NCBI GenBank assembly: GCA_963514005.1
Contig: OY740786.1
Location: 37,882,001 to 37,946,000, forward strand
DNA from: Raja brachyura
Lineage: Eukaryota
Length of the DNA: 64,000 nucleotides
Direction: 5' to 3'
The stretch's first letter is position 1. Each line of letters opens with the position of its first letter. Under the pieces are notes generated by a model that did no database searches, had not been told where the DNA came from, and saw only the letters and a program-made list of their open reading frames with translations. The position numbers were made by a program, and so were the translations under genes. Shown piece by piece: positions 1-64,000 of the stretch.

Positions 1-358
1 ACAAGCTAGATGCTGGAAGATTGTTCCCGATGTTGGGGGAGTCCAGAACAAGGGGTCACAGTCTAAGGATAAGGGGGAATTCCTTTAGGACCGAGATGAG
101 GAAAACATTCTTTACACAGAGAGTGGTGAGTCTCTGGAATTCTCTGCCACAGAAGGTAGTTGAGGCCTGTTCATTGGCTATATTTAAGAGGGCATTAGAT
201 GTGGCACTTGTGGCTAAAGGGATCAGGGGGTATGGAGAGAAGGCAGGTACGGGATACTGAGTTGAATGATCAGCCATGATCACATTGAATGGCGGTGCAG
301 GCTCGAAGGGCCGAATGGCCTACTCCTGCACCTATATTTCTATGTTTCTATGTTTCTA
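1..358 (+). mobile_element. CR1/HER1-type LINE 3' end
   Basis: ORF 21-260 gives the CR1 ORF2 C-terminus (SRTRGHSL..FFTQRVVSLWNSLP). It is followed by the 3'UTR motif GAAGGGCCGAATGGCCTACTCCTG and a (TATGTTTC)n tail. Confidence 0.9.
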
Positions 359-454
359 AAATCTTTTATAAAATTTGTTACTAAACCCGTCTGGTCCTGG
401 TGTTTTGCCATTCTTCAATGAATTGATTGTCTCTTCTATTTCTTTAATTGAAAT
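359..454 (-). mobile_element. Small L1/Tx1-type ORF2 fragment
   Basis: The reverse complement translates to ISIKEIEETINSLKNGKTPGPDGFSNKFYKRF, containing the K(T/S)PGPDGF pre-RT motif of L1-clade elements. Confidence 0.7.
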
Positions 455-804
455 CATGAATATCAAACTCTATATCACCCTAGACCATTGCCCTCTCTAC
501 CACTGAGCCATCATGGCTGTCATAATTGAAATCTACAAATGTACTGTAGCTACCTTCAATTGCTTGAACTCCATCTCCAAGAAGAAAAATGCATATGGAG
601 TACCACTACCGGTAGGTTCTCCTCCATGTTATAAGGCATCCTGAATTGGAAATACGTTTCTATTCCTTCCATATTGTTGGGTCTAGATCTTCCTTACCCA
701 TAAAATGGACATTAACATAGGGACTTAAGCATTCCAAAACAGAACCTGCCACCACCTTCATGGGCAATAAATGATAACCTTGCCAAGAGGATGGAGACCA
801 CCAA

Positions 805-1612
805 CACTTCCAGAAGTGGCGGCGCTGCCCTAGCAGCTGCGGCTTGCCTGCAGTCCATCAGTTTTTTTTCTATTTTTTGGTGTCCTTGTCCTGTTTTAGC
901 TAGTTAATTTATTAGGGTGTGCATGTGTGGGGGGGGGGGGGGGTTGGGAGAAACGTGTCTTAGTCTCTTCCTTCGGGGGGGAATGCGACTTTTCTTGTCG
1001 TATCCCCCATCTGCGTCTGCAGTGAGGCCTAATGGCAGAGCCTCCAACTGCGACCGACCTGAGGCTCCGGAGGTAGAGCCAGCCAGGACTTACCAGCGAG
1101 AGGCTGGCTGACTTCGGGGCTGTGGCTGGTTCAGGCGGTGGTGATGGCCTGACTCGGGGCTGAGGAGGTGTCCTGGTGGCGGCGGCAGTACGACGGCCTG
1201 ACTCGGGGCTGAGGAGGTGTCCCGGCGGTACAGCAGCCCGACCTCGGAGGATCGGCCGCGGGCCCAGCAGACGATATTGTCGGGAGCTCGCAGGACACAA
1301 GTTGGTAACCTGTTTTTCCGGCGCTCCCGCGGCAACAGGTTAGTCCGCTGGACTGAAGGGCCCGTTCGCGGAGCACGGTTGAGCCGCGGGACTTACTTAC
1401 CATCACTCGGTGGGGTCACATCATCGGAAGCCTGGATCGCCTCAGCGCAGAGGGAGAGCAAGGAGGGAAGAGACAAAGACTTAAGACTTTTGCCTTCCAT
1501 CACAGTGAGGAGGTGCCTGGTGAACCCACTGTGGTGGATGTTAATTTGGGTTTATTGTGTGTTTTGTTATTTTTTTAAATGTATGACTGCAAGGCAACAA
1601 AATTTCATTTCA
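805..1612 (+). mobile_element. GC-rich non-coding SINE-like element (family copy 1; 3' end cut by a Penelope fragment)
   Basis: Same layout as 21515-22335 and 50096-50982: a TGGCG head, a T/GT-rich tract, a CpG-rich body with an internal direct repeat (GCCTGACTCGGGGCTGAGGAGGTGTCC x2), the CCTTCCATCACAGTG..CACTGTGGTGGA hairpin and a TGTATGACTG..AAATTTC tail. Confidence 0.65.
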
Positions 1613-2075
1613 AAGGTCGGGTTCGGAATGGGAGGGGGAGTTGAAGTGCTGAGCCACAAGGAGATCAGGTTGGTTAATGCGGACCAAGCGGAGGTGTTCG
1701 GCGAAACGATCGCCAAACCTACGCTTGGCCTCACTGATGTAGATCAGTTGACATCTAGAGCAGTGGATGCAATAGATGAGGTTGGAGGAGGTGCAGTTGA
1801 ACCTCTGTCCCACCTGGAACGAATGCTTGGGTCCTTGAATAGAGTTGAGGGGGGATGTAAAGCAACAAGTGTAGCATCTCCTGTCGTTACAAGGGAAAGT
1901 GCCCGGGGAGGGGGTGGTGCCGGTGGGAAGGGAAGAATTGACCAGGGAGTTATGGAGGGAGCGGTCTTTGCGGAAATTGGCCGGGGGGGGGGGGGGGGGG
2001 GGGAGATGAGAAGATGTGGCGAGTGGTGGGGTCACGTTGAAGGTGCCGAAAATTCCGGCGGACTATTTGTTGTTA
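1613..2075 (-). mobile_element. Penelope-like element fragment (GIY-YIG endonuclease region)
   Basis: ORF 1610-2035: PGTFPCNDRRCYTC..RFNCTSSNLIYCIHCSRCQLIYISEAKRRFGDRFAEHLR, the Cys motif plus GIY-YIG domain of Penelope-like elements. Confidence 0.85.
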
Positions 2076-2659
2076 TAAAAGCCCAATTATTTCTACATTT
2101 AGCCTTCATCCTTACCATTTGGTCATTTGAAGCAGAGTCCTGAATTTTATTATAAATTTATCCCTAAGGTTCAACAATTCAACATTATTATATTTATGTA
2201 TATAAATAAAATCATAACTGTGATGGTATGCAGTTTGTGCCTTTGGTCTTCTGTTATCTTCAGTTCCACAATTGCAGCGAGATCTGAGTTCTCAGGAGTG
2301 TGCTATCACCTTGAAAACTATTAAAACATCATTGAGATTATCGTAAACAGAAATCTAGCTGAGGAGCCCGGTGATACAGACGGGGAAAGGCCTGAAGATG
2401 AAACTTCAAGATTACTTTGTCTGCAATATATTTCTATGATAATATGTAAATAAGATATTTGAGCATGCAATGTAATGACAATATAATTTAGGCACTGTAA
2501 GCTCGATTGTTAGTCTCCAAAAAAGAACATTTTTTTCTGAGATCTCCGATGCCCTCTTCAATCAAACATTAATAGGTAGAAATGAGCTTTGCTATAAGGC
2601 TGCTTACAGGTGAGCTTCAAATACACTATAAGTATTAAAGAGGTAAACAGGTGAAAGCC

Positions 2660-3968
2660 AAATCCAAGACATAGCTATGAGCACTTGCATGGGCCGCAGC
2701 TATGCCTGCCTCTTTGTAGCATACACTAGCCCTATCCCCAGACTCTACCTCCACTACATTGATGACTGCATCGGTGCAACTTCCTGCACCCATGTGGAAC
2801 TCACTGACCATCAACTTCACAACTAATTTCCATCCTGCATTCAAATTAACTTGGACCATTTCTGACATCTCCCTGCCGTTTCTAGATCTTATTGTCTCCA
2901 TCACAGGAGACAGACTATTGACTGACATCTATTACAAACCCACTGACTCCCATAGCTATCTAGACTACACTTCTTCCCAACATGCTTCTAGTACAGACTC
3001 TATCCCCTAATCCCAATTCCTTCGTATACACCTCATCTGCGCCCAGAATGAAATTTTCCATCCCAGATCATCGGAGATGTCCTCATTCTTTAAGGAAAGG
3101 GGGGTTCCCCTCTTCCATTATAGATGAGGCTCTCACTAGGGTCTCCTCAATATCCCGCAGCGCCGCTCTTGCTCCCCCTTCCCCCATTCGTAACAAGGAC
3201 AAAGTCCCCCTTGTCCTCACCTTCCACCCAATCAGCCGTTGCATACTGCATATAATCCTCCAACATTTTTGCCACCTCCAACGGGATCCCACTACTGGCC
3301 ACATCTTCCAACTCCACCCCTTTCAGCTTTTCGCAGAGACCGTTCCCTCCGCAACTCGTCCCTTCCCACTCAAACCACCCCTCCCCCCGGTAGTTTCCCT
3401 TGCAACCGCAGGAGATGCAACACCTGTCCCTTTACTGTCCCCCTCGACTCCGTCCAAGGACCCCAACAGTCTTATCACATGAGGCAGAGGTTCACTTGAT
3501 CTACTGTATCCACTGTTCCAGGTGTCAACTCCCGTATATCGGCGAGACCAAGCGCTGGCTCGGCGATAGTTTCGCTGAACACCTTCGCTCAGTCCGCCTA
3601 AACCTACCTGATCTCCCGGTTGCTCAGCACTTAAAACTCCCCCTCCCATTCCCAATCTGACCTTTCTGTCCTGGGCCTCCTCTATTGTCAGAGTGAGGAC
3701 CAGCGCAAATTGGAGGAACAACATCTCATATTTTGCATGGGCAGCCTACACCACAGCGGTATTAACTTTGACTTCAAGTAGCCCTTGCTTTCCCTCTCTC
3801 ACCATCCCCTCCCCCTTCCCAGTTCTCCCACCACTCTTACTGTCTCTGACTGCTTTTCATCTCTGTACCGCCCACTTGCCTGACATCAGTCTGAAGAAAG
3901 GTCTCGGCCCGAAATGTCACCCATTCCTTCTCTCCAGTGATGCTGCCTGTCCCGCTGAGTTACTCCAA
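2660..3968 (+). mobile_element. Decayed Penelope-like element (RT C-terminus, GIY-YIG, 3' pseudo-LTR)
   Basis: Fragments LPFLDL..TDIYYKPTDSHSYLDY, KVPLVLTFHP, CNRRRCNTC and IYCIHCSRCQLPYIGETKR across frameshifts, then a pyrimidine-rich UTR and the terminal motif GATGCTGCCTGTCCCGCTGAGTTACTCCA. Confidence 0.9.
3891..3918 (+). ncRNA. Degenerate minimal hammerhead ribozyme motif in a Penelope pseudo-LTR
   Basis: CTGAAGA-A-AGGTCTCGGCCC-GAAATGTC matches the CUGANGA..GAAA..NUH core. Stem II is partly mutated. Confidence 0.55.
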
Positions 3969-4429
3969 GGTGAAAGCTAATGACATATTCCTTAAAGATG
4001 AGGTCCAGAGTTTCTGTTACACCTTTTGGGCGGACAGGGTGCAGTTTCTGAGTATCTTTCTTCTGATGTATTAAATAGTAGGAATAGTGTCACTAAAAGC
4101 ATCAGCATTATTGATGACACATTTTGCATTCCATATCTGAGGGGCCAAGATATCAGGAAATAATCCTCTAGACTTAAAAGTTGGATGGGGTCAGTGCTTC
4201 AAAATATGTCTTTATCTATCTCACTGATTATTCAGATTGTCCGAATCATACTTGCAAATCTCAGTGTAAACATTATTTTTCCTTTCTTCCCTTGTTTATC
4301 CTTCCACTCTGATTCTCTTTCACTGCCGTTGTGGGTTTATTCTCTTGTTGAAGCTTGGACAGACTGTAAATTGATGATGAACGCATCTAATTGCAGCAGT
4401 CTCTACAAGGCCTGACTGTCTGTCCTCTT

Positions 4430-5040
4430 CTGCTACCATGTGGCCAAGATTCCAGACTGTGTTTTGCATAGTTTTAGCAGACACTCATTCATCGACTCCA
4501 TGCCTCTTTCATACACTGGCCTGTCTGTCCTTAACCTTCTCCACTGTCATACTGAGGCTAAGCACAAACTAGAAAAGCAGCATCTCACATTTTGCTTGGG
4601 TAGCCAACAGACCGGCATAAACATTGAATTTCAAACCTTCAGGCTACCCCAGTCCCATTTTGGTTCCTTCTCACTTCACACAGCTAACCAAGTTATTTTT
4701 TTCTTTGTTCATCTTTTCAACATCTCTCCCCCTCCAACCCCACCTACCCAAGTTATTTTTTCTTTTGTCATCTTTTCAATCTCTCTCCCCACCGCACCCC
4801 CATGCTACCTAGATTCTTCACCCTCCCCCACCTGTTCCATCTGCCCTTCACCCACATACCATTGTACCAGGGTTTCTTACCCCTTTGTTCAACTTTCCTA
4901 TCCCCTCCCCTGCTGGCTCCATCTGCTTGCCATCCCTCCCTGCTCTGGCTCCACTACCACCCTGTCTCTCCCCTCCCCCAAAGGGCTTTGCCTGTCTGTT
5001 GTTTTTTCTTACTCCAATTTTCTCGCATTCATCCAGTTTC
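4430..5040 (+). mobile_element. Highly degenerate Penelope-like 3' fragment
   Basis: Translates to ..EAKHKLEKQHLTFCLGSQQTGINIEF, the C-terminal motif also seen at about 3700 and 51440. A pyrimidine-rich UTR follows. Confidence 0.6.
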
Positions 5041-5358
5041 ATCCTAAACTGGTTGAGAGTGAGCATATGCATATAATGACAGTATGTGCATGTAACTGGG
5101 AATTAAGGGGTTAGCAAATTGAAATGTTGAGATTTATGAGTAGAGACCGAGTCAAGTGAGCCTCAGTTTTTCCCCTGGAGAAAGGAAAACACCACTGCTT
5201 CTTTGGACCCAATATTCTGAAGGCTTCATTTTGCTTTTGTATCCACTTGTGACTTGTTTCAAAATCAGTCTTGTTCCAGAGAAGTCAGGGAAGCTGAGCC
5301 ATTCTACAAAGAATAAATTCTTTCTTGATTTAGCCAGGGAAAATAGACACACAAAGAA

Positions 5359-5532
5359 AGAAAATTCTCTGCCACAGAAGGCAATGGAGGCCAATTCACT
5401 GGGTGTTTTCAAGAGATAGTTAGATTTAGCTCTTAGGGCTAACTAAATCAAGGGATATTTCGGCGAAAGCAGGAACGGGGTGTTGATTTTGGATGATCAG
5501 CCATGATCATATTGAATGGCCTACTCCTGCAC
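5359..5532 (+). mobile_element. CR1 3' end fragment
   Basis: AATTCTCTGCCACAGAAGG..GATCAGCCATGATCATATTGAATGGCCTACTCCTGCACCT, homologous to 140-358. Confidence 0.8.
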
Positions 5533-8500
5533 CTATTTTTCATGTTTCTATGAAAGACGTAATTATTTCCTGCATTGTGTTATCGCTCTCAAGACCACCC
5601 CTACATATTTTGCAGTCAAAATACATTAGAATGTATTGAAATTGTATTTTAACTACTTGAAAGTCTCAGGCCAGGAAGACAATAGACAATAGACAATAGG
5701 TGCAGGAGTAGGCCATTCGGCCCTTCAAGCCAGCACCTGTTCGAAGATCGATAATTTTTTGTTCAGCGAATGCATGTATTTAACATATAAAAAATAAACA
5801 ATCGCACCCACAACCAGAATTGTTGGTCAGAAGAAGTGGAAGTGTTCTACTTTCTCCAGGAGCAAAACTGGGGCTTTTCTTGACTTGGCCTCTGCCCTTG
5901 GCTCTCACAATGTCATTTTATTAACCCCTCAATCCGCATTTATTTGCACATCCTGTTGTGATATGTTTGTGCTCACTCCACTTATTTTTTGGCTGAAATT
6001 GGATAAACAGAAGAAAATAAGAGCAAGAGTAGTTCACCTGGTCTTTCACTCCTGCCTCACCATTCAATACGATTATGGCAGATGTATAATGTTTAAAGAA
6101 GTCCAGCAAGTTGAAAGGTTATTTTTGGTTTCAACCATTTTACGCTAACTTGCGAATACTTTATCTACTAATTTGTTATTTTGTTTATTTAACAAATAGA
6201 TCCCAGATAACTAAACCTATCGGAACCTAGAGGCAGGCAACTCAAATGCCAAATGACCATCCACATCAGACCAGCAAGTTCTCACATAAAGACTATTGAA
6301 AGTATCTGACTTGATTTTACATTTTCATTGATTTAAGAGCATCGAGCATCCCTCTGCTTCTGAAAGTACCTCATTATTTGTCAAGTTTCCTGGGGTAGTT
6401 TAATATCTAGAAAGGTGTTATCAAAATGCAATCTCTTCATTTTTTTGCCCCTCCTACATTAGCCTTTCCTTCATTTCTTGAGTAGCAACAGCATCTAAGA
6501 TTAAGACTCAAGCAGAACAGCATATGCACCATCTCTTTGTGTAGATTCAATTTAAAACGTACCTTTTAGATGCCATAAATTTCACTAGTGGTGGTTCAGG
6601 GAACCAGATGTACAGATTAAAAATGTTGTGCAATGCATATAAGTAAAATGTGAGAAATGGCTTTACAGTTATGAATTGGAACTATTACTGTAAGTACAGA
6701 GGAAGAGGAGTCAATCAGCATTTTGTAAAATAAGTTGAATTATCATTTGGGACAAAATAATTTGCTGGGCTATGGGGCACTGGGGAATGGGACAAATCAG
6801 ATTACTGTACTGGGAGCTGACAGACTTGATGGACTGAATGGCATGATATGATATGATTTTAAGAGCAGATGTTAATCCATATCATGAATTTGAAACAAGT
6901 TAAGAGAAACTTTTAAATCGGAAATGATGAAGGTGTGGAGAGGAAAAGGTGACGTTGACATTGTTTTCACAACATTGCAGCTATTAGTGAGTTGTGAAAG
7001 ATGTGGACTTTTAAAACTTCCTTCCTTGAATAAAATATTTGGAATTAGTTATACATGTAGGTCATGTCCTGAAGCCTGGAACCACCCAAGATCATCTAAA
7101 TTAGTTGTCAACTGTTATCATTTAAATGTGATCATAAAATCACCTGCATGTATGGACACTCCTATTGTGTCTTCCCATGAACAACTGAGAACAATGAATC
7201 ATTTGATATTCACGGTCAAATACACAGTCAGGGATTCCAAACAGTGTAATACTGTTGATAAGCTGACCTCCAGTAAAACTAATTAAAAGTCCTTGCCATA
7301 CACTGACCCATGACAACTGTTCAATATTTTATCTATTACACCACGGCTTCTGAATATTCATTTGTTGTGTTGCCCATCTCCATTTCCTACCAACATAAAT
7401 AGAAATTGCCAATGTATTTTTGAATTAATGTTTTCTCTCTTTTTTATTAAAGGAGATGCCAGAGAACAATGAAATAACATGTAAATTCTAATCTTCATAA
7501 TTATCAATACCATTTTACAAACTGGAATGGTTTAATTTCTTAATTGACTTTAATTATGCTTGTTACTTTTGTAACAACAGTTGCCTACAACAATTTGTAT
7601 TTGTTGTAAACAAGTCCACCCATCAAAGCATTAAGAACATTGTAAAATGTAATCACAAGATGTCTTAGATTTTTTCTCTCTCTCATAATTCAATGAAAAT
7701 TAATATGTATCAGTAATTAATATAGATGTTTCTATGAATGACTTGACATTCTCCAGTCCATGTTACACAATACTGGGCCTTGATATATTTATTCCCTTCT
7801 GTTTTAACAATAGGCTAATCCTTAGAAAAGAATTCACAATGTGGTAATCAGGCTTTGCACCAGAACAGAAGTGACTGCTGCTGATTGATTTAAAATGGTA
7901 TTGGATCTCACTGTTGTTACTGGATATTTCAATGCTATTGGTCTTCCATGATAGCACTGATAAGAAATACTTGCAGCAGAAACTCCTCCTGAAGAGCAGA
8001 TACAATTTCCAAGACCACAGGGAGCTGAAAGCCATAGTGCTGGATCAGGAACTTTCATAACAGCAAGCAAATTCAGGTCTTATCAGGTTACAGCTCCAGC
8101 AGCTCACATATTTCAGAATGCACATTAGAGCCTGCAAGTCTTGGCTCTGTATGGGGCGCTTAACAAGCAGATAGTTCAGAATGACCTTTCATTGTGGATC
8201 AAATCTTAGTTGTCATGCTATTAAAATGAAACAGGAGATTTCATTTGGTTTCATCTGTTGTTTCTGCGATGGGGACTTTTGGATGGTTCATATAATACTG
8301 CAAAAGCCAAAACCTTGGGCAAAAGTGTCCCACCAGAGTCAAGATCACAGCCAAAGACAGTATGGACACTTCTTTGCACCAATGGTTGTTAAAGGTCTCA
8401 ATTGAAATCAAAGTACTGAAAGCAGTGTAGGCCCTAATAATATTGGTTCAGTAAATATTTAATAAAATGAGCAGTTTAATAAATTGTTTTGCTGATGGTA

Positions 8501-10514
8501 TGTGCTGGGTGTATAGCTTATGGTTACCACAGAAATAAAATTACACGGGCTTATGTTGCTAATTCGTTAACTATTTCAAAGCTTTCTGAACTTACCGGAA
8601 AAAATATATAAACATTTCCATTTAAATGACTTGAAGGAGTTCAGATTGCTAAAATTGGGGATGTACATTGTGTGGCTTTAATTCTCACAACTGTGCTTGT
8701 ATATGTGCAATTTAGTTGTAGAAGGCAAAAAAAGATTTTAAGCATGTTATTACCATAACTGGAATTCTGCCTATTTTCCAAATTTAAATACGGTAACGAT
8801 GTGCTTTATGCTCCCTTACCTACCAGCCCTGCTCAAGAGGCCAATATCATTTCGCACTGGGTGGATAGTATGTCTGTGGAGGGGAGAGGGCATGACATAC
8901 GCAGGTTCTCCTAGACATCACGTTCAGCGGCTATGCTACCATTGTGAGGATCAGCAAGGTGTTTAGCTGTGGCAAACCTCACCTCTCCAAACCTAACCCA
9001 CACTTTACAGACAATAGTCAGAGAACTGCAATGAGAACTTTGAACGATATTTCCCTCATTATAGATCAATTGTGACAGGTGAAGTGTTCCTTCGGTTTAC
9101 TATTCTGCTGAACATGGTTTGGGAATTGAACATTGGACCTTCTGGTTTATATTGCTCAGTTGCAAAAGCAACATGCACTTGCAATCTAGGCCATTATTTT
9201 TATCTTGGAGTCCTTGTCTCTCACCTATAACGTTGCTCTTTTCCTGTTGCAAGCTATACATTTCACAAATGCAAGGGATCCTGCTCCCATTCAGAAATGG
9301 ATCTCTTGAGTTACTGATGGATGGTCAAGGAGGTGGGGAGAGAGCAAATAAAAGCTGGTCTTCAATGATTTAATGAGTTATCTGTGATGCTGGATAAATC
9401 AATAGTGTTGACTTTCTGAGTGGAAAAAGCTTGAACCAAATGTCTTCTCTGGTAGAGATGGCATCAAAGCTCTTGACCCTTTGGGTGTTTATTGTCCAGG
9501 GTTCAACATCCAATTAATGACCTGGAAATGGCATATCCCAACAAAAATCCCAGGTTTTCTTCAAATGCTATTGCATCAGTAGGCCTGAATAAATGGTCAG
9601 CAGCATCCTGAGGAATGTGCCCATAGTGCAACCAAGATTAGCAACATAGGATATGATCACTTGCACTTTTTTTGTTTAGGTTGATTCTTTGTCTCTTTTA
9701 GGTAACCACTATCCTGGACATTGATACCTCCCAAACACAAGGTGGAGATTTTATGCCTCCTTTCCAGCCCTGGTAAAATGCCCAGCATCATTTCTAACAA
9801 TGCTGCGTTTTGATTACATAGCTCTGATACTCCCCCTAAAAAACAAACATGTAATGGAGTAATTCAACGGGTCAGGCAATATCTGTGGAAAACATGGATA
9901 GGTGACATTCAGGTTGAGACTCTTCTTCAGACTGATTGTAGGGGGGAAGGTGGGAGGGTGGTAAGAAAGCTGGAACAGAGGGGAAGGACAAAGCCTGGCA
10001 GTTAACAAGCACCTGCATCTACCTATTGCCTGCTAGATAGGGAACTAACAACCCTCTGAAAAGTTAATTTAGGAATTGGCATGCAGAAAAAACTTGGAAA
10101 AAAAGTTTCCGTGTAACCTTCCTGCAGTGATTAGATGTCATTGTCTATTAAGAACACAGCTGCTACTCTTACCACAGGTTTCCATTGAAATTGACAAGCA
10201 ATCACTTCCAATGACATTTGTGCAATGATATTCTGTTAAGCAATGTAACATATTGCTTAATAGAAAGGAACAGTTACGCACAGGAACAAAAATAAACATA
10301 TTTCTTAAAAAAAGCGTTATTTTTGAAAACCCTGCGTGGAAAAATGACTTTGGTATTGCAAGTCCATAAACCATCTAGCTCCTAACCCTCTATGTCCATT
10401 TGACACAATTGTTTTTATAATGTGATTTTCTATCACAATATTTCTTATGAATACAACTATCGCGTCATACAGAATGATAGGTATTCTGCTGAAGTATTTC
10501 ATCTGGAATAAAGT

Positions 10515-10970
10515 CATAGATTCATAGTTGTAGAAAGATGTAAACACAGAAACAGGCCCTTCTGCCGACAGTCCATGCTGATCTTCAACCAATTATTTAT
10601 ACTAATTAATGGTTCAATAGTATTTTATTGTCACAATGAAACTCCACTTTTCGCACATTTCAATAAAAGTATTTCTATACATAAGCACAATCATGCTTAA
10701 CTACAAGAGTGTAAGAATAGAATAATACTAATCTTAGATTAACACATTTTTTAATCCCCTCATTCTCATCACTCACTCCAACCAACCACTCAACCTACAT
10801 ACCAAGGACAATTTACAGTAGCTAATTAGCCTACACATTTTTGCGACATGGGAGGAAACTGGAGCACCCGGAGGAAACCCACGTAGTCACAGAGAGAACA
10901 TGCAAACTCCACACAGACAGCACATGAGCTCAGGATCAAAATTGGTCTCTAATGCAGTGAGGCTCTGAGA
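10515..10970 (-). mobile_element. HE1-type V-SINE (degenerate, interrupted)
   Basis: 10849-10920 is the reverse complement of the V-SINE core (GTGTGGAGTTTGCATGTTCTC..GTGGGTTTCCTCCGGGTGCTCCAGTTTCCTCCCA). A CR1-like tail lies at 10515-10585. Confidence 0.75.
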
Positions 10971-11949
10971 TGTTTAATGTTTCATTTAGTTCTCTCTCAA
11001 TTCACCTGAACAACCAGATGGGTCGAATATTGCAATAACCAATCTTAAATATAAGACATAAAGATGGGAAGCTAAAAAGAAAACAAAGCACTGGAGGCAT
11101 TGCACCATTGCAGGGAATTGGGAATGATAAATGTTGGAAGATATAGGAGGGGAGAATTCACATCTTGGGATCAGCCAAGCTACTGTCAGAACTATGGTCT
11201 CAAAGCAACAATTTGCAAGTGACACTCTGGAGCAAGATGCGAAGAGAAGCCATGGTGGGCTTCACTATGCAGTGGTGAGAAAGTGCAGGCATGATTAACC
11301 CACAGGGGAAAATAAATGTGGATACAGCATGCACCAGATGGGGTTGCTACTAAGGAGCAGGCACGTGCCGTGAGAAATTACTCAGGGTAGGCACTCAGTC
11401 CGCTTTAAAAAAATGTAAACCGCGCTTACGCAGATTGTTCTCCCCGTTAAATAAATAAATAAATAAAAACAGTGACATTTCAATTTGCCCAAGGCTTCCT
11501 AGTCCAATTGGGGGGACAGTTCCTTCCACAGTGTGTGGAGAGTCTGTGCCAGGGGTAAAGTTGTGGGGAGGGCACAGGTGTTGAGAAGGAGGGTGTCGGG
11601 GATACTGCCAGCGCTGGAAAGGACACAGAGAACATTTACGAGGAAGGTGCCAGGACTAGAGGTTCTGAGCGATATATAAAGGTTGTAGGCTGGACATGTG
11701 AGGAGCAAAGGTGAAAATTGCAATAAAGTACTTATCACAAAGTACTGGAATCTTCACTCCCTCACCGCTGCCGCAGCTCTCCGGGTGCGAAGCCACGGAC
11801 TGTAGCTGGGGATAGAAGCAGCTCGGGGAGCGTCCACCGGGACCCGACAGCTTCTATCAGTAGACAACTCTGAATCCATGTGGGTAATTTGCAGATGACC
11901 CGCGCACCTCAATCTTCTGGATAGTCTTTGATTTACTTATTCTATCCCT

Positions 11950-12126
11950 GAGAGGCCCACAGGAGCCATTGGAAGAGAAGGAGGGGGAGGAGCGACACCC
12001 ACCGGTAAGGTTTAAAATCCAGCGCGGGCTTGTTTTTTCAGAGACCCACAGGAGCCGTTGGAAGAGAAGGAGGGGGAGGAGTGACACCCGACCGGTAAGG
12101 TTTAAAATCCAGCGTGGGGCTTGTTT
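11950..12126 (+). repeat. Two tandem copies of a ~90-bp unit in the CR1 5'UTR
   Basis: CCCACAGGAGCCRTTGGAAGAGAAGGAGGGGGAGGAG..ACCGGTAAGGTTTAAAATCCAGCG..GCTTGTTT starts at about 11955 and again at about 12045. Confidence 0.9.
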
Positions 12127-12307
12127 ACCAAAATCCATAACATTCCATTCGGAGAAGTGGATTTTTTAAAGTTTTTTTTTTAGTTTTTTTTTGAGAAAGC
12201 CGCTGATTGGTGGGAAGGGGACTAGGGTAAGCAGCTGATTGGCCATCAGATTCCAGCTGTTTGTAGTGTATTTTGTGTTGAGATTGTATCCTGTGTAAGG
12301 GGGGAGT

Positions 12308-13225
12308 ATGAAGACCAGGGCAGTGTACTGTCGCGAATGTCAGATGTGGGAAGTCAGGGAAGCTGATAGCCCACCGGACGTCCACATCTGCGCCAGGTGC
12401 GTCGAGATGGGGCTCCTAAAGGACAGTATTAGGAACCTGGAGCAACAGCTCGAGGACCTCCGTCTGGTCAGGGAGAATGAGGCGGTCATAGAGAGGAGTT
12501 ACTGGGAGGTGGTCACTCCTGGACCACAGGAGGCAGTGGGTCACTGTTAGGAAGGGCAAGGGGCAGAGACAGGGACTGGAGAGTACCCCGGTGGCTGTAC
12601 ACCAGGAAAATAGGTACTCATGTTTGAGTTTGATTGGAGCGGACAGCCTTCCTGGGGGCAGCAACAGCGGCCGGATCTCCGGCACAGAGAACGGCCCTGA
12701 TGCTCAGAAGGGTAGCAAAAAGAGGAGGGCAATTGTAATAGGGGACTCCATAGTTAGGGGGTCAGATTGGCGATTCTGTGGACGCAGTCGGGAGAGCCGG
12801 ATGGTATTTGCCTCCCTGGTGCCAGGGTCTCGGATGTGTCGGAACATGTCGAAAAGATTCTGAAAAGGGAGGGAGAGGAGCCTAATGTTGTGGTACACAT
12901 AGGTACCAATGACATAGGCAGAAAAAGAGAAGATGTCCTGAAAGGAAAATTTAGGGAGTTGGGGGGAATGTTAAGGAGAAGGACCAAAAGAGTAACAATT
13001 TCAGGATTACTGCCTGTGCCACGTGACAGTGAAAGTAGAAATGGAATGAGGTGGAGGATAAATGCGTGGCTGAGGGACTGGTGCAGTGGGCAGGGATTCA
13101 AGTTTTTTGATCACTGGGACCTCTTTTGGGGAAGGCATGATCTGTATAAAAAGGACGGGTTGCACTTGAACCCGAGGGGAACCAATATCCTGGCGGGGAG
13201 ATTTGCAAAGGGGACTTTAAACTAG
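12308..13225 (+). pseudogene. CR1 ORF1 (zinc finger/leucine zipper plus SGNH esterase), frameshifted
   Basis: CRECQM..CARC followed by the heptad region IRNLEQQLEDL. SGNH blocks IVIGDSIVRG, VVHIGTNDIG and DGLHLNPRG are spread over three frames. Confidence 0.9.
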
Positions 13226-13359
13226 AAAGGCTGGGGGGAGGGACTTGGGTAAAGGGGGCTAGGGGACGGGGTGAGGGGCAAAAGGCAGAGAAGGGAAGCA
13301 CTCGGACCCAAAATGTAGGCGAGAAAGAGGAATAAGATAATAAACAGAGAATAAGGGAT

Positions 13360-16149
13360 GGTGGGTTTCTAAAATGTGTATATTTTAATGCTAGGAGCAT
13401 TGTAAGAAAGGTGGATGAACTTAGAGCCTGGATTGACACCTGGAAATATGATGTTGTGGCAATCAGTGAAACATGGTTGCGGGAGGGTTGTGATTGGAAA
13501 CTAAATATTCCAGGATTTTGTTGCTTTAGGTGTGATAGAATTGGTGGGACCAGAGGTGGAGGGGTTGCATTGCTTGTCAAAGAAGATATTACAGCAGTGC
13601 TTTGGCAGGATAGATTAGAGGGCTCATCTAGGGAGGCTATTTGGGTGGAACTGAGAATTGGGAACGGTGTAGCAACTCTTTTAGGGGTGTATTATAGACC
13701 GCCAAATGGGGAGCAAGAATTGGAAGAGCAAATATGTAAGGAGATAGCAGATATTAGTAGTAAGTACAAGGTAGTGATTGTGGGAGATTTCAATTTTCCA
13801 AAAATAGACTGGGAAACACATTCTGTAAATGGGCTGGATGGTTTGGAGTTTGCTAAATGCGTGCAGGATAGTTTTTTGCAGCAATACATAGAGGTATTGA
13901 CCAGAGAAGGGGCAGTGCTGGACCTCCTGTTAGGAAATGAGGCAGGTCAGGTGACGGAGGTATGCGTTGGTGAGCACTTTGGGACCAGTGATCACAATAC
14001 CATTAGTTTCAATATAATTATGGAGAGAACTTGACCTAGGGTTGAGATTTTTGATTGGAGAAAGGCTAACTTTGAGGGAATGCATAATGATTCAAAAGGA
14101 GTGAATTGGGACAATTTGTTTTATGGGAAGGATGTAGAAGAGAAATGGAGGACATTTAAAGGGGAAATTGTAAGAGTACAGAATCTTTATGTCCCTGTTC
14201 GGTTGAAAGGAAATAGTAAAAATCGGAAAGAGCCATGGTTTTCAAGGGAAATTGGACACTTGGTTCGAAAAAAGAGAGATATCTACAATAATTATAGGAG
14301 GCATGGAGTAAATGAGATGCTAGATGAGTATAAGGAATGTAAAAAGAATCTTAAGAAAGAAATAAGAAAAGCTAAAAGAAGATATGAGGTTGTTTTAGAA
14401 AGGTGAAAGTAAATCCAAAGGGTTTCTACAGCTATATTAATAGTAAAAGGATAACGAGGGATAAAATTGGACCATTAGAGAGCCAGAATGGACAGCTATC
14501 TGCAGAGCCAAAAGAGATGGGGGAGATATTGAAAAATTTATTTTCTTCGGTATTCACCAAGGAGAAGGTTATTGAACTCTGTGAGGTAAGGGAAAAAAGT
14601 AGAGTAGCTATGGAAACTATGAGATTCAGAGGAAGTACTGACACTTTGGAAAAATATAAAAGTGGATAAGTCTCCAGGTCCAGACAGGATATTCCCTAAG
14701 ACATTGAGGGAAGTTAGTGTAGAAATAGCAGGGGCTATGACAGAAATATTTCGAATGTCATTAGAAACGGGAATAGTGCCGGAGGATTGGCGTACTGCGC
14801 ATGTTGTTCAATTGTTTAAAAAGGGTTCAAAGAATAAACCAAGCAATTATAGACCTGTTAGTTTGACGTCAGTGGTGGGCAAATTAATGGAAAGGATACT
14901 TAGAGATAATATATATAAGCATCTGGATAAACAGGGTCTGATCAAGAACAGTCAACATGGATTTGTGCCTGGAAGGTCATGTTTGACAAACCTTCTTGAA
15001 TTTTTTGAAGAGGTTAATAGGGAAATTGATGAGGGTAAAGCAGTGGATGTTGTCTATGTGGATTTCAGTAAGGCCTTTGACAAGGTTCCCCATGGAAGGT
15101 TGGTTAAGAAGGTTCAATCTTTGGGTGTTAATGGCGGAGTAGCAAGATGGATTCAATAGTGGCTGAATGGGAGATGCCAGAGAGTAATGGTGGATGGCTG
15201 TTTGTCAGGTTGGAAGCCGGTGACCAGTGGGGTGCCTCAGGGATCTGTGTTGGGTCCACTGTTGTTTGTCATGTACATCAATGATCTAGATGATGGGGTG
15301 GAAAATTGGATAAGTATGCAGATGATACTAAGATTGGGGTGCTGTGGATAATGAAGTAGATTTTCAAAGTCTATAGAGAGATTTGTGCCATTTGGAAGAG
15401 TGGGCTGAAAGATGGCAGATGGAGTTTAATGCTGATAAGTGTGAGGTGCTACATCTTGGCAGGACAAATCAAAATAGGACGTACATGGTAAATGGTAGGG
15501 AATTGAGGAATGCTGTGGAACAGAGGGATCTAGGAATAACTGTGCATAGTTCCCTGAAGGTGGAATCGCATGTAGATAGGGTGGTAAAGAGAACTTTTGG
15601 TGTGCTGGCCTTTATAAGTCAGAGCATTGAATATAGGAGTAGGGAAGTAATGTTAAAATTGTACAAGGCATTGGTAAGACCAATTCTGGAGTATGGTGGA
15701 CAATTTTGGTCACCTAATTATAGGAAGGATGTCAACAAAATAGAGAGGGTACAGAGGAGATTTACTAGAATGTTGCCTGGGTTTCAACAGCTAAGTTACA
15801 GAGAAAGGTTGAACAAGTTAGGTCTTTGGAGCGCAGAAGGTTAAGGGGGGACTTGATTGAGGTCTTTAAAATGATGAAAGGGATAGACAGAGTTGACGTG
15901 GATAAGCTTTTCCCATTGAGGGTAGGGAAGATTCAAACAAGAGGGTATGACATGAGAATTAAGGGACAGAAGTTTAGGGGTAACATGAGGGGGAACTTCT
16001 TTACTCAGAGAGTGGTGGCTGTGTGGAATGATCTTCCTGCAGAAGTGGTGGAGGCAGGATCAATTTTAACATTTAAAAGTAAAGTGGATAGGTATATGGA
16101 CGGGAAGGGAATGGAGGGGTATGGTCTGAGTGCAGGTAGATGGGACTAG
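13360..16149 (+). pseudogene. CR1 ORF2 (APE endonuclease plus reverse transcriptase), multiple frameshifts and stops
   Basis: YFNARSI, AISETWL, GVYYRPP, VGDFNFP, SDHN; KSPGPD, NYRPVSLTS, QHGF..GRSCLTNL, DFSKAFDKV, GVPQGSVLGP, YADD; C-terminal FFTQRVVAVWN. Confidence 0.93.
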
Positions 16150-16239
16150 GGGAAAATAAATGGTCGGCACGGACAGGAAGGGCCGAGAAGGCCTGTTTCC
16201 GTGCTGTAATTGTTATATGGTTATATGGTTATCCCACAT

Positions 16240-16415
16240 GTCCATCAGCTCCTCTGAACCTCCTCCCTCTCGCTTAACCCAGGATAAATTCTAGTAGCTA
16301 GTTATCCAACTGTTGCATCTTAGGGATGTGTGAGGAAATCAGATCACCTGAGAGAATGTGCAAACACTGCACAGACAATAGAGATCGTGATCAAACCCGA
16401 ATCCCGGGAGCTATG
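16240..16415 (-). mobile_element. Degenerate V-SINE fragment
   Basis: GGGATGTGTGAGGAAATC..AGAGAATGTGCAAACACTGCACAGACA..GATCAAACCCG resembles 10845-10940. Confidence 0.5.
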
Positions 16416-17554
16416 AAACATTCTTGTCGAATGGAAAATTATGAATACATTCTCAACTAGACAGAACTGGAGCCATTACAAACAGTAGCAGTTTGAGGGG
16501 GTTGGAATGTGAAACTCCTGGGAGAACTGTTGTACTCTCCAGAGCTTAGTAAATGTTACAGTTTGGAGTTATTAATGAAATCATTGGCATCCGTCATTTA
16601 ATTACCAATATTAAATCTACACCCAAAACAACCTGAATAATTACAACATTGGACAAAATGCTACAAAACCTAACAATGTTCAAACAGAAGAAGAAAAAAG
16701 TCCTCTTCTGTCAATAACCATGCATTCTTCATTGATTAAATGGATGAAGTCTAACTTCCTGTTGAGTCTTTTGTTTACGGCTCAGAGGGTTGAAATGTTT
16801 AATTACTGTGTACTGTAAAGCTGTTATGACAGTATGAATTCAGAATTATCTTTTGGGGAAAATATTCACAGTTGGTTTGGTGGCAAGCAGGCAAGCTTAC
16901 AAAAGCTCAGAGACACCCTGAGGGTTTAGTGTTCGAGGAAGTGAGGATCTGGGTAAGTAGCTTCTCTGTGTTGAAACTACTGCTTGATGGTTTTATCCAA
17001 AGCACGCAGGTAGCAGCTGGTGCGGGCACGGTGCCAATCCTGCCAGCCCATATGCCGTACTTAGTAGCGTAATTATCTCTACACAAAACTTGGATCCCCA
17101 TGTGACTTCCTACAATGGAAATCACTCTGTGTTAGCTGTGATGCTCCATCATCAAGTTTCTTTGGCATCGTAAAAGTTAGTGAGATACCAAATAGTCTTC
17201 TTAGAGGTCCATTCAAACGAGTACAGTGGCTGATGAGCAGATGGCCCATGCTGCCTCTGAGATTAACCTATTTGGTTTTATGGAGCTGTCCATCTTTGAT
17301 GGTATCCCCACAACCCTGCCAACATTTCTCTTCAATCCATTAGGGATTTCACAATCCAGAGCGCTCGGAGATGTTTTCAGTAAAATTGTCACATAAAAAG
17401 ATGAAAATTCATGAATTTTGCAGAAATCAAAAATGAAACAGAAGATGATGGAAAAATACAACCTCAGGCAGCATCTTTTGGGAGAGGAAAAAAACTTAAC
17501 TGAGGGTGTATTGCATTGTTGTTCACTAAGGCAAGCCAAGAGCTTATGGTTATT

Positions 17555-18040
17555 GTCCCATATCTGAGTAAGGAGAAGGTTTACGCAAATGATTCGGGGG
17601 GATGATTTGATTAATGTACGAGGAGCTTTTGATGGCTCTGGATCTGTGCTCACTGGAGTTTAGAAGGATGAGGTTTGATCTAATTGAAAACGATCGAATA
17701 ATGAAGCCCAGAATGAGTGGATGTTGAGAGGATGTTTCCAGTAGTGGGGGAATCTAGAACCAGAGGGCACAATGTCAGAATAAATGGATGCGTCTTTAGC
17801 ATGGAATTGAGGAGGAATTTCTTTAGCCATAGGGTGGTGGCGCAGTGGAGGCCAAGTCATTGGGTATTTTTAAAGCAGAGATTGATAGGTTCTTTATTAG
17901 TAAGGGCATCAAAGGTTATGGGGAGAAGGGAGGCAAAAAGGTTTGATAGGGAAAAATAGATCAGCCATGATTGAATGGCGGAGCAGACTCGATGGATGGA
18001 ATGGCCTGATTCTGTTCCTATGTCTTATGATTTTATGACC
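17555..18040 (+). mobile_element. CR1 3' fragment
   Basis: ORF 17717-17959 (MFPVVGESRTRGH..RRNFFSHRVV) followed by a CR1 3'UTR. Confidence 0.85.
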
Positions 18041-18393
18041 TTGCTGGTGCTAGCGTAACAAATGTTACAGGCTATTGGATGCTATTCTTATTAATCCCCT
18101 GACAAACTTTGATTTCATGTTTTGCACATGTTACACAGTAAATTAATATTTTCAACAAACCCAGTGAGTTTAAAAGGAGAAGGATTTATACTGGCAGTCG
18201 AGAGCCCAGGTGCTAACCCATCTACATTCCTCTTTCCTAGTGTTCTGGGTCTCAACCCTAGTTCTGGCTGTACTAAGTCTACAATCCATAGGTTTTAAGA
18301 TTGTTTTGAATAGGGATGGGTCTGGATAGTGGAGAAAAGTACTTAAGCAAAAGAAGGTACTTAAATGGGGCAAAGCAGATTGTAATGTCATTA

Positions 18394-18709
18394 AGGGCCT
18401 GTCCCACTGAACAAGGTAATTCAAGAGTTCTCCCGAGTTTCCCCTGATTTGAACTCGGAGAATTACGGTAAAAGCTGCTCGTAGGTACTCGGGGCTCTCG
18501 TGGACATTTTTCAACATGTTGAAAAGTCTTCACGAGTCTTCACGAGCGTACCATGTTTCCTGAGTACCTGCCGTTAGCGTTACGAGCCGCTAAGAGACAT
18601 CCCGAGCTCCGACGTACCCGCTACGTACATTCTACGTGCTTGCCACAAGTTGATTTTTTTTAAAACTCGGGAGAGCTCTTGAATTAGCTCGTACAGTGGG
18701 AAAGCCCCT
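18394..18709. mobile_element. PIF/Harbinger-type MITE
   Basis: TIRs AGGGCCTGTCCCACTG / CAGTGGGAAAGCCCCT, extending imperfectly to about 45 bp. TTA TSD at 18391-18393 and 18710-18712. No ORF. Confidence 0.85.
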
Positions 18710-19099
18710 TTAGGCAGGATGGCGGATAGACTGGCAGCAGTTGTTATTAGGTAAATCCACAGCTGACATGTAGGAGTCATTTAAAGACCAGCTGACCAAA
18801 GTGCAGTATCAGCACTTTATTGTAAGGATGTGTAAGGGAACTGTGGATGACCAAGGAGGTGGTAAACTTGGTCAGGAAGAAAAAAAGAAGCGTATGTCAG
18901 GTTTAATTAAGAAGGTGGCATTAGACGGGGCTTATGAGGAATTTGAAACAAGTAAGAAAGAACTCGTGGGCGATTAGAAGGGTCAAAAGGGGCCATAAAA
19001 TGTTATTGGTGAGTCGGATTAACGGAAATTCCAAAGCTCTATACACATATGTTAAAATGTAGAGGGTGACTAGGGGGAAGGTAGATACATTCAAGGATA

Positions 19100-21260
19100 G
19101 AAACATAGAAAATAGGTGCAGGAGGAGGCCATTCGGCCCTTCGAGCCAGCACCGCCATTCAATATGATCATGGCTGATCGTCCGCTATCAATAACCCGTG
19201 CCTGCCTTCTCCCCATATCCCTTTACTCCACTGGCCCCTAGAGCTCCATCCAACTCTCTCTTAAATCCATCCAGTTATTTGGCCTCCACTGCCCTCTGTG
19301 GCAGGGAATTCCATAAATTCACAACTCACAATTCACAATTTGGGTAAAAAAGTTTTTTCTCAGCTCAGTCTTAAATGACCTCCCCTTTATTATAAGGCTG
19401 TGGCCCCTGGTTCTGGACTCACCCAACATTGGGAACATGTTTCCTGATCTAGCTTGTCCAGTCCTTTTATAATTTTATATGTTTCTATAAGATCTCCCCC
19501 ACATCCTTCTAAACTCCAGTGAATGCAAGCCTAGTCTTTTCAATCTTTCCTCATATGACAGTCCCGCCATCTCAGGGATCAATCTCGTGAACCACACTGC
19601 ACTGCCTCAATCACAAGGATATCCTTCCTCAAATTAGGAGACCAAAACTGTACACAATACTCCAGATGTGGTCTCACCAGAGCCCTATACAACTGCAGAA
19701 GAACATTCCATTAGCTTTCTTCACTGCCTGCTGTACCCGCACGCCAACTTTCAGTGACTGGGGTACAAGGCCACCCAGGTCTCGCTGTACCTCCCCCTTA
19801 CCTAACCTAACCCCATTGAGATAAAAATCTGCCCCCTTGTTTTTGCGGCCAAAGTGGATAACCTCACATTTATCTATATTATACTGCATCTGTCACGCAT
19901 CTGCCCACTCACTCAACCTGTCCAGGTCCCCTGCAACCTCCTAACATCCTCTTCACAGTTCACACTGCCACCCAGCTTTGTGTCATCTGCAAACTTGCTA
20001 GTGTTGCACCTAATTCCCTCTTCCAAATCATTTATATATATGGTAAACAATTGCGGCCCCAACACCGAGCTTTGAGGCACTTCCCTCGCCACTGCCTGAC
20101 ATTCTGAAAAGGACCCGTTCACTCCTACTCTTTGCTTCCGGTCTGCCAACCAATTTTCTATCCATGTCAACACCCTACCTCCAATACCATGTGCTCTAAT
20201 TTTAGTAACCAGTCTCCCGTGCGGGACCTTATCAAAGGCTTTCTGAAAGTCTAGATACACGACATCCACTGGCACCCCTTCATCCATTTTACTTGTCACA
20301 TCCTCAAAAAATTCCAGAAGATTAGTCAAGCATGATTTCCCTTTCAAAAATCCATGTTGACTTGAACTAATCCTTTAACTGCTATCCAAATGCTCCATTA
20401 TTACCTCTTTAATAATTAACTCCAGCATCTTTCCCACCACCAAAGTCAGGCTAACTGGTCTGTAATTCATCGTTTTCTCTCTCGCTCCTTTCTTAAAAAG
20501 TGGGATAACATTAGCTATCCTCCAATCCACAGGAACTGATCCTGAATCTATTGAACATTGGAAAATGATCACCAATATGTCCACTATTTCTAGAGCCACT
20601 TCCCTGAGGACCCTGGGATGCAGACCGTCAGGCCCAGGGGATTTATCATCCTTCAGTCCCATTAGCCTACCCAATACTATTTCTCGCCTAATGAAAATTT
20701 ATTTAAGTTCCTCTACCCCCTTAGATCCTCTGTCCTCCAGTACATCTGGGAATTTGTGTGTGTTCTCCTTAGTGAAGACAGATCCGAAGTACCGATTCAA
20801 CTCTTCTACCATTTCCTTGTTGACTATAATTATTTCACCCGTGTCTGCCTTCAAGGGACCCACATTTGATTTTGCTACTCTTTTTCCCTTAACATATTTA
20901 AAGAAGCTTTTACTGTCTTTCTTTATATTCCTGGCCAGCTTCCCCTCGTACTTCAACTTTTCAGCCTTTATTGCCCGTTTTGTTTCCTTCTGTTGTCCTA
21001 TGAAAGTTTCCCAATCCTCCGGCTTCCGGCTACTCTTTGCTGTGTTATACATCTTTTCTTTTAGTTTTATTCTATCCCTAACTTCTCTTGTCAGCCACGG
21101 TTGCCTCCTACTCCCCTTAGAATTTTTCTTCCTTTTTGGAATGGAATGATCCTGCGTCTTCCGGATTATGCTCAGGAATTCCTGCCATTGCTGTTCCACC
21201 ATCATTCCTGCTAGGAACCCTTTCCAGTCTACCTTGACCAGCTCCCCTCTCATGCCTTCA
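19100..21260 (-). mobile_element. 5'-truncated CR1 LINE (ORF2 RT region to tail)
   Basis: ORFs 20699-21253, 20375-20674 and 19913-20347 give KSPGPDGLHPRVL, NYRPVSLT, YLDFQKAFDKV and KFADDTK. The tail GAAACATAGAAAATAGG lies at about 19100-19116. Confidence 0.93.
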
Positions 21261-21467
21261 TGATAAAGGAGGGTATCTATGCTTGGGGTCAGAGGGTGAA
21301 GGTGAGGTGCTAAATAATTACTTTGTATCTGTATTCACTGAGGAGAAAGGCTTGGAGGACAGCTAGGGCAGTTTGAGATTGAGAAGTAGGTGGTGCTGAG
21401 GATCTTGAAGAACATTAAGGTGGAAAGTCCCCATGACCGGATGGGATCTATCCCAGGTTATTGAGGT

Positions 21468-22960
21468 CATAAGGGCATGAGGAATTGGAGTAGGATTAGG
21501 CCATTCGGGCCCATTCAAAGATGGCGGCTCTTCACAGCAGCAGCCTCTGCAGTCCGTCTGTCTTTTAAAATGTTTTTTGTCCCGTTGAGTGTATAGTTTG
21601 GTTGTAGTTTATATATTGTTTTTAGCTGTGATTATGTGAGGGGCGGAAACTTTTAAATCTTTTCCCTGTACGGGGGACCCGACCTTTTTCCTGTCGCTTC
21701 TCTGTTGTCGTTGGGGGTCTCCAACCGGAATGACCTGGGGGCTCCCGTCACGGAGCCTGCGGACTCACCATCGTGGAGTTGGCCGGCTACGGAGCGTGGA
21801 GATCTGTGGTGGCGCGCAACTGCGACCCGACTTCGGAGCTTTGGAGGCTCCAGCCGCAGGCACGGTGGACGGTGACATCGGGCGCTCGTGGGTCCCTGGT
21901 GGGAGACCGCTTTTCGGAGCTCCCGCAATGGCAACTTCTCCCGCCCGAATTGCGGGGTTGAAAACGACCCGGAGAAAACGACCTTACATCGCCTGTCGTG
22001 GCTTTAATGGCCGCGGGACTTGCCATCGCCCGCCGTGGGCTCCAACATCAAGACCCGGAGCAGGGCCTTACATCGCCCGGCGCAGCCTTATCGGCCGCGG
22101 GACTTGCCATCGCCCGCCGGGGACTTTAACATCGGGAGAAGAATGGAAAACAGGGGAGAGACGATGACTTTGCCTTCCAACACAGTGAGGAGGAGATTCA
22201 ATGTGATGGATATTTGTGTTAATTGTGTGCCTTGGTTTTTTTTCTTCTGGTATAACTGCAGAAACCAAATTTTGTCTGAACTTCATTTGAGGTTCAAATG
22301 GCAATAAACGGTATTGTATATGGTATATTGTATCAAGTCTATTCCGCCTATTCAATCATGGCTGACCTATCTCTCCCTCCTTACCTCATTCGCCTTCCAT
22401 CACCCCATAACTACTGACACCTGTACTAATCAAGAATTTATCTATCTTTGCCTCAAAAATATCCAGACTTGGCCTCCACAGCATTCTGTGACAAAGAATT
22501 CCACAGATTCACCACCGACTAAAGACATTTCTCCTCATCTACTTCCTAAAATAACGTCCTTCAATACTGAGGCTATGACATCTAGTCCTAGACTCTCCTA
22601 TTAGTGGAAACTTCCTCTCCACATCCACTCTATCCAAGCCTTTCACTATTCTGTATGTTTCAATGAGGTTCCCTCTCATTCTTCTAAACTCCAGCGAGTA
22701 CAGGCCCAGTGCGGACAAATGCTCATCATAGGTTAACCTACTAATTCCTGGGATCATTCTTGTAAACCTCCTCTGGACCTTCTCCCGAGCCAGCATCCTT
22801 CCTCAGATATGGTGCCCAAAATTGCTCACAATATTCCAAATGCAGCCCTACCCGAGCCTCAACATTACATCCCTGTTTTTTTTACAAGCCCTCTTGAAAT
22901 AAATGGTAGCATTGAATTTGCTTTCTTTACTACCGATTCGATTTGCAGATTAACTTTTTG
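21468..22960 (-). mobile_element. CR1 3' fragment interrupted by a SINE-like element
   Basis: The 3'UTR at 21468-21512 resumes at about 22339. ORF 22539-22796 reads KVQRRFTRMIPG..LGLYSLEFRRMRG. Confidence 0.8.
21515..22335 (+). mobile_element. GC-rich non-coding SINE-like element (family copy 2, apparently complete)
   Basis: Starts TTCAAAGATGGCGGC. Has an internal repeat (CCTTACATCGCC..GGCCGCGGGACTTGCCATCGCCCGCCG x2), a hairpin box at 22176-22210, and ends TGGCAATAAA plus a GTATT-like microsatellite. It interrupts a CR1 3'UTR. Confidence 0.75.
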
Positions 22961-25900
22961 GGAGAGATTGTGGGGGCCTGGATGACGATCCTTGTTGCTT
23001 CTCTAACAATAGGCAAGGTCCCGGAGGACTGTAGAGTGGCCAATGTTGGTCCTTTGTTTAAGAAGGGAAGTAAAGAAAACTATAGGCTGGTAAGCCTCAT
23101 GCCAGTGGTTGGGACACTATTGGAGGGAATTAATTGAGATATAAGTTACTCCCCATTTGGGACAGAATAGGCTAATTAGGGATAGTTAGCATAGCTTTGT
23201 GCAAGGTAGGCCATGTCTTACCAAAATTGAGTTTTTTAATGTTCTTTTTTTACTCATTCAGAGATCCAGCCTCCAAAGCAACGATTACACAAAAGGTTGT
23301 TCCATGTACCTCACCTTCTCCAGCAAACCCAGGGAGGCCACCCGCTTGTTTTCTCTTTTCAGACTTTCAGAAGAGTCCATCTGCTTCCACCTCAAGAAGA
23401 GGGGTAGCAGGAGACTCTGGAGGGAGAGGGTTGGAGCAGAGGGTTGGGGGTGGTGGTAAAGTGCATTGGGTATCTTTATGCCTGATAACCCATGGCACTA
23501 CTTCCGACATTATCAGGGATAAACAGATGAGTTTAAATGGTCGTATATTATAATTGGATAAGCTAGGTACTAATATGCTGTATTGTATCAACAGACACAG
23601 AGAATCTGGTTGGGGTACTGCAGGAGGAGAAGTACTGCCCCAGAACATGTGCTTTTATAATCAAGGAAATGCAAATGCATATTGAAATGGCAAACACCTT
23701 GTCAAACCTACCTGGTTTAACATAGATGACAGGATAAGTTACTTGCACTGTAAAATAACAGTTTTTTCTGTGATCTTTCTCTGACACTAATTGTTACTTC
23801 CTCACTCTCTGGATCTTAACTCCAGGTTTCCATTCCATAATGCTCCCTACTCTGCTTTGGATCATCATAACTTTCCTACGTAAATCTGAGATAGTTTCTC
23901 AATCAGCCTCCAGCTCAAAGTTCCAAAGTTAGTGTTTCTGAAATTCTAATCCAATAACTACTGTAAAACTGATAACACTTCTGCAGCCTGAAACAATTTC
24001 TATAATAAGTTGATCATATAAGGCAGACTGTACCCACTCTATAATAGCCTCGTGAAGACATCCTTACCAATATTCTGATGCATCTCCACATCTGTGACAC
24101 TTAATAGATCCTGTCATAATAGATCACAGGGGAAAACCCATACATCAGTAAAGCATTTTCCTCCAATTAAATAATCTTACATCACATGAATCATTGCACT
24201 CACACGCATCAGTTAGTAATTCATGTAGAATCCATAGAATTTGTAGTTTAAATCCATCGTTTTAATGCAGAATTTTACATCATACTACATGATGATTCAT
24301 CCTTGTCATGGTTTAAATGTCCCAGAGCCAAAATTATAAACCAAAGCAGCTTTTAACAAGATAAAACCACCATAATAAGGACCGAAACTCTTATATTTTT
24401 TACGCACAAAGAACAACTTTATTGGGACTTGGTAAAGCAGTATAATATTGAAGCTCATCATTATAACAAAAAAATCAACTGAGTATTCTTCAATTACTTT
24501 CAAAGAGGTGACAAAGAAATAATTTCATACATTTCAAATTGGGCATTGCTAAATCGTAAGGGTTTTACAAAACAAATTACAATAAATTAAAAAACAGACT
24601 TGACCAGAATTAGAATACAGGGAAGGGCCCGTGGCCTGAAACATAACCCTTGAAATGTTGCAGTTAAGTATCAAGCTTGTGTTTGCAGCTCTTTTCTCTT
24701 CATCTCATGACCATTCCAAACTGCCAGCTACAAAAGAGAGCTGGTAATTAAAGGGTGGAGCAGGCAGAGAAAATTGCGACAGAAATGAGATTTATCGATG
24801 AACTCTGGCCCTGCCCCCATCTCTCCTTTTCACCCTTCTTCCTCCATCTCGCCCATCTTCCTCCTCCCCTTCCACCACTTCAAATTTTAAAGAGATGTCA
24901 CTGTTTTGTTGCACGGAACATTAGGTGACATCTTATTCCTTTGTGTGCTATTTAAAGTCAGGATGAGCAATATTTAGCACATTCTCAGGCATCCTTGCTG
25001 GTGATTCCTTTTTCTCTGGTAGCCTGATGTGCCTTCAGAGGATGCTGTGCTGTTTGTAGTTTGTTTTCCTTTGTTTAAGGTTTCGGCTATAGCTTTGACT
25101 AATGATTATATAGCTGCTCAGTCTCTTACATGCTGAATTCAGTGGTAATGTTTCAGAAATATTTTTCCCCAGTGTGACATAAGCAAGAACAGCGATGGAG
25201 CCCTTAGAAAACCTTCTGCAGATAAGGAACTTACTGTCATCCCAAGTAAACAAACTGCTTTAATAATATTGCAATATGCAAAGTTCTAAGTGGAGTTTGG
25301 ACATATTTTCAGACTAAGAAGCATTAAGTATACCTTAATGAAGCATATCAGCATCTAAACCCATTATGCATCAATGTAGCTAAGTGGAGAGAGATGATTT
25401 CTATTAAATACCACCACATGAAACTAATGTACTAATTGAATTGCTGAATATCTGAGCATTAATGCTGTTAAATGAAATTATTGTTCAAAAGTAACAATTA
25501 TGAACAAACCAGCTCCAATCCTTGTAGTTATGAAGTATTCACATGACAAATGTGGGGACAATGGGGATTACATTTGTTTCGAAAGATAAGAGCTAAAAAA
25601 ATATAATTGTTGAGCTCAGTAATGCTAAAATAAGTATTTATGTAAAGGACATCATGCTTGATATTTGTCCCAGATATCAAAGAATAATGCCTACCAAGTA
25701 CTTCAGCAGAACCATGATAATAAATTATACAATGATTTTACTGTTAAACTCTGGAACCGTATAACAATATATCACCGCTATGCTTGCATAAAGTGTGTTG
25801 ATATGGACAGATTATGCCAATTATAGATTTTTCTCATATTGCTTGGCATTTGCCATCTGCTAGATACAGATGCTACATTTTCAGAGTCGATGTTATTAAA

Positions 25901-27077
25901 CAACCCAAACAATTATCTAGTCAGGAATCTGCAGCTCTCAGCTTTGATAGTTACTGTAACAGCACAGGCTGTAAAGCACTTGATAAGCGAGAGTCAGAGA
26001 AGGTGCTGGCCCCTCAGCGATAACCTCCTGACTTGCACATTATAGGTCTTTTCTGGTGGAATTGTGTTCTACATCTTACTCGATTGGTTATTGTCAGGAA
26101 TGAGTAATGGATGCACACTATGTGAATCCCCGGGTGCAAGGCATGGTACATCAGGGCAATAGGGGCCATGGTGTAAGGATGCAGGGGAAGCAGATAAACA
26201 AAAAGCTGCTAAAGATGCAGGGATGCAGGGACCAGCAGGGTCACATCAAGTGACTAATTTGAGCACCGCCAGCATCATTAAATGACATCCCAGCTATAAA
26301 AAGAACAGAAAGACTCATGAGTGACTGAGAACTCCACATAAATCATACTGTCCCATGGGCTTGGGTGAAGCCGTAATCACATTGTGTATTTAATCTAATG
26401 GCTCTGATGAATCCACAGAAATAGAAAAATGAGCAGTGGTTAACACCTTTACACCAACACCAATTTGCTAAACACAGAATAAAGAATATACAGCCAACTT
26501 TGAACCGTCAAACAGTCATCTTGGATGTACTGAGTGGAATTCAGCCGTTCAGCTTTTATAAATATTCTTTATGCAGAAAAACGTAAGAGGCAAGTCATTG
26601 TCTTACATCTTCTGAGCTGCCTGGCAATAGCGTTATGATGATGTATGGAACAAGTGGTGCAAAGCAGTTCATAAAAGTAACAGCATGTTGTACTCGTTCC
26701 CTTCCAATCAAAGGCACAAAATACGTATTTCTATTATGTAAGGATTGGAAAAGCCAATAACCTTAAACGATTCCCTATAATAATTTTATCATCTCTGAAA
26801 AATAGCCATGTTGACCTGCTGCCCTTGGGCTGCAACCGTGTAGGAATTTGGAATCAATTGTTTATATATAAATACTTTTACATAACATAACATATATACA
26901 TATATATATATATAAATACTCAAAATAACTTACAGAAATTGTTTTAATGACTTTCTTCACTTTTTAATAGTTTTTCAATGTGTCTGAATGTCAAAAATAT
27001 TAATTGACTGCATTGACCAAAGATAGAAGTCCATCCCAGCTCTGCCTCCTATCCAATCCTGTCATGGATTTTTCGGG

Positions 27078-27265
27078 TGTGTAGGAAGGAACTGCTGATG
27101 CTGGTTAAAACTGACGATAAACACAAAAAGCTGGAGTAACTCAGTGGGTCAGACAGCATCTCTGGAGAACAGGAAGAAGTATCTCGATCCAAAACGTCAC
27201 CTATTCCTTTCCTCCAGAGATACTGTCTAACCTGCTGAGTTACTCCAGCTTTTTGTGTCTATCAG
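27078..27265. mobile_element. Fold-back pair of Penelope pseudo-LTR ends
   Basis: Arms at about 27116-27168 and 27210-27263 are inverted repeats (ACACAAAAAGCTGGAGTAACTCAG / CTGAGTTACTCCAGCTTTTTGTGT) around a decayed hammerhead motif. Confidence 0.8.
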
Positions 27266-28216
27266 GGTTTTTTTTGGGAGCGGAGCTCTGCACTTAGTCA
27301 TACTTTGGACCCAGCTTCCCAATTCAAGGACAGAAAGGGCCGGTATGATTGACCCTCTGCATCTGATCTGGGGAAAGGTGTGTCCATGGGAACTGCAGGC
27401 AGCAACTTCAGGCAAGAAGCTGAGTCCAATAAGGGTTGACCAATGCTCAGTCCAGTAATTGTCGTACTGATGCATAACTAATTTACATCTCTTCCTCATC
27501 TCTTGCTTGATTGATGTATGATTCTGTTTTAATTATGCACTTGGCATCCTCTGCACATCATCAAGTATTTAATTTAATGAAATTCACTCAATTTTAAATA
27601 TATCCTGTAATAATGTGTAATCAACGGTCAATGTGTAATAGAACAATTTATGCCACACTATTTAAGCATATACACAATGGAAAACATGGTTTAATGATGC
27701 TTAATGTTGAATAACATAATATCTTACTTAATCACCTGAAACATATTTACATGACTGGCAGCAACTGCAGATGTGTAATCACTAATATAATATACTTTAT
27801 AGTCCACAATGAACACTGCAGATTAACCCAGCTTTTAGATCAACAAGTCTACGATGGATTCCACTGCTTAAATAACAAGAGTGCTAATTACATCACCAAT
27901 ACATTCCAGCCTATATCGTTTGCCTTACTGAATTAAAAGAACACTTGTTAATTGTGCAGCTTTGGTAATATCTAAATCACCTTTCTTAATTCTTGTAGAA
28001 ACATTTTTTTTTAAAGCATAGTAAGATTGAAGGTAACAGTGACTTAGAGGTATCAGGTTTTCAAAGCACATTGATGATGAATCTTATTCATGAAAATACA
28101 GCTCGGAAAAATAAATTAGTGAAGCACTGACATAGTGAGTTGTACCGCCCTGTAGCAAAATACTGTCTTGTTCAATTATCTGGTATGAATTAGTATACTG
28201 GGATAAAACTCTTCTT

Positions 28217-29568
28217 GAATCACAATCCTGTTACTCCTCGTCTCTCCCAGCTTTAGTATATTCCTCCCTGCCATTGAAACCTCCTGGATTTACATCCAAC
28301 CCTGTCATACTATCAACCATCAAAATTTTTAACCAATTTCGTTGCCATTATGAGCTTACATCAGCTTCATTTCTTGGTCCCATTCTCAGTAACCATTTAT
28401 TCCCCCCCTCTACACTTGACTCAACCTTTCGACAGTGGGGTTTCAATAGTCTTATGTCCATTAAGGATTTATACACTAACAACATATTTGATAGTTTCGA
28501 CTACCTACACAAAAAACATGGCCTCCCACATAATCATTTCGTTAAATATCTTCAGGTTCGCCACTTTGTCATGAACAAATTTCCTTCTTTTCCTGATCTC
28601 CCTCCTCACAGTGTTGGATAAACTCACTCTTACCTTTGCAAATAAGGGACTGATCTGTGCTGTATATTCTCGATTGATGTATTTAGGAGATCAAAACCTG
28701 AACAAAGATAAAGCTAGGTGGGAGGATGACCTTGGTATGGATCTGCCTGAGGAATGCTGGACAGAAGCGCTGAAAAATGTCCACTCCTCATCATCATGTG
28801 CTAGATTTGGGCTCATACAATTTAAAATTTTACACAGGGTTCATTTAAGCAAAGCCAGGCTTGCTATCATATATCCAGGGACGGACGCTGGCCGTGACAG
28901 GTGCTCGTTCTCTCCAGCCAAACTAGCTCATGCATTCTGGTCTTGCCCCAAACTTGTTAACTACTGGGCAGTGGTTTTTAAAACCATCAGTGAAGTCCTT
29001 GGGTTGACAATGAGACCCTGCCCGCTTGTAGCTGTATTTGGTGTAACAGATAAAACCTTGGGTTTAAATACAACCCAGTCTGATATCATTACATTTACAT
29101 CACTTTTGGCCCGTAGGAGAATCTTCCTGGTCTGGAAATCTAACACTCCTCCATCTGCCGCTGCTTGGCTGGAAGACGTGATGTTTTTTTTAAGGTTAGA
29201 AAAGATTAAATTCACATTGAGGGCGTCTGTGAAAAAGTTTTATTTGAAATGGAAACCCTTTTTATCATACTTTGAGGGTCTAAAGGAACTACCTATTGAC
29301 TGAGGGCACTTGACATTAAGTGGGGATCTGCCTTTATTCTGTTTTGTTACTTTATTATTGTTAAAAAGTGCATTTGATTTTGTGATATATTTGGATTGTG
29401 AAACAATAAGCTGCCAAGGGGTGTTTAGGGAGGGTGGGTTAGGGTTATTTTGTTTATATTATTATTATTTTTATTTATAAAAAAACAAAATGGAGGAAAA
29501 TGTAATGCCATACATCAGATGTACTGTGAATTTTTTTCCCCTCCAATAAAAAACTATTAATTAAAAAA
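28217..29568 (+). mobile_element. 5'-truncated L1-clade LINE with TSD
   Basis: ORFs 28274-28621 and 28611-29303 give the L1 ORF2 C-terminus (KYLQVRHF; LIQFKILHRVHLS; DRC..HAFWSC). AATAAA at 29545 and an A tail follow. TSD AAAACTCTTCTT at 28205-28216 and 29569-29580. Confidence 0.9.
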
Positions 29569-29982
29569 AAAACTCTTCTTATGATTCAGGTGAATCCCCA
29601 ATATAAAAGTGGCTTTCAAGAACAAATAACCTATATAATTGAGACACAATAAATTGCAGATGCTGGAATCTTGCACAAAAAAAACTAAGTGCTGGAGGAG
29701 CTCAATGGGTTAGACAGCATCTGTGGAGGAAATTATGTCAAACTCTTATTCCGTCACCTCTGCCTCTTTTTTTTGGCCAGCAGTCCTGGCCCCCTCAAGC
29801 CAGCCTTTTCTCATCACCAACACTCCTCTTTCCCCTGGCCTCCCCATTGCTGGCCTTTTACCTTCTCTAAACCTTTTCATCTCTGACTGATGCCATGTCA
29901 CGAAGCAACTTAAATTCTCCACTCCCCTTAACCACTCCAATATCACCCCAACCCAACATGCATGCTTCCGCTCACTCAGTAA

Positions 29983-30815
29983 AGGGCCTGTCCCACTAAT
30001 GTGACTTCCCAGCGACTGTCTTCGACCTTCAAGCTCGAGGGCATTCGCCTGAAAACCTCGAGCTGGAACGACCGTCAGCGCTGAAACCGTGAGCCGGATC
30101 GACTGTCTGCACACACACACACACACACACACAAACACATCGCAAAGGCGGGGGCCTGGGAAAGCAGGGGAGCACTGTCTGAAATTCACACCCACGATGA
30201 ACGCGGTAAAAGACGGCTGGCACAGTTACGGTAAGTCTATTAGAGAGCATGGAGAGGGGTGGGGGGGAGTGAGGGGGAGAGAAAGGGGGTGAGAAGGGGG
30301 GGAGAGAAGGAGGGGGAGGGAGAAGGGTGAGGGAGAAGGAGGGAATGAAGGGGGGGGAGAAGGGGGGGCAGAATGGGGGGGGGGGGCAGAAGGAGTGGAG
30401 ACACTTTTAAGAAGCCAGACAACTTTTAACAAAGTTTAGCGGGCATTTAACATTACCGGTCGGTTTACTTACCTTTTTTTTCTCAACGAGCTTTATCTTC
30501 GACTACCTTCGATTACCCTTGATTGCCTTCGACTACCTACAATAGCATTAAGACCGACTACGACCTACCTTGGCTAAAACTACGAGTAAAAAAATATCAA
30601 TTTTGGCAACCTTTTTTTACTGGCGGGCATTTTCCAGCATGTTAAAACAAAAACCCGTGACCTAGCTGAGGCCTTGAGTACACAGGAACTACTCTCAAGC
30701 ACGTAGGAGAGTACAAAGTCCTCCTAGGACCTTGTGTCGACCATGCTGCGAGTATAAGTTTTAAGGGCAAACTCGTTTAAACTCTCTAATTAGGTCTCCT
30801 AATTAGACATCCCCT
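29983..30815. mobile_element. PIF/Harbinger-type MITE (833 bp)
   Basis: TAA-AGGGCCTGTCCCACT on the left and a degenerate right end ..TTAGACATCCCCT-TAA. The interior has (CA)n, a G-rich tract at 30252-30390 and CTTCGACTAC-like repeats. Confidence 0.7.
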
Positions 30816-30981
30816 TAATGGTTCCAATGTTGTCATCAAATATGCTGATGTGAGTTTGTCTGGCAGGCTGACCTCCACACTGCTGAGGCCAGGTATCAGC
30901 TCACAGACCCTTGCTCACACCTACCCCTCGGCTATGACCTCTGGAGATCTCCTCCCCGCAGCCTCTAACCTTATAGTTCCC

Positions 30982-31369
30982 TCCCTGTCCCACTTAGGAG
31001 ACCTAAACAGCAACCTCTGGTGACCTTGCCCGCCACCCAAGGTTTCCATGAGGTCACCGGAGGTTTTGGTCACTCTCCCTAATGGTCGAAAGTGGTTTCC
31101 ACGTGGTTGAGGCCTCATCTAGGTCGCTGCTATTTTTCATCATGATTAAAACCGGCCTCGACTAAAAATAGGTTGCCATATTAAAAATCGATCATTTTTT
31201 AGTCGCACGTCTAGTCGAAGCCGGTTTTCTTCATAGTCGAGGAAGGTTTTCAACATATGCACGGGAGGTTATAGGAGGTTGCAGGTCACCTCGACCTTGA
31301 TGTTTGTTTTGGGTGGCGGGCAAGGTCACCAGAGGTTGCTGTTTAGGTCCCCTAAGTGGGATGGGGGCT
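30982..31369. mobile_element. PIF/Harbinger-type MITE with ~55-bp TIRs
   Basis: CCTGTCCCACTTAGGAGACCTAAACAGCAACCTCTGGTGACCTTGCCCGCCACCCAA is inverted at about 31309-31364 and followed by TAA. The left tip is eroded. Confidence 0.85.
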
Positions 31370-31744
31370 TAACCCTAGACTCCATTTCTATCTCTTTGCC
31401 ACATTCCACAAGCAGGATTGCCCTGGCAGACCCATTGGTTCTGCCATCCAACCAAACTAATTTTGTCACATTCCCCCTCTTGTCAAATCGCTTCCAACCT
31501 ACATCCGAGACACGTCACGTAATCTTCACTACTTCAATAAATTTCAATTCCAAGGCCCACATTGTCTCATCTTCACAATGGACATCCAGTCTCTTTACAC
31601 TTTTATTCCCCATCAGAAAGGGCTCAAAGCACTCCAGTTCTTTCTTGAGCAGAGACCCAATTAGTTCCCCTCAACTAACACTCTCCTCCACCTGGCGAAA
31701 CCTGTCCTCACCATTAACTTTTGACTCCTCCACTTTCTTCAACT

Positions 31745-31963
31745 CGAGGCCCCCGACCAAGGAAGAACAACAAGGAAAGGACGGAACTTTATTTTCGCCT
31801 TCCATCACAGTGAGGAATGTGTAGGAGTCACTGTGATGGATGTTTATCTTAAAATGTGTTTTTTGTTTCTGTTGCTTTTTTAAATTGTATGACTGACCTT
31901 GCCAGTGTATTTCACTATGCCAATTGGTGTATGTGACAATAAATTAACTTATGAACTTATGAA
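31745..31963 (+). mobile_element. 3' fragment of the GC-rich SINE-like family
   Basis: Perfect 13-bp stem TCCATCACAGTGA/TCACTGTGATGGA at 31801-31840, then TGTATGACTG..TGACAATAAA and an (AACTTATG)n tail. Confidence 0.75.
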
Positions 31964-32724
31964 GTCAAAGGTATTCCCATGGGCCCCAGTCATGCCCTTT
32001 TTTTTGTTACATTCAACACTCCTTATTCCAAATGTACCACAGCACCATTTCCTAACATTTTCTCCTCTACATCAATGACTGCATTGAGGCCGCTTCCTGT
32101 ACCCATGCCGAATGCATTGATATCATTCACTTGGTCTATCTTTGACACCTCCCTCCTCTTTCTTGCTCTCTCTGACTACATTATGGGGGCAGACCATCAA
32201 CTGAAGCCTACTATAAACCCACTGACTGCTGGAGCTAGCTTAATTACAATTCCTCCCACTCTGCCTCTTGCAAGGATGCCATCTTTACTTGCAATTTCTC
32301 CATCGCATCTGTTCCCAAGATGAGGCTTTCCACTAAATGTGGACTTTAAATGTGAATTCCCTCCCTGTTGTTCTGGATGGAACCCCCACCCATGTCCTGC
32401 AGTTCTGCTATTACACCCTCTCCCCAAATACACTAAGAACAGTTTCTCCCTGGTCTTCACTTCACGAGCCTATGCATCCAACACAACATTCTTTGCCATT
32501 TCCATCACCTTCAAAGTGATCTCACTATCAATCATATATTCTCACCCCGCCCCTTTCCGCTTTCTGTGGGGAACACTCTTTCTGCAACTTCTTCATTATC
32601 TCATGTCCCCTCACCTATCCTGTCCCAGCACTTGCCACCGCAGAAGATATGACACCTCTCCCGACTTCTCCTCTCTCACTTTCATTCAGGGACCCCAGTG
32701 AGACAGAGGTTGTACATATCGAGC

Positions 32725-32845
32725 CATAGAGTGATACAGCATGGAAACAGGCCCTACAGCCTAGTGTACATTTCCCAGCTACACTAGTCCCACCAGCCCT
32801 CATTTGGTCTATATCCCTCCAACCTGTCCTATCCATGTACCTGTC
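32725..32845 (-). mobile_element. Short CR1 3' tail
   Basis: CATAGAGTGATACAGCATGGAAACAGGCCC..CCTATCCATGTACCTGTC, homologous to 48090-48225. Confidence 0.7.
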
Positions 32846-33664
32846 AGGCCTCCTCTAACCTTATCTACTACACTTGGTACTCCTGCTGTGACCTTTTTCG
32901 CATTGGCAAGAACAAGCATTGACTAGGCAAATATTTTGCTAAACACTTCCACTCTCTGCTAAGGCCTGAAGGATCTCCTGGTTGCTACAAATTTAACTCC
33001 CTTTCCCATTCTCACACTGACTTTTCCCTCCTTGGCCTCTCCCATTGCTGGAGTGACGCCACACGCAAAAGAACAGCATGTCTTACTCTGCTTGGTTAGC
33101 CTACAACCCAATGGTATGAACATTGAATTCTACAATTTCAAGTAATACACCTCCAAATCATCTTCTCTCCCACTGCTCCCCCACTACTCCAGTGCACACA
33201 CATTTTTCCCACCATTTTCCACTCGTTCCCTGTCAACCCGTGCGTTCCTTCCTGTGCTCATCCCTATCCCCAAGTCCTACAGTTTATTTTTATCCCACCT
33301 CTTTCCCCTCCCCCTGTCCCATTCCACCATATCCTTCACTCTGGGTTTACATTTCTATCCTCTTCTTTCCTTATCTGACATCCTCTTCTCCTTTTCACCT
33401 CCAGCCTTTGTCACTTACTCCACCCAGCTGCCACCCCTGCAACCATCTGTATTAACCTATCACTTAGCAAGCTTTACCACCCCCCCCCCCCACCCTCCAC
33501 CCCCCCACCCTGCTTCTCTTTTTGAGTTTTCTCCCCCTTTGCCAAGAAGAGTCATGACCAATATTGTCTGTCTATCCCCTCCACGGATGCTGTCTGACCA
33601 AATGAATTCCTCCAGCACTTTGATTTTTAACCAGTAGTGTTCAGCATTCTGAGATTCTTACCTA

Positions 33665-35278
33665 CAGTGGCTTGCAAAAGTATTCATACCCCTTGAACTT
33701 TTCCACATTTTGTCACGTTACAACCACAAACGTAAATGTATTTTATTGGGATTTTATATGATAGACCAACATAAAGTGGTGCATAATTGTGAAGTGGAAG
33801 GAAAATGATACATGGCTTCCAAATTTTATTACAAATAAAAAACTGAAAAGTGTGGCATGCAAAAGGATTCAGCCCCCTTAACCAATACTTTGCAGAATCA
33901 CCTTTCGCTGAAATTGGAGCTGCAAGTCTTTTAGGGTATGTCTCTACCGGCTTTGTATATCTAGAGACTGAAATTTTTGCCCATTCTTCTTTGCAAAATA
34001 GCTCAAGCTCAGTCAGATTGGATGGAGAGCATCTGTGAACAGCAATTTTCAGTCTTGCCAGAGATTCTCAATTGGATTTAGGCCTGGACTTTGACTGGGC
34101 CATTCTAACACACGAATATGCTTTGATCTAAACCATTCTATTGTAGCTCTGGCTGTATGTTTCAGGTCATTGTCCTGCTGGAAGGTGAACCTCCACCCCA
34201 GTCTCAAGTCTTTTGCAGACTCTAACAGGTTTTCTTCCTAGATTGCCATGTATTTGGCTCCATCCATCTTCCCATCAACTCTGACCAGCTTCCCTGTGCC
34301 TGCTGGAGAAAAGCATCCCCACAGCATGATGCTGCCACTTCCATGTTTCACAGTGGGGATGGTGTGTTTAGAGTGATGTGCAGTGTTAGTTTTCTGCCAC
34401 ATATAGCGTTTTGCATTTAGGCCAAAAACTTCAATTTTGGTCTCACCAGACCAGAGCACCTTCCGCCACATGTTTGCTGTGTCCCCCACATGGCTTGTGG
34501 CAAACTGCAAATGGGACTTCTTATGGTTTTGTTTCAACAATGGCTTTCTTCTTGCCACTCTTCCATAAAGGCCCGATTTGTGGAGTACACAACTAATAGT
34601 TGTCCTGTGGACAGATTCTCCCACCTGAGCTGTGGATCTCTGCAGCTCCTCCAGAGTTACCATGGGCCTCTTGGCTGCTTCTCTGATCAATGCTCTCTTT
34701 GCCCGGCCTGTCAGGTTAGGTGGACGGCCATGTCTTGGTAGGTTTGCAGTTGTGCCATACTCTTTCCATTTTCGGATGATAGATTGAACAGTGCTCTGTG
34801 AGATGTTCAAAGCTTGGGATATTTTTTTATAACCTAACCATGCTTTAAACGTCTCCACAACTTTATCGCTGACCTGTCTGGCGTGTTCCTCAGGCTTCAC
34901 GATGCTGTTTGTCACTAATGTTTTCTAACAAACCTCCGAGGCCTTCACAGAACAGCTGTATTTATACTGAGATTAGATTGCACACAACTGGACTCTATTT
35001 ACTAATTAGGTGACTTCTGAAGGCAATTGGTTGCACTGGATTTTATTTAGGGGTATCAGAGTAAAGGGGGCTGAATACCTTTGCACACCACAATTTTCAG
35101 TTTTTTATTTGTAAAAAGATTTGAAAACCATGTATCATTTTCCTTCCACTTCACAATTATGTGTCACTTTGTGTTGGTCTATCACATAAAATCCCAATAA
35201 AATATATTTACATTTGTGGTTGTAATGTGACAAAATGTGGAAAGGTTCAAGGGGTATGAATACTTTTGCAAGCCACTG
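33665..35278 (-). mobile_element. Full-length Tc1/mariner (IR/DR type, Passport-like) DNA transposon
   Basis: TA-CAGTGGCTTGCAAAAGTATTCATACCCCTTGAAC.. and ..GTTCAAGGGGTATGAATACTTTTGCAAGCCACTG-TA. TIRs are about 215 bp with inner direct repeats. Length 1614 bp. Confidence 0.97.
33882..34900 (-). pseudogene. Tc1 DD34E transposase, inactivated
   Basis: GRPP, GRVARRKPLL, VLWSGETK (catalytic D to G), TVKHGSGSIMLWGCF, premature TAG at 34238-34240, then FQQDND and [15 protein letters not shown], with a frameshift near 34050. The start codon reads GTG. Confidence 0.95.
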
Positions 35279-37327
35279 TATTTATAACAGCTGTTGAGAT
35301 AAATTGCCTTTCTGAATTTTCTGTTGTGGGTAAATCCCTTATATAAACACGTCTTCAGTTGATAATTCCCACTACAGAAATCAGCTGATTATGATGAATT
35401 GGCCTATAATGCGTTTTCTTTTTAGTGTTTTGCAAGTGATTCGTAGTTCATCATAGATTTGGTTAGAATGTAAATTGAGTTTCTGAAAGCTGACATTTAT
35501 TTCCTCCATAATCTTTCCTCAGGTTTCAATATCTGTGCAATTATCCATAATCTATCAACATCATTTGTTCCAAATTCCTGTCCATCAAATTAACAGCAGA
35601 ATAATTAGCTTGCTGGAATTGACTCCAAATTAACCTGGCGTTTATTTATCTCTTTGGTTGACAAGACATGCTTCGTGTCACTTGTTCCAAGTTTCTATGG
35701 TCTCTCACGCTTCCTTGTTCCCTGTGACCACCTAGTGGGGTCCAGGAAGGCTATTCGAACAATTTACATTGGGGATAGTGTTCACACTGAGAACTGCAGC
35801 TGATATGAAGCTGAGGGTCAGATAGAAAGTGCATTCAGCCTCTCAGTTCAGTAAGTTAGTGAATATCCCTGGTCTCAAAAGGACCATCTAGGGATGTTAG
35901 TAAGCAATGTCTAGAGGCCAGGTTGCCACTCACGGCCTGCCCTACTTATGGGATGTCTTAAACAGAGCCCTCAAGGCTATTGGGAGCTATGCAAGGGCAA
36001 AAATCACTGTAGTTGCAGGGATAGCTGGATGGATGAAGTTTGTTTGCAACCTTGGTTCTATATTTTATCTTACTTATACCAAAGGTTTGTGCTTTAAATC
36101 GCCAACATAAGGTTGATGATTTTAACTGAAGAATATTTAACATTATTCCCAATCAACCATGAGTCATTCCAATTTGGAATACTGCCATTACCCATATCAC
36201 TAGTTACTTATTCAAAACAACATTTCCTTCAGTAAGAAGAGAGCCTTTGATATTTTCCGCTGATTTGCATCCCCGTTGTGCAAGAGGGTTGAAAGAACAA
36301 GTTATTTATGCAGACAGAAATGCCTTCATATATTTACAAATAATTAAATAAATATAATCTCTCAATAAAATAAATCCTTGCATGTCAATAGTTTCATACT
36401 GTGCATTATGTTGGGGATCAGACTGACCATCATGTGATCGGCGGTAAAATCACCAAAGCACACCCTCAATATTTAATTTTGAAATGATTTTTGAAAAACT
36501 GCAACATGAGCTTGGGAAAACAGAGCAAAAATGCTCTTTTTCTGAATTGTTGAATTCCATGAAGATCACCATGGAAACAAACTATGGAGAACATATATTC
36601 TGGAAATCTCTCTGTGCATTGTCAGTGACTTGTGATGTCAGGATGCAAAGCTCATGATTGGCGGGAGTACTATAATGATTTATAAACCTGCACACTAACA
36701 AAAACTTTTCTTCAATGCCTGCACATGCCGCATTTTAAATTAATGTAGTCTCCCAATTGAAGACTAGGCTCATGGAGAGAGGGGAAAAGATCAGCAATAT
36801 TATCTTTCATCTTTGTATTCTATCAGAATACATTTTTGATATGGATTTTTTTTATTTAAAATCATTAATGTTATTTTGAGCCCCATTTTCAGGATGGAAT
36901 CAATTGGAGTCCCTCACACTCTCTCCAAATGTGTGATTGACAGCTGGCATCTTTCAAATGTAAAATCAAACATTACTGCAGAATCTCCCACAAGAACATA
37001 AACTGTGAAATTACATGAATATTTCTTAATTCATTTCTTTGTGGAAAAAAAATTAAAGTTGTTATATATCAAGTTATGAATAAGTGATGAGTTTGTATCA
37101 TTCAGTGCAAGAATGGTTTTATTTTAAACTAGACTAAGTGGGACCCGTTGGGTCCCATGTTCACATGGGAGGGCTGGTCCCTCAACGCAATATTCCACCT
37201 CTCCACCAATTCCAATTGGGGCCAGTTGGGGGGGAGGGGCTTTCTGGAGTGCTAGTATGGGTGTTGTGGTCTGAAGGGACTGGTTTTTAGAAGCCTAGTA
37301 TGGACATTGTGGGCTGAATGGATTCTT

Positions 37328-37440
37328 GGGCTGGCAGCTCAGTCACTCGGGCCTGGTGGGCTGGCAGCTCAGTCACTCAGGCCTGGTAGGCTGGCAGCTC
37401 AGTCACTCAGGGCTGGTGGGCTGGCAGTTCGCTCATGGCT
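37328..37440 (+). repeat. 30-bp minisatellite (about 3.5 copies) inside the Helitron
   Basis: GGGCTGGCAGCTCAGTCACTCRGGSCTGGT repeated in tandem. Confidence 0.9.
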
Positions 37441-37455
37441 ATTCCTTGAAATTCC

Positions 37456-37607
37456 ATTTCAAGCAGAGTGCAGGCCATCAAATTCAATTTCATAGCATTT
37501 CAGGCAGTGTGCAGGCCACCAAATTCAATTTCATAGAATTTCAAGCAGTGTGCAGGCCACCAAATTAAATTTTGTAGCATTTCAAGCAGAGTGTAGGCCA
37601 CCAAATT
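37456..37607 (+). repeat. ~41-bp minisatellite (about 4 copies) inside the Helitron
   Basis: ATTTCAAGCAGWGTGCAGGCCACCAAATTCAATTTCATAGC repeated in tandem. Confidence 0.9.
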
Positions 37608-40600
37608 GCCAAAGAACTCATTGCATTGTCATTAAGGGCTAACAAATCACTTATTGCAAGTACATTGCAGACTCACAGTTGAGTTGATTCACAGCTTAGA
37701 ATCACAGTTGTGGACTCTCCCTCGTGATTTTCCAGAGTGATTAATTCACGTCCAAGCATCCGGGGTTTTATAGTCCTGCCAACCCCCCCCCCAGAATGGG
37801 CATTACCTTCATTGTGGTGATTAACAGCGAGAGGACCAATCAGCTGATCTCAAGATTTTTTAAACACTCATAACTTTTTTATTTTTAATCGATCGGAAAA
37901 ATCCTCGGGGCTGCCTCAGCGGAGGAGGACTGAGTAAGATGGCAAAAATCATAACAATATATGATTGTTTTTTCTAAAATCAATATACAGTGCACACAAG
38001 AAGTTGTCAAGGTTAGACTTTTAGTTATATAGATGTGTGTATACTTCACTGAACATGTTGATGGTCATTCTAATCTTATCTTACATTATGCTCTCCTGGT
38101 AGGCTCCTACTTTTACTCCATTGTAAACCAGAGGCAATCAAAATGTTTGCATCTCTCATTCCAAATACCTGAAAGTAATGTTTACCCACCATCCCTTTTG
38201 TTGTTCACCTACATGAACTCCTGTTTAATTAAATGTACTACTCCCTCCATTATTTACCCCTCTCTCCCCTCTCTGATTGCAAGTGTCATCAGTGCCATAG
38301 TCCTACAAGATCTTTAGATCTTTCCCATTTTTGGCCTCTTGCCTGGTAAGCTCCACCACAGGACATGATGGCCAAACAGGGCTCTAGGCAATGCTTACCA
38401 ACATCCTTTGGCAGTCTCTTGGAGGTCAGGGATGTTCACTAACTTATTGAGCTGAGAGACTGGACGCACTTCCTATCTGGCCACTCAGTTTTACATCAGC
38501 CAAAGTTAATGCCTTTAGATGTCAAGATCCCAAGCTCTGGAACTCCCTCCCTTCACTTCTCCACTTCCTGAGAAACTTGTTACAATTACAGTAACTCTAA
38601 TTGAACTTTATATTTGATCTCTAATTATCTCCTTATATGGCATGGAATCAGATTTTTTTGATAACTGTGCCAGTGAAGTACAACATCCACAGGGAGGTTT
38701 TACTATACATATGTATATTTGTCTATGCGAGTTGCATTCAACTTCACTTGGTGGTAATTATTAGCCTTTTATTAGAACTCAACACTATTTATTGCATTGT
38801 TAAGACATTAAATAATTCGATCCACCTTGACTTTGAGTATTGCTAGACAAAAGAACAAGTGAAAGATGGCCACTTGAGATAACTCTCAATTTTTTACATT
38901 ACTGAAATAAAATTGTAGAAAGATTGCCAGCTTGCTATTCCCTGTAAAAATCTATTTTGATGTCCATATTGTTTATGATCTGATTGCATGACACTTAATG
39001 GTCCAGTTATAAAAAAAATCCATAGAGTGTGATCCTCAGCTACAGGGAGTGATAAACATCAATGGCTTTGATCATTGGCATGTGCAGTGTGTGCTGATTT
39101 CTGCAATGGACATTGCAAATGGTTTTGATTACACTTGGCTAGGAGGGGAGGAAACCAGGTCTGTATCACTTTCAGGACTCATTGAATAGAGTACATAATG
39201 TTGGACACTCAGTTTGACAATAGTGCTCTATGGCCTTGCAGCTGGTACTAACCAGTTTCATACAAGTATAACGGTCATTCTGAACCAAGGCTCAAGATTG
39301 CTGTGAATAAGAGGTTCACTAACATAGTTAGGGAGAGACAAGTCAGAGAAGATGGAGTGAAAATCAGTAAAATAAGAGTCTTGAATGTTTTGTTTCTTCA
39401 GTTGCATTTACAATAACCTTTCTTTGTAGTTTATTTTAAATTGTAAATTATGGAAAGAGTGGCTTCTGAACTTGATATCATCAAAATGTCAGCTGCACAA
39501 AGACTTGTGTTTATCTAGAGAATGGTCAGACAGCTATGCTATTATGGAGTTTTTTGGAGCTCAATTTATTCTTATTTATTTGAGTATGCACTCAACCCCA
39601 GTACTTAGCTGGATGTTGCTGTAAATAAGGTATCATAATGAAAAGTGAATCTGCCTGTGTAAACACAGCATCTGGGAAAAGAAGATGAATACAGTGTTAG
39701 GACCTTATGTCTATTTGGGATGAGAAAGCTCATTTTCCCTCACAGTATGATGAAGAAAGATTTACACAAAATCAGCGTAGCAAGTATACAGCAGGTTATT
39801 GAACTAAATAAGTAATATCTACTTCAGCAGCAAGCCTAAAGATTTAGCCACCTTTAAACATATTTGTTTCTACCTTACTCAGCACTGACAATGGTACTAA
39901 CTCCACAAAGCTGTAATATTGTTTGCCTATTTGGCTAATGGCAGCTTAAACTCTTAAAGGGAAAATTTACAATTCACCTTTGTTCTGCTGTTATCTCTTA
40001 AGAGTAAATTTAGACATATCCATCAAAAGATTTCATGTGCAAGAATAGGAAAAAATATAACATTTGATTTGATGTTGTATTGATTTAAAAATTTAAAAAA
40101 AGTATTTTTGGCAGAGACATCCATTGAAAAATGTCAAAGCTTCACAATGATAAAATCCTAGGTTTAATACTGAACGTGTATACAGATTACTGGATGACAT
40201 ATTATCTGCACATGTATATTTGGAAAGGCTCTTCTTAAAACAGCCCAAAGTCAGTAAAACTGTTTTGTGCAGCACATGAGCGAAGAAAACTTGCCCAGAA
40301 TTGTACAAATAGCCATTGATGCAGCATTATTAACAGTATATGTCATTATTCATGGTTTTTATATCTTTAATTATACCTCCTTCACATGTGGATTTCCTGG
40401 AGACCGAGTGACTCAAAACTTGCCTTGATTCAGCTGATGAGATACAGACTGAATGGTGCAGACTCAGTGGGCCAAAGGGTCTGTTATCATGCTGTATGTC
40501 CCTACATTAATATAACAAATTGACAGGTTGCAAATCTCAAATTTGGCTCATGGCTGGAAAGGTCATGAATACAATTAATATGAAACTGCATGCACATTAA

Positions 40601-41914
40601 AACAGTAAATTGTTGATAAATAGACAGAGAATCGATAAGCTCAGTCAAAGGTTACAAGACTAACTATAACTTCCTTGAAAGGAGTGGTGTCAGACAAAGC
40701 ACATAATGGATAAGCTGGTTGACATCCATCTTGGTTCCAGCCAACCTTGCAAACCCACAGTAGGAAGCCATAGATAATGGAGTGAGTACCTCATCCATTG
40801 GAGAAATGGATCCACAGTGATATTAGAAATTGATTCCTTCTCAAAGCCACATAAAAGATTTAACCTCCATGTAAGGTCTGTATGGTCCTGAATTTTATCC
40901 ACACAGGACAAGCAAGATGCAGCTAGCTGTTGCATAGTTGCATCTCCATAAACAATCGTTAACAACAAGCTCAGGTAATCAACTACATTAGAAAAATGGG
41001 TCCCAAAAGCCAAGTTTCAGGAGGTATAAATTATCTCCACATGATGATACTTTCTGTCAGCCAATACTTTCAGAACTTGATCCTTGATTTTAGTTTTCTG
41101 TTCCACTGCGCTGTTCAAATATACACACATATATATATATATTGTATACACATGTTATGCAAATACTCAGCCTGTGAAAGGGTGGGAAATTACAGCTGCC
41201 CAGCCATGATCTCTTTCAGTGAGCAGTTCTACAAATGCTTCTGGCAATGACTGTTGGTATGGGAAATGCAAAGAGAATTACGCTGTTCCAAGCAGAGATT
41301 TTCTTTGGGGTTAAAATAGATATTATGAGATGAAACAGAGAAAGTTGCTTTATCCCTGATCTGCCATATGCCTGCCTCAGGAACACCAGACATAAGAACA
41401 AGGGTGGGTGACATGAAATATGTTTAAATCTTTGCAGATTTTTTATATCCATTGAAGTAAATGTGAACCCCCAGGGTTTCCAAAATGCATCCAATTCTTA
41501 AAAGTGATTACACTCGATGTGCAAGGAAAACGCACAGAATTCTGTAAGATCTTGAGAGAGATACAAGATTTCTTTCCATAATACAATCTCTTTGAAGAAA
41601 CTCAACAATTGTTGTGAAACAAGTTTGACAATATTGCAATGAACTTGACACCTTGAAAGTCTATGGTGTAGGAATGTATCCTGAGGGATTTGACTATGGA
41701 AGAATCAATTAAAGAGGAAATGCATTCACAAAGAAAAATATTTTGGAAATCGCTCTTTTGGAACAAAGGGACATTCAGTTAAACCACATTTATACATTCT
41801 ACAATGGTTCAGACCATTGCATCTTTTACATGGAAGCAAAATGAGTTTTTCCAAACATTTGTCTTTGGAGACATCATTCCTTTAAGATTATTTCAAATAC
41901 CTGCAGACCACATG

Positions 41915-42037
41915 CAAGGGTCTCGAAGGGTCTCGACCCAAAACGTCACCCCTTCCTTCTCTCCAGAGATGCTGCCTGTCCCACTTCTTGTGTCTATCTT
42001 TGGTTTAACCCAGCATCTGTAGTTCCTTCCTACACAT
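41915..42037 (+). mobile_element. Penelope pseudo-LTR end fragment
   Basis: GAAGGGTCTCGACCCAAAACGTCACC..CTCCAGAGATGCTGCCTGTCCC..CAGCATCTGTAGTTCCTTCCTACACA. Confidence 0.75.
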
Positions 42038-42364
42038 AATGGAAAAGGTGTTTCCATCTTGTTTCCTGTCAACTTGCAACACACAGTGAGATGCCATTGA
42101 TCAGGGAGTGAATCTCTGATAAATTCTTGGAAGAATATATGAACTAACAGCAATGTTAGAAACTGATTCATTGTCCAAGCCCAATAAAGAAATCTTGGAA
42201 TTAACCTCCAGTGTAAGGTGTGTATAGTCCTGAATCATATCCACACATGACAAGCAAGATGCCTCAAACTATTGCATGAATTCATCTTTATGAGTGATTG
42301 TATACACCAAGCTCAGGTAATCTCTCAGGTAATCATGGAGATTTCAAGAGAAACAGGAATTCAA

Positions 42365-42870
42365 TTAATAGAGGCACACAGCATGAAAAGAGGCCATTTG
42401 GCCCACTGTGTTTGTGCTGGGCATCAAGTACCTATCTATATCTATCCCATTTTCCAGCACTCAACACATAGCCTTGCATGTCATGGTGCTTCAAGCATTC
42501 ATTTAAATGCTTCTTGAATATTGTGAGAACTAATCTCCATCAGTACCTTGAAGATTTATGGGTGAAAAATTATTCCTTAATAATCTTTATTCCTTAATTT
42601 CTCTTTAAATCTCCAGCCCCTTACCTAAAACATATTGCTTCTAGTTATAGACACCTATGAGGAGATGTTTTTATGCTCCTCATAATGTTGTAAACCTCAA
42701 TAAGGTCTCCCTGCAAACTTCTCCGCACCAAGCAATTTAAACCAGCAAACTGAGTGTCTCCACATAACTGAAATACTTCATCTCAGGCAACATCCTAGGG
42801 ATTCTCTTTTATATTCCCATTGCAATCGCACACTTTCTTTTGTGCCCATGGTACTCCAGCTATGGAGTAA
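42365..42870 (-). mobile_element. Degenerate CR1 3' fragment
   Basis: ACAGCATGAAAAGAGGCCATTTGGCCCA tail motif, plus TAAACCTCAATAAGGTCTCCC and CAGGCAACATCCT remnants of the ORF2 end. Confidence 0.6.
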
Positions 42871-42957
42871 TCTTACAGTGATCATATCGAGGATCGTGTA
42901 AAGGAAAAAAATAAAGAGAGCTAAATAAGGAGAAAAATAAGAGAGCTTATCAGAAAT

Positions 42958-43257
42958 GTGTAGTTTAGTTTAGAGATATAGAATGGGAACAGGCCCTTCG
43001 GACCACTGAGTCCATGCCAGTCATTGATCACCTGATCACACTAGTCCTATGCTATCCCACCTTCTCATCCACTCCCTGCACACCAGGGGCAATTTATGGA
43101 GGCAAATTAACCTCCACACCTACGCTGTCTTTGGGATGTGGAAGGCAACTCACATGGGGAGAACATGGAAATTCCACACGACAGCATGCGAGGTTATGAT
43201 CGAACCTGGGTCTCTGGCACTGTGAGGCAGCAGGTCTCCCAGCTGCACCACTGTGCC
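42958..43257 (-). mobile_element. HE1-type V-SINE, near complete
   Basis: The minus strand starts GGCACAGTGGTGCAGCTGG (A-box-like) and has CCAGGTTCGATC (B-box-like), a V-core remnant, a CR1-type tail CCGAAGGGCCTGTTCCC and (CTAAA)n. Confidence 0.8.
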
Positions 43258-44099
43258 ATGATAACAATATGATAGCAGGAGTGATTTGAATGTACATATA
43301 GAGAGTGGAAAAATCAGATGGGAAAAGTCCGATCAGAAGTTCATAGTACTTTCCTAGAGCAACACATTCGAAGGGCCGAATGACCTACTCCTGCACCTAT
43401 TTTCTATGTTTCTATGGAGCAGGTTACACTGCAGCTGATATGCTGAAATAGAGTAATTCCATACAGAGACAGACCCTTTGCTTCAACTATTCCATGCCAA
43501 CCAAATCTAAGCTAGTCTCATTTGCCTGGATTTGACCCCTATCCCTCTAAACATTTTCCACCCATGTACCTGTCCGTATGTCTTAAATGGTGTAATTGTA
43601 CCCGCCTCAATTACTTCCGTTGGCAGCTTGTTCCATATATGTATCCATCCCGTGTGAAAGTGTAGTCCCTCGGCATCCAGATTTCAATCTTTCCCCTCCC
43701 AGTTTAAACCTATGCTCTCCAATTCTTGATTCGTCATCCCAAAGAAAAAAAAATTGGGAGCATTGACTGTCTCCAGATCCATGTATGATCAGCACTCAAT
43801 CCCTTACACTCCCTAGGAATAAACTCCTAGTTTGCCCAACTTCTCCTTGTAACTGAGTCTCTCAAGTCCTGACAACATCATTGTAAATTATTTCTGCAGA
43901 AATTAGATAAGATTAATTAATGGCCTCATAGAGAAAGCATTCCATGGCAGTAATGTGGGTTAAAAGGTGGAATTTTACATTTAATTTGAAGAAGGAAAAA
44001 TATTTAAAACTTAAGAGCAAATGTGAAGCTGAGCCATATAGGTTATGACATTTGTCAACCAAAACGCCTTGACAGATGTTTAAGGGGACATTTCAGAAT

Positions 44100-44640
44100 A
44101 GAAAAAAAACGCAAAGTAACACATCGGGTCAGGTGGCATCTTAGAAGAACAAGGATAAGTAACATTTTGGGTTGGAACCCATCTTCAGAATAATTGTAAT
44201 AGGAGGATAAAGCTGGAAAAATGTCAGGACATCTGAAGAAGGGTCTGGACCCGAAATGGCACCAATATATTTTCTTCGGAAATGCTCTCACCTGCTGAGC
44301 TACACCAGCTTTTTGTGTCTATTAGGTGTGAGGACAAAGCCTGGCAGATGAGAAGATATAGGTGAAGGAGGGGATGGTTTGATTTGCAAAGGTCAGGGAT
44401 GAAATAAGACAAAATGCCGTAAGATAAGGTGTGAACAAGAAGAGAATATAGGGTTGCGGGTTAATGGAAGTAATGGGTGTGAATCTTGGTGGGGCAAAGG
44501 AAAGGGGGGGAGGGGGTAGGTCATAGCAAACAGAGGAGAAAACAGGAAAATTCTCACATGGAAGAGAGAAATGGGGGGGGAATATAAATGAAGGGGGGGA
44601 ATATAAATGAGAAAGAGGAATTCCAAAGGGATAACCCACC
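44100..44640. mobile_element. Penelope pseudo-LTR fold-back plus purine-rich UTR remnant
   Basis: Inverted degenerate hammerhead motifs at about 44160-44188 (minus) and 44233-44260 (plus, CTGAAGAAGGGTCTGGACCCGAAATGGC). Confidence 0.6.
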
Positions 44641-45481
44641 AACTATAGTTGACTAAAAAAGTTAAAGATTGTATCAAACATACAGCAGCTATATAAGTGC
44701 ATACATATGAATGGCAGGTCAGAAGTTCAGACAGAATATTAAAAAAAAACAATTAATGGCTAAAGGATTATTATAGAAACAAAAATTAGCGTGTGAATAA
44801 AGCTGTGAGAATTATAAAAATAAGTGGTCAGAATTTCTACAGATCCTTAAAAGGGTTACCATGTTGAAAGTGACTCCAGGGCATAAAAAATGAGATTCAA
44901 GGTGATGGCAGATGAATTAACCAGGTTGTTCACATCCGTTTTCACTGTATAGGATATATAATATCCCAGATATATCTGCAAATCAGTAGAGAAGGAGGAA
45001 ATCAGAAAAATTACAATTCAATGATTCAATTCAATGATACTTTATTGTCACATGGACCTAGATACAGTGAAATGCTTTGTATTGCATACAACCCAGTAAA
45101 ATCATATGGCAGACTTTACCATTAAGAGCTGCCACTTTTCTGGCACCTACAAAGTTACAAAAGTTCACTGAACAGTCCTTTCTTCTGCCTGCAACCAGGC
45201 CCCGCTGTGTCCCTTTAGTTCTTGGTGCCCACCTGCCCACCAGGTTCCCCCCTTTGTTCATGACGCCCCCCCCCCCCCCCCCTACCGGGTAACTGAAAAG
45301 TCTCTGGATCGTGATAGAACTTCCCTTGGATTTTTAAGTATTTAGTTACATAGATAGATGATGTGCTAGGTTTAGTTTTTGCCCAAATTTATCAAAGGTT
45401 TCCATTAGATTTAAAATAGCAAATGGACTTCTTTTTTTTCCAAAAATGGAGACAAGAAAAGCAGAAAAAGATTGCCCAGTT

Positions 45482-45862
45482 AGAAACATAGAAAATAGGT
45501 GCAGGAGTAGGCCATTCAGCCCTTCGAGCCTGAATCGCCATTCAATATGATCATGGCTGATCATCCAACTCAGCATCCTGTACCTGCCTTCTCACCATAC
45601 CCCCTGATCCCTCTAGCCACAAGGGCCACATCTAACTCCCTCTTAAATATAGCCAATGAACTGGCCTCACCTACTTTCTGTGGCAGAGAATTCCACAGAT
45701 TTACCACTCTCTGTGAGAATTTTTTTTTCTCATCTCGGTCATAAAAGACTTCCCCCTTCTCCTTAAACTGTGACCCCTTGTTCTGGACTTCCCCAACATC
45801 GGGAGCAATCATCTTGCAACTAGGCTGTCAAATCCCTTAAGAATTGTGTAAGTTTCTATAAG
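45482..45862 (-). mobile_element. CR1 3' fragment
   Basis: Reverse complement homologous to 1-358. ORF reads FSQRVVNLWNSLPQKV. Confidence 0.9.
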
Positions 45863-45964
45863 AAATGGGTTGATGAACAGTTTGATGAACATATATCATA
45901 GAGAAAATGCTATGTCAGTGAGAATATGTTTGATCTATTTATTGCAGTTCTTTGAAATTCTTTG

Positions 45965-47923
45965 AAGGGCAAAGCAGGCAAACGCAAGGCAGCTTGACTC
46001 ACGAGGGCAATTGAGACGTTGGTCAAAAACAAGAAGGATGCATGGGGACAGGTATAGGCAGCTGGGATCAAGTACATCCTTGGAGGAGTTTTTGGAGCTA
46101 AGGTGTAAACAGAAAAAGGAGATCAGCAGGGCAAAAAAGGGCCAGGAGATAGCTCTGGCGGGTAGGATTAAGGACAATCCCAAAAATATTTTAATATATA
46201 AGGGAGAAAAGGGTAATTAGAGAGAGAGAGAGTGGGACCTCTCAGGAATCAAAGCTGTCACCTCTGTGTGGATCCACAGGAGATGGGCGAGGTCCTCAAT
46301 GAGTATTTCTCCTCTGTATTTACCGAGGAGAAAGACAGTAGGATGGAGGAACTTGGCTCAGTCAATGATAGTGTCTTGAGAGCAGTCAGTGTTACCATCA
46401 AAGACGTACTGAGGGTACTGTCGTGTTTGAAGGTTGATAAATCTCCAGGGCCTGATCAGAAATATCCGAGGACATTGCGGTAAACTAGAAGGGAAATTAT
46501 GGGAGCCCTGGTTGAAATTTTTATGAGTTGTCCTTAAATACGGGAGAGGTGCCGGAAGGCTGGAGGGTTGCAAATGTCGTGCCTCATTTCAGGAAGGGCT
46601 GCAGTGAAAATGCTGGGAACTATAGGCCGGCTTAACATCTGTAGTTGGAAAGTTACTGGAGAGTATTCTGAGGGATAGGTTATGCAGGCATTTGGATGGA
46701 AAGGGCTAATTAGGGATAGTCAGCATGGTTTTGTACATGGGAGGTCATATCTCACAAATCTGATTGAATTTTTTGAAGACATGACCAAAAGGGTCGATGA
46801 GGGCAGAGCTGTTGATGTTGTGTACATGGATTTCAGTAAGGCATTCAGAAAGGTTCCACGTGGTCAGCTGCTCTGGCAGGTTAGATCACATGGGATCCAA
46901 GGAGAGATAGCTGAATGGATAGCAAATAGGCTCAGTGGAAGGAAGCAGTTTGTGATGGTCGAAGGTTGCTTCTCAGACTGGAAGCCTGTGACTAGTGGTG
47001 TGCCTCAGAGTTCCGTGCTGAGCCCGGTACAAAATGGGTGGTTTTGCAGATAGTGAAGATGGTTGTGAAAGATTGCACAGGGTCTGGATCGATGGGCCAG
47101 GTGGGCCGAGGAATTGTTGATGGAATTTAATACAGAGAAGTGTGAGATATTTCATTTTGGGACATAGAACAAGGGCAGGACCTACACATTAAATGGTAGG
47201 CCTCTGGGTAGTGTTGTAGAGCAGAAAGATCTAGGTGTACAGGTGCATGGTTCCTCGAAGGTCGAGTTGCCGGTGGATAAGGCGGTCAAAAAGGCTTTTG
47301 GCATTTTGGCTTTTATCAGTCAGAGTATTGAGTATAGAAGTTGGGGGGTCATTTTGCAGTTGTATAAGACATTGGTGAGACCGCATTTAGAATATTGTGT
47401 TCAGTTCTGGGCACCATGTTATAGGAAAGATATTGTCAAGCTTGAAAGGGTTCAGAAAGGATTTACGAGGATGTTGCCAGGACTAGAGTGTGTGAGTTAT
47501 AGGGAGAGGTTGAGTAGGCTGGGTCTCTATTCCATGGAGCACAGGAGGATGAGGGGGGATCATAGAGGTGTACAAAATCATGGTAGGAATAGATTGGGTG
47601 GATGCACAGAGTCTCTTGCCCGGAGTAGAGGAATTGAGAACCAGAAGACATAGGTTCAAGGTAAAGGGGAAAATATTTAATAGGAATCTGAGGAGTAACT
47701 TTTTCACACAGAGGGTGGTGGGTGTACGGAACAAGCTGCCAGAGGAGGTAGTTGAGGCTGTGACTATCCCATTGTTTAAGAAACAGTTAGACAGGTACAA
47801 GAATAGGACAGGGTTGGAGGGATATGGACCAAGCGCAAGCAAGTGGGACTCGTGTAGTTGGAACATTGTTGGCCGGTGTGGCCGATTTGGGCCAAAGGGC
47901 CTGTTTCCACACTGTATCACTCC

Positions 47924-47925
<2 letters not shown>
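45965..47925 (+). mobile_element. 5'-truncated CR1 LINE (RT half, decayed)
   Basis: [49 protein letters not shown] and FFTQRVV, then the 3'UTR followed by (CT)n. Confidence 0.92.
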
Positions 47926-47956
<31 letters not shown>

Positions 47957-48084
47957 ATTAACTATGTGCCATACATTGAAAGGAATCGCCACATTATAGA
48001 TTATCAAAAGCATTTAATAAAATGCTGCATCATAGGTTATTGTGGACGATAAAAGATATGAGAATATCATTTTGGTCATAATCA

Positions 48085-49235
48085 TCAAGTTATAGTGATA
48101 CAGTGTGGAAACAGGTCCTTCGGCCCAACGTGCCTACACCGGCCAACATGTCCCAGCTACACTAATCGCACCTGGTCACATTTGGTACATATCCCTGCCA
48201 ACCTGTCCTACCCATGTAACTGTCTAACTGTTTCTCAAATGTTGGAATAGTCCCTGCCTCAACCACCTTCACTGACAGCTTGTTCCATACACCACCACCC
48301 TTTGTGGGGAAAAAACTACCCCTCATATTCCTATTAAATCTTTTTCCTTTCACCTTAAACCTATGTCCTCTTGTCCTTGATACGCCTACTCTGGCAAGAG
48401 ACTGTGCATCTACCTGATCTATTCCTCTCATGATCTTATACACATCCATAAAATCACCCCTCATTCTTCTGTGCTCCAAGGAATAGAGTGGCATCTTACT
48501 CAACCTCTGCCTATAGCTTAGCCACTCTTGTCCAGGCAACATCCTCGTAAATCTTCGCTGTACCCTTTCAAGCCTGCCAACATCTTTCCCATATCAGTGC
48601 CCAGAACTGAACACAATACTCTAAATGCAGCCTCACCAACATCTTATACAACAGCGACCTCCCAACCTCTATACTAAATATGTGTAGGAAGGAACTGAAG
48701 ATGCTGAAGATAGACACAAAATGCTGTAGCTCAGCGGGACAGGCAGCATCTCTAGAAAGAAGGTATGGGTGATGTTTTGGGTCTAGACCTGAATCTGAAG
48801 AAGGGTCTCGACACAAAACGTCAAGTCTGAAGAAGGGTCTCGACCCGAAATGTCACCCATTCCTTCTCTCCAGAGATGCTTCCTGTCCCGCTGAGTCACC
48901 ACAGCTTTTTGTCTCTATATTCAATATTCTGGCTGTTGAAGGCCAATGTGCCAAAAGCCTTTTTGACCACCAGATTTATCTGTGACTCCACTTTCAAAGA
49001 ACCATGCACCTGCACTTCTAGATCCCTCTGCTCTACAACACTACCCAGAGCCCTGTGTAGATCTTGCCCATATTAGACATTCAAAAATGCAACACCTCAC
49101 ATTTCTCTGCATTAAATTCCATCAACCATTCCATCAACCATTCCTCAGTCCACCTGGCCAATGATCAAGATCCTACTGCAATTTTTCAGAACCATCTTCA
49201 CTATCTGCAAAACCTCCCATTTTGTATCATCTGCA
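48085..49235 (-). mobile_element. CR1 3' fragment interrupted by a Penelope fold-back
   Basis: ORFs 48162-48542 and 48568-48816 ([13 protein letters not shown]). The CR1 sequence resumes after 48920. Confidence 0.85.
48680..48920. mobile_element. Penelope pseudo-LTR fold-back with tandem hammerhead motifs
   Basis: Inverted arms CTCAGCGGGACAGGCAGCATCTCT / AGAGATGCTTCCTGTCCCGCTGAG enclose two CTGAAGAAGGGTCTCGAC motifs at 48795 and 48827. Confidence 0.8.
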
Positions 49236-50095
49236 AACTTACTTATCTTGCTGTGGTGCGGAGAAAAGATTGGCTGGCGAACAGCAAGCAGAAAGTGGGC
49301 ATAAATGGGTCGTGTTTTTTTGTTGACAGTATATGACCAGTGGTGCACCACAGTAATTGATGTTGGGAACTCAACTTTTGCAAGTGATGTAAATAACATG
49401 GATGAAATGACCATGGAGGATTACACAATGAAAGGTAACAACGTAAGTTTTGAAGAGTACATTAAGAGGCTACAATAGGATATATACAGGTTTAATGAGT
49501 GATATAATGTTTGGCATATGAAATATATTACGGAAAATGGCAAATTGCCTCTTAAGTGAAGCATTTTATCCGCAGCGCATCTAGATTGAAAAATCAGATG
49601 GGAAAAGTACGTTAAGAAGAACAGTAGTATTTTCTTGGAGCAACACATTCTGGAGCAGGTTACACTGGAGCTAATATGGTGAAATTGATTCATTGAGTCA
49701 TGCAGCACAGAAAGAAACCCTTTGGCCCAACCAGTTCATGCCAACCAACTGCCCATCTAAACTAATCTCATTTGCCTGCATTTGACCCTATCCCTCGAAA
49801 CCTTTTCTATCCATGTACCTGTCTATCCATGTACCTGGTTGCATCGTGGCTTGGTTCGGTAACTTGAACGTCCAGGAGCGGAAAAGATTGCAGAAAATGT
49901 GACCACTTCCCAGTCCATCATCGGCTCTGACTTCCCCACCATTGAAGGGATCTATCGCAGTCGCTGCCTCAAAAAGGCTGTCAACATCATCAAAGACCCA
50001 CACCACCCTGGCCACAATCATCTCTCCATTGCCATCGGGAAGAAGGTACAGGAGCTTGAAATCTGGAACATGCAGGTTCAGGAACAGCTATTCAG

Positions 50096-50982
50096 GACAT
50101 CCGATGGCGCTGTTACTAGCTGCCTCCGCCCACAATCTGGTTGTCTTTAAAAAAAAAATGTTTAGAGTGTGTTTTTTTTTAGTTTTCTTTCAGTATTTTA
50201 TGTGGAGGGAAGCACACAGGGTAAGGGGGATACAGTCCTTCAGTCGCATCCTGGCGAGGATTTGGCTATTATTCGAGTTGCGTCCTCGCCCCCCCCCCCC
50301 CCCCGCGGCCTACCAAATGGATTGACGTGGCCTTTCTTGCCGGGACCGGACCAGAGCTTCAGCAGCTGCGGCGCTGTGCTCGATACATCGTGGAGCGGGC
50401 AAGGCTTTACCTGGGATCGCCGCTTGGAGCTCTGGAGTGTTGGGCCACTGCTCCAACATCGCGGAGCTGTGGGTGCAGAGTACCCAACAAGGGCGGCGCT
50501 GACTTTAACATCGCGGAGTCCTGGGACCTTTTGCTGGGAGTTGCCAGTGGGAATCTCCGCCCAGCACGGCCTGTGGACATCGGGAGCCGTGGACTCTGGT
50601 GGAAGGTGTAAAGTGGCCGATTCAGAGGTCCAGCCGCTGAGGATGTTCTCCCGTTTGACGTCTTGGTTCCATCGTTTCTGGCATGAGGGCCTGAACATCG
50701 GACCACCCGTAGCGGCGACCATGGGGTGCTTGGGAGGACCCGGTCATGGGTGAACATTGGGGAACATCAGCGAGGAGGTTGACTGGACTTTGGTTCCTTC
50801 CCTCACATTGGGGAACTTTGGTGCCGCTGTGGGGATGTTTGTGTTGTGGACTACTGTGTTCTGTGTTTTTGTGTTTTTTTAATTTAATTTTTTTGTATGA
50901 TTGTAAGGGAAAAATAATTTTGTTGGTTCTTAATTGAAGACAATGACAATAAATTAAATCAAATCATATAAAAAATCAAATC
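50096..50982 (+). mobile_element. GC-rich non-coding SINE-like element (divergent family copy 3)
   Basis: GATGGCG head, T-rich tract, CpG-rich body, CCTTCCCTCACA..TGTGGGGA hairpin, and a TGTATGATTG..AATGACAATAAA plus (AAATC)n tail. Confidence 0.7.
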
Positions 50983-51287
50983 ATTAAACTCACCATCAAA
51001 CAAACTCTGATCAACAACAGCCTGTTGCACTTTATCTGTTTATTTATTGTGTGTATATGTAAGGTCTATGGTATGTAGACACACTGAACTTTTATCTCCT
51101 GTTTTGTATTATGTTACATAATCTGTTGTGCTGCAGCAAGCACGAATTTCATTGTTCTATCTGGAATACATGACAATAAACTCTTGTGTTAAAGAAGGAA
51201 CTGCAGATGCTGGAGAATCGAGGGTTACACAGAAACCTGGAGAAACTCAGCGGGTGCAGCAGCATATAAGGAGTGAAGGAGATAGGC

Positions 51288-51315
51288 GACGTTTCTGGTC
51301 GAGACCCTTCTTCAG
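51288..51315 (-). ncRNA. Minimal hammerhead motif in the inverted arm
   Basis: Reverse complement CTGAAGAAGGGTCTCGACCAGAAACGTC, with the closing C of stem II mutated. Confidence 0.6.
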
Positions 51316-51764
51316 ACTGGTCAGGGATCAGGGAAACGAGAGATATAGACAGTGATGTGGAGAGATAAAGAACAATGAATGAAAGATATGCAAAAATGTA
51401 TTGATGATAAAGGAAACAGGCCATTGTAAGCTGTAGACTCCCCGCAAGTTGGAGGAACAGCACCTCATATTCCGCTTGGGGAGTCTGCATCCTCTGGGCT
51501 TAAGCATTGAATGTTCTCAATTCTTTTAACCCAGACTGCCTCCTCTCCCTCCCCACCTCTCCCTCAGCCCTCGGGCCTTGACATTCCTTCTCCATCTCCC
51601 CCCCCACCAACCAAGTCGCACTAGCTTCTCATTTTCACACTACAAACAGCTTACAATGGCCTGTTTCCTTTATCATCAATACATTTTTGCATATCTTTCA
51701 TTCATTGTTCTTTATCGCTCCATATCACTGTCTATATCTCTCGTTTCCCTGATCCCTGACCAGT

Positions 51765-51792
51765 CTGAAGAAGGGTCTCAACCCGAAACGTC
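51765..51792 (+). ncRNA. Minimal hammerhead ribozyme motif (best-preserved copy)
   Basis: CTGAAGA-A-GGGT(CTCA)ACCC-GAAACGTC: intact core, stem II, palindromic ACGT stem III and a GUC cleavage triplet. Stem I is weak. Confidence 0.7.
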
Positions 51793-53454
51793 GCCTATCT
51801 CCTTCGCTCCTTAGATGCTGCTGCACCCGCTGAGTTTCTCCAGCTTTCTGTGTAACCCCCAACTGACAATAAACTCTTCTCACTTGACTTAACCTGTCTA
51901 AATGTCATAAATGTTGTAATTGTACCTGCCTTAACCACTTCCTTTGCCAGTTTCTGCCTCCTGTGTGAATAACTTTGAGGTTCCCATCTTCCCCCTCTCA
52001 GCTTAAACCTATGCTCTCTGGTTCTAGATTCCCCATCCTTGGGAAAGAGAGTGTGAGCAATTACTCTACCCATATCCATATAAGAACACCACTCAATCTC
52101 CTACACTCATAGGAATAAAGTCCTAGCTTGCCTTACTTCTCCCTGTAACTCAGTCACTCTAGTCCGGACAACATCCTCATAAATCCTTTCTGCAGAAATG
52201 AGATAAGATTAATTAATGACCACATAGGGAAGACACAGTGTTTTTTAAAAGGTGGAATATTACATTTAATTTAAAGAAGGGATAATATTTAAGGGCAAGT
52301 ATGAATAAAAATAATTGTCAGAGTATCTACAGATACTTAATAGAGTTGAATAACTCTGAGATGCATATGTGTGTCCTCATGGGTTTTTGTCAAAACACTA
52401 GTTTATAAATGACAAAGAAAGCTTATTGAGTGTTACTGTTTGTTGCACAATTAGGTTGTTTATCAGTTATACAGGGCATTGGTAAAACCACATCTGGAAC
52501 ACCAAGCACAGTTTTGGTTTCCTTATGTAATGAAGGATTTTAATGTTTCATAAGCAGTTTAAAATAGTTTTGCTGGTCAATTCCTAGACAGGGAAAACGA
52601 CCTGATAACAAAAGGTTGGACAGCCTGGCCCTATATCCATTGGAATTTAGAAATGTCAAAAGGGACTTGACTGAAAGCAGACACAATCCAGAGAGGTCTT
52701 GATGTGGGGAGCAGGATTTGTCTTGTGGAAGACTCTAAAACTCAAAAAAAAATCAAAGCCAAAGATAGATTTGTTTTCTCTCAGAGGATGATGAGTCTTT
52801 GCAACTCTCTTTCTCAAAGGGTAGTTGTCACACTGTCTTAGAATATTTTTTAAAGCAGATGATAAGGCATAAGATATTAGGCAAGAGAATGAATACTTAC
52901 CATGGGTAGGCAAGAATGTGAGGTGGAGGCTACAGTCAGGTCAACTGAACATATTGAATGAAGGAACAGGCTTGAGGGGCTGTGTGGTCTATTCCTGTTG
53001 ATAAGTTGTAATTTCACCCTTATGTCCAAATGTTTGTTTGTGTCCTCATGAGAACATAGGGCTTGACATCCTGAAACTCCATGTCAAATAGCACACTGAC
53101 ATGTTCACTCTTGCAATCACAAAAAAAGATAAGTTATTTGCACAAGGTACTTAAGGACTGCCAATAACTTTGGGGAAGAAAGGAATAGAAGAGAGATAAA
53201 AGTCAATAAATAGATTTTAAAAAGCTGCATTGTATCAACCTCAGAAAGGAATTTCATTGTTATTGACAATGCTTAGTTGGTCTGCTGAAGTTGAATTAAT
53301 TGCATCCAATGAAAGTCACTTTGTTCTTCAACATGCATTATCTCTATTCAGCATTAAGTTGTTGAATTCAATTTTATTTAGTGCCTTTAACAGCCATTAA
53401 AAAATGAAGCCTCTAATCTATCTCGAAAAAATCTGGGCCTGAGGAAAATAACAT

Positions 53455-53790
53455 TAAAACCCGTCTCATGGTACGAGTTGACCGACGAGTGACCCCGAGT
53501 TTTCACTCGCGGTAATCACGTACACATAACATAGCGTGAACTTCGGAACTCGCGCGCGCAACATAGCGACTCGTGGCGCTAACGGCAGGTACCCGTGAAA
53601 CTTGTTAACTCTTGAAAAAATTCAAACATGTTTGAGGTTTTCCACGAGTCAAATTTACTGTTCAAGTTAAAGATTGAAACATTTAAACTCGTTGTTATAA
53701 TGTAGTGGCCGTGTGTTTACCTTAGTGACTCGTGAGTCTACCGTGGCACCGTCAATGGAAACTTTTCATTTCCCAGGTGGGAATGGAGTT
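53455..53790. mobile_element. Degenerate MITE related to 18394-18709, in the opposite orientation
   Basis: CTCGTGGCGCTAACGGCAGGTACCC matches the reverse complement of 18562-18586. It has the central palindrome TCAAACATGTTTGA and is CpG-rich in an AT-rich context. Confidence 0.6.
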
Positions 53791-54111
53791 ACCCGACACA
53801 CTATTCACTTCCCTACAATCATTTACCAAGATTGTGTAATATTTTGTTGACGTCATGTACATGCTTTCAATATTCATTTTACACCATGTATTGCAACTTT
53901 GTCAAGACCCTTCTGGAAGTCCGTATTCAGGTTGTTAAGGTTTGCCCTCAGCATTCTTTGCTTATTTTGTTGCTTAACTTCAGCTTCCCTTATTTGGTTC
54001 TAATCTAGTTTTCATGGAATAATATGGAACTAGTTGTTCCTCCCAGCTAACATCAATTTTCAAAGTGAGGCAGCAATCAAATGTATACACGACCAGGATT
54101 AATTGTAGCGA

Positions 54112-54210
54112 ATGGGGGCAGGCAGCATCCCTGGAGAATAGGAACAGGCGATGTTTCGGGTCAAGACCCTTCTTCAGACTGTGAGTCAGGGGAAAGGGAG
54201 ACAAGAGATC
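54112..54210 (-). mobile_element. Penelope pseudo-LTR fragment with hammerhead motif
   Basis: Reverse complement CTGAAGAAGGGTCTTGACCCGAAACATCGCC at about 54147-54177. Confidence 0.7.
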
Positions 54211-54236
54211 ATTTTCCCCTGACCCTCAGACATCAG

Positions 54237-54439
54237 TGTAAATAAGCAATTTACAAACTCTAAAAGTGTTCAACACATTTTAATGATAGCACAAGGTATT
54301 ACATACATCCTCAAATACTGGCTACATTCTTCTAGTGAACCGTATCCAGGAAGGGGAAGGCGTTATGATTGATGTTAACTAGGCGGGGTTAATGGTACTG
54401 AGGTAACTATGTTATTGGTTGCATGCAAAACCATCTACA
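54237..54439 (-). repeat. 3' LTR
   Basis: TGTAAATAAG..CCATCTACA. No differences from 58746-58948 were seen by eye. Confidence 0.97.
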
Positions 54440-54450
54440 TCCTTCCCCTT
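54440..54450 (-). promoter_or_regulatory. Polypurine tract (PPT)
   Basis: Minus-strand AAGGGGAAGGA directly abuts the 3' LTR. Confidence 0.9.
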
Positions 54451-54501
54451 AGAAAATTTAAAAGAAACAGACCGTTGTCACTACAACAGAATTAAACAGA
54501 A

Positions 54502-57500
54502 TTAAACAGAATCGCCATAACGAACAGGTGGCTTGCTGATCCGGCCCGAGCGCGTACGGATGCCTCCCCCTTCCCCCGGAGGAGCAGAAAAAACAGGGGG
54601 ACCCGAGACAGCAGGGGAACCAGGGAAGGGCGGTGGGGTTGGAGGAACAGCGGAGGGAGAACCGCGACCGCCAACAGGTGACCCGCGCAGAGGGGAACCG
54701 GGCGCTCGATATTGGGACCGAGGCATGCAGGGAACGCTGGCTGGGACAGGAGCCGGCTGCTGGTATGAGAGCGGCGGGGCATAGGGGCCCGGGGCCTGCG
54801 GCTTCGGCTCATTAACCGCAAGCAGGTGTTGTCGGCTTCTACGGTAGATGGTTCCCTCATAGTCGACCAGATACGAACGAGGTGAGTCGGCCACCCCAAC
54901 CACAGTAGCCAGACGGGAGTGACCACTGGCGGTTTGCAATCGAACAACCTGTCCAGGCAACAAAGGATCGAGTGGTCTGCACGACCGATCGTGGGAACGC
55001 CGCTGGCTGTCATGTTTCTCTTGAATGCGCCTCTGCACAGAGGCAGGCTCCAGCACCCGAGGTTTCAGCTGGCGCTGGGCAATCGGGATGGTAGATCTGG
55101 TTGTTCTGGACATCAGACGCTGAGCAGGGGACCCCATGGCCGGATCTCTGGAAACATTCCTGAGGTTCAGGAGATCCAAATACAAATCAGAGTTAGACAG
55201 TCTCGCTTGTTCCATCAGAAGCTTGGCGCTGCGGACGGCCCGTTCAGCAAGGCCGTTGCTCTGTGGGTACTCCGGGCTGCTGGTGAAATGCACAAAATTC
55301 CATTTGTCAGCAAAACTTTTGAACTCACGGCTGGTAAACTGCCTGCCATTGTCAGTCTGCAGCCTGACAGGGGACCCAAACGTGGAGAAGTGTTTCCGCA
55401 GCTTCCGGATCACCATCTCCGACGTGAGGGATGTCAGCAAATCCACCTCGAACCAGTTTGAGTACGAGTCGACCAGGACAAGGTAGTGGTTACCACGCCA
55501 CTCGAAGATGTCGGCAGCCAGCGAGGACCAGGCCAAGGCAGGAGCGGGCTGTTGCAGCAGGGGCTGTCGCTGCTGATGTGGAGCAAGACTGTTGCACGTG
55601 GAGCAGGCAGAAACACGGTCTCGAATATATTTGGCCATTCCAGGCCAGTAGAATTGGCACTGAGCGTGGGCGAGTGTTGCATCGACCCCGGGGTGTCCGC
55701 TGTGGGCTGCGCAGTAGTAAGAATCGAACAGGGAGGACGGGACCACCACTTTATGTCCCTTAACGATAACGCCATTCTGGAGCACCAGTTCGTCACGGAC
55801 CAGGAAGAAGGGCTGTGTTTCAGGCGGTGCAGCGGAGCGCTTTGTTGGCCACCCTGATTTAATCACAGACGCAAGCCGTTGCAAAACTGGATCGGCAGCG
55901 GTGTGCTCGGCCAAAAGCTGCAGCTGCTTGGTGGGAATAAAATTGACGCCCAGTACGAGCAAGTCCTCTGTTTCGTAGGGGTGGCGAGCACAGGAGGCCC
56001 GCGGGGCGCGCGATAAGGTGTCCGCGATGTGCATCTCGGTGCCTTTCTTGTAGACGATGTCGAAATCAAAGCGCTGGAGCTGCAGCATCATACGCTGCAG
56101 CCTGGCAGGGGCAGCATGAATCGGCTTGTTCAGGATTGTCACCAGTGGCTGGTGGTCGGTTTCGACTGTAAATCTGCTGCCAAACAGGAAGTCTCTGAAC
56201 TTGGAGCAGGCAAACACCACCGCAAGCAGCTCCTTCTCGATCTGAGCGTACCGCTGCTCGGTGTCCGTCATGGTGCGGGAGGCATAGGAGACAGGATGTA
56301 ACGATCCATCGACAGATTGGAGGCATGCCGCGCCCAGGCCGAACTTAGAAGCGTCACATGTGACGGTGATGGGGCGACTCGCATCAAAAAATCGCAACGT
56401 CGGAGTGTTAATCAGTTTCGACTTGTGACAGTCAAACGCCTGCTGGTGCTGTGGGAGCCAGACCCAGGCGATATCCTTTTTTGTCAGCTGCCGCAGGGGA
56501 GCACTCAGCTCACTGAGATTTGGTACAAACTTCCCAAGGTAGTTCACCATGCCCAAGAAACGTTGTAGACCTGGCACGTCGGCGGGGGCTGCCATCTCAG
56601 AGATGGCCGCTGCCTTCAAAGGGTCGGGTTTTAGTCCGTTAGAGGTGAAAACGTGTCCAACATACGTGACTTCTGAGACACGAAACCGGCACTTCTTTGG
56701 GTTCAGTTCAGGTTGGCCTTTCGCGCCCGATCCAGGACGCGGCGGAGGTTCTGGTCATGTTCGGCAATGTCCTTCCCATAGACTAAGATGTCATCCACGA
56801 TGATGGCACATGGCAGGCCCGAGAATATCTGCTCCATCGTTCGCTGGAACACCTCACTAGCGGAATTGATGCCGAATGGCATTCGCAGGAATTTGAATCT
56901 GCCGAATGGTGTGGCGAAGGTTGTCAGGTCGGAAGATGCTTTGTCCAACGGGATCTGCCAGAATGAGTTCTTAGCGTCTAGGACCGAAAAGACGGTGGCT
57001 TGCCCGACCTGAGCCGCCACGTCCTCAACAGACCGCATGGGGTAGTGTGGTCGCCTGATGGCAAGGTTTAAGTCCTTGGGGTTGATACACACACGTATTT
57101 CATTCTTGTCTTTCTTTATCGTGGCAACCATGGTGGAGACCCAATCGGTGGGCTCGCTGACCGCTTCTAGCACCCCCTTGTCGACCATGTTGTTAAGCAT
57201 CGCCTCGACCCTGTCTTTCATGGCGTGGGACACCTGTGAGGTGCGCGGACCACGGGTTGTACATTTGGGTCAATGGAAATATGGTATGTCAGTGGTAACT
57301 TTCCCAGGTCATCGTTGAACAGGTCCTGGTATTCTGCAATTGGGTTAAATGACAGTTGCACTTTGTGGACCGTGTGGTCGAAGGACACCAGGCCAAGATC
57401 TTGGCACGCACGGTTTCCCAGCAGGGTAACACAGTCAGAGTTCAAAACATAAAAAATCAAGTTTCTCGTGGCCTTCTGTAGCCTGCAAGTTAAAGTGGCC

Positions 57501-58651
57501 CTCCCCACAGGCCTGAGAATTTCTCCACCATAGGCATGCAGTGTAGCATTGTCAGCGACCAAGGCCTCATTAGTCCTTATCTTGTTGAAAAGATTTATTG
57601 ACAAAACATTGACCTTTGCCCCAGTATCTAACTTCGCAAGGAAGGTTACATTGTTGACAGTCACAGACACGGAGGGATCAAGACGTTGGCCAGGTGCCTG
57701 GAGGAGGGTAAACACATTCGAATCCTCGGGAGAATTAATTGGATCTGCATCATAGGATTCAGCAACATCGGGCTGTGGGTTGGAACAGCTATCAGATTGT
57801 TTAAGCATGTTTAGACTGGGTCTGGAAATCTGTACCTGTCTCCCACGAGAACGAAATGAGCGGCAGGCAGAAGCGAAATGATTCAGTTTGTTACAAAAAT
57901 TACAAGCCTTGCCATAGGCAGGGCACGTCGACCGTCTGTGGTGCATGTAGTTACAGTTAGGGCACCTTTTTGGGGGCACATCAGCAGGACCAAGGTTGGC
58001 ACGCGGCAGAAAAGCATTGTTTCCCCTCTGAGGCAGGGCTCTACTAAATCCAACCTGGTGAACAGACTTATCTCCCAAGTCCCGGTGATCATCTGGCAAT
58101 ACAACGACCTCAGACAATCTGCAGGCATGCATGGCTTTTTCTAACGTTAGAACCGGATCCCTAAGAAGCTCACATCGCAGCTTCTGGTCACGCATGCCAG
58201 TTACTAAAATGTCTCTAGTGAGCTGGTCTGTCATGTCACCGAAACGGCACCGCTGGGCGAGATAACGCAAATCGGCAATAAAACATTCAGCAGGTTCCTC
58301 CGGCAGCTGTCTCCTTGTAAAGAACCGTGCCCTCTCTAGAATGCGGTTCGAGGGCAGGTCACAAATCTCCCTGAACTTACGTAGCAGGCAAGCAGGGTCA
58401 CTGGCAGATTCTGCAGGGGTAACCACCACGTTGTTGTCGTCCAGGACCGCTGGAGCATAGACGAAAGTTCTGGCTCTCTTCATGGCATCAGGTCCGACAA
58501 GGTTGAGTAGGAGGGAGGCTTTGAGGGAGTCAGGATCATTGCGGTGAGCGACGTTGACAAAGTGGGTGAAATCAATTTCAAACGTAGCCCAGCGCTCAGA
58601 AATATCAGCATCAAAGACAAGCTGCGCGGGCTTTCTGCACGAGGATGCCAT
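54502..58651 (-). CDS. Gypsy gag-pol polyprotein, split by two apparent 1-nt frameshifts (about 57235 and 56707)
   Basis: ATG at 58651 (MASSCRKP). Zinc knuckles CPNC..H..C and CNFC..H..C, protease LDTGA, RT RMPFG and IVDD, RNase H CDAS..EKE..TDH, integrase HHCC plus D,D,E (AADIF, QTDNG, NGLAERAV). Confidence 0.93.
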
Positions 58652-58728
58652 GGTCAGAGAGATAAAGCACAAAAGGCACAAATCAAATAAAAGAAATAAA
58701 ACCCGATGGACAGGTAGGCGCAAGTATC

Positions 58729-58745
58729 TTCCAGCTCCGACACCA
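58729..58745 (-). promoter_or_regulatory. Primer-binding site (probably tRNA-Leu)
   Basis: TGGTGTCGGAGCTGGAA immediately follows the 5' LTR. The tRNA identity is inferred from the TGGTGTC start. Confidence 0.75.
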
Positions 58746-58948
58746 TGTAAATAAGCAATTTACAAACTCTAAAAGTGTTCAACACATTTTAATGATAGCA
58801 CAAGGTATTACATACATCCTCAAATACTGGCTACATTCTTCTAGTGAACCGTATCCAGGAAGGGGAAGGCGTTATGATTGATGTTAACTAGGCGGGGTTA
58901 ATGGTACTGAGGTAACTATGTTATTGGTTGCATGCAAAACCATCTACA
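58746..58948 (-). repeat. 5' LTR
   Basis: Direct repeat of 54237-54439. Confidence 0.97.
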
Positions 58949-59994
58949 ATCAGGAATCACATTGGTTTAGACCTGGACCATCTCTGCTGCACTGTGGTAC
59001 AGCAGTTATGCTGCTGCCTCGTGGTCTCAGGTTTGATCCTGACCTCAGCTGCTGTCCGTGTGGAGTTAGTGACCAAGAGGCTTTGTATCAACTGCGGTTC
59101 GAAGCGTCTGCTTTTTGAATTCCCACAAATAGCACAAGGTGTAAATCAACATTTTAAAACCATTTTAAACAACATAGGTTGCAATACAGTAAAGGATTCT
59201 GTTTAACCCAATCACTGGGCACTAGTGTTGCACCATTACGAAATAATTTGTTAAAACGTGCTGCGCCTCTGGTCAGCACAAATATCTCAGAAGTAAAGCT
59301 GCATTTATTTGAAAATGAGACATATTTATACAGATTATTCCTGAAATATTTGAGGTTTATTTATTTGTAGACTATTTCTGCTCAGGAAGATGCGCCAGTA
59401 AAATGGCTCTGGCTAAAATCAACACTTCACACATTAATAATAAGAGTCAAAGGCAAGTTACAGCAGATACTGAAAATCAGAAAAATAGAGAAAAGAGTAG
59501 AAAATGCTTCACAACTGAGGCTGCACAGAGAGTGAGTCACGCACATACAGACAAGGGTCAACGTTAATTAAATATCAAAAGAACTGCAGCTGCTGGAAAT
59601 CTGAAGTGAAAACAGAACAGTTGGAATCACGGAACAGGTCAGTGGAGAGAGAGAAGCAGAGTACGCTTTTCCTTCTGCCTTCATTGCACAAACATCCTTG
59701 TATGACATAAAGGGCTGCTGCATACAGCACTTGAATAAAAAACATCACCATCCTGGACTCCAATTGCCTGCTTGCAGCCATGTTTCCAAATGAGCCAATT
59801 TAAAAAAGGGAGGCTTTTTATAGTGCAAAAAAACCGGCATGACACAAGAGTAACTCGGGAGAGGAACTTGGTAACGCGGGAGACGAACTTGGAACATTGC
59901 AGAAATTACAAGTAAACGGCAAACTTAGTCCAGCTTTTTGTGTCTATCTTCAGTTTAAACCAGCATCTGCAGTTCCGTCCTACACATTAAACAT

Positions 59995-61205
59995 GTTGCT
60001 GGCCTTTATAAATCAGAGCATTGAATATAGGAGTAGGGAAGTAATGTTAAAATTGTACAAGGCATTGGTAAGACCAATTCTGAAGTATGGTGTACAATTT
60101 TGGTAGCCTAATTAAAGGAAGGATGTCGACAAAATAGAGAGAGTACAGAGGAGATTTACTAGAATGTTGCCTGGGTTCCAGCAATTAAAGGGCCTGTCCC
60201 ACCAGCAAGCAACTCTATGCGATTAGCGCGACCTAACGTGGTCGCTTGAGCTGTCCGGCATCGCGGGGCCGTTCCCACTTCGATCCCCGGAGCCTTGCGG
60301 AATTGTGCGGAGTTCGTCCCGAGTTCGTCCCGACACCTCACGGGGCTCCGAAAAACCGACTCTGTCCAAATATTCCGCGCGGCAACAGTTTGTCAGCTCG
60401 CAGTCGCCTCGACATTTACACACCGCCCGGACATCGTGCCTCCGTGAACCTATTTGTAAGTGCCTCCGTGACCCTCTATGTGTGTGGCTCCATGGCCCTG
60501 TATGTGTGTGTGCCTCGGTGCCCCTCTCTGTGTGCCCCTCTAAGTCCTGGCAAACTTACCTTGGACTTGCTTCAAGTTCGCCTCACTTTGGGCCGCGTTG
60601 CGCCACTCACCCGACCTCCGCGCGGCCTTCGCTGCTGGTTTGGTCGCACTTGCCGGATACAGGCGCATGCTGGTGGGAACGGCCCTGTACAGGGGATCAC
60701 CCGACCTCCGCGCGGCCCTCGCTGCCGGTATGATCGCGTTCATCGCATAGAGTTGCATGCTGGTGGGACAGGCCCTTAAGTTACAGAGAAAGGTTGAACA
60801 AGTTAGGTCTTTATTCTTTGGAGCGCAGAAGGTTAAGGGGGGACTTGATTGAGGTCTTTAAAATGATGAAAGGGATAGACAGAGTTGACGTGGATAAGCT
60901 TTTCCCATTGAGGGTAGGAAAGATTCAAACAAGAGGGCATGACATGAGAATTAAGGGACATAAGTTTAGGGGTAACATGAGGGGGAACTTCTTTACTCAG
61001 AGAGTGGTGGCTGTGTGGAATGATCTTCCTGCAGAAGTGGTGGAGGCAGGATCAATTTTAACAGTTAAAAGTAACGTGGATAGGTATATGGACGGGAAGG
61101 GAATGGAGGGGTATGGTCTGAGTGCAGGTAGAAGGGACTATAGGGAAAATAAATGGTCGGCACGGACTGGAAGGGCTGTAATTGTTATATGGTTATATTA
61201 TATGT
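59995..61205 (+). mobile_element. 5'-truncated CR1, close paralogue of 15603-16232, interrupted by a MITE
   Basis: Near-identical sequence to the 3' end of the full-length CR1 (ERRRLRGDLIEVFKMMKGIDRVDVDKLFPLRVGK), with the same GTTATATG tail. Confidence 0.92.
60189..60776. mobile_element. PIF/Harbinger-type MITE (588 bp)
   Basis: TIRs AGGGCCTGTCCCACCAGCA..CAACTCTATGCGAT / ATCGCATAGAGTTG..TGCTGGTGGGACAGGCCCT. TAA TSD at 60186-60188 and 60777-60779. Confidence 0.93.
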
Positions 61206-61474
61206 TAATCTGGGCTTGCAGATTGATTGAAAGATTTCTGGACTGCACTACCAAATTCTAAATCTGTTTACTGACCTCATTTTTTACACAACATGATTGC
61301 AGACATAATGCCTTACAACGCCCTACTGCCCCAAGTAGTTAAGGATTCCCTATCATGCTTGGAAGTTTATTCAAAGTATTAATCATTCTATATGAGCAGC
61401 ATTCCAAAATCCTTCCTAAATTTTCTTTTTAATTTGTGTGGACCTCTATAAACATCAGCTTTGGCTTACTTCGA

Positions 61475-62890
61475 GTCAGAGTTAAACAGCGCAGAAACAG
61501 GCTCCTTGGCCCAAGTCATCCCTGCCATCCAAGCTGCTACCACAAGCTTGTCCCATTTGCCTGCATTTGGCCAATATCGCATAAACTCTATCCAAATACC
61601 TTTTAAATGTTGTAATTGTTCCCGCCTTTACCAATTCCACTGGCAGCTCATACCACATGGAACATAGAACATAGAAAAGTACAGCACAGGAACAGGTCCT
61701 TTGGCCACAAAGTCTGCGCTGAATATGACGCCAACCTAAACTAATTTAATTTGCCTGCATATAATCCATACCCCTCTATCTCCATGTGTCAATCTAAGTC
61801 TCTTAAATGCCACTATCTTATCTGCCTCTACCACCACTCAAGGCAGCGAGTTCCAGGTGCCCCCCGCTCTGTGTAAAGAACTTGCCCAGCCCATATCCTT
61901 TAAACGTTTTGCCTTTCACATTAATGCTATACCCCCTCGTCTTTGATATCTCAACCCTGGGTAAAAGTTTCCGACTGTCTATAACATTCATAGTTTTATA
62001 TACTTCGATTGGATCTTTACTCAGCCTCCAATGCTCCAGCAAAAACAATCCAAGTTTGTCCAACCTTTCTTTACCTCTAATACCACTGAATCAAGGCAGC
62101 TTTCTGGTAATTATTTTCTGCACCCTCTCAAAAGCCTCCACTTCCATTCCTTTAATGGGACAACCATAACTGTACACAATACTCCAAATACATCATGACT
62201 TCCTGACTCTCATACTCAATGCCTGACCAATGAAGACATGCAAACTATACACCTTCATTACCACTTTATATAAGCATAGAAAATAGGTGCAGGAGCAGGC
62301 CATTCGGCCCATCGAGCCAGCACCACCATTCAATATGATCATGGCTGATTATCCAAAATCAGTACCCCGTTACTGTTTTTTCCCCCATATCCCTCGATTC
62401 CGTTAGCCCTAAGAGCTAAATCTAACTCTTGAAAACGTCCAGTGAATTGGCCTCCACTGCCTTCTGTGGCAGAGAATCTCATCCTCATCTCAGCCCTAAA
62501 TGGCCTACTCTTTATTCTTAATTCTACTTGTGTTGCCACTTTCAGGGAGCTATAGACTTGCGTGCCAAGATCCTTCTGTACATTAAGGGTCTTTGTATTA
62601 ACTATATACTTTCTCCTTATATTCCACTTCCCAAAGTGCAACACCTGACTGTCTCTCGGAATTAAACTCCATCTGCCATTTCTCTACCCATTTCGTATGC
62701 TGAACTTTATCCCACTGTATACTTTGGCCACCTTCCTCACAGTCTGCAACTGCAACAATCTTGGTGTTCTCTGCAAACTTTCCAACCAACCGATATACAT
62801 TTATGTCCAAGTCATTGATATATATCACAAACAACACTGATCTCAGCACAGATACCTGTGGAATACCACTGATAACAGACCTCTGGTCCA
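61475..62890 (-). mobile_element. Cluster of degenerate CR1 fragments
   Basis: Tails at about 61480, 61660 and 62275. ORF remnants read SGIPQVSVL..IYINDLD..KFAENTK, WQMEFN and KLGLFLLE. Confidence 0.8.
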
Positions 62891-62977
62891 CCATTCTCGT
62901 GTGAAAAAGTTTATCCTCTCATTGTGCATACATTTACAAGATCCTTCCTTACTTTGAATGCTTCTACTTAAGGTGGA

Positions 62978-63561
62978 TGTTACGACTCCCGAATGCAGGT
63001 ACTTCCGAGCCGCGTAACATAGTCAAAAATCAGGTTCAAGTTCAAGAAAATAGTCTTTAATTTAGTTAAGGGAAGACAAAAACCCAAACCCGATTCAAAC
63101 AACAGCCAGGGACAAGAATAGACTAACAAACAAATATAACAGTGCTCCAGCAGCCTTGCAATGGACCATCGAACTAGAGTCTCTAACCTACCTAAATGGA
63201 GATAACCCTGAAACAAAATACACAAAAACCCTCAGGTCAACCCTTATCTGTCCCAATTGAATATTAATTGACAAATATAGGTAACAATACACAAAGTTCT
63301 ATGCCATGTGGCCAGGCCTCCTGCAGCTCACACCAGCAGCCTGTTCACTAGTCAGGGTTGACGAAGACAGCCAGAATTCTGGGAGACTCCTGGTATTTAA
63401 GCTTCCGATGAGTCACCCGTCACCTGACGCAGCGTGGCCAATCGGGTACAGGAGCCCTTAACCCCTTGATTCCTGACTCCCAGCCACGTGGCCTGCACTC
63501 AGGAGAGAAACAGAAAAGGTAAGTACATAGCATTCACCGGGGAGGGGGGAAGCGCCTAACA
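62978..63561. mobile_element. Solo LTR (584 bp)
   Basis: Inverted termini TGTTA..TAACA, with 5-bp TSD GTGGA at 62973-62977 and 63562-63566. No internal coding sequence is adjacent. Confidence 0.8.
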
Positions 63562-63844
63562 GTGGAACAGTACATTTTTTCCTAATCTTTTTTCCCCACT
63601 TGTATCTTTTAACCTATCGCCACAGCTGCACTCCTTCTCTGCATTGCTTCTGAGGTTTGATTTTATTTATTTTGTGCCTTGGTCTCGAAAAGGCTGAATA
63701 CTGTGTTACTTTAGTGTATTCTCTATTATAAACAGAAACTTATTTTTGCTCAGAAAGATCCGATATCTTGCGGATTGGGGATCCTCATTTTCCAGGGAAG
63801 ATTTTCCGATGTAGCACTAACATTCACACCAATGCAGTACGATG

Positions 63845-63965
63845 TAGGGCAACTTACAACAGCCAAGTACCCTACCAGCCTGCGCATATTTGGAAGGAAG
63901 CTGAAGCGCGCGGGGGAAATCCATGTAGTCATAGGGAGGCAACATCAGAGGTCAGGATCGAACCT
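63845..63965 (-). mobile_element. Degenerate V-SINE fragment
   Basis: GGAAATCCATGTAGTCATAGGGAG..GGTCAGGATCGAACCTG resembles 10870-10940 and 43200. Confidence 0.55.
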
Positions 63966-64000
63966 GCTCTGTTTCTATTTAGTTTCTGTTTAGCATTTCA

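Follow-up and report, generated by a model that had tools for sequence, protein, structure and literature searches.

Non-coding retroposons with paired hairpins and a Rex1-type tail in the genome of the skate Raja brachyura

Four copies in a 64-kb window

The stretch of DNA analyzed here, referred to as the window, comprises 64,000 nucleotides of the Raja brachyura genome (contig OY740786.1, positions 37,882,001 to 37,946,000). It contains four copies, falling into four lineages, of a group of non-coding retroposons of 0.7–1.3 kb, together with a fragment of a Rex1 LINE:

810..1609, plus strand: copy 1, lineage C; relatives begin at CCGGAAGTGGCGGCG and run beyond 1609 into the tail
942..1031, plus strand: 5′ double hairpin (H0+H1) of copy 1, ending in GGCCTA (covariance model, 50.3 bits, E 2.8e-11)
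1496..1538, plus strand: 3′ hairpin (H3) of copy 1, a T·G variant
21517..22333, plus strand: copy 2, lineage A1, full length, placed within an older repeat
21518..21528, plus strand: AAGATGGCGGC, TISU/YY1-type head motif of copy 2, identical to the first bases of autonomous Rex1
21640..21721, plus strand: 5′ hairpin module of copy 2 (covariance model, 51.7 bits, E 1.2e-11)
22176..22210, plus strand: H3 of copy 2, with two mismatches relative to the lineage majority
22268..22333, plus strand: tail of copy 2, with a Rex1-type hairpin, GGCAATAAA and a (TATTG)n-like microsatellite
31745..31963, plus strand: copy 3, lineage D, 5′-truncated, with a tail hairpin of the bulged class
31801..31840, plus strand: H3 of copy 3, a perfect 13 bp
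49838..50094, plus strand: Rex1 fragment hosting copy 4, the C-terminus of a broken ORF (from translation; the tblastn match stops at 50093)
50095..50982, plus strand: copy 4, lineage B, a full-length insertion at the end of a Rex1 ORF
50223..50312, plus strand: 5′ hairpin module of copy 4 (model without lineage-B sequence, 22.1 bits, E 0.0006)
50799..50835, plus strand: H3 of copy 4, a variant
50983..51190, plus strand: remainder of the host Rex1 fragment, 3′ UTR and tail

The original prediction had named four repeat copies with 3′ stems, all of which are present; its stem positions are exact for copies 1 to 3, and the stem of copy 4 exists but begins 20 nt downstream of the start given there (about 50779). 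A profile of the 3′ module matches exactly these four copies in the window. Copy 1 has a complete 5′ end and is cut at about 1609, inside the tail hairpin, where it adjoins another repeat, and copy 2 carries an 84-bp internal duplication (21966–22133). The bodies of the long copies had been called poorly alignable, but they are not unrelated: each has many full-length relatives at 76–88% identity, and the 5′ hairpin module is common to all three. A tail recorded at 51140–51185 is indeed a Rex1 tail, but it belongs to the Rex1 fragment that copy 4 interrupted. Preferential insertion at Rex1 3′ ends was considered and rejected, the six distinct cases (one from a Rex1-selected locus) being close to the density expectation.

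Beyond the window, 13 of the 3′ modules were found in a 400-kb random sample of blind stretches, with none on the reversed sequence, from which roughly 90,000 genome-wide 3′ ends are estimated. An exact hairpin pattern gave 5,201 matches in the genome versus none for the reversed pattern, and thus the hairpin is not due to chance. From 5′ to 3′, the elements consist of a head (TISU/YY1-type, ETS-type, or GC-box, depending on the lineage), a T-tract, the 5′ double hairpin, a GC-rich body, the 3′ hairpin, a Rex1-type tail hairpin, ATGACAATAAA, and a microsatellite. Most are 0.74–0.87 kb long; lineages with a VNTR are longer, with 16 of 20 C-G-type loci containing internal units of 26–53 bp in 2–22 copies, and in the window copies the VNTR is missing or shrunk to short duplications. 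The 5′ end is fixed—that is, the sequence upstream of the head is unrelated between copies—and the head is present in 15 of 30 lineage-D copies chosen by their last 200 nt. 5′ truncations and microsatellite tails are both seen. Regular target-site duplications were not found among 34 copies tested, two of which have a duplication of at least 7 nt, compared with 0.9% of shuffled pairs.

Base pairing in the two hairpins

At one H3 pair, a hand count of the first 100 matches listed gave 30 T-A, 38 T·G, 32 C-G, and no C·A, and genome-wide the same pair is C·A in only 85 of 16,175 cases. Because T-A, T·G, and C-G are common and C·A is rare, H3 pairing is kept on the plus strand, and the retention of pairing between lineages that had been proposed is upheld. 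The H3 sequence is otherwise mostly invariant, with both-sided change at one of 10 pairs in a 22-row alignment. Stronger covariation lies in H1, where 15 lineage representatives show changes on both sides at six of 10 pairs; the covariation score is 0.40, whereas shuffling gives 0.295 (with 0 of 500 shuffles reaching the observed score) and sliding no more than 0.17, the shuffle controls overstating covariation because the lineages are related. The H1 covariance model also recovers the held-out lineage B, in which the majority H1 stem is 15 bp. Compensatory changes on the plus strand preserve both hairpin modules. The conserved paired stem of the original prediction stands, but the better covariation is in a 5′ hairpin that it did not include. 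Folding of single copies is weak (z of −1.5, −1.0, −2.8, and +0.4 for copies 1 to 4), and the evidence for RNA structure comes from comparison of family sequences, not from single decayed copies.

Non-CpG change in stem and body, respectively, is 0.047 and 0.045 in lineage B, 0.041 and 0.050 in C, and, in sets partly chosen by the stem, 0.053 and 0.079 in A1 and 0.085 and 0.112 in D. The stems thus decay about as the body does once inserted, so that the constraint acts on source copies and not via the host; the earlier notion of a structured RNA under selection holds for the former, but not for inserted copies. A host function of the hairpins in inserted copies—as a regulatory RNA, a miRNA-like precursor, or a DNA cruciform—is therefore very improbable in our judgment. 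It would accord with the near invariance of H3 and with the occurrence of family sequence on assembled contigs, guessed to derive from RNA, of three organisms (a fourth has next to none), but it is opposed by the decay of non-CpG stem positions within lineages and by the broken pairs of copy 2, and the combination of common T·G with rare C·A points to one strand only and hence to no cruciform.

Two other proposals for H3 were rejected. Pairing of its loop with an upstream CCTTCC is incompatible with the long stem. The arms contain CACAGTG/CACTGTG, the RSS heptamer; a V(D)J signal or Transib-like mini-transposon was dismissed, since no nonamer with 12/23 spacing was seen by eye and the flanks show inversion instead of duplication.

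Rex1-like ends and the possible origin of the core

When 61 Rex1 3′ UTRs were compared with the element profile, the match was confined to the last ~70 positions. The build of the tail hairpin is common to the elements and Rex1, the dot-bracket structure of the bulged class being identical in lineage D and in two Rex1 loci (L225 and L232), and the motif preceding the hairpin occurs in 87 of 109 tails from the elements, 18 of 44 from Rex1, and 18 of 3000 random places. The match is architectural and, the Rex1 UTRs having been chosen by a tail motif, partly circular, with no Rex1 family among the sampled tails having one near-identical to an element tail. Judged by tail build and motifs, the 3′ end of the element comes from its partner LINE, Rex1, in agreement with the Rex1-type tail originally proposed.

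Rex1 carries a TISU motif four bases from its own 5′ end: 23 of 30 young copies start with CAAGATGGCGGC, which fits the TISU consensus in the available text of its description (PMC3177215). The head and T-tract of the elements are similar to roughly the first 60 nt of autonomous Rex1 LINEs. In lineages A1, C, and the L324 type, the first 14 nt are common with Rex1 and the similarity continues to the T-tract; lineages B, D, and A2 gave no significant head match to RexA or RexB. The YY1-type motif predicted for copy 2 is present as listed above. Among the first 30 genome matches listed for CAAGATGGCGGCGC, 16 are elements, nine run into a Rex1 ORF, three are Rex1 head-tail stubs, and two are other sequences. 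With the TISU bases removed, p was below 0.05 in 11 of 45 head comparisons with Rex1 (best 0.0005) and not significant in 34, the comparisons being non-independent and the similarity short and partly that of the promoter motif itself. On this sequence evidence, we lean towards reading the head as the 5′ end of Rex1 (TISU plus ~45 nt) and not as a separate SINE head.

The original prediction envisaged a SINE-like element; on such a view, the element would have arisen from a cellular Pol II RNA with its own TISU, convergent with that of Rex1, and would have captured the Rex1 tail alone. The core is without a known source, several lineages have ETS-type or GC-box heads, and TISU is reported in 4.5% of genes (PMC3177215, available text), all of which would suit such an origin; we nevertheless regard it as improbable, given that the Rex1 similarity runs past TISU to the T-tract, that the T-tract has a counterpart in the T-rich codons for the hydrophobic N-terminus of Rex1, and that no Rfam family was matched.

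With Rex1-like sequence at both ends, the element could instead be a plain internal deletion of a LINE, extinct or not sampled, that had H1 and H3 in its long UTRs from the start. Real head-tail deletion products of Rex1 exist in this genome: in L330 the first 96 nt of RexA are joined to its last 119 nt, at 95–98% identity, and L326 and L338 are further stubs. The core, however, was not found in the five 5′ and 61 3′ Rex1 ends sampled from candidates numbering tens of thousands: blastn of the window copies against three young Rex1 families gave no similarity (best E 0.08), the H3 core occurs in 0 of 61 Rex1 3′ UTRs, and the H1 model has no significant match in Rex1 loci. The element is therefore no simple deletion derivative of the LINEs sampled, an alternative that the original prediction had itself named. 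In addition, sampled Rex1 copies, with an ORF beginning 4 nt from the 5′ end and 3′ UTRs of about 150–340 nt, have no space for a non-coding core of 600–800 nt, and three body ORFs have no Pfam match. We give the deletion origin little credence. The non-coding nature proposed earlier is supported; ATG frames in the head meet early stops in several copies and are absent in lineages B and C.

SINEBase describes a SINE, in the available text, as having a head that over 60 nt is at least 60% identical to tRNA, 5S, or 7SL and a Pol III internal promoter, with a transcript free of early T runs (PMC3531059). The elements are interspersed, with >100 copies and a length mostly <1 kb, as SINEBase also specifies, but judged from their sequence they have neither such a head nor such a promoter. 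ARAGORN found no tRNA in 12 loci, as anticipated; Rfam gave no match at the gathering score in the window or at E<0.9 in three element stretches; no B box was found in the heads; and T runs of at least 5 begin between +44 and +53 in four tabulated lineages. A U1 derivation of H1, suggested by eye, was not supported: the genome's own U1 is unscored by the H1 profile, and only four of 28 pairwise comparisons reached p<0.05 (lowest 0.011). SINEU elements, with U1 or U2 heads, were likewise set aside, U2 being covered by the Rfam scans. An ordinary Pol III SINE with a degenerate tRNA, 5S, 7SL, or U1 head, to which the U1-like look of H1 and a 7-bit match (E 3.3) of its covariance model at the U1 5′ end might have pointed, is thus largely refuted already and extremely unlikely, the early T runs and a length beyond the SINEBase range of 75–662 nt adding to the results above. 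Accordingly, the lack of a tRNA head is retained from the original prediction, but the SINE-like label is probably better replaced by that of a bipartite non-autonomous LINE whose core is foreign.

Proposed mobilization and comparison with known retroposons

Overall, the elements are probably Pol II-type bipartite parasites of Rex1 that have acquired a structured core. An internal Pol II promoter would be formed by the head (TISU/YY1, ETS, or GC-box) together with the CpG-rich body, and the Rex1 protein would bind the tail hairpin and use the microsatellite to prime reverse transcription; both transcription by Pol II and mobilization by Rex1 are inferred. H1 and H3 would act as RNA elements through which source copies are copied more successfully. 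For this role, taken on its own the least certain step, we tentatively favor, while holding it open to real doubt, the binding of a host protein that stabilizes the untranslated RNA or delivers it to Rex1 protein as this is made, a role comparable to that proposed for the Alu domain with L1.

SVA elements depend on L1 and have poly(A), long target duplications, and Alu and HERV-K parts. The present elements resemble SVA in being non-coding composite retroposons with a GC-rich VNTR, Pol II transcription, and copying in trans (the last two presumed here), but lack those features and have microsatellite tails. RSg-1 is a Rex1-type LINE. SINEs with RSg-1/Rex1 tails, namely SlmI, HpaI, OS-SINE1, and SINE2-5_NV, are likewise non-autonomous with a Rex1-type 3′ tail, but are described in the available text as having heads derived from tRNA or 5S together with Pol III promoters (PMC3747384), features not found in the present elements. 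HE1 V-SINE and SacSINE1 come from the same broad host group, sharks and rays, but have tRNA heads and CR1-type (HER1) tails (PMC3747384, available text). BuceSINE and ManaSINE2 also have a GC-rich head without small-RNA origin and are LINE-mobilized, but their partner is RTE, their tail is a bipartite RTE tail, and the available text reports no conserved hairpin core (PMC4844689).

The closest description is that of ORF-less bipartite non-autonomous LINEs, comprising RIME/Ingi, NARTc/L1Tc, Bov-A, RTESINE2, WALLSI3, and Vingi-1_EE derivatives in the accessible part of the survey (Kojima, 2018; PMC5786205). These share with the present elements the lack of an ORF and a LINE 3′ end, and probably also a LINE 5′ end, presumed Pol II transcription, and movement in trans. 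The sources named in that part of the survey are only RTE, Ingi, Vingi, and R2, whereas here the source is probably Rex1; furthermore, a structured core of non-LINE sequence, containing the covarying hairpins and in some lineages also a VNTR, makes up most of their length here. With the core absent from sampled Rex1, they do not, as far as sequence can tell, consist of LINE-derived parts only. No description of the family was found in the literature searched, covered at the level of listings and the opening lines of abstracts; novelty was judged from this literature.

If the preferred reading is correct, ORF-less bipartite LINE parasites would extend to the Rex1 clade, which is not among the sources in the accessible part of the 2018 survey, and tens of thousands of copies are likely mislabeled in repeat annotation. 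Natural variation in the family would also supply covariation data on the RNA elements with whose help a non-coding Pol II transcript overcomes the preference of a LINE for its own RNA. A broader reading, possible but on balance doubtful, is that of an undescribed, old, and still diversifying ray/skate superfamily of Pol II retroposons, in which H1 and H3 would be a new device for hijacking a LINE reverse transcriptase—an Alu-domain counterpart on a Rex1 chassis—and tails would be swapped between Rex1 families. TISU at the Rex1 start suggests a concrete way in which a LINE with one ORF and hardly any 5′ UTR could be both transcribed and translated. EN, RT, and PF09004 domains are present in Rex1 ORFs of this genome that are 1001 and 1013 aa long, and Rex1 copies are 96–100% identical; because such intact young copies occur in the same genome, the help given by the RNA elements can be tested in a retrotransposition assay.

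Copies, anatomy and insertion of the elements

All four copies and the stems described in the original prediction are present in the window, which also contains CR1-type, Rex1, Penelope-like and Tc1 repeats and one LTR element, a set that indicates a vertebrate and suggests a ray or skate.

810..1609: copy 1 (lineage C), ending prematurely at ~1609
21517..22333: copy 2 (lineage A1)
31745..31963: copy 3 (lineage D), 5′-truncated
50095..50982: copy 4 (lineage B), placed within the end of a Rex1 ORF

The element family is real, with every copy heading a separate lineage whose relatives are 76–94% identical in the genome-wide comparison. The exact pattern of the 3′ hairpin, H3, has 5,201 matches across the 2.70-Gb genome and 0 in the reversed control. 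A 3′ module profile built from 107 seeds detected 13 modules, 3 of them partial, in 40 blind 10-kb stretches and 0 on reversed sequence, which extrapolates from 400 kb to ~88,000 in the whole genome (Poisson range, roughly 47,000–150,000); in the same sample, the 5′ module model gave 7 matches, 2 being training rows. Clustering of 179 3′ modules yielded six groups of at least four and 22 small groups or singletons.

Lineage majority sequences are 740–868 nt long, with 56–59% GC and a CpG observed/expected ratio of about 0.9–1.0, and are arranged as follows.

5′ end: head, T-tract from +44 to +53, then a G run
About +140 to +210: adjacent hairpins H0 and H1 (5′ module), with GGCCTA directly after
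After GGCCTA: GC body with internal repeats, to which several lineages add a GGGAGCTC-centred helix
3′ end: purine-rich stretch, H3, GT-rich spacer, tail hairpin, ATGACAATAAA, microsatellite

The GGGAGCTC-centred helix is predicted from folding energy (window z −2.4 to −6.0), and the terminal microsatellite has a lineage-dependent unit of 5–6 nt. Among 20 loci with the C-G type of stem, 16 have a VNTR in the body (units of 26–53 bp, 2–22 copies). At one locus (G000:C2:68958500-68966500), a VNTR-bearing element stands head-to-head with a full-length Rex1, about 80 nt apart.

Flanks upstream of the head share no similarity between copies, the head was reached by 15 of 30 copies selected on their 3′-terminal 200 nt, and target duplications are irregular (at least 7 nt in 2/34 versus 0.9% of shuffled pairs). 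Unrelated upstream flanks, 5′ truncation, and irregular target duplications are the mark of target-primed reverse transcription by a CR1-group enzyme, and the elements carry this signature.

Constraint on the H1 and H3 hairpins

When two positions per arm were left free, the H3 pattern gave 16,175 matches genome-wide. A hand count of one H3 pair among the first 100 matches listed gave T-A 30, T·G 38, C-G 32, and C·A 0, with 9.6 per 100 expected for C·A under independence. Acceptance of T·G but not of C·A implies that the + strand is the one on which pairing counts, as fits an RNA but not a two-stranded cruciform. There are 85 exact C·A matches in the genome, distributed over all loop types, as expected of mutation after insertion. 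H3 is otherwise nearly invariant, with double-sided change in 1/10 pairs (22 representatives; one further row left out owing to a coordinate error).

In H1, 6/10 pairs are altered on both sides among 15 lineage representatives; this set excludes one mis-picked row, lineages that nearly duplicate others, and rows with no complete 5′ end found. The covariation score of 0.40 exceeds the shuffled value of 0.295 (0 of 500) and the 0.12–0.17 obtained on sliding; the shuffle comparison overstates significance because the lineages are related. In the 64-kb window, the H1 covariance model matched the three long copies and nothing else, detecting copy 4 though its lineage is absent from the model. H1 would behave as a shape and H3 as a shape plus sequence.

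Within lineages, the stems decay at about the rate of the body; therefore, constraint is exerted when source copies are selected for amplification. Selection on a structured RNA element, as originally predicted, accordingly holds for amplified source copies, but not for inserted ones. That the hairpins, decaying in this manner, serve a host function is considered highly improbable.

Relation to Rex1 and proposed mobilization

Autonomous Rex1 in this genome consists of a single ORF, about 1,000 aa long, that includes endonuclease, RT, and PF09004. This agrees with a published description of Rex1 without ORF1 (PMC13343379), which also gives rays as the group with the highest Rex1 coverage. The youngest copies are 96–100% identical, and many are intact. 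A tail was recognisable in 61 of 104 Rex1 ORF ends; their similarity to the element profile is confined to the final ~70 positions of the profile, which upholds the proposed Rex1-type tail; the H3 core was found in 0 of the 61 tailed ends. The tail at 51140-51185 is indeed a Rex1 tail, but it belongs to the host Rex1, because copy 4 lies inside the end of that ORF. The tail hairpin has a common build in elements and Rex1, with plain and bulged classes in both, hinting at more than one Rex1 driver family.

At the head, CAAGATGGCGGC fits the TISU consensus, the transcription activity of which is mediated by YY1 (PMC3177215, in part). This 14-mer occurs 650 times in the genome (control 5), the first 30 listed comprising 16 elements, 9 running into a Rex1 ORF (two being one place), 3 head-tail stubs of the Rex1 family RexA, and 2 others; it forms the RexA start in 23/30 copies. 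It was also observed at the start of at least four Rex1 families (L241-L270, L328, L331, L344, L346), its ATG, located 4 nt in from the 5′ end, being the start codon of the single ORF, and a hydrophobic N-terminal stretch follows in several.

With the TISU bases removed, 11 of 45 element–Rex1 head comparisons reached p<0.05 (best 0.0005) and 34 did not, none reaching it for lineages D and A2; the alignments stop at the T-tract. That the elements arose independently from a cellular RNA and that their head is convergent is unlikely. Between head and tail, no similarity to the sampled Rex1 was found, and a plain deletion product of an unsampled LINE is given an equally low likelihood. True Rex1 head-tail deletion products do occur, seen as single copies: L330:1501-1693 fuses the initial 96 nt of RexA to its final 119 nt, and L326 and L338 are others.

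The most likely course is that an internal Pol II promoter, located in the head, would drive synthesis of a capped RNA. Pol III transcription is disfavoured by the early T runs; a Pol III SINE is the least probable explanation, with next to no weight. Rex1 protein made elsewhere would then bind the tail hairpin and copy the element RNA into a nick, stem-loops being a frequent 3′-end feature in stringent pairs of LINE and SINE (PMC3747384, in part). H1 and H3 would raise the success of source RNAs, probably via a host protein shielding the RNA or bringing it near newly made Rex1 protein.

The elements would work like an ORF-less bipartite non-autonomous LINE. Those in the portion of Kojima 2018 consulted (PMC5786205) derive from RTE, Ingi, Vingi, and R2 only, without mention of Rex1, the probable source here. 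Of the predicted SINE-like features, the Rex1-type tail and the absence of a tRNA head are supported; the head falls outside the SINEBase criterion (PMC3531059, in part). In the passages available, Rex1-type tails are already known on tRNA/5S SINEs (PMC3747384), as are GC-rich heads on RTE-mobilised bird SINEs (PMC4844689), and those of the Rex review (PMC6274825) contain nothing on non-autonomous Rex1. Searches of the open-access literature listed no description of the family; an automated consensus probably exists somewhere.

Other features of the window and genome

ACTTACC/ACTCACC is a recurrent motif of the element bodies and also lies immediately 5′ of H1 (L146, L294, L299, L308; window 1087-1093 and 1394-1404). 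It reads as a possible minus-strand 5′ splice donor or plus-strand U1 5′ end; a U1 origin was tested and gained no support. U1 snRNA genes form two tandem clusters, on contigs C35 and C19 (L311-L322).

The remaining repeats observed in the window are as follows.

1612-2069 and 3249-3665: presumably Penelope-like fragments, by motif, with no Pfam match; one adjoins copy 1 where its 3′ end is cut
28139-29303: by motif, what we take to be an L1/Tx1-like ORF2 C-terminal remnant, with no Pfam match
33663-35280: Tc1/Sleeping-Beauty-type remnant that retains part of a transposase and has inverted repeats of ~220 bp (91%)
54225-58948 (minus strand): young Gypsy-like LTR element; its LTRs share 98.6% identity across 215 bp, and its ORFs (513, 188, and 750 aa) include RNase H and integrase domains
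60188-60777: GC-rich 590-bp insertion that interrupts a CR1 fragment; it has terminal inverted repeats of 44 bp beginning AAGGGCCTGTCCCAC and apparently a TTAA duplication, and looks like a non-autonomous DNA transposon
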